The notes beneath the pieces are model-generated. The model did no database searches, had not been told where the DNA came from, and saw only the letters and a program-made list of their open reading frames with translations. Shown piece after piece: positions 1-64,000 of a DNA stretch of 64,000 nucleotides (positions are counted from its first letter, which is position 1; each line of letters begins with the position of its first letter). Both the position numbers and the translations under genes were made by a program. This stretch comes from Diadema antillarum (Eukaryota): assembly GCF_040938485.1 (NCBI RefSeq), contig NW_027270954.1, positions 496,001 to 560,000 of the forward strand, read 5' to 3'.

Positions 1-2187
1 GAACATATGATACATGTGAAAATTATTACCATATCAGATTTGTATAGACCTCATATTCATAACCATAAAACATGTGTACCTACAATACAACTATGGCAAG
101 CATGATGATGATTGCATGCATGGACATGGTCCATGGAAAGCCACCTGATAAGATTAATAACAAGGCACCGGCAGCTGACAGTTTATATCCAATATCACCC
201 CTAACTTTGTTGTAAGAAAAGACTTACCATGTCAGCGCAATAACAATTAGTGAGTTACGCATCAGTCAGGTCTAGCTAATTCAGACAGAAGTAAAAATAA
301 ACAGATAAAGGTTACCAGAAATTGGGCAGAAACTAGAATCTACAGACTCAGTACTGACGTGACACTGACATTACCTAGTAGTATAAAGTAAGTAGTTTGA
401 GTAATATACTAGAATAGTTAAATTTATTCAGTATTATCAATATCATTGGAACTTCAGTCTACCCTACAACTGTTCGCACTACTACTACTACTCTACTTTA
501 ATACTAGAGTACACAGTCAGTCTAGACAATCTAGTATCTACTAAACGACTGTAGAGTGTAGTGTTGTCACTGACACTGACCCACCACTGGTACTGTGACT
601 AGCTAGACAAGAATAAATCTACGTGTACACCTAGGCTCAAATTTACATAAATAGATAGTACTTTTTTTCATGTACAAAGCTGCTTGCCCCAACACACAAC
701 GTACAGAGTGTATAGCCCCAGGGCCTAAATTAGGCCTACTTGATCTTTTTTATTTTGCATCATTTTGGTAGTTGGTGGTAAACACGTGTATATGTCGACG
801 GCAAACACAAAATCCAGTGTCTGGGACTACCTTTGCTACTGCGCTCACAAGAAAGCCAACATACGACCGATCCGCCTAATTGTAACGTTACTTGGGGAAT
901 TAATTACTCGTTATTCTCATCATGGCTTGGTGTCAAACTTACCTGTTTCCAAATCCTTTTGTCAAGTGATTTGTGCAGTTTACAGCCGCACAATACGGCA
1001 TTTTAATGCCTCGTTCAGGGTCAGAAAAACACGGTGCAACATGCAGTCACGGTATGTGGATAGCGTCTGCTGGGATTTGCACGCAGAAAAGTTCCGCTAA
1101 GCAAAATGGCGGACGTCACGTGACAATGAGTCGAGCGACGGCGACAAAACGGGTGGCGAGTGATTCTTCTATGTGTAAGAGTTCTGTGGTCATGTCTCTT
1201 TGATCCTGCATTTTTTTTTTGAAAGCAGCGCCCCCAAAATACCTCTAGAAACAAAATGTACTCATTAAGATGCACATAATCAGGTGTCGGCGACGATCAT
1301 ATACATCAAAGAAAGACTGCAGTGAACAGTCCATGCATATTAGGTCCATGGTAGGGCCAGCCTCCGGCAAGCTTTGCAACTTTTGTGAATCATAAGCATG
1401 CATGATATCTTAATACATTACCTGTCTATTCATTATCAACAAAGAAATAAAAACAGCGAACATTTATGCAGGAGAGGAATATGAGCTTTTACGGATTCAT
1501 CATCTCTTCTGATTTGCCTTTGGCTGTTCATTATGACTTTGCTGGGAAATCATGAAAAAAAGCCCTGATTTCCAAACTTTCCATAATTTAATAAACATAC
1601 ATCGTTAACGTGTTTGGTTGATGTCATTATTCTACTTATCAAAAGTCATGTTGAACAAAGACTCGATTTTCCTGTAAATGAACTATAGGGACTATAATGC
1701 AAATGCATGTGGACTTTGCGTTGATTCATGATACCCTCGACGGCATGTGCAATGACCAAATGAATGTCTAAATACATGTCATATGTTTCATAATAGTCTT
1801 CTATTATTTTTCTTATACGCCCATAAAAAAAAACCCACTTCAAAACCAAGATCCTACCAGTGGCCTTAGTCAGACAAGTAGGTACTAATGATTAATGAAA
1901 GAAATTGGAATGCAGCTTTCCCTATTCATAGCCTAACTGTCATGCTTCCATGTTCAAAAGACATTGCAGTTGAACACCCAAGTTATGTCCACTATACTGT
2001 GAAGATGCATTCCAATGTCTTTTGTTAATCAAGTAGTTCCTGAATTTGGGAGCGTTGTGAATGTCAGGGAGGCTGAGAAAATAGAGGTACATTTATGTAC
2101 TGTATACAACAGTTTCATAATCAAAACGTCACTCTGTTATGGCGATCGCGTCTAAAATAACAGCTAATGCTATCCACTACTATACCC

Positions 2188-2218
<31 letters not shown>

Positions 2219-2913
2219 AGTGTTGGAGAAGGAGTGGAGTCTCTTCGCAATTTGTGCGAATAGCATATGGGTTCTATAGCAAGACAAACCCTAACGCTTA
2301 CCCTTAGCATTTCACTGGCTTTGATGTTCCATGCTCCACGCCGCTCTTCCATAGTGTTTGGATATGGAGACCAAAGAAGAGGTTCTTGATTTAAGGAATT
2401 TCGAACTGTATTTCAGAGGAAATTTTGAAATCTTGTATGCAACTTGGTGGTAATCGTGTATGGAATAATATTTTTTTTTCTTCTTCAAATCTCCTTGTTA
2501 TTAATACCTCCGGACTGAATATTAATATCTCATAAAAAGGGTAATATTTAACAATCTTGCGTATATTTAGTGCATAATATTGTTTGCCGGGTTTAACACT
2601 CATTTCTCAAATCTTTCGTATTTAGTATTTGGCAATTGCGTGTTTCTGCCGGTTTAGTCGCATTTTACAGTTAAAGAAGTACATATTTTACTACATTCCT
2701 TCGTGTGTCCTATATAGATTTATATTCTTTGCACATTGTACAATTGCTGCTGAAGATATTGGAGGGGCAGCGCATTGCTACTGGCTAGGTACAAGTATGT
2801 TGTATTTTAGGAATGATGCATACTTAAACAGAAGTGCTGTCTTAGGTGAAAGCAATTTATCAACACCTGCGGTAGAGTGCACAACTTCTCGGCGGCATGG
2901 AGCATGGGCAAAA

Positions 2914-4072
2914 TAGTCCATGGGCCAGGCCAGATATTGGTACCATCTGAGGTGGCAAAACCTTTTTGGTGTCATTTTGTTTGTCGGGCATAGATGTGCT
3001 TATCAAGCTATGATAGCATTTCCAAATGAGTAGCTTAGTCATAGTAAATGAATTTTTAACCAATTTGGTCTCGTTGTTATATCCCTATACTTCTCAATCG
3101 AAACTAACGCTATACAAAGAAGAGCACTGTCTTCCGTACGTTCCATAGAGCTGTAAAATGCAGCTCTATGGTATGTTCACAGGTGTTCTGTTGTAAACGC
3201 GGTGCCCTTAGTCTTTATTCAAGGCAGCGAAAGGAATATCCAAAGGTTATGATGTCCACAGCGCTTAGTCTTTATTCCAGACGGCGAAGGGAATATCCAA
3301 AGCGTATGATACAGTGTATATCCTTTTATCTAAAAACAACAACAACAACAACAAAAGCAATTCCTCGTGAATTTTTCCATATCTTTCAATTATTTATCAT
3401 TTTCCGGCAAAAACGCCACAGTGAAAACGCTGATACCACGCCAATGTCGCTTTATTTCCCTCCAACAATATAGATAATGCAAAAACAATGTACTGGTACA
3501 CTACGATACATTATAATGAATGATATTGTAAATGAACAGAGTGATTTTTGTTTAAAACTGATGTATTTGTTGATAGGGTAGTATAAAAACAGTATAGATA
3601 ATCCCTTTTATGAGGAACTTTAGATATGATAACGGTACATTGGTCTAGATAAAGACTAAGCGCACCGCGTGACAGCTGTGGACATCATAACCCTTTGGAT
3701 ATTCCCTTCGCTGCCTTGAATAAAGACTAAGCGCACCGCGTGACAGCTGTGGACATCATAACCCTTTGGATATTCCCTTCGCTGCCTTGAATAAAGACTA
3801 AGCGCACCGCGTTTACAACAGAACACCTGTGGACATACAGAAGGCAATGCTCTTCTTTGTATAGCGGTTTAGTTTCGATTCAGAAGTATAGGGATATAAA
3901 AACGAGACCAAATTGGTTAAAAATGCATTTATTATGACTAAGCTACTCATTTGGAAATGCTATCATAGCTTGATAAGCATATCTATGCCCGACAAACAAA
4001 CTGACACCAAAAAGGTTGTGCCACCTCAGATGGTACCAACAACCCATTTTTCGGGTCTTGGCCCATGGACTA
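2914..4072. mobile_element. Non-autonomous DNA transposon (MITE/foldback-like), copy 1
   Basis: Termini TAGTCCATGGGCC...GGCCCATGGACTA. Long imperfect inverted arms (~2914-3290 vs ~3660-4072) with internal 48-60 bp subrepeats. No coding capacity. A second copy lies at 47455-48545. The TSD is ambiguous (TA, or a 3-bp duplication). Confidence 0.75.
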
Positions 4073-6555
4073 AAAGAAAAGATTCTCGTTTCTTCTCCTC
4101 TGACACCCCCATGCTACTGTCAATGACGGGTAATCCCGGCTCGTAAAGTAATGCGTAATTTGCCAAAGCGGGTAACGTTTCTTTATTCAAATGAAGCCTT
4201 TCGACCGTCGAATATCATGCAAATAATGCATGTAAAGCTCAGGGCTGTTGCTCTGCTGTACAGGGATTCGCAGAGATACGCCGGAGCTGACTTTTATTTT
4301 GAACATGTCGACAAAAAAAAAAAAAAACCAACAACAACAACTACACCTGCTCCAGCTTATCTCTGCGAAACTAGCTACTGGAAATAAAGAACGTCAAACT
4401 TGGTTTATTGTTATGAGCCATTCTTAAGCATTAGCAACGGATTCGAACGCATCTCCATTTTTTAAATTCGTTTGGGCATTCGTTATCTCGATATGCCTTT
4501 AGAGAAGGAGCGAAATCTCTTCGCACTTTGTGCAATTTTTTCGTATATTCATTGCATGACAATTCTTGAATGCTTACAGACATTCCACTGTCTTTGACTG
4601 TGCTCTAAGCCGCTCTTTTACAGAGTTTGAATATATCACGGAGACCTCCGTTCAAAAGAAATGTGGAAATCCTGTGTGGGACTTGGGGGTAGTATGGCAG
4701 GGAACAAATCCCTTCAGTTTTTCTTCATAAAAAAATCGGTCAACTACTTTGCGCACAAAATGGCTTCGTTTGGGAAGTTTAGAACTTGAATATGAAATCT
4801 CTCTGATTATGAAATATAATTGGCTAAAGTAATTTATGTGTATACTTAAGTATCATGTTACAGTTAACAATCCGAAGTATGCCTAAATTTTTTTAACTGA
4901 TTTTTGTTCACGTGTCCTGTTCTCTATCCACATTGCTGCCGAAGGTATTGAAAGGGGCTTCGAACTGCAGCAGTTCGAAACAGCTGCTCTTTCGGTTTGT
5001 TGTGATTGAGGAACTATGCATATTTAAACAGGAACGCTGTGTTTCGTCGAAGCAAATCATCAACACCTGCGATAGATCTCATTAATTCTTCCCTGCATGG
5101 AGCGACATTCGTCAAATAGAACTTAAGATAGGGATTTTCAACTTTTCGTCGAGGCGGCATGCACACTGAAATTCAAAATGGCTGCCTTTCGATATGTTTG
5201 TCAGACATTTCAAATCCATCCGTCACATGAATTTGAAGTTAGCATGTCCAAAAGCCCTTGTGCATGAAATATTATTGCCACAAGTCATTTAGAAGCCAAG
5301 ACAAAAAAAATTTAAGCCCTAATTGTTTCTTCATGGCGGCCATGATATTGGAATTCAGGATGGGGGCCGACCCAGTGGTCATGTCTCTTGGATCCGGCAT
5401 TTTTTTTTCCCTTTAAATCAGCGCCCCCAAAATACCTCTAGAAACAAAATTTCATACTCTCCGCCGATGCAAGCATCTCGACCAATCTTTACAGCTACAT
5501 ATCTGCGCTACTACCAGTCTACATACCAACAGCATGCATGAATTCCTGAATCTATAATGCCTAACAAACATGCTATGTTTGGTACTTTTCCATACATAAA
5601 GAGTCTGCAATAAACATTTGAATCAAACACACCATTTCTAATTGTCCATTTTGCTACTCGTCCATTTATTTCCATTTGCTATTCGTCCATTTATACTACA
5701 GTGTATAAGGGTTTGGAATAAATCGTTCCACAGTATATAAGTGACTAATTACTGTACTTGCTTCGTTCAAAAAGCTAACGAATCAGCGATTCCGTTAGAT
5801 TTTCCATTACTCGGCCTAAACTGCACGTATATGGTATAACCCCCTGTCAGATAAACCCTTGCAATGTCGATTGTCATAAAAGATTCTATACGGAGAATAG
5901 ATTCTTTGATATCATGCGAAATCAATGCTCACTCTAATAAGTTTTTGGTTGCCAGTATGTGAGGCACTCGTATAGACCAATTCGGTTTGGGTACTGTTTT
6001 TCTGGTAATTTCTAACCGGGGGCTTCAAGTATGCCTGACAAAAGACAATTCATGCACTGACATTGCAACGCACCTGACTCATCTCATAACCCATTGAAAG
6101 TGCTTTTGTTCTTCTTTGGAAGCCCCCAGTTACGGCTGCCATTTAAGCTACAGTGCTCTGAAGTCAGATTTATCTATACCATTACCATGTGAGGCGGCTT
6201 GCCCTCGGGAGTGCTAACATCGCTATAAACTATCTGTTACGAATAATGTGATATTGTTAGGCAGAACAGTAAGGCCAAACAAGCAGATATTGGTAGAAGT
6301 TGAATCCAGAAATTAAAGAATGGAAAGCTTATGACTATCGAAGTTTATTGCATTTTCCAAAACTGCAGTGGCCGTCTCAAGCACATTGGTAATATGTGAC
6401 GAGGACGTTGTCATTGCCTCACAATTGATATTTGACTTGTTTGTTCATTTAAAAAAAAAAAATCTAATAAAAGTGTGGGTTTTTTTTTTCAATACGGACA
6501 GGGAGGTATCACCTCCCTGTCCATAATCACAAACAACATTGTAAAGCCGAATGCC

Positions 6556-7320
6556 CCGTCCTACTAATTGACGCAGACTGATGGAAACTGAGGCAAACTG
6601 AATCAAACTAATGCAAACTCAATGCAAACTACTAGTTAATGCAAACTAGCGCAAATTACTAATTAATGCAAACTAATACAAACCGTTAGCGGTGAAAATT
6701 AGGGAGAATTAAAGCACCTGGACCTGGCTCTTTGTAGGCCACTTAGTCGTCTCGAAACAGATATCGATCAAGTAAATCCATCCTATCAACGAATGACTAA
6801 CCTCACGTTTACTTCAAGCATCTCATCTCAACAGTCAACTAAAACGCGGAAAATCATTTGTATTGAAATATTAGGATATTTTTTGACCAAATACATGTCA
6901 CGGAGATTCTATTTTGCTTTTAAAATGTGGAAAATGTAGAACAGAATGATTGATGATTACTTTGAAGGTCGAAATACTGATTAAAGCAAACTCAGCACAA
7001 ATTCCCAAGACACAACGCTATCCTATGTGAAAACCACGTAATATCGTTTACAAATATCGAAAAATGACACCCCGAAATACTAATTAATGCAAACTCAACA
7101 CAAACTCCAAGACACAACGCTGTCCTATTGAAAACCACCTAAATCGATTCTAAATATCGGAAAATGACACCCCGAGGCCAAGGGACAACGTTATCCTATG
7201 TGAAACCTACCTAAATCGATTACAAAAATATCGGAAAATGACACCCCGAAATCTTAATTAATGCAAACTCCAAGACACAACGTTACCCTATGTAAAAACG
7301 ACCTCATTCGATTACGGAAA
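6556..7320 (+). repeat. Dispersed repeat with ATGCAAACT and GACACAACG...CCTATGTGAAA subrepeats
   Basis: Internal subrepeats are visible. Reverse-complement copies lie at ~12150-12440 and ~48975-49535. Boundaries are approximate. Confidence 0.65.
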
Positions 7321-9301
7321 AGAACACCCCAAAATATTTTTAAAATCTAGATATTTGACGACCTAGGTTTCACGGAAAGTTGGTACAATCAAGCATCAAA
7401 TCTCACTCTAGCAGAAGCAAAAGTTTAGTTAGCGCCAGATTAAATGAAAATTATAAGGAAGAGTGGCGCAGTGATGTATAGAAGACATTTTAATCCCCAA
7501 TGTTTGCACTATCGAATTTTCAAGCAGGAGCTTCATTTTAAGAAATACCTCCAACACTGGAATAATTCGCAGGGAAATTTTCATGCAAATTCCGTTGTGC
7601 TAATCACAAATTCCCGACAGTTTCTGGAAGATATTCAAATACTTTAAAATCAAAGATTGTGTGAATAAAAGTGGTGATGAATTCTATCTTTTCATTGCAG
7701 CCTCTGAATGAACAGCGAAAGAAATAGACCTGCTTAATAAGATAACACAGAAAAATACCCAAAACGAAGATGGATCATTTAATTGTGAAAAGTATGTTGC
7801 ATGATTGTGATGTGGGCATCGTAATATTGTGTTAATTTTATACGAAACACAAGCTGCACGATTTTTTTTTATTACGTATTCTATTCAAGAAAGTGCAATC
7901 TTTATTTGAGCAGGATTTTTTTTTTTCTCTGCAAGAATACAGTTCTTTACCACTCTAGTCTAGGGATTGATTCAACATTGTTTTAGGGGATTGTAAGGTC
8001 TAAAACCTGAATTGTATAAAGATATCATATTCTGGGAGGTGGGGAAGTCTCTTCCCACCTCCCCGGCATGTAGAAATGGCAGAGAGAATACTCATGACAA
8101 CATAGCAACAGCAATGTGCGGCAAAGCACACTGATGTGTGCGTCCACCCATGCATGCAGTCATTTTACACTTGCCAGACTGAGATAAAAACAAAGAAGGG
8201 GGGGGGGGGGGGGGGGGTCTCTGTCATGACAGAGCTAACCGTTGGTAATGCTGGGTATGGCAGTATAGGATTAAGATAACAGCTTCTCTTGTGTAAAATG
8301 AAAAGAGGGCAGTTCTTTCTAGTTAAACTAAGTTTTGTAGTTATAGATGACACATGTTCACGACTATATTTCGTCCTTTTCTTAGTTACTGCATAAGCCT
8401 TTTTTTTTTTACAGATTGTGACTTCTTTATCTGTAACGTGTCTTTTCACTCTCCCCCTCTTTCTCTTCATTTTTCTTCCTCTCTTTCTCTCGTCTCCATT
8501 TTTCCTTCATTCTTTGTTCACTTATCATATGCATATATTTGCGTACGTCTTTGGGTTTTTTATTTTCCCTTTTTGTTTTTCTTAACTATACGTGAATTTC
8601 ATTCTAAATTTGTACAGCTGTCATCAGTTTTGGGTCCTTCTCACTCTTAGGAATTCCCCTTCCCCTCTTTTTCTCTCCCACCGCCTCTCGCTCTCGTCAT
8701 ATTTTCCTTCTTTCTTTTTTTTTTTGTTCACGGGGTCGTGTATTATAATAGGCCTATATTACATATTACTGTACATTTTCTTGGTTCTTGTCATCAATCG
8801 TGATTCACTCTATGATTTACTTAATTATACTTATTTTTTATATTTTCAAAGTTACTTGCAACTCTGTTTGCATTATTGAATTGAAATATGACTTTACATT
8901 GGACTCCGATACCAAGAATATGGGTTATATAGTGAAGGAAATAAAATCTTAACTTTCCACTAATCACAGTACTGCAAACTTGTGAAAGGAAGGTGTCTAT
9001 CGATTAACAGGTTCTGAAATGGAAACTCCTTAGCGCAGTTGGTCGTAAAATGAATCTGTTTCCCCACAAATTACTGACAATTACTGTACCAAAACAATCA
9101 AAATCACATTGGCTATTGATAGTTGCCTCTGTATATTAGTACTTTTATCAATGTTTGTTCACAACATCAGGTTAAACAAAACCCCACATACAAAGAATAT
9201 TTATATACTAACCAATTTCAACTTTGACACATTGACAGTCTATCATTTATTTTAAGAGACAATTTAGGAACCAAATATCACAACAATGTTATGTTTGAAA
9301 T

Positions 9302-9802
9302 GAGTATATAAATATAAGAACGACCCAAGTCCATGGAAGATCATTTCGAGTAAACTAAAAAAAACTTCATATCTTTTTTATTTGTCCGATAATATTCTAC
9401 TTAACTGTGATGGGAAGGCAACATTGTATATACAAATTAGAACATATATTATTATGACAATTAACATTTACATTAATTGTGGAGAGGCCATTTAGTGTGG
9501 TGGACTTGGGTCGTTCTTTGATTCATATGGACTTGGGTCGTTCTTTGATTCATATACATGATATTCTGCTATAGAGATGGGAGAAGGATGAGAGAGGACG
9601 CTATTATATGAATGTAAGAATGACCCAAGTCCTTCATTCTTACATTAATATAAGATTTAACTCATTCATTTCAGGCACTTCCGGGGGTAATTAGGATTTA
9701 TCATTTACACACAAGATGAGTCCATGCATAAGCTACAATTTCCCATGTCAAACTAAATTTGGCCAAAAATTGGACTTGGGTCGTTCTTATATTCATATAC
9801 TC
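9302..9802. mobile_element. ~500-bp MITE, copy 1
   Basis: TIR GAGTATAT(A/G)AATATAAGAACGACCCAAGTCC. AAAT on both sides (9298-9301 and 9803-9806). A near-identical copy lies at 62979-63446. Confidence 0.75.
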
Positions 9803-10502
9803 AAATGTTAAATCCTTCTGTTCGATATCAGCTCCCCTCTCCATCTCTTCTTTCCCTTCTAATCTTAAGTTGTCTCATCTATTCCTTCTGTTTCGTATCC
9901 TTCCATCTCATTTTCTGTAATCATTGTGGGGCTTTAGTTTCAGTTTTTATAGTTATTGGCTTGTTTCTAAAGGTATGAATACTTTGCTGTTGTTGTTGTT
10001 GTTTGTGTAAATTACGGTTCTGTGATTTCGGGGGCCTATCTAATATACTGGCTGTGCTTTTGATTTAGACTCCTCCACTTAGGTTCTTCAACTAGTTATC
10101 TACGGTTTGTTGGAAGCGTGTATGTAATTTGAACATGTTTTGAGATTATTATGTTTTTTACATAAAAGATAGATTTTTCCTTTTTTTTCATAATCATTGT
10201 AACTCATTTTTCCTGTTCTTGTGAACACAAAGTGGAAATGAATTCCGATCAATTCAATCAAAGTAACGATGTGATTTTTTTTTTTTTTTTTTGGGGGGGG
10301 GGGGGGCAGGTAATACAAGCTGCAGAGGCTCCTTTGACTAAATAAATGCTCTTCTGTTGCAAAAGTTTCATGTGCTTTATAATTTTTTGTACGTCAAAAA
10401 AAATGGACAAAAATGCTATTGTATAATCATTGTAAGTCAATTATGTTTGTTTTTGTGCTAGCGAACACAAAGTGGAAATAATTTCAAATCGAATAGATTC
10501 AT

Positions 10503-10504
<2 letters not shown>

Positions 10505-10559
<55 letters not shown>

Positions 10560-10570
10560 TAATCAATCAA
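10505..10570 (+). repeat. (TCAA)n microsatellite
   Basis: Directly visible tandem tetranucleotide. Confidence 0.9.
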
Positions 10571-13296
10571 GCAATCTCCTAGACGGTGCATTTTGTTTTA
10601 CCTATTGTTGTGAACAAGCATTCATGAAAGTATTAACATAAAAATATAAGTCAATTATCAGTATTGATATTACCTATTATTCCATCGTTTCGGCACAGTA
10701 ATTGGCAGCAATTTGGAGGAATCAGATACAGTATTATAAAGAAAATCGATCTAATGCGCTCGGGAGTTTGCGTTAATCGATCGACACCTTCCTTTCATCA
10801 CGTGTTTGCGGGACTAGTCGAAAGTTGAAAGTTCATTTTACTCAACAACCCATATTCTGGCTATCGGAGTCCAATTTAAAATCATATTTCATGTTATTAC
10901 TTAAATAATACAGAGTTGCACGTAACTTTAAGGTTATACAAACAACTATGATAAAGTAGATAAGAGTGAAACACGATTGATGAAAAGAAACAAAGAAGAA
11001 TGTACAGAAACACCACGAAACACATGCTTTATATAAACGATATAGTGAACAAAAAAGGAAGGAAAATATGACGACAGATGAGAGAGAGGGAGAGAGAGAG
11101 AGGATAAACAAAGAGTAAGAGGAAACAGTAAGAAGGACACAAAGCTGATGACAAATTCCTTGGACAAATTAACGAAAGAAATATGAGTAACATAATAATT
11201 AAAAAAACAACAAAGAAAATTAAAAAAAACGTAAAAACGTACAAAAATATATTCATACGATGAATAAAGAATGTTAAATGTTTCTTAGGGGCAACATGTA
11301 TGGGTTCACATGTCTACGGGCAATAGTAAATAACTTCTGTGTCCCCTGACCCTCATTTTGGCTCCATTTATTTCATTTTTATTTTGTGTGACATATACAG
11401 TAGGCCTACAGTGCATTCCTGTGTAATGTTCATTCTGGTTTTGTTTCATGTTTGAAATGTTTATGATATGTATCCTATATTCTTTACTTGGTCGAATAAT
11501 TACACGAAATATGGACACAAGAGCTAGAAGAGAAAGGAAGAGAATGAGGGGAGAGTGGGATACATCTTGCAGATAAGGCACAGGTTGTAAAAAGGGTTAT
11601 GTAGGAATTAAGAAAAGGTCGAAAACATATTAGTCATCTAAACATATTTCCTTATTAACTTTAAAACTTGGTTTAACTAGGAAGGACTGCCATCTTTCCA
11701 CAATTGAATAATTGATCCACCTTCATTTTGGGTATTTCCTGTGATATCTGATTAAGTATTTCTTTCGCTGCTCATTTAATAGGCTGCAATGAAAATTTAA
11801 TCACCAATTTTATTCTTATTGCAATGGGTACAAAATCTTTAATTTCTAGGAATGTGATTATATCTTCCAGAAATAGTTGGCAATTTGGGATATGCCCGAC
11901 GGAATTTGCTTAAAAATTTCTCTGCGAATCATTGGAGTGTTGGAAGTATTTCTTAAAATAAAGATCCCGCTTGAAAATTCGAGAGTTCTAACATTGGGAA
12001 TTAAAATTTCCTCTACATCACTACCCCACTCTTGCTGAAAACTGTTATTCAGTCTGGGACTAATTAAATTTGCGCTTCTGCAAGAGTGAAAATTTGATAC
12101 AGGAAAATAATAGTGTTTTGGCAGTATGGTTTTACATGTCCTATATTATATAATATCGTGTTTGTTTGTTTTTTAATATCGAGGTGTTATTTTCCGATAT
12201 TTGTAATTGATGTAGGTAGTTTTTAGGTAGAAAACTTTTTGTTTTGGAATTTGCATTACTCAAGTGTTTCGATGTGTCATTTCCCGATACTTATAATCGA
12301 TTTAGGTTATTTCAACATTGGAAAACGTTATGAGTTTGCATTTGTACACCGGGTGTCATTTTCCGATATTTGTAATCGATATAGGTGATTTTCACATAGG
12401 ATAGCGTAGTATCTTCGGGTTTGCATTAATTAGTACTAGGTGTTACAAAAAACAAACAAACCATTTCCCACTCTTGATGCTTAATAGCTCGAAAACTATA
12501 TGTCAGATAAAACTGTCATTGATATGAGTAATAACTGAATAGTGTACATTTTAGTTGGAGGTGATTTGAATATGAAAACCTATATCAGTTTCATGAAATC
12601 CATGATTAATTTCAAAGTTAGGTTCCAGATTTTGGTCAAATTTTAACCCTCTGTACAAAACCTGAACTTTACACAGGAACTAATGACGTGTATATGAGTG
12701 TGTACATGCAATGACCCTGATCAATGGACCTGGATACCACCTGTTCAGAGCTCTGCTCCAAAGCACATTAATGCTTTATTAATTATTCATGATGGATTAC
12801 CTGGGCACTGCTAGTTTAAATTCCCAGCAAAGGGTGAAATGCATGCACATGAAAAAAGTAAGCACATGTTTCCATGTGCTTGCATACACCACATTTCAGA
12901 ATGAATAAAGACTAGCTGTGATAGTGGGATTTCTCATGAATAATGTAGCATTCAAATCCTGCTCATTGTCCAGGACCATTGATTGTCTGGGTGTCAACTA
13001 CACACTTCCATCAAGGAGGTTTAATACATTGGAGTTCCAACTGGCTGCAATTATTCAAACAGTTGTCAGATTTCTATTGATGTACAAAAGAATTCCACAG
13101 GTGCACTTGTGCCTTTGATGATCGATGTTCCAAGCCGCCGTCTTGCTGAGCAATCTGAAGATTCATTTTGAACGTTATCATGTTGGCCATATTTTGCTTA
13201 TTTATTTAATAAATGAAATGAAATTTTACGTAATGATAAAGCATGTAAAACAAAAGTCAATTCCGTCCAGAAATTTGCGCAAAAGTGTAAATCAGA

Positions 13297-13302
13297 GCTG
13301 TA
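13297..13302 (+). repeat. Left 6-bp TSD of Maverick A (GCTGTA)
   Basis: GCTGTA immediately precedes the AGTAGT terminus and recurs at 47181-47186. Confidence 0.95.
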
Positions 13303-13701
13303 AGTAGTATTAGGATGTCTCGGGTGCCATAACTTAATTCTATTGTTTAGGACAATAGAATATGAAATATGAATATGAATATGAATATGATAGATCGATG
13401 AGTTATGAAATATGAATATGGGATATATAAATATGAAATTATGAGTATGAATAAGATATAAAATCAAATTAAAAAATTAATCAAATAAATAACGTGATAG
13501 GAGAACTGGAAAATGAATGACGTCACTCATTTAAATATTCATAAGGACGTCAGGAGCTTTATTCATTTGCATAAATGACGTCATAGGTTGTTTTGAGAAG
13601 AGAAAACAATAAAGAAAAAAAGAAAGGTGTATAGTGAATAGAGGGTGAACGAGTTGGGGCATGAAAGTGACGTCATGACATAGAACGCTGCATGAAGGTG
13701 T
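13303..13701 (+). repeat. Left TIR of Maverick A
   Basis: Reverse complement of 46782-47180. One mismatch seen (TAGGATG vs TATGATG). ATATGA-rich tract, three perfect TGACGTCA sites and one ATTTGCAT. Confidence 0.95.
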
Positions 13702-13786
13702 ATGTCAGGAGGATGTATAAATTCTCGCAGTCGACCATACTTGTTATCACTTTGCAAAAGGTTGGTTTAGTCATAAGAGGTATATC

Positions 13787-14248
13787 ATGTCTCAGTCTGA
13801 CGTTGATCCTGATAGTGAATGTTGCAAGGAGTTTCAAAAAACTGCGGAGAAAGCAGACCTACTCATGCTGATAGAGTACCTTACGTTGGTGGAATTGTTC
13901 AAGGAACTGAACAAAACCCCATCGAGCTACATCGACCAGTTAGTGTCGGACGACCCACAACTGAAAGTTCGACAAGCGGCTACGTACTTGGACCCTCAGA
14001 AGGTAGCCAAGTATTATCCTCATGCAGCCAGGGTGATGTGGATGAATCCAAAACTGATGGATCCATGCATGTTTACGGAGTACATGAAATATCTGCTCAG
14101 GAACGAGACAGTGGAGGATCTGAAAGAGAGACGGGAAAAACTGGCTCGTCACCTCGAAGGACTGGACGCCGCTGTGCGCGTCGTGTACCGTGCTATGGGG
14201 GAGGAGAGCGACCTGTCAGACAGCGTCATGAAGACATCATCGCTTTAG
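13787..14248 (+). CDS. ORF1 of A: 153-aa helical protein of unknown function
   Basis: Homologous and equal in length to B ORF1 (DLLMLxEYLTL, RHxEGxxAAVRVVYRA). Confidence 0.8.
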   Translation: MSQSDVDPDSECCKEFQKTAEKADLLMLIEYLTLVELFKELNKTPSSYIDQLVSDDPQLKVRQAATYLDPQKVAKYYPHAARVMWMNPKLMDPCMFTEYMKYLLRNETVEDLKERREKLARHLEGLDAAVRVVYRAMGEESDLSDSVMKTSSL

Positions 14249-14706
14249 ATACTTCATGGAGGGATGTCTTGTCAATCATCATTCGACAGACTACTACAAA
14301 ATCCTGTTTAAATGTGGATATGTCAAGAATATTTTCCACTAGTCAACGCATCATGGCATTGGAAGAATTTGAAAACGTGGAAATTGTCGAGCTAGAACCA
14401 GACGACTCATTCGAAGATTTCGTCAAGATTATACTTTCAAACTGTATTGGAAATGAGACACGAAAGAATGTACTGGAACGTGGAATGACAGCCGTTTGTT
14501 ATTTCTTGAAAATGTATATGCTTTCTAACCTGGAGGAACGATGTAAAGATGAACTGTTACTCTTGTTCACGAATGAACTGCGACGATATGATATACCATG
14601 GCCCTGTAAACCCCCCAAACGTAGTAAATTGCACCTGATAATGCACGTTATATTAGATGGGTTCTGTCAATTGTATACTGTGGATGTAAACAGAATAGCA
14701 ACTTAA
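13819..14706 (+). CDS. ORF2 of A: 295-aa protein overprinted on ORF1, unknown function
   Basis: The -1 frame stays open through ORF1. The C-terminal ~150 aa are homologous to B ORF2 (NCI, xCYF, RYxxxW, VDVNR). Confidence 0.7.
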   Translation: MLQGVSKNCGESRPTHADRVPYVGGIVQGTEQNPIELHRPVSVGRPTTESSTSGYVLGPSEGSQVLSSCSQGDVDESKTDGSMHVYGVHEISAQERDSGGSERETGKTGSSPRRTGRRCARRVPCYGGGERPVRQRHEDIIALDTSWRDVLSIIIRQTTTKSCLNVDMSRIFSTSQRIMALEEFENVEIVELEPDDSFEDFVKIILSNCIGNETRKNVLERGMTAVCYFLKMYMLSNLEERCKDELLLLFTNELRRYDIPWPCKPPKRSKLHLIMHVILDGFCQLYTVDVNRIAT

Positions 14707-14905
14707 TTGCATGTGTAAAACATTTATACGTATATTTCCGACAACTTGACTTTTTTATGTAGACTAGGTGATCAATAAACACATAGCATTAATGTACAAA
14801 CACTTGCTTTCTTCATCTTTTTATATTCAGTGTCTTTTAAATGAATGGGGTGAGTGACTTGCTGTTCATTGATGAGTTTTGTCAGAGGAGAGAGAAGACA
14901 GGAGC

Positions 14906-16006
14906 ATGGCGTCGTTAGACAACTTATTACGTAAAATCTATTACACGGCGTCAAACCAGGGAAGTTTTTGTGGAGCAACTAACTTGTGGAGAGCGGTTAG
15001 AGAACGAGGAATTGAGAATGTACCTCTTGAAACTATCAAAAGGTGGTTAGAAAAGCAAGACACGTACACACTGCATGCGCCTGCGAGAAAGAGGTTTGTG
15101 CGAAACAAAGTTGAGGTGAGAGGGGTCGACGAAATTTGGGAGGCTGATTTAGTCGATGTTCAGAACTTGAAAAAATATAACAATGGATACAGATACTTGT
15201 TAACTTGTATAGATGTGCTGTCAAAGTTCGCCTGGGTCGTCCCACTCAAAGATAAAACGGGGAAGAATATTGTTCAAGCTTTTCAGAAAATTACCAGTGG
15301 CGATCGCGTTCCCGAGATGTTACATACAGACAAGGGAAGTGAATTTATGAATAAAGAAGTCAAAAAATTCCTTAAGAATCGAGATATCCATTTCTTCACT
15401 ACGGAAAATGAAACAAAGGCATGTATTGTGGAAAGGTTTAACAGAACCTTAAAAGCACGAATGTGGCGGTATTTCACTTTTTCTAATTCATTCAAGTACA
15501 TAAACATTTTACAACAACTGGTCAAGGGGTACAATTCTACATTTCACACTAGCATTCGGATGAAACCGCTGGAAGTAAACATTGAAAATCAGCAACAAGC
15601 CTTGGATGCTCTGTACGGGGACAAACGTCACAGACGAAGAAATGTTATTCCCAAAGCGAAAAACTCTTTCCAATTCAAGATTGGGGATCAAGTTCGTATA
15701 AGTAGAAATAAATTGCGATTCGAAAAAGGATATGAAGCAAACTGGTCTGAGGAAATATTTACCGTCAGCGCTCGAAAGTCAAGGCGGATTCCAGTGTACA
15801 AACTAAAAGATTACAATGGAATTGAGTTAGACGGCACATTCTACCAAGACGAAATTGAAAAAGTGTCTAAAGCAAAGTATGAATTATATTCCGTTCAAAA
15901 AGTGTTAAAGACCCGAAAGAGAAAAGGAAAGAAACAATACCTAGTTCGGTGGAAGGGGTATGGCAAAGAATTTGACAGTTGGGTAGATCGGATTGAAAAT
16001 CGTTAA
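14906..16006 (+). CDS. INT: Retroviral-type (rve) integrase with C-terminal chromodomain, element A
   Basis: DDE motifs WEADLVD, LHTDKGSEF and VERFNRTL. Chromodomain YLVRWKGYGKEFDSW. Confidence 0.95.
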   Translation: MASLDNLLRKIYYTASNQGSFCGATNLWRAVRERGIENVPLETIKRWLEKQDTYTLHAPARKRFVRNKVEVRGVDEIWEADLVDVQNLKKYNNGYRYLLTCIDVLSKFAWVVPLKDKTGKNIVQAFQKITSGDRVPEMLHTDKGSEFMNKEVKKFLKNRDIHFFTTENETKACIVERFNRTLKARMWRYFTFSNSFKYINILQQLVKGYNSTFHTSIRMKPLEVNIENQQQALDALYGDKRHRRRNVIPKAKNSFQFKIGDQVRISRNKLRFEKGYEANWSEEIFTVSARKSRRIPVYKLKDYNGIELDGTFYQDEIEKVSKAKYELYSVQKVLKTRKRKGKKQYLVRWKGYGKEFDSWVDRIENR

Positions 16007-16068
16007 AAGTTAAAAGTTTCGCATACAGCCCTCATTCTCTCTATTGCGAGTGAAAAAGGAAGGTTGAC

Positions 16069-16845
16069 ATGGGTTCGCAATTTTACATTACTCTACCGAG
16101 TAATAGCTCAATGAAATATTTTCCGGAGAACAAGACATGCAGATATTCAACTAAATTGCACAGACCACTTACTCTAAATGAAGACTACGAGGTAGGGTTA
16201 GCTGAAATACAGTTTCAAAATTCATGGTACAACGTGAGAGAGGACAACAATTGGTTAGAGATTGTTACTTTCGACGAGAGTGACGGAACAGACACAGCCG
16301 TCCCACTGTCGTTCCGAGTAAACATACCAACTGGATACTACTTCACTGGTGACGAGCTGTGTGATGCGATAAATGATGTTTTGCCAGACCGACTTCAAAG
16401 AAATGTTGAATTTCATTACAAGAAGAAATCAAGACGCTGTAAAGTCGAAATACGAGAACACTTAGAAATATTGATGTCATGTCATCTGGCTATGATATTG
16501 GGTTTTGAACGTGAATGCCGAATCACTGAAACAACGATGAGTCCGTTACCAGTAGATGTCCATATGAATTTTCATACATTTTATGTCTACTCTGACATTG
16601 TTCAGTTTCAACATGTGGGTGATGTAGCTGTTCCCCTTTTGAGAACAGTCGCGGTGGTACCCAATAAGAGGCATGAAAATATTGTCAACACTTACGCCTC
16701 TCCACACTACGTTCCTCTGAAAATTTTCAGTTTTGAGACTATTGACATTATATTAACTACTGAAACGGGTAATGTTGTTCCATTTGAACGCGGGAAAGTC
16801 ATAGTGAAACTACACTTTCGTGAGCGCTCTTCGAATCTATCTTGA
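16069..16845 (+). CDS. Minor capsid (penton-like) protein, element A
   Basis: FYITLPSNSS N-terminus, YEVGLAEIQF, FYVYSDIV...PLLR and GKVIVKLHFR, typical of Polinton minor capsid proteins. Usual position upstream of the MCP. Confidence 0.85.
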   Translation: MGSQFYITLPSNSSMKYFPENKTCRYSTKLHRPLTLNEDYEVGLAEIQFQNSWYNVREDNNWLEIVTFDESDGTDTAVPLSFRVNIPTGYYFTGDELCDAINDVLPDRLQRNVEFHYKKKSRRCKVEIREHLEILMSCHLAMILGFERECRITETTMSPLPVDVHMNFHTFYVYSDIVQFQHVGDVAVPLLRTVAVVPNKRHENIVNTYASPHYVPLKIFSFETIDIILTTETGNVVPFERGKVIVKLHFRERSSNLS

Positions 16846-16847
16846 GA

Positions 16848-17294
16848 ATGGTGTATGTTAGATCATTTGGAAGAAGTGTCAATCATTTGTCTAGACCCTT
16901 CCATTCATATCAACGTGGTATGGGTATTCCCGTCTATAAAGGAGCTGCGATACAGCGAGGTCATGGACTGGGAAGTTTAGTAAAAGGCTTATTTCGTTCC
17001 GCTACCCCATTACTAAAAAAAGGAGCAATGGCGTTGGGACGAGAAGCTATGACAACGGGAATGAATATAATGCAAGACACATTAAGCGGTCAATCGTTTA
17101 AAAAAGCTGCTAAAAGAAATGTTTCAAAAGCAGGCAAGAGAATGGCTCACAAGGCTCTAAATGGTGTAAGAAGGAAGGTACAGAGCGGAGGAGGTAAATT
17201 TATTTTGGTTAAAAAGAAGCAACGAGGTCGGAAACGTGTCATTCGAGTTAAAGGAACCCGTGCGAAAAGACGTCGTCTTGATATTTTCGATTAA
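16848..17294 (+). CDS. Basic core/cement-like protein, element A
   Basis: QRGHG-LGSLVKGLFR amphipathic segment, K/R-rich C-terminus ending RRRLDIFD. Homologous to B 29272-29712. Confidence 0.8.
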   Translation: MVYVRSFGRSVNHLSRPFHSYQRGMGIPVYKGAAIQRGHGLGSLVKGLFRSATPLLKKGAMALGREAMTTGMNIMQDTLSGQSFKKAAKRNVSKAGKRMAHKALNGVRRKVQSGGGKFILVKKKQRGRKRVIRVKGTRAKRRRLDIFD

Positions 17295-17330
17295 ACCACG
17301 CCTATATCCTTCGTGTAATAAGCAATCATC

Positions 17331-17855
17331 ATGTCTCTGCTTCACGAGAAGAGCGACGCCTGCTGCAAGTCAGAATTGGACATTTTTTCTGTACCATTCA
17401 CGCAGATGAGCATCGTGAAAGGACCGTGGGTGGAATATCACCCAGTAAGCAACATCACCGACTCCGGCCCCATCGAATTTAATATCGCCGGTACTGCTGA
17501 AGAATATGTGGATTTGTCACAAACCATGCTCCATGTACAAGCAAAAGTAGTGAACCCAGATGGAACCAATCTAGCGAACGATGCGCAAGTTGGACCAGTC
17601 AATCTGTTCCTGCCTTCACTGTTTAGTCAGGTAGACGTGAAACTGAATGAAACTTTAGTGTCACAGCCATCAAACACAAATGCATACAGAGCGTACTTGG
17701 ACGTGATAACTCACTACGGACCCGATGCATTGTCTTCTCAGATTACTCAACAACTTTTCTACAAGGACACTGCTGGACATATGGATGTTGGGAACCCTTT
17801 TGCAACAGGAGGAGATGCTAATTTAGGACTGAAGAAAAGACAGACGTTCATCGGC
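17331..17855 (+). pseudogene. MCP: Major capsid protein of A, 5' part (interrupted by element B)
   Basis: KSELDIFSVP, VEYHP and LFLPSLFSQVDV match B's MCP. The frame runs into B's terminus after the TSD ATCGGC. Confidence 0.93.
17850..17855 (+). repeat. Left 6-bp TSD of Maverick B (ATCGGC)
   Basis: Repeated at 33921-33926. Removing B plus one TSD copy gives ...QTFIGTSKPVSLIGPIYGDIFFQER, colinear with B's MCP (HGFIVESKLLSLLGPIYADIFFQER). Confidence 0.95.
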
Positions 17856-18440
17856 AGTAGTAGTATAGGTGTACGTATAGCGTCATAAAAATATGATTCA
17901 TATTTCTATTGTTCTAGAACAAAAGAAATATGAAAAGACAAAAGAATTATGAATTATGAAATATGGATTATGATATGATTTATGATAAAAAGAAGGATTA
18001 TGGCATGATTTATGATAAAAATATGGATTATGATATGATTTATGATGAAAAGATGGATTATGATATGGATTATGATAAATCGATGAATTATGATAATAGA
18101 TATGAATTATGGATATTTGCATAACAATAGAAATAGGAAAGAACAAAAGAATGTATGAAATATGAAAAATGAAAGATGAATATTCATGAGATATGAATTA
18201 TAGATATTGACGATGGATGATGATTATGAAATATGAATATTTATGGATCGATATGAAATATGAAGAATGAATTATGAAAAATATGCTATTGTTTTAAGAA
18301 TCCGCGTCATTGTTTCATCATATTCTTTTGTTCTCACATCGAGAGATATTTTCGAATGCAATGGTCGAAATGGTCATAATGACGATTGCAATCGTATGCA
18401 TGACATTTGTTTGATTTGATGACGTCACTCCGACAAGTTC

Positions 18441-18875
18441 GGACCTGTCCTCTGACCGACGCTCGCCCGATCGAAAACAAAAGAACTTTAAAAAACGAAG
18501 AAATACATAAAAATGGGGGCGTGTCCTCTGACCGACGCTTGCGCAATGCTTGCGCAATCGAAGACAAAAGTCAGGGCGTGTCCACTGACCAACGCTCGGG
18601 GACTTAAAGACAAAAGACTGGAAAAACAAAGAAATACATAAGACTGGACCTCAAGTTCACGATAAGTTCGGACTTGTCCTCAGACCGACGCTCGCACACT
18701 CAAAGACAAAAGACTAGAAAAACAAAGAAATACATAAGACTGGACCTCAAGTTCACGATAAGTTCGGACTTGTCCTCTGACCCACGCTTGTACGCGAGCG
18801 AAGACAAAAGAATTTTTAAATAAAGAAATACATAAACTGGACCTGGAGCCAGTGACGGGTTCGGACTCGTCCTGC
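18441..18875 (+). repeat. Subterminal repeat cluster of B (GTCCTCTGACCGACGCT x5; AAGAAATACATAA x4)
   Basis: Visible imperfect units. Mirrored at ~32905-33340. Confidence 0.8.
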
Positions 18876-18887
18876 ATAAAACAATAA

Positions 18888-19925
18888 ATGCCTCATACAT
18901 ATTCAAAGAGATGGTGGCGTCCTTTGGAAAGCAAAAGAATAAAAACTCGAAGAACATGCGAGAGGGACACATTTCAATTTGAAACCTTCCGAGAGCATCA
19001 CATGTTACAGAATGTCTCAGCCGAACATCGCCAACACCTGGTGTCCCGAAATGCAGAGGACGGTGGAGAAGGTGGACTTGCTGATGTTGACGGAGTATCT
19101 AACTCTCATCGAAGTCTTGAAACGGGTGCAAAACGTGCCAGATTCTCCAATAGACGGTACTCCCGAAGATCCACAGCGCAAAGTGTTCCAGGCGGTTCAT
19201 CATTTGGACCCAATGACTGTGGAGAGAGTGTACCCTTACGTTGGCAGGGTGCTCTGGATGAGACCAGATCTCGTCGAGTGCGGTTTTTTCCTGGAGTACA
19301 TCAAATTTATTCTGAGGGGAGAGACTCAACAACAGCTGGAACAAAGAAGAGTCAACATAGGGAGACACGTGGAGGGGATAGAGGCCGCTGTGAGAGTGGT
19401 CTACAGGGCCTTGGGGCTCGAGACCGGCCTGCCCGACATTGTCTTGACGGACCCTCAGTGGAACGTGCTTTAGACGAACGACTGCTATTAACGGTGATAA
19501 AGGACACATTTCCTTCCGACTTTCACGCCGTAGACACCGAGACAATCTTACGCGCATGTCGGACAATTGCAAGCGAGGAACAATTTTCCCGTGTGCGACG
19601 AATCAAGCTTCGAGGCAATGAGAGGTTCGACGATTGTATAGAGGCCCTGCTCAAAAATTGTATAGAGAACCCCAATCATCCCAACAAGTACAAACGTTCG
19701 CTGATGGCTCTATGCTATTTTGTCAACATCTACCAATATGCCTGCATACCGGACGAGCGGAAAGAGGAATTTCGCGCGCAATTCGTGGAAGGACTCAAAC
19801 GCTACAAAGTGCGCTGGTCGGAACACGCTCCGAAAATGACTGTTGGACTAATGTCGCGATACGTTTTACATTTTTGTCTGTATATGTTGTATAATGTATG
19901 GAATGTAGATGTTAATAGAATGTGA
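18888..19925 (+). CDS. ORF2 of B (left-arm copy), overprinted on ORF1
   Basis: Open frame across ORF1. C-terminus homologous to A ORF2. The start may be the ATG at 18888 or at 19002. Confidence 0.7.
   Translation: MPHTYSKRWWRPLESKRIKTRRTCERDTFQFETFREHHMLQNVSAEHRQHLVSRNAEDGGEGGLADVDGVSNSHRSLETGAKRARFSNRRYSRRSTAQSVPGGSSFGPNDCGESVPLRWQGALDETRSRRVRFFPGVHQIYSEGRDSTTAGTKKSQHRETRGGDRGRCESGLQGLGARDRPARHCLDGPSVERALDERLLLTVIKDTFPSDFHAVDTETILRACRTIASEEQFSRVRRIKLRGNERFDDCIEALLKNCIENPNHPNKYKRSLMALCYFVNIYQYACIPDERKEEFRAQFVEGLKRYKVRWSEHAPKMTVGLMSRYVLHFCLYMLYNVWNVDVNRM
19012..19473 (+). CDS. ORF1 of B (left-arm copy), 153 aa
   Basis: The ATG at 19012 gives the same length as A ORF1, with clear homology. 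Confidence 0.8.
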   Translation: MSQPNIANTWCPEMQRTVEKVDLLMLTEYLTLIEVLKRVQNVPDSPIDGTPEDPQRKVFQAVHHLDPMTVERVYPYVGRVLWMRPDLVECGFFLEYIKFILRGETQQQLEQRRVNIGRHVEGIEAAVRVVYRALGLETGLPDIVLTDPQWNVL

Positions 19926-20112
19926 ATTGATTCAAGCAACGAAATTCGCTGCACTGTGTGTATGCGTGTACAATAAATGATGCGTTTCATTTTCAAATGA
20001 TTTTTTTTACTCGTTACCTTGTCTATCATTGATGCCTTTTATGTCATTGCAACGTGAAAGGAATGCCATTTCTGATGTTTGCTTCTGCAGTGTGTGGTTG
20101 CTGAGACGAATA

Positions 20113-21204
20113 ATGTCTAATTCATTTGAGAGAGCGTTAGAGGAAATCTATTACGATCCTCAACATCCAGCTAGTTTCGGTGGTGTCAGTAAGTTGTGGA
20201 ATGCGGTGAGAGAGGTGGAAACTGAAAAAGCGAGCTTGCAGGGTGTCAGAGACTGGTTAACGAAACAAGATGCGTATACAATGCACGCACCGGCGAGAAA
20301 GACATTTAAGAGAAATGTTGTGAAAGTGAGAGGAATCGACGAAATCTGGGAGGCTGATCTTGTAGATGTTCAAAATTTGAAAAGGTTTAATAATGGTTAT
20401 CGCTACTTACTGACGTGTATAGATGTACTGTCGAAATATGCTTGGGTGGTTCCTTTAAAAAACAAAAAATCAAAAGACATTGTCGGGGCATTCGAAAGCA
20501 TCTTGAAAGAGGGCCGAGTGCCTGTAATGCTACATACAGACAAAGGTTCGGAATTCACAAACAGACATTTTCAGAAATATCTCGAGAAAGAAGGCATTCA
20601 CTTCTACACAACAGAAAATGAAACCAAAGCCAGCGTTGCTGAACGATTCAATAGAACGCTGCGAACAAAAATGTGGCGCTTCTTCACATTCAAAAACACT
20701 TACAGGTATCTCGGTGTAATAAAAGATTTTGTCAAAGGCTATAACAACACCATTCATTCTAGTATCGGCATGAAACCAAAAGACGTGAATATTGAGAATC
20801 AAAAGCGTGCCATAAAAAGTCTCTACGGTAGGGCAATGCGAGGGAAGAAGCGTAAAGCTCCACGATTCAAGTATGAAATCGGAGATCAAGTTCGTATTAG
20901 TAAAAGCAAACTAAAGTTCGAAAAGGGTTACGAAGCAAATTTTTCGAGGGAGGTCTTTACAATCAGCTCCCGCGTCAATAGGAGGGTACCTGTCTACAGA
21001 ATAAAGGATTACAACGGGGAACGAGTGAAGGGTACGTTCTATGAAAGGGAATTGATAAGAGTTTCGAAAGACAAGGAGACTACTTACAACGTGGACAAGG
21101 TTTTACGCACGCGCATGCGCAATGGGCAGAAAGAATACCTAGTTCGTTGGTCAGGGTATGGCAAAGAATTTGATAGTTGGGTTCGACACTTAACTCCGCG
21201 TTAA
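20113..21204 (+). CDS. INT: rve integrase with chromodomain, B left-arm duplicate
   Basis: Intact DDE motifs and chromodomain. Nearly identical to 30577-31668. Confidence 0.95.
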   Translation: MSNSFERALEEIYYDPQHPASFGGVSKLWNAVREVETEKASLQGVRDWLTKQDAYTMHAPARKTFKRNVVKVRGIDEIWEADLVDVQNLKRFNNGYRYLLTCIDVLSKYAWVVPLKNKKSKDIVGAFESILKEGRVPVMLHTDKGSEFTNRHFQKYLEKEGIHFYTTENETKASVAERFNRTLRTKMWRFFTFKNTYRYLGVIKDFVKGYNNTIHSSIGMKPKDVNIENQKRAIKSLYGRAMRGKKRKAPRFKYEIGDQVRISKSKLKFEKGYEANFSREVFTISSRVNRRVPVYRIKDYNGERVKGTFYERELIRVSKDKETTYNVDKVLRTRMRNGQKEYLVRWSGYGKEFDSWVRHLTPR

Positions 21205-21271
21205 AAACACGATTCACGTTACTCTCGTTATCATTCTTCGCTTTGAACAAAGGAGAAGAGGCTGATCGAAC

Positions 21272-21365
21272 ATGGCTTCTCAATTTTACGTGACGCTGCC
21301 CAGTAATAGTTCCATGTCGTACTATCCAAATAACAAAACGTGTCAGTTTACAACGCGGCTTCACG
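21272..21365 (+). pseudogene. Truncated duplicate of the minor capsid 5' end (31 codons)
   Basis: MASQFYVTLPSNSS...TRLH, then a junction into polB sequence and a stop after 3 more codons. Confidence 0.9.
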
Positions 21366-22954
21366 AACTACCTTAAGCCCAAGACAATCGCGCTCATTCC
21401 CCAGGAAGGGTATGGAAAGGGGAAAAGACAGTCCTCCTTAGCCGGAGAGTGGCTTCATTTTGAGGCACAGCTTTCAGGATTTCACATTCGACATAGTTTC
21501 AATGGTGGGGAAAGAAAAGCACACGGACGTTTCGTAGATGGCTATGCCGAAAAAGATGATGAAAAACATGTTTGGGAGTTTCTCGGGTGCTTTTATCATT
21601 CTATGGCGGGAGAACTGGAGGGTGTTCGCTCTTCTACGAGGCGAAGCCCGAAGAAAAAATCCTTTACTATGATTTCACCAGTCTTTATCCCTTTATCAAT
21701 AAGTTCGGCAAATATCCTGTCGGCCATCCCAGAATTATCTATTCTAACTTCCCTTCACTGTCTCGAATTTTTGGACTCGTCAAATGTAAAATATTACCTC
21801 CTAGACGTCTGTTTCATCCAGTGCTCCCCCATCGCTCAGGGGGTAAACTTACTTTCCCTCTATGCAGGACCTGTGCAGACACCTTGAATCAGGGGCCCTG
21901 CAAGCACGCAGATAGGGAGCGTGAGTTAGAAGGCGTGTGGGTATCGGAGGAACTGAAAAAAGCTGTAGAGATGGGGTATACACAACTCCGAATGATCGAA
22001 GTATGGCACTTTGACAGGTATACAGTGTACGATCCCAAAACAAGAACGGGAGGACTGTTTGCGCAGTATATAGACAGCTTTATGAAAATGAAGCAGGAAG
22101 CCTCAGGCTACCCCGCCCATGCCAGTACTGAAGAAGAACGTGAAAAATACATTCGAGATTATTTGGCCCATGAGGGAATTCAATTAGACTCTAAAAACAT
22201 CGCGAAAAACCCCGGTTTACGCGCCATTGCCAAGGGCATTGTTAATGTGTTGTGGGGGAAATTTGCTGAGAGACCAAATCTGAAACAAACGCGCTTTGTC
22301 AAAACCAGCGCTGAGTTGTTAGATTTCTTAAAGGATCGCACTATCGAATTACAAGACATTCTCGTTCTAAACGACGACATGGTAGAAATTCATTTCAATC
22401 AAGCCGAAGGCTTCGTGGACCACAACGTCAACACAAATATCATAATAGCCAGTTTCACGACGGCATTGGCGCGACTGAAATTGTATTCTGTCTTGCAGAG
22501 GCTGAACGATAGGGTCTTGTATTACGACACTGATAGTGTAGTCTTTAGAACAGACCCAACAGTACAACATCACGACCCCAAAACCGGCGATTTCGTTGGT
22601 GACTTGACGGATGAACTTGGTGAAGGCGAGTTCATTCAAACCTGGCTTTGCGGTGGTCCTAAGAACTATAGTTATCGCACCAACAAAGGCAACACCGTGT
22701 GTAAGGTGCGTGGATTTACCTTGAACGAGGCAAACTCCCTCGTTATAAACCATGACTCTATGCGCGAATTGATACAAGGTGAACCGGGATGTCTGAAGAC
22801 TATTGTGGAAAATAGAATTCTCAGAGACGTAAAAAGCAAGTCCGTGTACACTTCCGAGAGAAAAAAAGACTACAGGGTAGTCTTCACGAAACGAGTTAGA
22901 TTACCAGGTGGCACGACACTGCCTTATGGACACGCGGACATTCCTCGCTTATAA
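21366..22954 (+). pseudogene. pPolB: 5'-truncated, internally deleted pPolB of B
   Basis: 21366-21599 reads NYLKPKTIALIP...VDGY...EFLGCFYH. A frame-shifting deletion then leads to SFYGGRTGG...YYDFTSLYP...YYDTDS. No TP or exonuclease domains. Confidence 0.92.
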
Positions 22955-23066
22955 AGACCTCAATGTGTCTAATTGCCAATCATTCGCTGTTTATACATTG
23001 TCGCAGAAGGTGGTACTTTCTCATCAGCTCTGTACCTACCGCTGGCATTGTCGTTGCTAGGAAATC

Positions 23067-33920: not shown

Positions 33921-33926
33921 ATCGGC
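33921..33926 (+). repeat. Right TSD of Maverick B (ATCGGC)
   Basis: Follows the ...CCTATACTACT terminus. Confidence 0.95.
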
Positions 33927-34736
33927 ACGAGTAAACCGGTCTCTTTAATTGGCCCGATATATGGAGATATCTTCTTTCAAGAAAGGCTTTTACTCCCAGG
34001 AGTGGATATCAAAATTAAACTCATTCGTAATAAGGATGCCTTTTGCTTACTGTCTTCACAAGCTGTGATCAAGTACAAAGTTATGATTGAAAAGGCCTCC
34101 CTCTACGTTAGAAAAGTAAAAGTAAATCCATCAGTGATGCTCTCACACGCCAAGATGATCGAGTCTTCACCTGCGAAGTATCCTATCAACAAAGTTGATG
34201 TACGCTCTTTTACAATTTCATCTGGAAATATGTCAGTGAACAAAGATAATCTCTTTCTAGGTCAAATTCCAAATCGGATTATCATTGGATTTGTTGACAA
34301 CGACGCCTATAATGGGAGTTACATGAAAAATCCCTTTAATTTCAAAAATTTTCATCTAAGTTACATTTCAGTTACTGTCGATGGTGAACCCTTACCAATG
34401 AGACCCCTCCGCCCTAGCTTTGGAGAGGGAAATGGTCAAAACTTCATCGAGGCGTACAATACTCTGTTTCTAGGAACAAATCGTCTATTTACTGACAAAG
34501 GGATTGCTATAAATAGAGAGGAGTATGCTAAAGGATATACATTGTACGCGTTTGATCTCACCCCTGACTTAAGCGACGGATGTCACTTGAATCTAGTCAA
34601 GGAAGGAAACGTGCGACTTGAAGCTGGATTTGACCAAGCTCTACCCAACACCGTAAACTGTATCGTGTACTCTGAATCTCAGGGACTGATTCAAATCGAT
34701 AGAAGCAGAAACGTCGTCTACGATTTCAAAGGGTGA
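33927..34736 (+). pseudogene. MCP: Major capsid protein of A, 3' part
   Basis: In-frame continuation of 17331-17855 (444 aa when rejoined), with no other lesion seen. Confidence 0.93.
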
Positions 34737-34780
34737 AGAAAGAGAGGGGAGGACTATTACATCAAATCACCTTATCTGTC

Positions 34781-35314
34781 ATGGATACCCATCAGATTAC
34801 CTACGCTTTGACTCGTCATCAAGCTACCAAGGCGTATTTCAGGGGAGTTTATGCCCTAGATGAGATTCCCCGTGTATTAAAGCGGGAAAAGAATTGTTGC
34901 ATCGTGAATTCAGACACGAGTGACAAAAGCGGTTCCCACTGGTTAGCGGTGTATTTTGATGGAAACAAAGGACAGTTTTTCTGTTCATATGGGAATCCGC
35001 CCTCATTTTACGACGATCGCCTAGAAAGATTTATGGAGACATTTGCAGAAAAGTGGAACTTTAATACAAAGAGGCTTCAGGGAACTTTTTCTACTGTCTG
35101 TGGTCAATATTGCATTTACTATTTAATCAAAAAATGTGAAGGGAAAAGCCTGCGAGACATTGTTAATGTATTCGGTAAGGATTTGCATTTAAATGACGAA
35201 AAAATTAATTCGTGGTTTAATCGAAAATACAATTCAGCCTTTCCAACGCATGATATTGGTTTCACATTCACTCAATTTTCCCGTAGTTTTGAAGATCGAG
35301 AAGTCAATACTTAA
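34781..35314 (+). CDS. PRO: Adenain-like cysteine protease, element A
   Basis: GSHW, LQ...VCGQYC. The usual FDSxG reads FCSYG. Confidence 0.9.
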   Translation: MDTHQITYALTRHQATKAYFRGVYALDEIPRVLKREKNCCIVNSDTSDKSGSHWLAVYFDGNKGQFFCSYGNPPSFYDDRLERFMETFAEKWNFNTKRLQGTFSTVCGQYCIYYLIKKCEGKSLRDIVNVFGKDLHLNDEKINSWFNRKYNSAFPTHDIGFTFTQFSRSFEDREVNT

Positions 35315-35315
35315 C

Positions 35316-35347
<32 letters not shown>

Positions 35348-36973
35348 CCAATAGTCACAGATGCATGTATTCAGCACGGGCTCTAACTCAGATTCATTCA
35401 TGGCTGTGGAGACACGTTATGAATTCATTCATGCATACTAAATATCTATTCCGTATTAAGAGGTTGAATTCAATACACAAAGCTGTCTCTTTAATAACGA
35501 AAAATATGAAAATATTTTTGTATGTAAATGTGCTTGTACTTGTTTTTCTTTTTTAATGGTATGAGATTGTTGGACAAAGTGTTGTAAATGTAAGTTTACA
35601 TCTTTGAGTATACTACGTAACGACCGTAATAGAATGTGTACATAATCCTTTCACATCCGTGTTCTATTCATCATTTATTTCAAACGTAATGTAAGAGCTA
35701 GTCACTTAATCACTGACCATGTCAATATTCTAAGGTCATCTTAGAATATCCACATAGGGTTACTCTCTTTTCACCTCCTTGTCTCATGCACTATCCATTT
35801 CAAACGTAATGTAAGAACTAAATAATGATAGCATGCTCTGTAAAATAAGTGATATCAATTGTACTGAATATGATTTCACTCCGAAACCAATAATCACATG
35901 ATCAAATCTTAGAATATGGACATGTAGGCCAACTCTTTCTTTCACCTCGCTATTTCATGCAACCGTACACTCATTCCACTCGTAATGTAAGAACCAAATG
36001 AAGGTAACAAGCTCTGTAAATCATTGTATTGAATGTGATTTATACTCCGTTTACAATCAATAAATATTACATATTATCCCAATCGATGTACAAAATCTTG
36101 TTATTTGTTGTCCTATATACATAGACATAACGAATTAATGAGAAAAGTAAAAGAACAGACACACAGAAGATTATTTCGAACTAAGTACAATCTATGCAGG
36201 AAAGAAAAAATGTATCTAGGTATCAACCACATTCTTATAATCAATACAAATAACTTTAAGCATTATTTTTTTTTTCTTTCAAGATGGTCTTGTGCATACT
36301 CCTTTGCTAATTATAATGATGCACAAATAATTCGCAGGAACAGACACACACAATTGAATTCTCAATATATTCCTCATAATTTCAATATGAGATAAGCCCT
36401 CACAGCAACGATTTGTAAATACAGATAGCGAAAGGAAATGAAATAGAAAAAACAAAAAATAAGCAAATCAATCAATAGATAAGCCTTTCACTCATTTTAC
36501 GTTTACAAAGCTGATGCCTCATATAATACATAAAAGTCAAAATTTAAAATTATTGTAAGTCAGTTCATCATATGATTCAACATAATATGAAGATACTTTA
36601 TCAGTCTACCTAATGTATCGTCTGACCATTTTTAATACTCTTCCGGTCATTTGGTCATTCGGCCTTTTGGTCATTTGACCATTTGCTCATTTGGTCATTT
36701 GCTCGTTTTTGTTTCAGTGTGAGTTATATGGGAAACTGAAAAATATTACAGTCTCCATCACACATTTTCAGAGGAAAAATATATACATTAATCAATCTAA
36801 GTAATAGTAAAAACTATATCTATTTACAATCAAAATGATATCACAATATTTTTCAATCCGTTTATGAATATGCAGTCATATTCACCATAAACAGAACCCC
36901 TGTGTAATGGGGTCTAATCCTCATGGGATTAGAGAATAGAAGGGGTGACTGAAACCATTATTTATTAGGGGGA

Positions 36974-37726
36974 TTAGAAACTAACCCATTTTTTGCTTTG
37001 AGAAATACCACTTAAACTCTCACGTTTAGGTTTGTCTTTTGCACCACCACGTACTCGCGGGGCCACCCTTTCTTCACGATCTACCCGACTTCCTCCTTCG
37101 TCTGCGCTGTCCATACGCTTCCACCGTTGTAGGTCCTGTCTCCTCTTAGGATTAGTGAGAAATGTTTCTGGAATATTCATCGCTGCCAGTATGCGCATGA
37201 ATTGTTCGCTACCTGTGGGAGAATATCCTCGTCGTTCACGGAAAATATCGTACATCAAATCGCAAACATTACTCCCACGAATTGTGCGCCCATCTATGAC
37301 AAGCTGACCCGCAGAAGTCCAACCAATGCTAGGATTGGTTTTCAGTTTCTGTAAAAGATGAGAGGCTCGGTTGACGTAAGATTTTGGAATATGTCGAATA
37401 ATTTCCAGTTCAAGCGGATCAGGTTCAATATGTTCGGGCTCAGTTTCTGTCACAGTCGATGGTTGGTCGGGAGAATCTGCGGACGAAATGTCTCGAACCT
37501 CAATAGACAATGGTTTCCTCGCAATTTCGCCCGACTTTAAAAAATTCTGTAGATATTGCGAATACATATTGGCTTTCTCATGAACGTCCAAATCATTCCT
37601 CTCTAACACCAAGCGCATCTTTTCGTCCAGTTCATTTCGGTGGTGGTTCGATGACGATGAAGAAGCTGCTTGCAGTGTTTGTAACATATTAGGCGGAACA
37701 AGGACCATTTTGCGTGCGTGTTCCAT
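36974..37726 (-). CDS. Conserved Maverick hypothetical protein, element A
   Basis: Homologous to B 24593-25360. Confidence 0.8.
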   Translation of the reverse strand: MEHARKMVLVPPNMLQTLQAASSSSSNHHRNELDEKMRLVLERNDLDVHEKANMYSQYLQNFLKSGEIARKPLSIEVRDISSADSPDQPSTVTETEPEHIEPDPLELEIIRHIPKSYVNRASHLLQKLKTNPSIGWTSAGQLVIDGRTIRGSNVCDLMYDIFRERRGYSPTGSEQFMRILAAMNIPETFLTNPKRRQDLQRWKRMDSADEGGSRVDREERVAPRVRGGAKDKPKRESLSGISQSKKWVSF

Positions 37727-37741
37727 GATTGTCTATACAGA

Positions 37742-38086
37742 TTATTTCTTTCCGGTAAATGCTGTCGCTAGTGCTCCCACCGCTGGAACCACGAGTCTCA
37801 TCAATAGGGGTAAGAGAAATCCACCGCGTTGAGTTAGAAGTCTCTTCCTTTCTCTTAATGACGTGGACCGATCAGAGAGCTTTCGTAACTTCTGTTTATG
37901 TTTAGACAGAGTTCGCTTCTGTGTCGGTGAAATTTTGATATTACCGTTAATGACGTTCACGATGCATTCGCAAATGGCGTCTATCAACCCTCTGTCAGCG
38001 GTTTTCAGCAGGGCCCTTCGCTGTTGAGCTGTACAGTGTGCCAATGTCTTCAGAAGAACCGCATGTGTCTTGATACGACGAGACAT
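37742..38086 (-). CDS. 114-aa basic protein with QRGG-F hydrophobic tail (pX-like), element A
   Basis: QRGGFLLPLLMRLVVPAVGALA. Homologous to B 24221-24565. Confidence 0.8.
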   Translation of the reverse strand: MSRRIKTHAVLLKTLAHCTAQQRRALLKTADRGLIDAICECIVNVINGNIKISPTQKRTLSKHKQKLRKLSDRSTSLRERKRLLTQRGGFLLPLLMRLVVPAVGALATAFTGKK

Positions 38087-38124
38087 TTTTAAAAAATAAC
38101 GAGGTTAAGATGGGATCGTGCTCT

Positions 38125-38766
38125 TTATACTTTAGGAAGATATGCGAACTGCGTTTCTCCAGGAAAAATATTAGTTCTCAGTCTGAAGTCTTCTGGCGTG
38201 TCGGGTTTCAGATCAATGAAAAGGTAGCCATATTGTTCGTGGGTAGCATCGGCATACGCATCCTGGAAATACTTGGTGCGGCCTGGATACATTTGACGCC
38301 CTAAACATGATACTTGCATTTTATCTCTACTATTCTTAAACAAGCAATAATACTGAGTATTTAAGGAAATTGTCCTAGACTCTTTTCCGTTTCTGTACAT
38401 ATTTTGGGTTAGATAAATCAAACTTACATTTCTATGGTGACATCCCTTTGTAAAAAGAGCAGCCACTTTTCTACTATCACTAACAACATCCATCAAATCA
38501 TCAATTATAAATAACGTGGGTCGTGCGTTGTCAGTAAATGCATAAAAGTCTTCTGGTAGGTTTTCGTGAAATTCAATTTGAGGAATCTCATGCATCATTT
38601 CAGCATAATCCTTTTGAAATTCCCCATAAAACCAGACAATTTTTCGAGGAGCAGGGTTAAACATACGCTCACGCTGTTTAATTAGTCTTTTGACAAAAGA
38701 AGTCTTTCCCGAAAAAGTTGGTCCGACAACGCACATTGTAAAGGGATGTTTTAGACGGACATCCAT
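38125..38766 (-). CDS. A32/FtsK-like packaging ATPase, element A
   Basis: GPTFSGKT, FIIDDL, KGCHH. 213 aa. Confidence 0.93.
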   Translation of the reverse strand: MDVRLKHPFTMCVVGPTFSGKTSFVKRLIKQRERMFNPAPRKIVWFYGEFQKDYAEMMHEIPQIEFHENLPEDFYAFTDNARPTLFIIDDLMDVVSDSRKVAALFTKGCHHRNVSLIYLTQNMYRNGKESRTISLNTQYYCLFKNSRDKMQVSCLGRQMYPGRTKYFQDAYADATHEQYGYLFIDLKPDTPEDFRLRTNIFPGETQFAYLPKV

Positions 38767-38963
38767 GGTAGATCTGTAATCAAAATCAACACGAAAATAC
38801 TATAAGAGTGCAAACATTAAAATACAAATATTTGAGTTCAAAGTGAATGCGATGTATATTTACAATATAGAGATGTGGGTACCAATATTCATGACTTAAA
38901 GCTAGGAGCAGTTAAAACAATTACACATGTAACTACTGTCCCCCATCAGGAACGTCTTCACAT

Positions 38964-39194
38964 TCATCCAGCTGAAATATAACTGACGCTTTCTTCAGAG
39001 CTAGAAGTGTTTAAATGGGATAAAATTACAGTCGAGTTTGTCATGCCTTGTTTCTCAAGAAGAATGTCGAGAGAAAAACTGACAAAAATAACAACTATCA
39101 GTAAAATGGTAATCAAAATATTCATACGACACGTGTTGTACGGAATACGCCTCACAAAGTCACGATGCATTCTTAAAAAAATCATACTATCCAT
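38964..39194 (-). CDS. Small single-TM protein (76 aa), element A
   Basis: ILITILLIVVIFVSFSL followed by NST and NTS sequons. Same position as B 23067-23303. Confidence 0.55.
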   Translation of the reverse strand: MDSMIFLRMHRDFVRRIPYNTCRMNILITILLIVVIFVSFSLDILLEKQGMTNSTVILSHLNTSSSEESVSYISAG

Positions 39195-39303
39195 TTTTTT
39201 TTTCAACACTATCTCAACCTCAAAAATAATACAACCTTACAGATCTAGAGTCGGGGACTAAATGAGGCAGCATTTTTTTACACCGGTGTATATAAAATAC
39301 TGG

Positions 39304-42300
39304 TTATGAAATATCCTTATGGCCATATGGTAGGGTTTTGGTTCCATCTCCAACTCGAACCCTTTTAGTAAAGACTACCCTGTAATCTTTTTTAGATTCG
39401 ATTGTGTGAATCGTCTTGGTTTTGGTGTCTCGGACAATTTTTGATTCATGAATGGTGCGTATTTCATCGCTTTTGGACATAACGAGTTCTTTGAGTGTGT
39501 CATGATTAATGACCATAGAATTAGTGTGGTTCAACGTGAACCCCCGCACCTTGCACACTGTGTTTCCTTTGTTAGTTTTGTAACTGTAATTCTTCGGTCC
39601 ACCACACACCCACGTGTGAATGTATTCATCATTAGTGGGGTCGATTTCATTTGTGAGATCACCTAGGTAATCGCCAGTCTTTGGGTCAAAGGGTTCGAGG
39701 GACTGATTCGTCTTAAAAACAACACTATCAGTATCATAATAGAGCGCCCTCTCTTCTAAGATTTCCAGAATTGAATACAGCTTCAATCTAGCCATTGCCG
39801 TTGTAAAGCTCGCTATCACTATATTAGTATTAACATTTTGCTCTACAAACCCGCGGGCGTTATTGTATTGCACTTCTATCATGTCTTCATTGATAACCCA
39901 CATGTCATGGACTGTAACGGAATCATCTCTAAAATACCGTAATAGTTCCGCTGGTGTTTTGACATATTTCGTTTGCTTATGATTATTCTTTTCAGCAAGT
40001 TTACCCCATAATGTATTTAAGAGCAATTTTGAAATGGCACGCATGCCCGGATTCTTCTCGATACGGTCAGGATCTAACGATACTCCTTCGTGATTGTGAT
40101 ATTTTTGAATGTAATTTATCCTATCGGATTCTGTCTCGACACTAGCTGGATAGCCCGACGACTCTTGCTTTATTTTCATGAAAGTATCGATATATTCCGC
40201 AAAAAGGCCCCCCTTGCATTCCCGTTTGTCATACTTGGTATATCGATCGAAGTGCCATACTTCAGAAATTTTGATATCGTAGTATCCTTTTTCTACTGCC
40301 TTTTTTACTTCTTCTGACACCCAAACGCCTTTAAGCGCTCTCTCGCGGTCCTCGTGCGTGCACCGAGTTTGGTTCAATGACTCTGCGCATGTAGCACACA
40401 GTGGGAAGGTGAGTTTACCCGAGGATCTGTAGGGGAGGACAGGGTGATACAAATCTTTGGGAGGAGTTATCTCACACTGGATGAGGCCAAACATTTTCTC
40501 GAGGGGTGGAAAGTTTGAGCGGATGATTCGAGGGTGGCCAATGGGGTACTTTCCAAATTTGTTTATGAATGGATACAGAGAAGTAAAATCATAGTATAAA
40601 ATTTTTTCACCCTGTTTTGCCTCATCAAAAAGTGAGCATCCATCAGTCCTACCACCAAAAAAAGAATCTCTTGGATTGAGGGGATTTTTGAATTTTTCGT
40701 GAAGATGCTGGACGCGGGCTTTCACAGCAGGATCTTTGATCTGCATGTCCCATTCATGCTCCCAGATGTAATGTACTATGTAACCTGCATTTCGGAGACG
40801 GTAGATTCTTTCCATAACTTCGTTATGGAGTTGACTCATTGATTTGTTACATCTTTTGTTGATTGTGAAGGGGTTAAAACATTGACTACATCCATGGTAA
40901 AAACAACCTAGAAATTCAAAAATGTGCTTTTCCTCCCCTACCTCGGCATACCCGTCCACATAGCGGCCATGAACCTTGCGCTCCCCACCAGTAAATGCAT
41001 ATTTGATATCGATCCCTCGTTCCTCAGCTTGATAATGTAACCATTTTCCAGCTTTAAGCGAATGACGCTTAGGGTTAGAATAACCGTCGTGCGGAATAAG
41101 GGCTATCTTGTTCGGTTTTAGAAAATTACTCCTGTAGAGATAATTACACGCGCTCGGAAGGGTGAGGCTGCGTAAGAAGGGATCGATGCCATCGGGATTA
41201 GCTTCTGTGGCACTTATTGTCTTGAAATGCAGGCGAAATAATTTACAACTTTCATGCAGTATTTTTACATCGCTCTTGCAGTACTCCAAAATTTCTTTTT
41301 GAAAATCAAACACAAAATTGTCAGGAAGGCTATCGTACCATGCATCAAATTCTGTCTTCGCTTCTTTCATCATGGTGTTTGTCCCGAAATATTTCTTATC
41401 GGGAATGGGACCAACGTAATTTTGATTATCTTTTACGTTAAACAGATGTGGGAAATATCCCTTCTTCAGCTCTTTGATACCGAAAGTTTTTGGAAGTTTG
41501 GCCAAGCCCATTTGGAAGAAGTTTAAGCTATCTTTAATTACGATTTTGGGGTCTTGTGTGCTCAGACACATGATCTTTCCTCCATTCATTATGACTTCGG
41601 GGATTATCCCTTTACGAACGAGGTGATTAAGAAGGAAATATGTGTCATACGCCTTAGCGTTGTGTGCAATAGCTATTGCCTTGTGGTTATCTTCTGACAA
41701 CAACCATGTACAAAATCGTTCCAGGGTGTCCTCCCCCTGAAAAGTGATCTCTCTTCCTTCATCTACATTACCGCACCAAAGACAGCCCCACCCATCGGGA
41801 GTTACACCATCCATACAGTTACTACAATCCCAGGTAGCGTGTACTAGATTAGGAACATGAGAAGTGGTATTCTGGGTACATTCAAAATCAAAGAAAATAT
41901 ATCTCTGTGGGTCTGGCAAATCAGCTTGCGTGGTAGGTTTTGATTTCTTTTTTTTCTTTTTCATAGCTGCAAGTTCTTTCTCAGCCTCAGTGGGGACGTA
42001 GTATTTGCTTTCTTTTGTTACTTTCATGTAGCATTCATGGGTGGGTCCATCGACATAATCTTTACATGTCTGACAAAATATCTTGGAACAGTCATGTTTA
42101 TCAAATATGCCTGGAAATACTTCCGAATCAAACACGCGCGCACATTTTAGGCATTTACGACGGGTCTTACAGGCAGTTGATCCCTTGAAAATTGTCACCG
42201 AATGAGCTTTAAAGCATTGCTCAGTGAGGAACGTCATGTTACAATCGGCGCACGTTCGAGGATCGCGTTTAATGGGGTCAGTGCGATTGCAATTTGTACT

Positions 42301-43059
42301 GAAACAATCGTAGCAGGTATTACAACAACTGTGAGTTCTGGGATCGTTGTAAACTTCATGGCATTCTTCGCACAAATGCTTGACACACAAGAATGCAGAA
42401 ACATTTTTGATGACATTATAATGACCGGATTCAGTCAAATACAAGTACAATGTCTTCTCAGCTGGGGGGCCTGCATATATCATGGCATGTTTTTTTCGAC
42501 CTCTGTATATGATCAATCTATATTCAGGTAGTAAGACTTGTTGAAAGGCGTCGTACTGACTCGAATCAACCTCTCCTTTAGGAACGCCAGCTAGATCGTG
42601 AAGTTTTGCGGCTTCATGAAGTAAACCCTTTGTGGGTGGTCTGTTAGTTCGAGACCAGGTTCGATATTTTCGATCATTATTAACGTAATAGCGCGAGATG
42701 ACAATTGCGCTTGCAAAACAGGTTTTTTCTTCTTTGCTGGAGGGAACGGTGATGATGGAAGTTTTTCTTATGGATGCCTCGTCATCAGGCAAGCCATCCA
42801 TTTTTCGCGTATATCCACCAGTGGGGTTTTGCACATGGTGAAATCTGATAGTAAAACCAGGTTTGAGGAAAAAGTTCTGGTTACTATTGAGAACTCGTTC
42901 TATCCGTTCTAATATAAGCGCGATGTCAAAGTGCCTGACCACTGCCCAGGGAAAAGCGATCGGAATATTCAATTGGTCCGAGACTAGCACCAGTCGCACA
43001 TAGTCTCTTTCATTCGCGTATCGTGAAGAAGGAGCGTTCGTAGCTCCTCGAGAGATGAT
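39304..43059 (-). CDS. pPolB: Protein-primed family B DNA polymerase, element A (main frame)
   Basis: Exonuclease FFDFEC, HNAKAYD and YCKSD. Polymerase YYDFTSLYP, KLLLNTLWGK and YYDTDS. Cys/His of a vOTU-like segment (CFASAI...GHYNVI). Vsr-like insert (VDGY...EFLGCFYHGC). The frame is open from 43059 but has no ATG near its start. Confidence 0.93.
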   Translation of the reverse strand: MISRGATNAPSSRYANERDYVRLVLVSDQLNIPIAFPWAVVRHFDIALILERIERVLNSNQNFFLKPGFTIRFHHVQNPTGGYTRKMDGLPDDEASIRKTSIITVPSSKEEKTCFASAIVISRYYVNNDRKYRTWSRTNRPPTKGLLHEAAKLHDLAGVPKGEVDSSQYDAFQQVLLPEYRLIIYRGRKKHAMIYAGPPAEKTLYLYLTESGHYNVIKNVSAFLCVKHLCEECHEVYNDPRTHSCCNTCYDCFSTNCNRTDPIKRDPRTCADCNMTFLTEQCFKAHSVTIFKGSTACKTRRKCLKCARVFDSEVFPGIFDKHDCSKIFCQTCKDYVDGPTHECYMKVTKESKYYVPTEAEKELAAMKKKKKKSKPTTQADLPDPQRYIFFDFECTQNTTSHVPNLVHATWDCSNCMDGVTPDGWGCLWCGNVDEGREITFQGEDTLERFCTWLLSEDNHKAIAIAHNAKAYDTYFLLNHLVRKGIIPEVIMNGGKIMCLSTQDPKIVIKDSLNFFQMGLAKLPKTFGIKELKKGYFPHLFNVKDNQNYVGPIPDKKYFGTNTMMKEAKTEFDAWYDSLPDNFVFDFQKEILEYCKSDVKILHESCKLFRLHFKTISATEANPDGIDPFLRSLTLPSACNYLYRSNFLKPNKIALIPHDGYSNPKRHSLKAGKWLHYQAEERGIDIKYAFTGGERKVHGRYVDGYAEVGEEKHIFEFLGCFYHGCSQCFNPFTINKRCNKSMSQLHNEVMERIYRLRNAGYIVHYIWEHEWDMQIKDPAVKARVQHLHEKFKNPLNPRDSFFGGRTDGCSLFDEAKQGEKILYYDFTSLYPFINKFGKYPIGHPRIIRSNFPPLEKMFGLIQCEITPPKDLYHPVLPYRSSGKLTFPLCATCAESLNQTRCTHEDRERALKGVWVSEEVKKAVEKGYYDIKISEVWHFDRYTKYDKRECKGGLFAEYIDTFMKIKQESSGYPASVETESDRINYIQKYHNHEGVSLDPDRIEKNPGMRAISKLLLNTLWGKLAEKNNHKQTKYVKTPAELLRYFRDDSVTVHDMWVINEDMIEVQYNNARGFVEQNVNTNIVIASFTTAMARLKLYSILEILEERALYYDTDSVVFKTNQSLEPFDPKTGDYLGDLTNEIDPTNDEYIHTWVCGGPKNYSYKTNKGNTVCKVRGFTLNHTNSMVINHDTLKELVMSKSDEIRTIHESKIVRDTKTKTIHTIESKKDYRVVFTKRVRVGDGTKTLPYGHKDIS

Positions 43060-44213
43060 CTAATATAGTCAAGAACATGTCTAATTGAAGAATGATCGGG
43101 TATATCTCCGACAAAGTCGTACCAGACTTCTCGTACGCCGAAGCGTTTATTAATTCGTGAATCTATGAATTTCCATTGAGGTGAGGCTGTTTTTGTAGTC
43201 TCATTGCTCTGGCTTGAACAATCGCTCTCCGATTCATTTATGTCTGACGAAGAAGTCAGTGGGGGGCGAGACTGATTGTGGGGTGGGTCTAAATGCTTTG
43301 TTTTTCTCTTTCTCTTGCCTCCGTGCTGTTTCGTCTCAGAGGGAAGATCAGAATTTTGTCTATTTCCTCCACTTTGTACATGACCACATGGAGTATGATG
43401 ACAGTTGTTATCAGAGTAGTCAAAATCATCGAGATCTTCGTCATCGTTATCATGATATCGGGTAAGGGGAGGAGGGGCATGTTCTGGTACGTAATTTCCG
43501 GGGGTACCATGAAAATGTGAAGGGCCAGGAATATCATAAATGTTATTGTCTTCTCCTTTTTTCCGTCTTGACCTTTGTCGGAGACTCAGTTTCGATCTTT
43601 TGAATTGGGAACCGCTTCCGATGTCCATTCTACGCTTCATTCCTCTTTGTTGTTTTGGAGAAGAGAGAGATATTTTTTCTTTTACAATTGGACATTCCGA
43701 TCGTTTTTTGTTTCCTTTCAATGAATCAGACACACGTCTTGCTTCCTTTCCCTTTGACTTTCTTCTTTCAGCAATTAATTCGGATTTTTTCTTTTTCAAA
43801 CCACCACCTTTCCCTCTATTAGAGCGGGGTTTTTCCCGCTTTCTAACTCGTGACTGTTGTGGATTAGGATCAACAAAGTCATCATCATCAGACCAATTGC
43901 AAACGGAACTAACAGGAACATTTTTTGAAAGTAATATTGGTTTCGACGAAACTGCTGAAGCGGCAATAACTTCAGTTGTAGAGGCGTTTTTACAAATACC
44001 CACATCTCTATCTGAACTAGGAAAAGAAACATCGCATTCACTTACCTCATTTTGATCTGCCGGATGAACGCTAGGAGCACGACGGACTAAATCAACTGTT
44101 CTGTTCACAATCCTTTGAATTTGAGAAGACGTGAGGTCGTACAAGTTTGAAATCGTGTTGGTTAGATTGTTTCTAAGAGTAGAACTGCGATGTGAAGGAT
44201 GGTTTTCATCCAT
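42984..44213 (-). CDS. 409-aa low-complexity ORF, probable N-terminal part of pPolB separated by a frameshift
   Basis: K/R/S/D-rich with QSGG and QHGG motifs. The C-terminal helical segment overlaps the polB frame by ~75 nt. Confidence 0.65.
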   Translation of the reverse strand: MDENHPSHRSSTLRNNLTNTISNLYDLTSSQIQRIVNRTVDLVRRAPSVHPADQNEVSECDVSFPSSDRDVGICKNASTTEVIAASAVSSKPILLSKNVPVSSVCNWSDDDDFVDPNPQQSRVRKREKPRSNRGKGGGLKKKKSELIAERRKSKGKEARRVSDSLKGNKKRSECPIVKEKISLSSPKQQRGMKRRMDIGSGSQFKRSKLSLRQRSRRKKGEDNNIYDIPGPSHFHGTPGNYVPEHAPPPLTRYHDNDDEDLDDFDYSDNNCHHTPCGHVQSGGNRQNSDLPSETKQHGGKRKRKTKHLDPPHNQSRPPLTSSSDINESESDCSSQSNETTKTASPQWKFIDSRINKRFGVREVWYDFVGDIPDHSSIRHVLDYIRSSLEELRTLLLHDTRMKETMCDWC

Positions 44214-44645
44214 TTTACGGCTTAAAGTGAGTAACAAGTTAACTCTAAAAAAGTGCAAACTTGACAAGTATTCAAACGCTAAATACAGTCATAATGGTTT
44301 CAGTCACCCCTCTTGGCGTCTAGATTCTGTATAAACGTAAAGTTACAGAGCAATGACCACACGATATAGCTCGTGTATAAAATAGGAAGAAATGTGGAGA
44401 ACTGGGTTTTGCTCAGGCCTTTTTATCTAACTCTCGCTCCATTTTCCCGTCACTTTACTTTCAAGCTGAGACATGTAAGTCATCGGGAAGGACCGATCAA
44501 TAAATAAGGGATTATTTTCTCAAGTGGAGGACAAACAATTCTGTACTTGCACATAGGTCCCGCATAGGAAGTTCCATCCATTGTTCTTACGTAGACCTAC
44601 TTGGAAGAATTCTTTTGAGTAAGGATTAACTTTGAATCGTTCGAC

Positions 44646-45650
44646 GTTAATGGACTGTGGACAAAGGTGTTTTTCAGTCCGGAGTTCTCTTAATGGAGAG
44701 ACAATATACTTGCACTTGAGTCCCCGAATAACAGTCATCGTTCTTTACTATTGTACCTAACAAACTTTCTTTACAGGACGTATTAACAAATTTTTTGAAC
44801 TACGTTAATGGACTGACGACTTGGACTGTCGACAAAGGTGTTTTTTAGTCCGGAGTTCTCTTAATGGAGAGACAATAAACTTGTTCTTGAGTCCTCAAAT
44901 AACAGTCATCGTTCTTTACTATTATACCTAGCAAACTTTCTTTACAGTACGCATTATATTTGTACTGCGTTAATGGACAGGCGACAAAAGTGTTTTTCAG
45001 TCCGAAGTTCTCTTAATGGAGAGACAATAAACTTGTTCTTGAGTCCCCGAATAACAGTCATCGTTCTTTACTATTGTACCTAACAAACTTTCTTTACAGT
45101 GCGTATTAACCAATTTTTTTTGAACTACGTTAATGGACTGACGACTTGGACTGTCGACAAAGGTGTTTTTTAGTCCGAAGTTCTCTTAATGGAGAGACAA
45201 TAAACTTGTTCTTGAGTCCTCAAATAACAGTCATCGTTCTTTACTTTTATACCTAGCAAACTTTCTTTACAGTGCGCATTATATTTGTACTGCGTTAATG
45301 GACAGGGGACAAAAGTGTTTTTCAGTCCGGAATTCTCTTAATGGAGAGACAATAAACTTGTTCTTGAGTCCCCGAATAACAGTCATCGTTCTTTACTATT
45401 GTACCTAACAAACTTTCTTTACAGTGCGTATTAACCAATTTTTTTTTTTTTTTGAACTACGTTAATGGACTGACGACTTGGACTGTCGACAAAGGTGTTT
45501 TTTAGTCCGGAGTTCTCTTAATGGAGAGACAATAAACTTGTTCTTGAGTCCCCAAATAATAGTCATCGTTCTTTACTATTATACCTAGCAAACTTTCTTT
45601 ACAGTGCGCATTAACCGATATTTGTACTGCGTTAATGGACTGGGGACTTG
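44646..45650 (+). repeat. Tandem array of ~158-170-bp units with dimeric higher-order structure
   Basis: GTTAATGGAC starts at 44646, 44804, 44969, 45129, 45294, 45461 and 45631. Confidence 0.92.
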
Positions 45651-46103
45651 GACTGAAAAACACCTCATCTCTTCATCATGCATACTCACTCACTTCCCCC
45701 CTCCTCTTCTCTCACTAGCATGCAATTCAGTACATTTTGATCTTAGAGGCAAACAAATACCCATCCAAACACATATGCTCACTCATAGTTATCCAATCAA
45801 TGTCTCATAGTTATTTTTCAACGAAATATCTATAAGGAACAACGTAATAAGGACGGTAAAATGAAACAAGTTCTCTATATGATGTATTTTTTATTATTAT
45901 TCCTCATTCTCCTTTGACATTGACATTAAAAAAAAGAATAAAATAACATAAATTGTTTTTTTTCTTCAAATCAGTTAAGTCCACATAATTTCTCCATCGG
46001 TCTCCTGAATCTCGGCCTTTATTTTCTGTATTCATCTTGATTTAAAATAATCTTTCTTGTATAGCCTTCCTTTTTTTTTCTCCCATCGTTCAGCCGATCC
46101 ACT

Positions 46104-46649
46104 TCACCCTCTCACATGTTGCCCTTGAATGGCGTCGTTGATGTTCTTAATCACCGATGTAAAAGCTCTGAATTCCTCCATGGTGAGCGTGATTCCCTTC
46201 TTGGTAGGTAGTTCTTCGTGGTTTTTCTCAAAGTACTCACGAATGTCAATGTAAGTCTTGCTGCGGAACGTCTTGGCCACGATGTACTTCAGGCGGTCCG
46301 GTTTCACGCTGATGGACACTTTGCAAATAATTTTTGAATCATCCTCATCTTTCGTTCCCGGAGTATGGCTCGTAGGTTCGGGGTTCCCCGTGGTCTTCTT
46401 TCCTTGCACGTTTCCACCTCCTCTCATTCTTTTACGTGAAAGATCAACACGATGTTCACCTTCTTCCATGTTTTTCCGCTTAGACGACTGGGGAAAACAT
46501 GTTCCCTCCTCCATATATAGACGGTCTGGAGAATAGTCCACGGTGCAATCACTCCCGACTTCCCCCTGAATACTGCTCATGTCTTGCGAGCCTTCAGGCG
46601 ATGGGGCTGATGGCGTGTTATACACGTAGTTGTAATAACTCTGCTTCAT
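46104..46649 (-). CDS. PC4/Sub1-like ssDNA-binding domain protein, element A
   Basis: TFRSKTYIDIREYF...PTKKGITLTMEEF matches the PC4 fold signature (IDIREY...P.KKGI.L). Disordered N-terminus. Confidence 0.8.
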   Translation of the reverse strand: MKQSYYNYVYNTPSAPSPEGSQDMSSIQGEVGSDCTVDYSPDRLYMEEGTCFPQSSKRKNMEEGEHRVDLSRKRMRGGGNVQGKKTTGNPEPTSHTPGTKDEDDSKIICKVSISVKPDRLKYIVAKTFRSKTYIDIREYFEKNHEELPTKKGITLTMEEFRAFTSVIKNINDAIQGQHVRG

Positions 46650-46781
46650 TTTTCTCTCGTTCTTGTAGGACTGTTTCGTCTGGTTGACAAAATTGTGTCT
46701 GTTTCCTTCTCAGAGGGAAGGAGTATATATAACCATATATTATACGAATGCACTGTATGTATAAATCACACGTACTCCTGC

Positions 46782-47180
46782 ACACCTTCATGCAGCGTTC
46801 TATGTCATGACGTCACTTTCATGCCCCAACTCGTTCACCCTCTATTCACTATACACCTTTCTTTTTTTCTTTATTGTTTTCTCTTCTCAAAACAACCTAT
46901 GACGTCATTTATGCAAATGAATAAAGCTCCTGACGTCCTTATGAATATTTAAATGAGTGACGTCATTCATTTTCCAGTTCTCCTATCACGTTATTTATTT
47001 GATTAATTTTTTAATTTGATTTTATATCTTATTCATACTCATAATTTCATATTTATATATCCCATATTCATATTTCATAACTCATCGATCTATCATATTC
47101 ATATTCATATTCATATTTCATATTCTATTGTCCTAAACAATAGAATTAAGTTATGGCACCCGAGACATCATAATACTACT
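46782..47180 (-). repeat. Right TIR of Maverick A
   Basis: Reverse complement of 13303-13701. Confidence 0.95.
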
Positions 47181-47186
47181 GCTGTA
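47181..47186 (+). repeat. Right TSD of Maverick A (GCTGTA)
   Basis: Matches 13297-13302. Confidence 0.95.
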
Positions 47187-47454
47187 TCATGTGAAAATGT
47201 TTAAAACTGTACCATCCTGGAAAGTTGCTTTTATCACTTTTCCGCTTAATTTCCACAAATGAAACTAATATGGAATAATCTTCAAGTATAATTCTTTATT
47301 GATAGATATATCAGATTAGTGCCCGGGTATGCCCAGTCGAGTAATTTTCATCTTTATTTCAGCATTTTTTGCTCAATTTCTATTCGCGCATCCTCGTGTC
47401 TCTGCTCCCCCCTACCTTTTATAAGAAGGGACAGCGAAAAGTAATACATCACAA

Positions 47455-48545
47455 TAGTCCATGGGCCAAGACCCGAAAAATGGGTTGTTGGTACCATCTG
47501 AGGTGGCACAACCTTTTTGGTGTCATTTTGTTTGTCGGGCATAGATATGCTTATCAAGCTATGATAGCATTTCCAAATGAGTAGCTTAGTCATAATAAAT
47601 GAATTTTTAACCAATTTGGTCTCGTATTCATATCCCTATACTTCTGAATCGAAACTAAACCGCTATACAAAGAAGAGCACTGCCTTCTGTATGTCCACAG
47701 GTGTTTTGTTGTAAACGCGGTGCGCTTAGTCTTTATTCAAGGCAGCAAAGGGAATATCCCAAGGGTTATGATGTCCACAGCTGTCACGCGGTGCGCTTAG
47801 TTCTTTATCTAGACCAATGTACCGTTATCATATCTAAAGTTCCTCATAAAAGGGATTATCTATACTGTTTTTATACTACCCTATCAACAAATACATCAGT
47901 TTTAAACAAAAATCACTCTGTTCATTTACAATATCATTCATTATAATGAATCGTAGTGTACCGGTACATTGTTTTTGCATTATCTTATATTGTTGGAGGG
48001 AAATAAAGCGACATTGGCGTGGTATCAGCGTTTTCACCGTAGCGTTTTCACCGGAAAATGATAAATGATTGAAAAATACGGTAAAATTCACTATAAATTG
48101 CTTTTGCTGTTGTTATTGTTTTTAGATAAAAGGATATACACTGTATAATCATACGCTTTGGATATTCCCTTCGCCGTCTAGAATAAAGACTAAGCGCTGT
48201 GGACATCATAACCTTTGGATATTCCCTTCGCTGCCTTGAATAAAGACTAAGCGCACCGCGTTTACAACCGAACACCTGTGGACATACCATAAAGCTGCAT
48301 TTTACAGCTCTATGGAACATACAGAAGACAGTGCTGTTCTTTGTATGGCGGTTAGTTTCGATTCAGAAGTATAGGGATATAACAACGAGACCAAATTGGT
48401 TAAAAATTCATTTACTATGACTAAGCTACTCATTTGGAAATGCTATCATAGCTTGATAAGCATATCTATGCCCGACAAACAAAATGACACCAAAAAGGTT
48501 TTGCCACCTCAGATGGTACCAATATCTGGCCTGGCCCATGGACTA
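47455..48545. mobile_element. MITE/foldback-like element, copy 2 (opposite orientation to 2914-4072)
   Basis: Same TAGTCCATGGGCC termini. The two distinguishable ends are swapped relative to copy 1. Confidence 0.75.
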
Positions 48546-48974
48546 AAAGACATATCTTCCTTTGAAAGGGGCTGGTGATTATGCAATGAGACACGAGTCA
48601 ATTGTCTTCCTATCTGAGCGGCAGATCCAGTTTGCCACATGCTTCAAATATTTTTGAGCAGCGGCTTCGAACATCTAGCAAAGGAAATAAGATGGTTGTG
48701 ACTCCATTCTCTAGAACCTCCTTGCTTCCATACACACCAATTGACTTCTGTGCAAATTTAAAGTTTTGTACAGAGGGTTGAAAATAGAGCAAAATCTGAA
48801 ACCTAGCTGAAAAATTAATGTTTAATTTAATGAAACTGAATTATGCTGTCATTTTGAAATTGCCTCCAACAAAATTGTAAACTATTCAGCTATTGCTCAT
48901 ATCAATGTCAGCGTTATCTGATGTATAGTTTTTGAACTATTAAGGATCAAAAGTGGGAAATGTTTTTTGTAACA

Positions 48975-49535
48975 CCTAATATTTAGGGGTGTCATTTTCC
49001 AATATTTGTAATCGATATACGTGGCTTTTACATAGGATAGCGTTGTGTCTTGGAGTTTGAGTTGAGTTTGCATTGATTACTCAGTAGTATTTCGGCCCTT
49101 AATGATCGATCATTAAAATCCGTATTTTTGTGCCTCATTCTGTTCTACATTTTCTGAATTTTCAAAGCAAAAAAAAAAATGTAAACGACATCTGTTTGGT
49201 CAGAAAAATATGAATTCGATGATATTTGTACAAAATGGTTTTCCGAGTTTTTGCTGACTGTTGACTTGAGATGCTTGAAGTAGCAAGTAAACGTGACGTT
49301 AGTCATTCTTCGATAGGATGGATTTACTTGATCGATATCTGTTTCGAGACGACTAAGTGGCCCAGGAAGAGAAACAGGCCCCAGGTGCTGTAATTCACCC
49401 TAATTTTCACCGCTAACGGTTTGTATTAGTGTGCATTAATTAGTATTTTGCGTTAGTTTGCATTAATTAGTAGTTCGCATTGAGTTTACATTGAGTTTGC
49501 ATTAGTTTGCATTAGTTTGCGTCAATTAGTAGGAC
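48975..49535 (-). repeat. Reverse-complement copy of the 6556-7320 repeat family
   Basis: Shared GATATCTGTTTCGAGACGACTAAGTGG, CACCGCTAACGGTTTGTATTAG and AGTTTGCAT repeats. Confidence 0.7.
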
Positions 49536-49542
49536 CCCATTA

Positions 49543-51229
49543 AACTGCACATTACTTGAATATGATACCATTCTGAAGCAAATAATTTCACACAACAATA
49601 GACATAATGTACTCTTAAATGAATCCCGCAAGGATTGGAACAATCATCCCCCAGCATTCCCATGATTCCCACTGATCATTTACTAGCCATCCCCTTTAAA
49701 CGCATTTAACCACAAAATCAGAGTGGCGATAATATACGTGATTGTCAATCTTCAAAAGAAGTCTTTATTCCATCATTTCCTTTTACCATGACAATCCTAT
49801 ATCCTACCGCATTAAGGCTAAAACATAAACACTTTGTCATTGCATTACAATACTAAGTAGACATGGAAGCAAACAATCCCCTTCTAACACTTGTAAATCA
49901 CAAAATTTGCGACCCTCACGGTAAATTTCACATAATAATTGTTTTTGTGTCACTGACTAAAAGTCTCTTCCTTCAGCAATGAATTAGGTAGAACTGCATT
50001 ACTATCTGATCCCAAAAAGTAAACAAGATGTATACAATCCTTCCTCGTAGATGTACCTGTTGTTATGACCAATCCACATGCATTCAATGTCGTTACGTAT
50101 TTACAAGAGTGGTTTTCATTTTCGCTATCTTGACGACTTTTGATTTGCATTTAAAGTGCGCACTTTGATGTGGTAGTCATATATATTCCTCTTCATGTAT
50201 TTGCCATCACAAGTTTGAGTTCGAGACCAATTTGAAAAAAACAAAAACAAATGAAATCTTTTTTTTAAATGTGGGTATATTTATGTGAATAAAAAGACAG
50301 TTTGATGTATAAAAGAAATACATCATTTTGATTGTAAGACACAAAGTTTAACTTACATGCAGTTTAATGCCCCGTCACTGTAAAGGCATGCTAACCTGGA
50401 AACATTGAACTGCACATTACCTAAATATGATACCATTCTGAAGCAAATAATTTAACACAACAATAGACATAATGTACTCTTAAATGAATTCCACAAGGAT
50501 TGGAACAATCATCCCCCAGCATTCCCATGATTCCCACTGATCAGTTACTAGCCATCCCCTTTAAACGCATTTAACCATAAAATCAGAGTAGCGATGATAT
50601 ACGTGATTGTCAATCTTCAAAAGAAGTCTTTATTCCATCATTTCCTTTTACCATGACAATCATATATCCTACCGCATTAAGGCTAAAACATAAACACTTT
50701 GTCATTGCATTACAACACTAAGTAGACATGGAAGCAAACAATCCCCTTTTAACACTTGTAAATCACAAAATTTGCGACCCTCACGGTAAATTTCACGTAA
50801 TAATTGTTTTTGTGTCACTGACTAAAAGTCTCTTCCGTCAGCAATGAATTAGGTAGAACTGCATTACTATCTGGTCCCAAAAAGTAAACGAGATGTATAC
50901 AATCCTTCCTCGTAGATGTACCTGTTGTTATGACCAATCCACATACATTCAATGTCGTTACGTATTTACAAGAGTGGTTTTCATTTTCGCCATCATGACG
51001 ACTTTTAATTTGCATTTAAAGTGCGCACTTTGATGTGGTATAGTCACATATATTCCTCTTCATGTATTTGCCAAGTTTGAGTTCGAGACCAATTTGAAAA
51101 AAACAAACAAACAAACAAACAAACAAATGATTTTTTTTTAAATGTGGGTATATCAATGTGAATAAAAAGTCAGTTTGATGTATAAAAGAAATACATTATT
51201 TTGATTGTAAGACACAAAGTTTAACTTAC
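49543..51229 (+). repeat. ~865-bp tandem duplication (49543-50356 / 50408-51229)
   Basis: Two highly similar consecutive units. Duplicated spurious ORFs at 49950 and 50815 are offset by 865 bp. Confidence 0.9.
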
Positions 51230-52680
51230 GTACACGGGACACTGTCATTGATTGCTGCGCGCGTTCTAGTTCATTGTACATTTGTAGATAATAATACATT
51301 TCCGTCTTTTCTAATGTGTAAATATGTGTGGTTTTGGATGAATGAAATAAATACCAGTATATGGCCTATGTACTTGACTACCGTACTGTCACAACCGTCA
51401 GTGCGGTGGTTGTTTTTGTTGGAAGAAATGACACACTTGCACATTAGACCATGATTTACTAGTATTCTTTTTAGCTCCGTGTAAATGAATATAAAAAGAT
51501 AAAAAATGTGTGTTAGTACAGTCGAGAGACATATTTGAAGATATATTTATAGTGTCCATGCCCAATCCCCTCCAAGTGTTCTGATGTAAAATAGGTAAAA
51601 ATCATTTTAGGAAGTTATACGTCTGAAGTTCAACGGTGATTGTTCAATAATTGTTATTAGGACTTCATTAGCAAACAACACAAAGTGCAGTAAAAAAAAC
51701 CTCAGGGAACTTGAATTGCCATTTCTTCTTTAGTTATTGTTATTCGGACATCACTGTTTAACACTCACGTGGACACTTTCTCAAAATATTTTTTCTTTCA
51801 CTGTCCATGATAAAAACTATTCACATAGCAACACATTGGTATATTTTTTCCCGCCCCTCTAGCAAGTATAAGATAAATCTTTTAGTCCAGAAATCTTCCA
51901 CCTTAGCTCTGCAGCTTTGCAATTACATATATTTCAATGCAGATACTGATCGGCATATAAGGGCATGCATCTAAACAAGGCTAACTGGCAAGGAATCGAA
52001 GGGGAGGAAAGAGACGAAGATTCGAACGACAAATAAAGATAAATAGAGGAAGCAGAAGAAGAACAAGAGGAAGAAAGAAAAGATTACGACGAAAATGTAT
52101 ACGCGATTAAAATGAATTCATAGCACTTAAAAAAGGAGTTTAACATACAGGATAGAAAAACGAGAAAAAAGAGTTGGATAAGAATTATAAGAAGTTTGGA
52201 CGGTGATTTGGCGCAGTCGCTACATAATAAGAGCGTCTGCCTTCCAGTCCATATGACACGGGTTCGAATCCAGAGTCTAGCTCAGCAATGTTGTGTGTAA
52301 TCATAGGCAAAACACTCTGTCCCTAGTATGGAGCTCCCGTGTGTGAGAGAGTCACAACTCGTGCACGTGAAAAAAACAAAACAAAACAAAAACACGCCAT
52401 ATTCATTCATTGCAAAAAGCAGGGTCCATAATAAACCCGGTGAAGTGGTCCGCCTCATATCAAACTGGACCCCCACGGTAGACCAGCTATAGTGCAGCTA
52501 AATTTGTCCTTTCCAGCCCTCTTCTCAGAAAAAAAAAATAAAATTAATGAACAAGCAGGAAAAGTCCCCCCCCCCCCAATAAAAAAAAAGAAAAATAGAA
52601 CAGAAAAAAAAACTTTAAAAAATCACAAAACAAAACAAAACAGGAAGTAGAAAATAAAAGATCGAAAAGACTCTACAACT

Positions 52681-52817
52681 TCAGAAGATGGTAATTTTTC
52701 TCTTATTCATCACCACAGTCGCACAGGTCATCATCGATATGAGCAACACGACGACGAGCAGGGCGTACGTGGTCGACGGCTGCTGAAGAACTCCACGACG
52801 AGGACCAGCAATCGGAC
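52681..52817 (-). CDS. Host receptor gene: last coding exon (TM plus short tail)
   Basis: Polypyrimidine...TTACAG acceptor, phase 1. GPIAG...YALLVVVLLISMMTCATVVMNKRKITIF*. Confidence 0.6.
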
Positions 52818-53319
52818 CTGTAAGCCAGACCCAAAATGGAAAAAAAAAGAAGATGGCATCATTAAGACAAAACACACAGGGAAAAAAGTTTGTCAAAGGT
52901 TAAACAACCAAAGCCCATTGCTTTTTTTTTTGTAATGTCATGTGTCGCACATATTTGACCTGTAAAGCAATCAGGTCCAAACATAAAAGAAAAAAGACGG
53001 CATCTTTAAAGACAGAATGCACAGAAAAAAAAAAAACCGCTTGTCGAAGATTAAACAACCAAAGCCCTGACCATGATGCCACACATACGTCATAACATTT
53101 GCCTTTTTAATGTCATGTATCACCATGGTGATATTTAGAATTTCATATTATGCATTCAATGTGAGTAGAGAGAAGGAAGGCGTGCGTCAAGTCGGCAGTT
53201 ATGCATCCATGCTTTCTGGCATATTTCGTTACATATTTTTTTACGCTTTCTCTCTAGGTTGCAGGAAACAAAATGGCAGCTTTATGCAAAAAAAAAAAAG
53301 TAAATGAAATAGATAATAC

Positions 53320-53619
53320 CTTTCTCTGAGTCGAAAGTCGGACAGTACTCGTGACTGGTGAAGGTCCAACCAATCCCGTTCGTCCCCGAGCACGTGACAT
53401 TGATGCACCTGTTGTGTGGGCGTGGTCTGAAGACAGCTGAGGCGTAGCTGGACGTGGAGAGCGTGGCGTTGTCGACTTCGATGGCGTATGTGTGAAGGTG
53501 TGGGAACGGCTGGTCATGAAGACTAACGTGACACGTGATGACGAGAATGACCTGACCTCCTTCTCCTATGATCTCTTGGATCTTGATGGAGAGAATGTTA
53601 CTCGCTGGGGGCGCTTGAC
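53320..53619 (-). CDS. Host receptor gene: Ig-like exon
   Basis: TTCTCAG acceptor and GTATTA donor, phase 1-1. ITCHV...Y.I.VD...INVTCSGTNGIG. Paralogous to the adjacent exon at 54327-54608. Confidence 0.7.
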
Positions 53620-54326
53620 CTGAGAAAGCAAGCATAAAATCAGTCCTTTTGACTTTTTCCCCTCGTCAGTTGTGTCTTTAACATCCAGAAAGATTGCATT
53701 TTCGCGCAGCGGTATACAAACAAACAGAAAAAAAAAAACCGCTGGAAGGTGAAAATCAATTCTAGGCGAATTATAACCATAAAATCATAAGTGAGACTCG
53801 TCATGAACGTTATCCTCGTTAAAGGAGTAATAAATGTATTGTCAGTGATAGTCCTTACAGCAATTGCACTTGTTGCAGTAGCAATACGTTGAACACTTAA
53901 AAAGCAGTCATGCATGTAATACAATGTATCAGAGACACTCATAATATTTCACGCACAATCACTCTTCTCCATGTCATAGAAGTATTGATATTATATTTAT
54001 AACACATGATCATATTAATACCAACTAAACACTGTTAGCATTTTCTTCATTTTAGCACTGCCAAGACGTGTCGCCACTAACGTTCATGTATCATTCACCA
54101 ATAAGGAATAATTGTCAACAAAAATACTACTATCATATCAGAGCAGGAATTAAAGTAATTTGGTAGACGGTTAAGATGGATCTAGCTTCAAATGGATTTG
54201 TGTATTTCAAATGTGCTTCGTGTATCAATAGAATAAGATGCCAAAAAAGAAGACACCACGCTGATTCATAAGCTGTCTAATGTCAATGACACAAAACTGG
54301 TTAGCTATCACAGATTATTGTCTTAC

Positions 54327-54608
54327 CACCGCTTCTTGGACAGTAGGTCTCTGTGGTGGTCGTCCTACCGATGTCGTTGATACCGGTGCAGGAGATTTCA
54401 ACGCATTCACTCGGAATGGACTCAAGGGTCACGGACGGGGAGCTTGAAGATGCCTGAATGACGTCATCAATTGCAATCTCGTATGTTCCCATTGGTGGAA
54501 ATGGCTGGTCACGTGGGTTGACGTGACACGTGATCCTTAGGCCATTGGCTCCTTGTCCGTCCTCGTTGTCAGCGATCTTGATCCAGATGATATCGTCTGC
54601 TGGAGCGT
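54327..54608 (-). CDS. Host receptor gene: Ig-like exon
   Basis: GACAG acceptor and GTAAGA donor, phase 1-1. ITCHV...VEISCTGINDIG. Confidence 0.7.
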
Positions 54609-55321
54609 CTGTCACGTGGGTAAAGGCGGACGATCGAATGGTATAACTCCTTCTCATTGAGATATACTATCTTCACACAAACATACACACACATGATAAT
54701 AAATACTCATACATGCATTATGAACATACCTTTATCAAAATAAAAAATCTACATGATACACGACAATGATTAAAAAACAAGGATTCGGTGTTATTAGTGT
54801 GGCAAAGCATAATTATACTGTTTTGTACTTGTATTGCTTCAAAAATAAGCAAACTGTGAATGTAATGTTGAGCGTCAACAGATATACCCGGGAAAGCATC
54901 AACAAAGAAGATTGTAAGCTGGGTAAATGATTTTATAGCAGGGTTTGAAAGTTCATCTTAAATCACATAATTGGCGTACAGGTGAGATTTCCAAATTCGT
55001 GTCTTGCTAGGCCTACTACAATGGCAGTAAGGTCTTTTTTGATACACAGGTGTTCTTTCTCCACCTACATGAGAATTAACAATTCATTGTTTATGCTTTG
55101 CTATCGTAGACATCTCGGAACAATAGCTGCAACTAATCTCAGGGATTTTATGTGAGTATGACGTCATCGTATGCCTGCAAAATATCGTAGCTTTCCTCAT
55201 CACATGCTCACAGAAAAGTCACCAAGTGGAGAGGATGGTGAACGTTTAGACATAGCGTCATTGTGACTTGCCGCATGTTCCAATGCCTATGGAGTTAGAT
55301 ACTCAACAAAAGTGTACTTAC

Positions 55322-55510
55322 GCTGCACTTGCAAGTTTCGGGACCTTTCGCTGCCAATGAGATGACACTGAAGGACACCCCCATTGTCAGCTGCAGTTGG
55401 AGTTAACGTCAGGTTGCTACGAACGTTGTAATATGTGAAATAATTGAAACCGTAGCCGAGACCCGAGTTAATGGACTCGTTTGCATACGTAGCAACAGCA
55501 TTATCGCTTC
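55322..55510 (-). CDS. Host receptor gene: exon encoding the second half of an Ig C2-type domain
   Basis: Strong acceptor (TTTTCTCTGTTTCTCATCCAAAG) and GTAAGT donor, phase 1-1. SNLTLTPTAADNGGVLQC. Confidence 0.65.
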
Positions 55511-56068
55511 CTTTGGATGAGAAACAGAGAAAAAAAAGACATCAACAAAGAGAATGGAGTTTGAGTAACATTGGAGATAACATCAAAAGATTGACGATTG
55601 TATGTATATCATTAATATAAACGAAGGTATACAGACTGAGTAAAATCTTGAGTGAGTCGTAAAATTAATTCGAAACAGCATTTGTCATTGGATCTCGCAT
55701 CCTGTTCGGTGTACATGGTGTATTTCAAAGTTTGTATCTGCAATCATGTGTAGTTTTCAAAAAGCTACTCATTAAATTCTCACTTTTCTTAATTTGTTAT
55801 TGTTTGATACCGTAATTAAGCTCCTCGTGTTAAATCAGAAATCTTATTTGAATTTGGCTATAAGAAATCAACATAATCACTATTCTTTACGCGATACTAT
55901 AAGATAGATCCCCTCTTCCTTAGTCGATTGTCATAGATTAAACGCTCTGGCAATTTCCAAAATAATGGTTTTCTTTGTCACTTATCTAGTATAACCATAA
56001 TATCGGCCATTCCACTTCGCTATGCATGCAGCTGAAATAAAACACGTAAATTAGTGGAGCAAACTTAC

Positions 56069-56377
56069 GGTCTCCCGCACATCTCACTCCTGCGTCTTCA
56101 CTATGATCACAATTGTGACATCCCCATAGCAGACGAGGGCAATCAGTCAGGGAGTTTTCCCTTCCAGCACAGGCAACGTTGTCAAGCCAGATAGGTCCAG
56201 ATCCCTGCCCAAAGTGGGCTTGGATGAAATGAGCTGAGGCGGATGAGTAGCCAAGGTCTCTGCAAACGGCGTGCGCGTCGTTGATATCCCAGACATCGTC
56301 ACACACCGTGCCCCACTGCCCGTTACATGATATCTCAACTCGCCCCTCTCTTTCCTCCGATCCACCAACCAGCCTCA
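56069..56377 (-). CDS. Host gene: SRCR domain exon
   Basis: VRLVGG...EGRVEI...WGTVCDD.WD...VCR.LG...IWLDNV.C.G.E..L..C...HNCDHSEDAGVRC. TACAG acceptor and GTAAGT donor, phase 1-1. Confidence 0.9.
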
Positions 56378-59300
56378 CTGTAATTATACATGACGTGTGG
56401 TTTGAATAACATAGTTGTGTATAATTATAGACTAACTACGAAATTGGTAATGCACTCAACACTCGAAACCACACAAATCTCCTTAAAAGATGCACTAATG
56501 TACATTACTTTAACCCATTATTTAGCGCGGGCAATGTATAAATATTCGGTAATCATTTTCATGCTCTTATGAATATCTACATACTGACGCACATTATGCA
56601 AACTATTATCAGAGTTATCATGAATTATGTACGACTAAGGTCACATTGACAGGTCTTTCTGTATACATAATGATCAACACATAACAGTATTCTGCACAAT
56701 TATTGTTTTCTGTGTTACATTTGAAAGCATTGTCCGAAGTGATAATGAAAAAGCAATTATCAAAATTATATATCAAAGCTTCTTGCTGATTACTAGCATA
56801 TTGTCGGTGGGCCTACTGGCCTTGTAGGATGACGGCGAGGACTTCACCATTGATGATAACAGAGTATCTTGGTCCTTTGTTAGCGTGGAAAAGCATTTCC
56901 CTGAACGGCGGTAAGGGAGTACGCACACACACACACACACACAAAAAAATTCAAAAACACACACACACAAAAACGAAGAAAAAAAAAACTAAACTTCTCA
57001 TTTCCATACTCGTGTTCATGTGACTCGTTATCGGAGGAGTAAATGTCACCACTGACTCAGTGAGCGAATACTAAAACCAACATGCCAATTTATAGTAGCC
57101 TTTCTTCAATTTTTTTTGTACTTTCCACGTTGTACTCTTGTTACCTTCGTTTCAATCGGGCAACGTGGTTTTCAAGGAGAAAAAAAAAATATTAGATACG
57201 AACAATCAACTGTTTTTGAGAGTTGAAATTCAGACACTGTCAGATGAATGTAATTAGGTGCGTCGACGCACATACATTGGTGTCTCCTTTAACTCTAGCA
57301 TGTAGATTGTACTTGCATTCATTGTGTGTGTATGTGCGCCCTTGTGTGTGTATCTGTGTGTATTTTGGAACATTTTCAACTTATCAAGCTGCATGTACTC
57401 ACCCGCATATCCGGGACATGCACTTTCGCCGCAAGTACCGCTGCCGCAGTAATAATTATTAGTGAGTCCATTGTACTCCTTGACTTGGTCTGCCTCTGTC
57501 AGGCAGAGTTGCTTTACCCCCTATCCCTTATGCATTATATTTCATCAGTTACATTTACGATATCACTCATTAGTGCATGAATGGAAAAATTAGGATGAAA
57601 TCTCCCTCAATACTCGACTGCAATAACAGGAATGTGGGAAATGACATAACGCATTAACAGTACAAGAGTAGTAAAAAACCCTCTTTATCACTTCCGTCTG
57701 ACTATGATTTAACACCTCCTGGCAAAATCAGTCATTGGTAATAAATCCTGTCTTGATACTTTTGTTCAAACCAGTGATCACCATTTTAGCATTCTTCTAC
57801 CTCTTTAGCAAAACTTACGAGATTAACGTGATAAATTCGATTAAATTAAAAATATACCCTGTTGGTTGAAAGGGGAAGAAAATAGACCTACATAGACGAC
57901 TTTGATATGGAGATCATTTGAATACTATTTTTTATTCAACCAAAAGTTGTATGTAATTCACAAATTCAGAATCATTTCTCAACATGTACATACTGCGCAC
58001 TTTCTAATTGATTAGAAGTAATTCTAATGCGGGCCTTCTACCTACACACGTAGAGTAGACGTTATGTCATGCAGTGCATTCGTCTTACAGCACTTTCTGT
58101 CCATGGGTATAAAAAGTGAGTCATTAACACAAAACTACACACCTTTAGAAGTTATTTCAGCCAAGGTAAGATTGATAAAAGATCAAATACGGTGCCTTTT
58201 CTGTAGCTTTAGAAAATGCTTACCTTAACTGGTGTTAAAAGCCTACTCTTCGCGATTTACATCACAGTCGGCAAAAGTTCACATCCGTTTCCAAAGTCCT
58301 TTGCTTTTACCTTTGCGTCTTCCATGTGGTAAATATCTTTGTCACCAAACATATTTCAACCAATCAAAACTCTGGTGTCTTCTAAGGAGATCGCACATAC
58401 CAATATATGCTGCTCGATAAGTACATCATGTTATTTCTTGCCTATATACTTATTTTCGCCTGTGCAGAGATCTTTTTGGACTTCGAAACTACAGGTTTGC
58501 ACCATGTACAAGATTCCCCATATAACCCTTACAGCCATAGGGCAGAAAAATTCTGCCTTTCTACTCAAGCGATTTCTATTTTGTGCTCCATTCGGCCTGT
58601 CTTTAAGGTACTTTATAGTTTTTATATAGTCATATACCTTCACGGCATACTATTTATTGGCTATTTTGTATTCCAATTTCATGTTACTATTTTTGTTGCG
58701 GTCAGCCTACTCACAGTACTTAGATGGTCCGATATGAAAGCCTCCAAGTCTGTCTAATGACTCTGTTGGAAGTATGTACCACCATGCCTTCAAATAAGCA
58801 CATTTATCATGCTTACCAAGTTGAAATAGGTGACAAATGGTGTGCTGGTCTGCTCAGGGATTCTTGTGGAAAGGTTGCCGAGTTAATCCAACGATAATAG
58901 TGTTCTTAGCGTCTTAAAATTTGCTGGTTTTGGTCTGCTGACTTGATTGTCGGTGAAAGGTCATATCCGATCGAGATGCTCATTGGGTTGCGTACACTCT
59001 GTGTGGAGAGAGCGATGCGGAGTGGGCGTGAACAGTATAAGTCAAATCTACCATACAAAGTTTGTAAAAAGAATGGATAATTCCCATTAAGACAATTGTA
59101 AGTATCAAGAAACACTTCAACGACTTTCAAGGTTGTTTAATTTATCAAATCTGTGACATACGAAACTTTCCAAATTGCCAAATCACGCCCATTGTGACAG
59201 TGCTATCGATAATTTATTGTCTGGTTTTTTTTTCTCTTTTGACATGACAAGATCTCTATTGATATCTGTGTCTCAAAGAAGACGAAAGTGTCTGCTCATT

Positions 59301-60485
59301 TCAGTATAGTTTTAGAGCTGTTTCTCCCATCCGCGATATCTACCATTATTATTTTGGCATTATACATTTTAATGAGTTATTCTCAGGCATTTCATTACAG
59401 AAAAGATAAATGACTGAAGGTATTTCAAATTTCTGTGTCCTTTCTAAGCACACAGTTAAGATGTCCGTTCAAAGCCCGAGATTTTCTGCCCTTTTACTTC
59501 AGTCGACTCTGATGCTTGCATGACAAATTTTGCACTCATTATTTCGGAAATCCGTCACACTTATGTTGTCAAGAATATCTCCATTTGTAAACGATCTATT
59601 TATCTTTCCTTTCTGGGTCATATCATGTTGAATGAAAGGAGCATGTATTCCACAGATGATGAAATTTCAGTCTCGGTGTATCACTGTGTGAAAGGTGACT
59701 TCCGTCTAAGGTTTCCAGGACCAGATTTTGAAGCGCCCTCTATTTCTGTCACAGATATCGTTATGTTGACTGACAGCAACATTTACAAATTTGTATTTTA
59801 CTAGATTCAGTTCACATGAGTGTAATAACACAATGCGAGAAAAGAAAATTAATTCTAATGTCATTTTCAGTGTTATATTTAGCAAGTGCCACATTCAGAA
59901 ATTACTATATCCCCGATAGTGATGAGCGTACACACAAACAAGAGCACACACAGAGAAACACACACGCTAGAACATGAACATCAAACAAAACCGAGCCATA
60001 CCTATAAATCACTTGTAATGTACAACAGCATTAAATGTATATTCTCTTTCTCCCTTTATCATGCTTATTGTAGGTGATGAATAATATAGTTATATTGGCA
60101 GGCTTTGCATTATAATTATAGATATTGTCCCTTGAGATTACGTCTGAATTCACTGACATGTCTTAAAAAAATATAAACTGATGTTTTTGATACTTTAATA
60201 AGAAAAAGATTACAAAAGTTATATGTTCGTCATGATAAATATGTATTTCTTTTAAAATAGTAGAATGATGCAAGTCAAATAAGTTTGCTGCAAATAGGAA
60301 TGAATTCAGTTTGGCATTGGGCCAAAGCTTGCTCGCGCCGAACGGAAAGGCAGAAAATGACAGCAAAATTGAAGCCTGAAAGTCTTTGTTTTCACTCTAT
60401 TTCGACATTTGTCATGCAGTAAATTAACTAACTAGGTTATTTCAGGTGAGTGCTTCAAATTTGCGATGATGGTATATTGATATAC

Positions 60486-60710
60486 CATTAATTCTTAAGT
60501 TCTCGTCCTTTCTACATCCTTTGCTAAAGTCATAAATGTCTATAGATCGGCTGGCTTCGCTGGTGGTGATAAAGTCGTCTGTGATTTGGACGCCATTCAA
60601 ATACCATGTTAAAACAGCCGACCCGTGGATGTCATTTCCGGAGCACACTGCCGTGACTTCACGGCCAGCCCGGAGAGGAGAGGGAACTTCGAGGTTCATC
60701 GTCATGGCAG
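60486..60710 (-). CDS. Host receptor gene: exon encoding the first half of an Ig domain
   Basis: TTCTTTCAG acceptor. LRAGREVTAVCSG...LTWYLNG. The donor position (GTATAT) is uncertain. Confidence 0.55.
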
Positions 60711-61127
60711 CTGAAAGAACAATATCAGAAAAGGATTGATGATGAAATACGAATAATAGACATGATAGAGTGAGTCTTGTTTCGTTTCCGAAATATGAAT
60801 ATTACACAAAATATTGGAGGAAAGAAATGAATAGAATTAACTAATTATTGCGTATTGTGCAAGGGACAGTTATCTGCGTATCCTGTCGATTCATTAAAAA
60901 AAAATTTACAACTAACAAAGACAAGGACGCTGTATTCATAGGACATTGTGTCAATGAATTATATTTATTCCCAGTCTCATAGTGCTGTATGATTTTCTCT
61001 TTGTCCCATAATTTCCCAGCCATTTGATTGCTGCTTCTCATGTTGTAATTTGTCAATAAAGATCCATTTCGATCTATCATTTAGTACTGCAAAATGATAA
61101 CCAGAGTAAAACTGTCGTGCTCCTTAC

Positions 61128-61188
61128 CACCATGATGAATATTTATGAGAAGAATCCCAACGGAAACCAACGCCCGGCAGTCCATCAT
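61128..61188 (-). CDS. Host receptor gene: signal-peptide exon
   Basis: MMDCRALVSVGILLINIHHG followed by a phase-1 GTAAGG donor, compatible with the exon starting at 60710. Confidence 0.55.
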
Positions 61189-62930
61189 TTTGATGAGATT
61201 CCTTGAGAATCCTGCTGAAAGAAGATGAAAAGAATTTAATAGACCAGAGAGCAAATAATGCAATGATACAACGCATTAAAAAGACAAACAACCATGGAAT
61301 ATCATAAGCAAAGCAACAAAATGTACAGCGAAGAAAAAATCATTGATTTCTGCTTTCATGTCTTGGTAGAGAAGAATTGGTATCTAGAATTAGAAAACAT
61401 TACTGTTTATAAGAAAATGTCAGTATTCACGGTCTTCGGTATAATTATGCTTCTACTCACAAGTATCACTGTGTGAAGACAAGAAGTATAACATGTGTTA
61501 AAGCTTTACAGAGATACTCGTCTATACCGTTAAAGTCGAAGCTGGTATTAATCATTATAGTTCGCCATCAGCAGGCAACCAAACTTCCTTGTTTTCATTG
61601 AGTCACTGATAGGTAGATGCATTGAAAAGGGACAACTCACATGATGACATAACCAAGATTCATCCGCGTAATGTGATAAGTCATATATGGTCTATTGCTT
61701 TTTAATCTCACATGGTTTCCTCCCCGCACTTTGTTCCTTTGTTTTACTTCAGTTCAATCTAACTTATTTGAACTACCATCTTACAATTTTACTGAAGCTT
61801 TCAAATTTGGATTTCACATCTGTGTTAGAACATAATTATTGATATTTATTATAAACAAGCTAACTTGCAGGAAAAAAAATATTTCGACAAATATATATAC
61901 ATATATATTATATATACATATATACTTATATATACATATTATATGTTATATACTTCTTTGCGACCCTTTCATCACATTATTCCTTACTGATAAAGCCTAC
62001 TTAAGATCTAATTTGTATTCTGCCATTGATCGACAAAACAGTTCTCATCAAAGTCACTTGAAGGTGTTCAGTGCTAATGATATTTAGAGATTTAAAATGA
62101 AATGAACAGAATCAAAATTAAAAGCAAAAATGAAAATTAGAGCTTTGAAATAGGAAAGTTCAATTAGTTTTTAGCATCGTGTTTAGTAAGAAAATTATCA
62201 TACTCTTAATAACTGAACTTTTAATGGATTTTCACATTTTAGATTGCATGGCTCTATTAATCCTATCCAGCATATAAGTTATTAAGTATGAAATGAACAC
62301 AACATCATATCTAACGACTGAAAAAAAAAATATAATTACTTCCTAAAGAGATAGTCATTGATACTTATGCGTTTGATACAAGGCATAAAAAGGTACAAAG
62401 CTATTTGCATATTGATAGGCCTATGCGTATTTCGCAAGGACATCAAATAATCTTTCAATTAAAATGAACATTTTGATTCAGCAAAATAGTATGGCGAAGA
62501 AAATAGATTGAGAAGAGTGCTAAAGTGATAACTGCAAGAGTTCAGGGACTCATTTCACAAGAATTTAACCAAAAATGGTGTTGAAATGTCTTACTTGTGA
62601 GAATAGACGAATTATAATTAGAAGTGGGGAAGAAGGCAGTGCCAGCCGTTATTGGTTTGTGTAGCATCAGCGTAAAGCTACACTTGTTATTAGATATTCA
62701 CCATCAACTCTATCGATGTAAAGTCTGTTCTTGTTTTCACTGCCTGGCAAATTACCGGTTTCTGTTGACGTATGCCGTCCTACAAGTCCGTAGCCAAATA
62801 TTCTCACTGTACTTCCTCTATTGACAATTCATGATACATAGCGGTACACACGGTGAATGTGTACATACACTGATCGTACGTTTTAAACTTTATTGTCAGA
62901 TACAATATCATCTTACGCATCCCTACGTAT

Positions 62931-62978
<48 letters not shown>

Positions 62979-62981
<3 letters not shown>

Positions 62982-63446
62982 TATATGAATATAAGAACGA
63001 CCCAAGTCCATGGAAGATCATTTCGAGTAAACTAAAAAAAAACTTCATATCTTTTTTATTTGTCCAATAATATTCTATTTAACTGTGATGGGAAGGCAAC
63101 ATTGTATATACAACTTAGAATATATATTATTATGACAATTAACATTTGCATTGATAGTGGAGAGGCCATTTTGTGTGGTGGACTTGGGTCGTTCTTTGAT
63201 TCATGTACATGATATTCTGCTATAGAGATGAGAGAAGGATGAGAGAGGGCGCTATCATATGAATGTAAGAATAACCCAAGTCCTTCATTCTTACATTAAT
63301 ATAAGATTTAACTCATTAATTTCAGGCACTTCCGGGGGTAATTAGGATTTATCATTTATACACAAGATGAGTCCATGCATAAGCTACAATTTCCCAAGTC
63401 AAACTGAATTTGGCCAAAAATTGGACTTGGGTCGTTCTTATATTCA
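62979..63446. mobile_element. ~470-bp MITE, copy 2, embedded in (TA)n
   Basis: Near-identical to 9302-9802, with TA repeats on both flanks. Confidence 0.75.
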
Positions 63447-64000
63447 GGTCTTCATATATAAATTATATATATATATATATATATATGATACAAATATAGA
63501 ATTTAGTTTTATTTAGTTTGGTATACGTCATGTCATCTAATTTCGTTATTGGTTTCTATGTTTCGAATCGTATCGTGTTGTTGTCGTGAAATATGGGAAA
63601 AGCTGTCAATGAGACTGTGAGTTGAAATTTTAAGTATCGTTCGTCCTTGTTTTCTAACAGTTGTGTGATATTAATGCTGGAGTTGGAGATATGTCAAACT
63701 CCTTTTGACACCTGGGGGCATTTCATGAAGAGTTTTGGTCCGATATGCTTTCTGACAAACTGTTACAAGCTACTGAAAACCTTGCATCGGATTGGCTGAG
63801 AGCAAATTTGTGCGACAACTTTGTCGGACAAAATACTTAATGAAATGCCCCCAAAGAAATGGAATATGTTAAATTGCATCAGATTCTCAAGAAAACAAGG
63901 TGAATTTCTTCCCGTTAAATTTAGGTGGGTGTTCGTTGAAGACAACTGATTCAACATGCCTTTTACATTGTACACATTTGTAATGTCAGCATGGTCAGAG

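What the first reader, a model, noticed from the sequence alone, without database searches (positions are those of the whole stretch)
13303..47180. Nested pair with reciprocal lesions: A lost its capsid gene to B, B supplies a capsid gene but lacks polB
Seen: B inserted into A's MCP, which is otherwise intact when rejoined (444 aa). B carries an intact 443-aa MCP, penton, protease and ATPase. A carries the only polymerase and the PC4 gene. The termini are similar (AGTAGTATTAGG vs AGTAGTATAGG). Inference: the 33.9-kb composite has every core function, so it could act as a helper/parasite or mutually complementing unit. B disables the helper's capsid while depending on its polymerase. Caveat: A's polB appears frameshifted near its N-terminus (separate finding), so complementation may need another copy.
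Basis: partly seen in the sequence, partly recalled or inferred. Interest (0 to 1): 0.8.

Follow-up and report, generated by a model that had tools for sequence, protein, structure and literature searches.

The report
Defective Maverick nested in another Maverick
Two related virus-like mobile elements (Mavericks/Polintons) sit one inside the other in a sea-urchin genome. The inner one is a rearranged copy without a working DNA polymerase that landed in the outer one's capsid gene, which looks like ordinary transposon nesting rather than a demonstrated partnership.

Summary
The nesting is real. Element A (13303-47180; 399-bp TIRs, 6-bp TSD) is a textbook Maverick/Polinton in Diadema antillarum. 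Element B (17856-33920; 16,065 bp, its own 6-bp TSD) sits in A's major capsid gene in the opposite orientation.

A and B are collinear members of one family (47-70% aa identity). Structure prediction confirms B's double jelly-roll capsid protein and its penton. Pfam confirms integrase, protease, ATPase, pPolB and PC4.

- B does carry a polB remnant, about the last third of the gene, with two lesions.
- B's ends are 3.5-kb inverted arms (99.3% identical). Each arm carries an integrase and an accessory gene, so one end of B was replaced by an inverted copy of the other.

A's polB has one frameshift, so the composite has no intact polymerase. The shared termini are the family-wide (AGT)n end motif, not an A-B-specific match. 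B's capsid gene has at least 28 near-identical copies in the host genome.

Best reading: a non-autonomous, terminally rearranged Maverick landed by chance in an older Maverick. Mutual complementation is unsupported. This is a new member of a known kind, of moderate interest.

The parts
13303..47180 (+). Element A with its insert (33,878 bp; 17,807 bp without B and one TSD copy)
   Evidence: 399-bp TIRs and a 6-bp TSD
13297..13302 (.). A target-site duplication, left copy (GCTGTA); right copy at 47181-47186
13303..13701 (.). A left TIR, starting with (AGT)2 and holding subterminal TATGA-rich repeats; right TIR is 46782-47180
13787..14706 (+). A accessory gene next to the TIR, conserved in two reading frames
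14879..16006 (+). A integrase (rve core plus chromodomain)
   Evidence: Pfam
16069..16845 (+). A penton (minor capsid protein)
   Evidence: 64% identical to B's penton, whose fold matches the mavirus and adenovirus pentons
16842..17294 (+). A small basic protein between penton and MCP (the PW position)
   Evidence: gene order as in PMC8097293
17331..34736 (+). A major capsid gene, broken once (1 insertion: element B)
   Evidence: Two stop-free pieces of 175 and 269 codons, each 70% identical to B's MCP
17856..33920 (-). Element B (16,065 bp), oriented opposite to A; TSD ATCGGC at 17850-17855 and 33921-33926
17856..21368 (.). B left arm of the 3.5-kb inverted duplication; its end carries (AGT)3
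   Evidence: 99.3% identical to the right arm, with 22 mismatches
30413..33920 (.). B right arm (native end); its end carries (AGT)2
18888..19925 (+). B accessory two-frame gene, left copy; twin at 31855-32892 (-)
20029..21204 (+). B integrase, left copy (rve plus chromodomain); twin at 30577-31752 (-)
21363..22954 (+). B polB remnant, broken twice (1 large 5' truncation at the arm junction; 1 internal deletion with a frame change)
   Evidence: Pfam DNA_pol_B_2
23513..24181 (+). B packaging ATPase (A32-like)
   Evidence: 67% identical to A's
24221..25360 (+). B 114-aa and 257-aa genes (the PM and PZ positions)
25361..27322 (.). B central AT-rich gap without long ORFs; unrelated to A's gap
27323..27844 (-). 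B adenain-like protease
   Evidence: Pfam Peptidase_C5
27888..29237 (-). B major capsid protein, intact (443 aa from its ATG)
   Evidence: Model pLDDT 85; best match Sputnik MCP at E 2e-16
29272..29712 (-). B small basic protein (the PW position)
29748..30509 (-). B penton, intact
   Evidence: Model pLDDT 95; matches mavirus penton at E 3e-11
34733..35314 (+). A adenain-like protease
35315..36973 (.). A central AT-rich gap
36974..38086 (-). A 250-aa and 114-aa genes (the PZ and PM positions)
38125..38766 (-). A packaging ATPase
   Evidence: Pfam Pox_A32
39304..44267 (-). A protein-primed polB, broken once (1 frameshift)
   Evidence: Two frame pieces abut and cover 100% of the 1,655-aa relative P0121
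44645..45647 (.). Tandem array of 152/325-bp units between polB and PC4
46104..46649 (-). A PC4-domain gene; B has no counterpart
   Evidence: Pfam PC4 at E 3e-15

Best explanation
A is a standard 17.8-kb Maverick/Polinton (adintovirus-like endogenous virus) of the sea urchin Diadema antillarum, and it integrated first.

B belongs to a second lineage of the same family. Before or at its integration, one terminal block of B was replaced by an inverted copy of its other 3.5-kb end. The lost block held the PC4 region and about two thirds of polB. The copied end carries an accessory gene, the integrase and the start of the penton gene. The result is a near unit-length genome with two good ends and two integrase genes but no polymerase, so it is non-autonomous.

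B's integrase, or one supplied in trans, then inserted it into A's capsid gene with a 6-bp TSD. Chromodomain integrases favour silent, repeat-rich chromatin, so landing in an older copy is an ordinary TE-in-TE event.

Shown: the anatomy, gene identities, lesions and order of insertion. Inferred: the origin of the arms by template switching or panhandle-type end repair during protein-primed replication, and the targeting of heterochromatin.
For: - TSDs and TIRs for both elements.
- A and B are collinear, with 47-70% aa identity across 12 gene pairs.
- B's arms are 99.3% identical. The left arm ends with a partial penton start abutting a truncated polB, which marks illegitimate recombination rather than a designed TIR.
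- One B end carries (AGT)3 and the other (AGT)2, as expected from slippage in jump-back initiation (PMC8097293).
- B is 16.1 kb, within the constrained ~17 kb +-10%.
- The integrases carry chromodomains.
- The flanks are repeat-rich.
- The MCP gene is only 7.5% of A.
- At least 28 B-type MCP copies, 98-100% identical, occur in the host.
- Precedent: insect polintons with gene-bearing 2-kb TIRs, and mobile polB-lacking copies.
Against: - Only one locus was seen, so it is unknown whether B's rearrangement is private to this copy or typical of its lineage.
- An in-situ origin of the arms after integration cannot be excluded.
- Differences between the arms are concentrated in the outer half. A single recent duplication does not predict this.
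Confidence: 0.75

Rival explanations
1. One reading: the 33.9-kb composite is a mutually complementing helper/parasite unit. B supplies the capsid, A supplies the polymerase and PC4, and the pair can move together on A's ends.
For: - The lesions are complementary on paper.
- A's TIRs are almost identical.
- The termini share about 11 of 12 letters and TATGA-rich subterminal repeats.
Against: - A's polB is frameshifted and B's is a remnant, so the pair holds no intact polymerase.
- The composite is twice the constrained genome size.
- The shared end motif is family-wide.
- The proteins are only 47-70% identical.
- No second copy of the composite is known.
Confidence: 0.08
2. B's architecture is typical of a dedicated satellite lineage: polB-less, with integrase-bearing long TIRs. 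That lineage has amplified at the expense of autonomous Mavericks, and insertion into a capsid gene is interference with the helper.
For: - At least 28 near-identical B-type MCP genes occur in the host, yet no B-type polB was found among the proteins on record.
- B is unit-length despite the rearrangement.
- polB-lacking polintons appear mobile in insects.
Against: - The absence of polB from annotation is uninformative: even this locus's intact penton, protease, ATPase and integrase are not on record.
- A partial penton start next to a truncated polB looks accidental.
- A single insertion gives no target preference.
Confidence: 0.14
3. The nesting, or B's inverted arms, are an assembly artefact such as a chimeric join or a fold-back read.
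For: Long inverted duplications can arise from assembly errors (general knowledge).
Against: - Both B ends abut the two halves of one reading frame with a perfect 6-bp TSD.
- The arms are 9 kb apart and differ at 22 positions plus indels, unlike a fold-back artefact.
Confidence: 0.03

Closest known systems
Vertebrate Mavericks (Barreat & Katzourakis 2021, PMC8097293)
   Same: - Two convergent gene modules: int, minor capsid, PW, MCP, protease on one strand; pPolB, ATPase, PM, PZ on the other.
- About 17 kb, TIRs of about 400 bp, 6-bp TSD and the (AGT)2 end motif.
- Most copies are defective.
   Different: - The host is an echinoderm.
- A has a PC4 gene and a roughly 400-aa low-complexity N-terminal extension of polB.
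- The integrase has a chromodomain.
- One copy is nested in another.
Adintoviruses (Starrett et al. 2021, PMC8502044)
   Same: An animal-associated polinton lineage with adenain, a hexon-like MCP, penton, pPolB and integrase. A coral adintovirus PolB appears among the relatives of B's remnant.
   Different: Both elements here are integrated and both are defective. No free genome was examined.
Insect polintons with gene-bearing TIRs and polB-lacking mobile copies (bioRxiv 10.1101/2025.02.07.637071)
   Same: - Long TIRs that duplicate core genes.
- Copies without polB that still seem to have moved, while more complete relatives keep polB.
   Different: - There the duplicated genes are hexon and adenain; here they are the integrase and an accessory gene.
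- Here the polB loss coincides with the arm junction.
- Mobility of B's form is not shown.
Defective adenovirus-type genomes repaired by copying the opposite terminus (own knowledge); helper-dependent linear plasmid pairs such as pGKL1/pGKL2 (abstract of PMC13348850)
   Same: Protein-primed linear replicons in which a defective or dependent genome keeps both origins and relies on a partner's polymerase.
   Different: No replication or dependence has been observed here. The resemblance is architectural only.

Membership tests
Maverick/Polinton | [quoted passage not shown] | tested here: met
   DNA_pol_B_2 at E 5e-48 in A (1 frameshift); remnant in B at E 6e-26
Maverick/Polinton | Retrovirus-like rve integrase | tested here: met
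   rve plus Chromo in A and in both B copies
Maverick/Polinton | Double jelly-roll major capsid protein | tested here: met
   AF2 model with pLDDT 85. Foldseek matches Sputnik, PBCV-1 and mavirus MCPs at E about 1e-15
Maverick/Polinton | [quoted passage not shown] | tested here: met
   pLDDT 95; matches the mavirus penton at E 3e-11 and adenovirus penton base; position as described in PMC4028283
Maverick/Polinton | Adenain-like protease and A32/FtsK-type packaging ATPase | tested here: met
   Peptidase_C5 and Pox_A32 in both elements
Maverick/Polinton | TIRs, 6-bp TSD, repeated end motif, size 15-20 kb | tested here: met
   compared with PMC8097293
Helper/satellite pair of virus-like elements | The dependent element lacks a function that the partner supplies intact | tested here: not met
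   B lacks a working polB, but A's polB is itself frameshifted
Helper/satellite pair of virus-like elements | Recurrent association or co-mobilisation of the two elements | not tested
This needs other genomic copies.
Defective genome with inverted terminal duplication | Loss of an essential gene, with both termini kept through an inverted copy of one end, at near unit length | tested here: met
   3.5-kb arms, truncated polB, 16,065 bp
Defective genome with inverted terminal duplication | Propagation of the rearranged form | not tested
   Only this copy was examined.

The most novel reading that the evidence does not exclude
B represents an amplified satellite lineage of Mavericks: unit-length, without a polymerase, with integrase-bearing 3.5-kb terminal arms. 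It lives off autonomous Mavericks, and its insertions into helper capsid genes act as interference, an animal-genome analogue of virophage or PICI behaviour.
Probability: 0.08. Interest if true: 0.7.

Novelty: new member of a known kind. Interest (0 to 1): 0.36.

Why it matters
The locus is a clean, datable example of Maverick-in-Maverick nesting in an echinoderm.

B's structure is the more interesting part. It has a truncated polymerase, a gene-bearing inverted duplication of one end, unequal (AGT)n counts at its two ends, unit length and a perfect TSD. That is the footprint expected if these elements replicate as free protein-primed linear DNA before integrating. It also shows that polymerase-less forms can still be integrated.

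The locus does not by itself show a helper-parasite partnership.

Tried and rejected
- Exact look-ups of 19 other open reading frames of A and B found none on record. Copy numbers could therefore be obtained only for B's MCP, and the absence of an annotated B-type or A-type polB in the host cannot be used as evidence.
- Rfam found nothing in the window.
- No Maverick remnants lie in the flanks.
- The two central gaps share no similarity.
- Pfam gives nothing for the accessory, PW, PM and PZ genes.
- TIR divergence is too imprecise for dating: 1 of 399 positions in A against 22 of 3,513 in B.
- The frameshift in A's polB is not in a homopolymer longer than 3, so a simple homopolymer sequencing error is less likely, though not excluded.

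Full report
**Host and setting.** The window has no N. An SRCR exon lies at 55986-56378 (Pfam E 3e-32). B's capsid protein is 100% identical to 'F54H12.2-like' proteins of Diadema antillarum, so the host is that sea urchin. The flanks are repeat-rich: a 1.1-kb foldback-type element occurs twice. The flanks hold no further Maverick pieces.

**Element A.** A spans 13303-47180. It has 399-bp TIRs with one mismatch and a 6-bp TSD. Without B it measures 17,807 bp.

One strand carries an accessory gene, an rve-chromodomain integrase, the penton, a small basic protein, the MCP and an adenain-like protease. The other strand carries pPolB, an A32-type ATPase, a 114-aa gene and a 250-aa gene, plus a PC4-domain gene near the far TIR.

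This is the two-module, convergent architecture described for vertebrate Mavericks. It shares their ~17 kb size, ~400-bp TIRs, 6-bp TSD and (AGT)2 end motif (PMC8097293).

**Element B.** B spans 17856-33920 (16,065 bp). It is flanked by a perfect 6-bp TSD and lies inside A's MCP frame in the opposite orientation. Gene for gene it is collinear with A at 47-70% amino-acid identity, so it is a second lineage of the same family.

- An AlphaFold model of its MCP has pLDDT 85 and pTM 0.86. It matches the Sputnik, iridovirus, PBCV-1 and mavirus double jelly-roll capsid proteins.
- Its penton model has pLDDT 95. It matches the mavirus penton and adenovirus penton bases.
- Protease and ATPase are confirmed by Pfam.

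B's ends are not short TIRs. They are 3.5-kb inverted arms, 99.3% identical with 22 mismatches and a few indels. Each arm carries the accessory gene, a complete integrase and the first codons of the penton gene.

On the left side the arm runs straight into a polB remnant. The remnant keeps about the last third of the gene, including polymerase motifs visible. It lacks the exonuclease half and the N-terminal extension, has no ATG start, and also carries an internal deletion that changes the frame. B has no PC4 gene.

One terminal block of a once-complete B-type genome was therefore replaced by an inverted copy of the other end.

**Count of breaks.**
- A has two broken genes: the MCP (1 insertion, namely B) and polB (1 frameshift).
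- B has one broken gene: polB (1 large 5' truncation and 1 internal deletion with a frame change).
- All other listed genes of both elements are open.

A's two MCP pieces were compared separately with B's MCP. They have 175 and 269 codons, no stops, 70% identity and no gaps.

A's two polB frame pieces were searched and compared separately. On the closest full-length relative (P0121, 1,655 aa) they abut and together cover 100%. Relatives encode one continuous protein, so this is a lesion or a sequencing error, not a feature. It is not in a homopolymer run.

**Interpretation.** The order of events is fixed by the nesting: A first, then B.

The TSD flanks B's present ends, and the left end is part of the duplicated arm. 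The simplest reading is that B was already rearranged when it integrated.

The arm junction joins a partial penton start to a truncated polB, which is the mark of illegitimate recombination. The two ends carry (AGT)3 and (AGT)2. Such end repeats serve jump-back initiation in protein-primed replication (PMC8097293). B is still unit-length.

Together these point to template switching or end repair during extrachromosomal protein-primed replication, followed by integrase-mediated insertion. This step is an inference.

B is therefore non-autonomous for replication. Whether A is its helper is a separate claim, and it fails on present evidence for four reasons:
- A's own polB is frameshifted.
- The shared termini are the family-wide motif.
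- The composite is twice the constrained genome size.
- B's own lineage is abundant and young. Its exact MCP is found on 9 contigs, 15 further variants are 96-100% identical, and there are at least 28 gene copies in total.

The MCP occupies 7.5% of A, so a hit there needs no special explanation. Chromodomain integrases are expected to favour silent repeat-rich chromatin (established knowledge from chromoviruses; an inference here).

**Precedent.** Insect polintons with roughly 2-kb gene-bearing TIRs, and apparently mobile polB-lacking copies, have been reported (bioRxiv 10.1101/2025.02.07.637071).

**Limits.**
- Only B's MCP is on record for this genome. The other 19 open frames of A and B that I looked up are not. 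The lack of an annotated A- or B-type polB in the host therefore says nothing.
- This is the main untested point.

Noticed in passing
13787-14706 (+); 18888-19925 (+); 31855-32892 (-): The gene next to the TIR is conserved in two reading frames. The frame switch falls in the same ~35-nt zone in A and in B (51-53% identity upstream, 27% downstream). This suggests a short intron or a programmed frameshift rather than a lesion. There is no Pfam match.
   Followed up: partly
17856-21368 vs 30413-33920: Differences between B's two arms are uneven: 18 of 22 mismatches lie in the outer 1,750 nt. Over the first 250 nt, B's arms are more diverged than A's TIRs, although B inserted later. This is unexplained. 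The terminal tandem repeats may be mutation-prone, or the arms may not have been identical at integration.
   Followed up: partly
13361-13451; 17959-18095; 33683-33820: Both elements carry short TATGA(A/T)-rich tandem repeats just inside their termini. B also has 95/96-bp repeats further in (18579-18844 and 32936-33200). They may be protein-binding arrays.
   Followed up: no
44645-45647: A tandem array of 152/325-bp units fills the space between the start of A's polB and the PC4 gene.
   Followed up: no
46104-46649 (-): A PC4 (single-stranded DNA-binding coactivator) domain gene lies next to polB. A Strongylocentrotus gene model (P0143) also joins a PC4 domain to a polB-like N-terminus, so the pairing seems typical of echinoderm Mavericks. 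A search of papers mentioning both PC4 and polintons found only one, on C. elegans, which I did not open.
   Followed up: partly
2914-4072 and 47455-48545: Two copies of a 1.1-kb element with ~171-bp internal inverted repeats (foldback/MITE-like) are 96-99% identical and lie in opposite orientation. One sits 275 bp from A's right end. Other dispersed repeats are at 9357-9811/63035-63462 and 49538-50702.
   Followed up: no
53254-56378 (-), 60442-60705 (-): Host exons lie downstream of the element, including a clear SRCR domain exon at 55986-56378. The gene model was not worked out.
   Followed up: no
25361-27322 and 35315-36973: Both elements have a 1.7-2.0-kb AT-rich stretch without long ORFs where the two gene modules converge. 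The two stretches share no similarity. B's holds (TA)n and 8-bp microsatellites.
   Followed up: partly

What the first reader, a model, noticed from the sequence alone, without database searches (positions are those of the whole stretch)
13787..14706. Conserved overprinted gene pair next to the terminus in both families (E1B-like layout)
Seen: ORF1 is exactly 153 aa in both A and B. A second ORF in the -1 frame is open across almost all of ORF1 in both elements despite substantial ORF1 divergence, then continues into a homologous ~150-aa domain. In A, the first 11 codons of ORF1 create five -1-frame stops (TGA, TGA, TGA, TAG, TGA) up to the ORF2 ATG at 13819, and the next ~143 codons create none although K/N/E/D codons are frequent. 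This points to selection keeping ORF2 open. The overlapped part of ORF2 is G/S/R-rich and looks disordered. Established: adenovirus E1B 19K/55K has this geometry near the left end. Inference: this is an uncharacterised early regulatory pair. The analogy is architectural only, and no sequence homology is claimed.
Basis: partly seen in the sequence, partly recalled or inferred. Interest (0 to 1): 0.7.

Follow-up and report, generated by a model that had tools for sequence, protein, structure and literature searches.

The report
Overprinted Bcl-2-like gene in Mavericks
In this virus-like transposon (Maverick/adintovirus) two genes share the same 430 bases in different reading frames, the second frame has far fewer stop codons than chance gives in both families in the window, and it likely serves as a loose leader that lets ribosomes reach a predicted Bcl-2-like domain that would help keep the host cell alive; one lineage has lost the overlap and has a start codon of its own for that domain.

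Summary
The overlap is real. ORF1 (153 aa, 13787-14248) and ORF2 (-1 frame, 295 aa, 13819-14706) sit between the left inverted repeat and the integrase of a young Maverick/adintovirus. Across ORF1 the -1 frame has 0 stops against 9.9 expected in family A and 0 against 6.8 in family B. It is open in 6 of 7 informative lineages. The seventh has three stops and its own ATG at the C-domain. The overlapped residues are loosely constrained: synonymous change is not lower than in the C-domain, and variation among copies favours ORF1. The C-domain model (pLDDT 78) matches Bcl-2-family folds at modest Z (up to 8.1), with no sequence-level support. A published adintovirus already carries this pair in supplementary data, ORF2 being labelled 'Bcloid'; other adintoviruses there have short Bcloids in the same slot. 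Best reading: a Bcl-2-like gene gained an overprinted leader and is likely made by leaky scanning from one mRNA. The E1B analogy holds for layout only, with roles swapped. No RNA evidence was available; ORF1 has no fold or function yet.

The parts
13303..13701 (.). Left terminal inverted repeat of Maverick element A (partner 46782-47180); 6-bp target-site duplication at 13297-13302 and 47181-47186
13716..13752 (+). TATA box (13716-13721) and initiator-like word about 30 nt downstream (13747-13752); inferred start of one ORF1/ORF2 mRNA
   Evidence: sequence; similar spacing in B and C by eye; no RNA data
13787..14248 (+). ORF1, 153 aa, helical, conserved under purifying selection, no family or fold assigned
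13798..13818 (+). Five -1-frame stop codons directly before the ORF2 ATG
13819..14706 (+). ORF2, 295 aa, -1 frame; homologue of the 'Bcloid' of adintovirus BK011011
13819..14248 (+). Overprinted part of ORF2 (143 codons): stop-free, loosely constrained, low in hydrophobic residues
14251..14613 (+). Predicted Bcl-2-like helical bundle (model residues 5-125 of the C-domain)
14626..14700 (+). C-terminal helix outside the matched bundle, moderately hydrophobic (19-residue mean 1.1); possible membrane anchor
14774..14779 (+). First AATAAA after ORF2; none lies inside ORF1-ORF2
14906..16006 (+). rve integrase with chromodomain, the gene that follows Bcloid genes in several published adintoviruses
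19002..19925 (+). Element B ORF2 (307 aa from the ATG 10 nt before ORF1; frame open from 18888), left arm
19012..19473 (+). Element B ORF1, 153 aa, left arm
31855..32892 (-). Second copy of the B ORF1/ORF2 pair in the right arm (ORF1 32307-32768)

Best explanation
The two frames overlap by 430 bases at the left end of a Maverick/adintovirus, selection keeps the -1 frame free of stops, and ORF2 is likely made by leaky scanning of a single mRNA, giving a loosely constrained leader followed by a predicted Bcl-2-like domain that would blunt host cell death. Shown: the overlap, the stop depletion, its presence in six lineages, its loss in one, purifying selection on ORF1 and on the C-domain, and weak constraint on the leader. 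Predicted: the Bcl-2-like fold and a tail helix. Inferred: one capped mRNA from the TATA box to the AATAAA at 14774; most ribosomes start at the ORF1 AUG (purine at -3) and fewer at the nearby ORF2 AUG (pyrimidine at -3; 32 nt after ORF1's AUG in A, 10 nt before it in B), so the Bcl-2-like protein is a minor product tied to ORF1. Inferred history: a short Bcl-2-like gene already lay before the integrase, as in other adintoviruses; it came to be started from an AUG at the head of ORF1 once ORF1's -1 frame was open, so the leader is the de novo part; lineage C went back to a short form with an AUG 14 nt before ORF1's stop.
For: Stop depletion: A 0 vs 9.9, B 0 vs 6.8; about 8-10 expected in each further lineage. 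Full-length ORF2 proteins from other assemblies: P0010 (295 aa), P0011 (291 aa), P0028 (313 aa); P0011 fits the -1 frame of ORF1 protein P0005 at 142 of 142 positions, P0010 fits P0006 at 141 of 142, P0028 fits the related P0008 at 131 of 165. These three, A, and the published BK011011 Bcloid begin at the same place, the Glu-Trp/Cys codon pair of ORF1 (BK011011 compared by eye). Stops fill every opportunity before that ATG in A and none after. No AATAAA inside the pair. Fold: the 19 best of 48,161 chains are all Bcl-2-like (Z 7.9-5.9, rmsd 3.0-4.6, 92-107 aligned), the first unrelated row has Z 5.7; best Z 8.1, rmsd 3.3, 96 aligned; best viral match is a herpesviral A9 protein (probability 0.97, E 0.056). 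Buck et al. label the homologue 'Bcloid', the name they also give adenovirus E1B-19K, and 5 of the other 8 adintovirus Bcloids shown are short proteins listed directly before the integrase. C-domain dN/dS B vs C is 0.158/0.844. Leader weakly constrained: dS 0.71 vs 0.84; among 31 copies 17 overlap variants are ORF1-silent/ORF2-changing against 6 of the reverse and 7 changing both. B and C are sisters (96/96), so C is a loss; 3 stops match the 3.2 expected if constraint ended at their split.
Against: No RNA, ribosome or peptide evidence exists for any step. The Bcl-2 match is below the level that the tool calls safe for helical bundles (Z under 13), Foldseek E-values are all above 0.001, Pfam finds no Bcl-2 in any of 8 C-domain rows, and the profile comparison with 7 host Bcl-2 pieces is not significant (E 0.19, within the shuffled range). 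The BH1/BH2 words (recalled) are not kept in register. The tail helix is only moderately hydrophobic. One variant call, P0027, starts a codon later than its 90% relatives. Lineage C shows the leader can be lost while the element's other seen genes stay open; its C-domain AUG is the fifth AUG of the message, so C needs another route (reinitiation, splicing or a second promoter). Searches by C-domain with length limits favour long ORF2 calls.
Confidence: 0.6

Rival explanations
1. The leader is a functional domain in its own right, for example a degradation or decoy segment like the long N-terminal arms of Mcl-1 or poxvirus F1L (recalled), and not only a route to the Bcl-2-like domain.
For: It has been kept across about 50% ORF1 divergence in six lineages; four-fold sites in ORF1 differ a little less than in other genes for A vs B (14 of 28 vs 355 of 506, p 0.03); Mcl-1 and F1L are among the best fold matches.
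Against: No drop in synonymous change against the C-domain (p 0.66 for B vs C), none for all synonymous sites in A vs B (p 0.15) or A vs C (p 0.60); leader identity falls to 25-33% between distant lineages; copy variants mostly change ORF2 and spare ORF1; lineage C lacks it.
Confidence: 0.2
2. The C-domain is reached by splicing or by a -1 ribosomal frameshift from ORF1, making ORF1-ORF2 fusions; the ORF2 AUG is incidental.
For: ORF1 ends in TAG followed by A in A, B and C, a possible splice acceptor right at the C-domain start; P0027 lacks the first Met.
Against: A splice to that site would not need 143 stop-free codons; the same TAG-A is forced by the Asp that most ORF2s have there; the stop-free run begins exactly at the ATG in A; a slippery heptamer in the right phase occurs only in B, of A, B and C.
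Confidence: 0.1
3. ORF2 is translated as described, but its C-domain is a helical bundle of another kind, or a Bcl-2-fold protein with a role outside apoptosis.
For: Z at most 8.1, no E below 0.001, no Pfam or profile support; Bcl-2-fold poxvirus proteins such as A52, A49 and N1L also appear among the matches.
Against: Three search modes rank Bcl-2 folds first, 19 rows in a row in the widest one; independent 'Bcloid' label and shared gene slot.
Confidence: 0.2
4. The open -1 frame is a by-product of codon use or of recent common descent.
For: T-ending codons are slightly rarer in ORF1 than in other genes (0.29-0.32 vs 0.34-0.40); lineages share ancestry.
Against: P(0) 2.5e-6 in A and 3.9e-4 in B with context-matched codon use; longest stop-free -1 run in any other gene is 75 codons; third positions of A and B are largely saturated; C gained stops at the neutral rate.
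Confidence: 0.02

Closest known systems
Adintovirus BK011011 (endogenous sea-urchin adintovirus) 'Bcloid' and the 'hypothetical protein' listed next to it; Buck et al. 2024, PMC11071296, supplementary files 1 and 2 (passages seen)
   Same: By eye, the hypothetical protein is an ORF1 homologue and the Bcloid is a full-length ORF2 homologue with the overprinted leader, the same start point and the same C-terminal word; its ATPase, GasderminX, Adintoc2, PC4-like and PolB entries resemble this element's genes.
   Different: The overlap is not discussed in the passages found in the main text ('Bcloid' occurs 0 times; the 2 'overprinted' passages concern another virus and a reference). No stop-depletion test and no lineage that lost the overlap were seen there. 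The comparison was not run in a tool.
Short adintovirus Bcl2/Bcloid genes before the integrase (Starrett et al. 2021, PMC8502044, sections 7 and passages of 8, Fig. S2 text; Buck et al. 2024 supplementary file 2)
   Same: Same slot in the gene order (Bcl2, integrase, penton, cupiennin, hexon, protease) and the same predicted fold class.
   Different: Those shown are about 80-200 aa with their own start and no long leader, and several follow Adintoc5, which does not resemble ORF1 by eye. Lineage C here is in this short state.
Adenovirus E1B 19K/55K
   Same: Two proteins from one left-end unit, one a Bcl-2 homologue that binds BAX/BAK BH3 (PMC8449131, passages); overlap in different frames and use of a second AUG are recalled, not read. 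E1B-19K models appear among weak fold matches (E 0.8-1.4).
   Different: Here the Bcl-2-like part is in the second, long ORF; there is no beta-helix like 55K (the C-domain model is all helix); ORF1 shows no Bcl-2 likeness; nearly all of ORF1 is overlapped.
Poxvirus F1L / DPV022 and Mcl-1
   Same: Best structural matches (Z 8.1, 7.9, 7.9); long N-terminal arm, bundle, C-terminal helix (architecture recalled).
   Different: 4-14% identity; their arms are not overprinted on another gene (recalled).

Membership tests
Maverick/Polinton (adintovirus) | Terminal inverted repeats starting AG and a 6-bp target duplication | tested here: met
   399-nt repeats and a 6-bp duplication for A; 6-bp duplication for B
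Maverick/Polinton (adintovirus) | PolB, rve integrase with chromodomain, packaging ATPase, adenain-type protease | tested here: met
   PF03175 E 3.8e-48, PF00665 E 2.2e-12, PF00385, PF04665, PF00770
Maverick/Polinton (adintovirus) | Hexon and penton capsid genes | tested here: inconclusive
   No Pfam hit for the 258-aa and 443-aa ORFs; named only from gene order
Overprinted gene pair | Second frame open beyond chance in independent lineages | tested here: met
   6 of 7 informative lineages open
Overprinted gene pair | Suppressed synonymous variation in the overlap | tested here: not met
   dS 0.71 vs 0.84, p 0.66; B vs C includes a branch on which the frame is closed, which weakens the test
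Overprinted gene pair | Both frames shown to be translated | not testable with these tools
   No RNA holder listed
Bcl-2 family | Helical bundle of the Bcl-2 fold | tested here: inconclusive
   Consistently top-ranked but Z at most 8.1 and E above 0.001
Bcl-2 family | Sequence match to PF00452 / BH1-BH2 motifs | tested here: not met
   0 of 8 rows hit PF00452 at E up to 1; profile comparison E 0.19
Bcl-2 family | C-terminal membrane anchor | tested here: inconclusive
   Terminal helix, 19-residue hydropathy 1.07-1.43 in 5 of 5 ORF2s
Bcl-2 family | BH3 binding and control of apoptosis | not testable with these tools
   Needs binding and cell assays
Adenovirus E1B unit | First ORF is the Bcl-2 homologue | tested here: inconclusive
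   ORF1 model pLDDT 49; no Bcl-2 rows among the 50 shown; profile E 0.61
Adenovirus E1B unit | Second ORF has a 55K-type beta-helix | tested here: not met
   C-domain model is all-helical, pLDDT 78

The most novel reading that the evidence does not exclude
A clade of Mavericks rewired a captured Bcl-2-like gene by threading its start through the whole -1 frame of the upstream gene, arriving independently at an E1B-like bicistronic unit with the roles swapped and at an Mcl-1/F1L-like protein with a de novo arm; the unit moves between elements as a cassette, is doubled in both arms of many copies, and can revert to a short form, so birth and loss of an overprinted segment can be read within one genome.
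Probability: 0.4. Interest if true: 0.65.

Novelty: new variant of a known kind. Interest (0 to 1): 0.5.

Why it matters
Mavericks are read mostly from DNA, and annotation pipelines drop long overlaps, so a frame kept open by selection is indirect evidence of non-canonical translation in these elements and a warning that ORF2 is often called short. It gives a dated natural series (long in six lineages, short in one) for how overprinting extends an existing gene and how it is lost. It also ties a very divergent Bcl-2-like protein, which Pfam misses, to young, multi-copy elements, which makes the question of whether Mavericks must block host cell death testable with two small natural genes. The family, the gene slot and the Bcl-2 label are already in print in supplementary data, which limits the surprise.

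Tried and rejected
Expression: no RNA holder listed; contigs of unknown kind were laid and show no splice-type joint; this says nothing on expression. One contig in runs X1/X3 shares 32 of the 40 shown differences with lineage C, but the rows that would tell its -1 stops were among the 79 not shown, so it was not counted. Complex prediction of the C-domain with a host Bak-like BH3 stretch gave no verdict. ORF1 model was poor (pLDDT 49) and its fold searches were uninformative (best Z 5.7; best E 0.91); no solved-structure hit by sequence for either family; the Prp19 hit is below cut-off. The Atlas could not be used. No related DNA loci in viral or metagenome contigs. Lineage E (L031/L032, about 30% identity) has its C-domain in the -1 frame and several -1 stops, but it is decayed and was left out of the count. 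ORF2 was not seen for P0007, P0009, P0012, P0013, P0015, so these were not counted. The short calls P0021 and P0026 may be gene-caller choices. The ORF1/ORF2 profile hit comes from the frameshifted row P0019 and was dismissed. BH3-like and RxDL-like words in ORF1 (recalled motifs) are out of register or not conserved and were dropped. The similar first residues of ORF2 in A and B come from non-homologous positions and were treated as chance. Literature: searches gave no paper that describes this overlap; subscription papers are not covered, three supplementary archives of PMC11071296 were too large, two were cut, and slides and sequence files of PMC8502044 could not be read, so a description may exist there.

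Full report
Setting. The window holds two nested Mavericks/Polintons in a 1.75-Gb animal genome. Element A runs 13303-47180 with 399-nt inverted repeats and a 6-bp target duplication; element B (17856-33920) is inserted in it. PolB, rve integrase with chromodomain, packaging ATPase and adenain-type protease are found by Pfam. The pair in question is the first unit inside A's left end, directly before the integrase. The genome gave 81 ORF1 matches and 71 C-domain matches: 18 of A type, of which 16 have the 295-codon ORF2 frame, 52 of B type, of which 42 have the 345-codon frame, and 1 of a third type, C.

Frames, lengths and the five stops are as stated. With each element's own codon use, and counting only places where a T-ending codon could make a -1 stop, A should have 9.9 stops after the ORF2 ATG and has 0 of 30 (P 2.5e-6); B should have 6.8 and has 0 of 32 (P 3.9e-4). 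In the other genes the -1 frame has 0.067-0.085 stops per codon and the longest clear run is 75 codons. The equal length of 153 aa is chance.

Other lineages. Protein searches gave 5 and then 10 ORF1 relatives and full-length ORF2 relatives of 291, 295 and 313 aa. Two are almost exactly the -1 frames of known ORF1 proteins (142 of 142, 141 of 142) and the third fits a near relative (131 of 165). All start at the same codon pair as A. A supplement of Buck et al. 2024 lists the same pair for adintovirus BK011011, with ORF2 at full length (compared by eye). So the frame is open in A, two A-like lineages, D, B and BK011011. Lineage C (one copy, 80% DNA identity to B, neighbouring genes open) has three TGA stops over ORF1, ACG where B has its ORF2 ATG, and an ATG in strong context at the start of the C-domain. 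B and C are sisters, so C is a loss, and three stops are what neutral change since the split predicts (3.2). Decayed lineage E and five ORF1 proteins without a seen ORF2 were left out of the 6-of-7 count.

What is selected. ORF1 (dN 0.067, dS 0.71) and the C-domain (dN 0.158, dS 0.84) are under purifying selection between B and C, but synonymous change is not lower in the overlap (p 0.66). Among 31 fetched copies, distinct overlap variants are 17 silent in ORF1 and changing in ORF2, 6 the reverse, 7 changing both (p 0.035 for 17 vs 6). The leader falls to 25-33% identity between distant lineages. Selection therefore keeps the frame open more than it keeps the residues. ORF1 is the constrained frame, the leader the overprinted one.

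What the C-domain is. An 8-row alignment gave a helical model with pLDDT 78. Against 48,161 chains the 19 best are all Bcl-2-like (Z 7.9-5.9) and the first unrelated one has Z 5.7; a second look gives poxvirus F1L Z 8.1 and Mcl-1 Z 7.9; Foldseek ranks Mcl-1 (E 0.31) and a herpesviral A9 protein (E 0.056) first. These scores are modest for a helical bundle, and sequence tests fail. Two outside facts raise the odds: the homologue is labelled 'Bcloid' by Buck et al., and of the 8 other adintovirus Bcloids shown (18 of 28 places read there, 5 more), 5 are short proteins listed directly before the integrase. Starrett et al. note Bcl2 homologues in adintoviruses (passage) and draw a Bcl2 label before the integrase (Fig. 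S2 text). I put a Bcl-2 fold at about 0.8 and an anti-death role at about 0.6. ORF1 stays unassigned.

How it likely works (inferred). A TATA box at 13716 with an initiator-like word 30 nt on, no poly(A) signal inside the pair and one at 14774 suggest a single mRNA. ORF1's AUG has a purine at -3; ORF2's has a pyrimidine in both A and B and lies within 32 nt of ORF1's, after it in A and before it in B. Leaky scanning would give much ORF1 and less ORF2. The leader lets a downstream gene use a cap-proximal start. In C the C-domain AUG lies 14 nt before ORF1's stop and would need reinitiation, splicing or its own promoter. No RNA run was listed, so none of this is shown.

Against the E1B analogy. 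The likeness is in layout and in the presence of a Bcl-2-type protein (E1B-19K as Bcl-2 homologue: PMC8449131, passages; the E1B overlap itself is recalled). The order is reversed and there is no 55K-type beta-helix. It is not an E1B member.

Papers seen. PMC8502044: section 7, passages of sections 8, 9, 12, text of Fig. S2. PMC11071296 and its bioRxiv copy: passages and supplement passages. PMC8449131, PMC6431247, PMC9499273: passages. Others: search listings only. Earlier scan notes on Bcl-2 cargo in Mavericks were not checked and are not counted as support.

Verdict. A real, selected overprint and a new variant of a known adintovirus gene. The pair is already listed in a supplement, but the overlap, its statistics and its loss in one lineage were not found described in the searches named. 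Interest 0.5.

Noticed in passing
window 17856-33920: Element B is inserted in element A's major-capsid-type gene with a 6-bp target duplication, and has 3.5-kb inverted arms that each carry ORF1, ORF2 and the integrase, with only part of PolB between them.
   Followed up: partly
G000, ORF1 hits: Among 72 ORF1 hits examined, 13 head-to-head pairs lie within 35 kb, 9 of them 9.7-15.5 kb apart: many copies seem to carry the pair in both arms, recalling earlier notes on palindromic Polinton derivatives with Bcl-2 in each arm.
   Followed up: partly
L033 versus window B: The ORF1/ORF2 cassette is far less diverged between B and C (dS 0.7-0.8) than integrase, capsid and protease genes (saturated; p 2e-7), so it was likely exchanged as a module.
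   Followed up: partly
window 39304-44213 (-): The 409-aa ORF and the 1165-aa PolB ORF lie in different frames; by eye the 409-aa ORF resembles the start of BK011011 PolB, so this copy's PolB appears split.
   Followed up: no
ORF1 of A, B, C: Out-of-frame (+1) AUGs are scarce: 1, 0, 0 against 5.7, 4.0, 4.7 expected; part of this follows from stop avoidance.
   Followed up: partly
L034 (G000:C633): A B-type copy has a deletion that joins ORF1 in frame to the C-domain, giving a 271-codon open frame.
   Followed up: no
window 13822: A common variant (9 of 18 A copies) puts G after the ORF2 ATG and keeps the ATG.
   Followed up: no
window 46104-46649 (-): PC4-domain gene at the right end of element A (PF02229, E 2.6e-15).
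   Followed up: no
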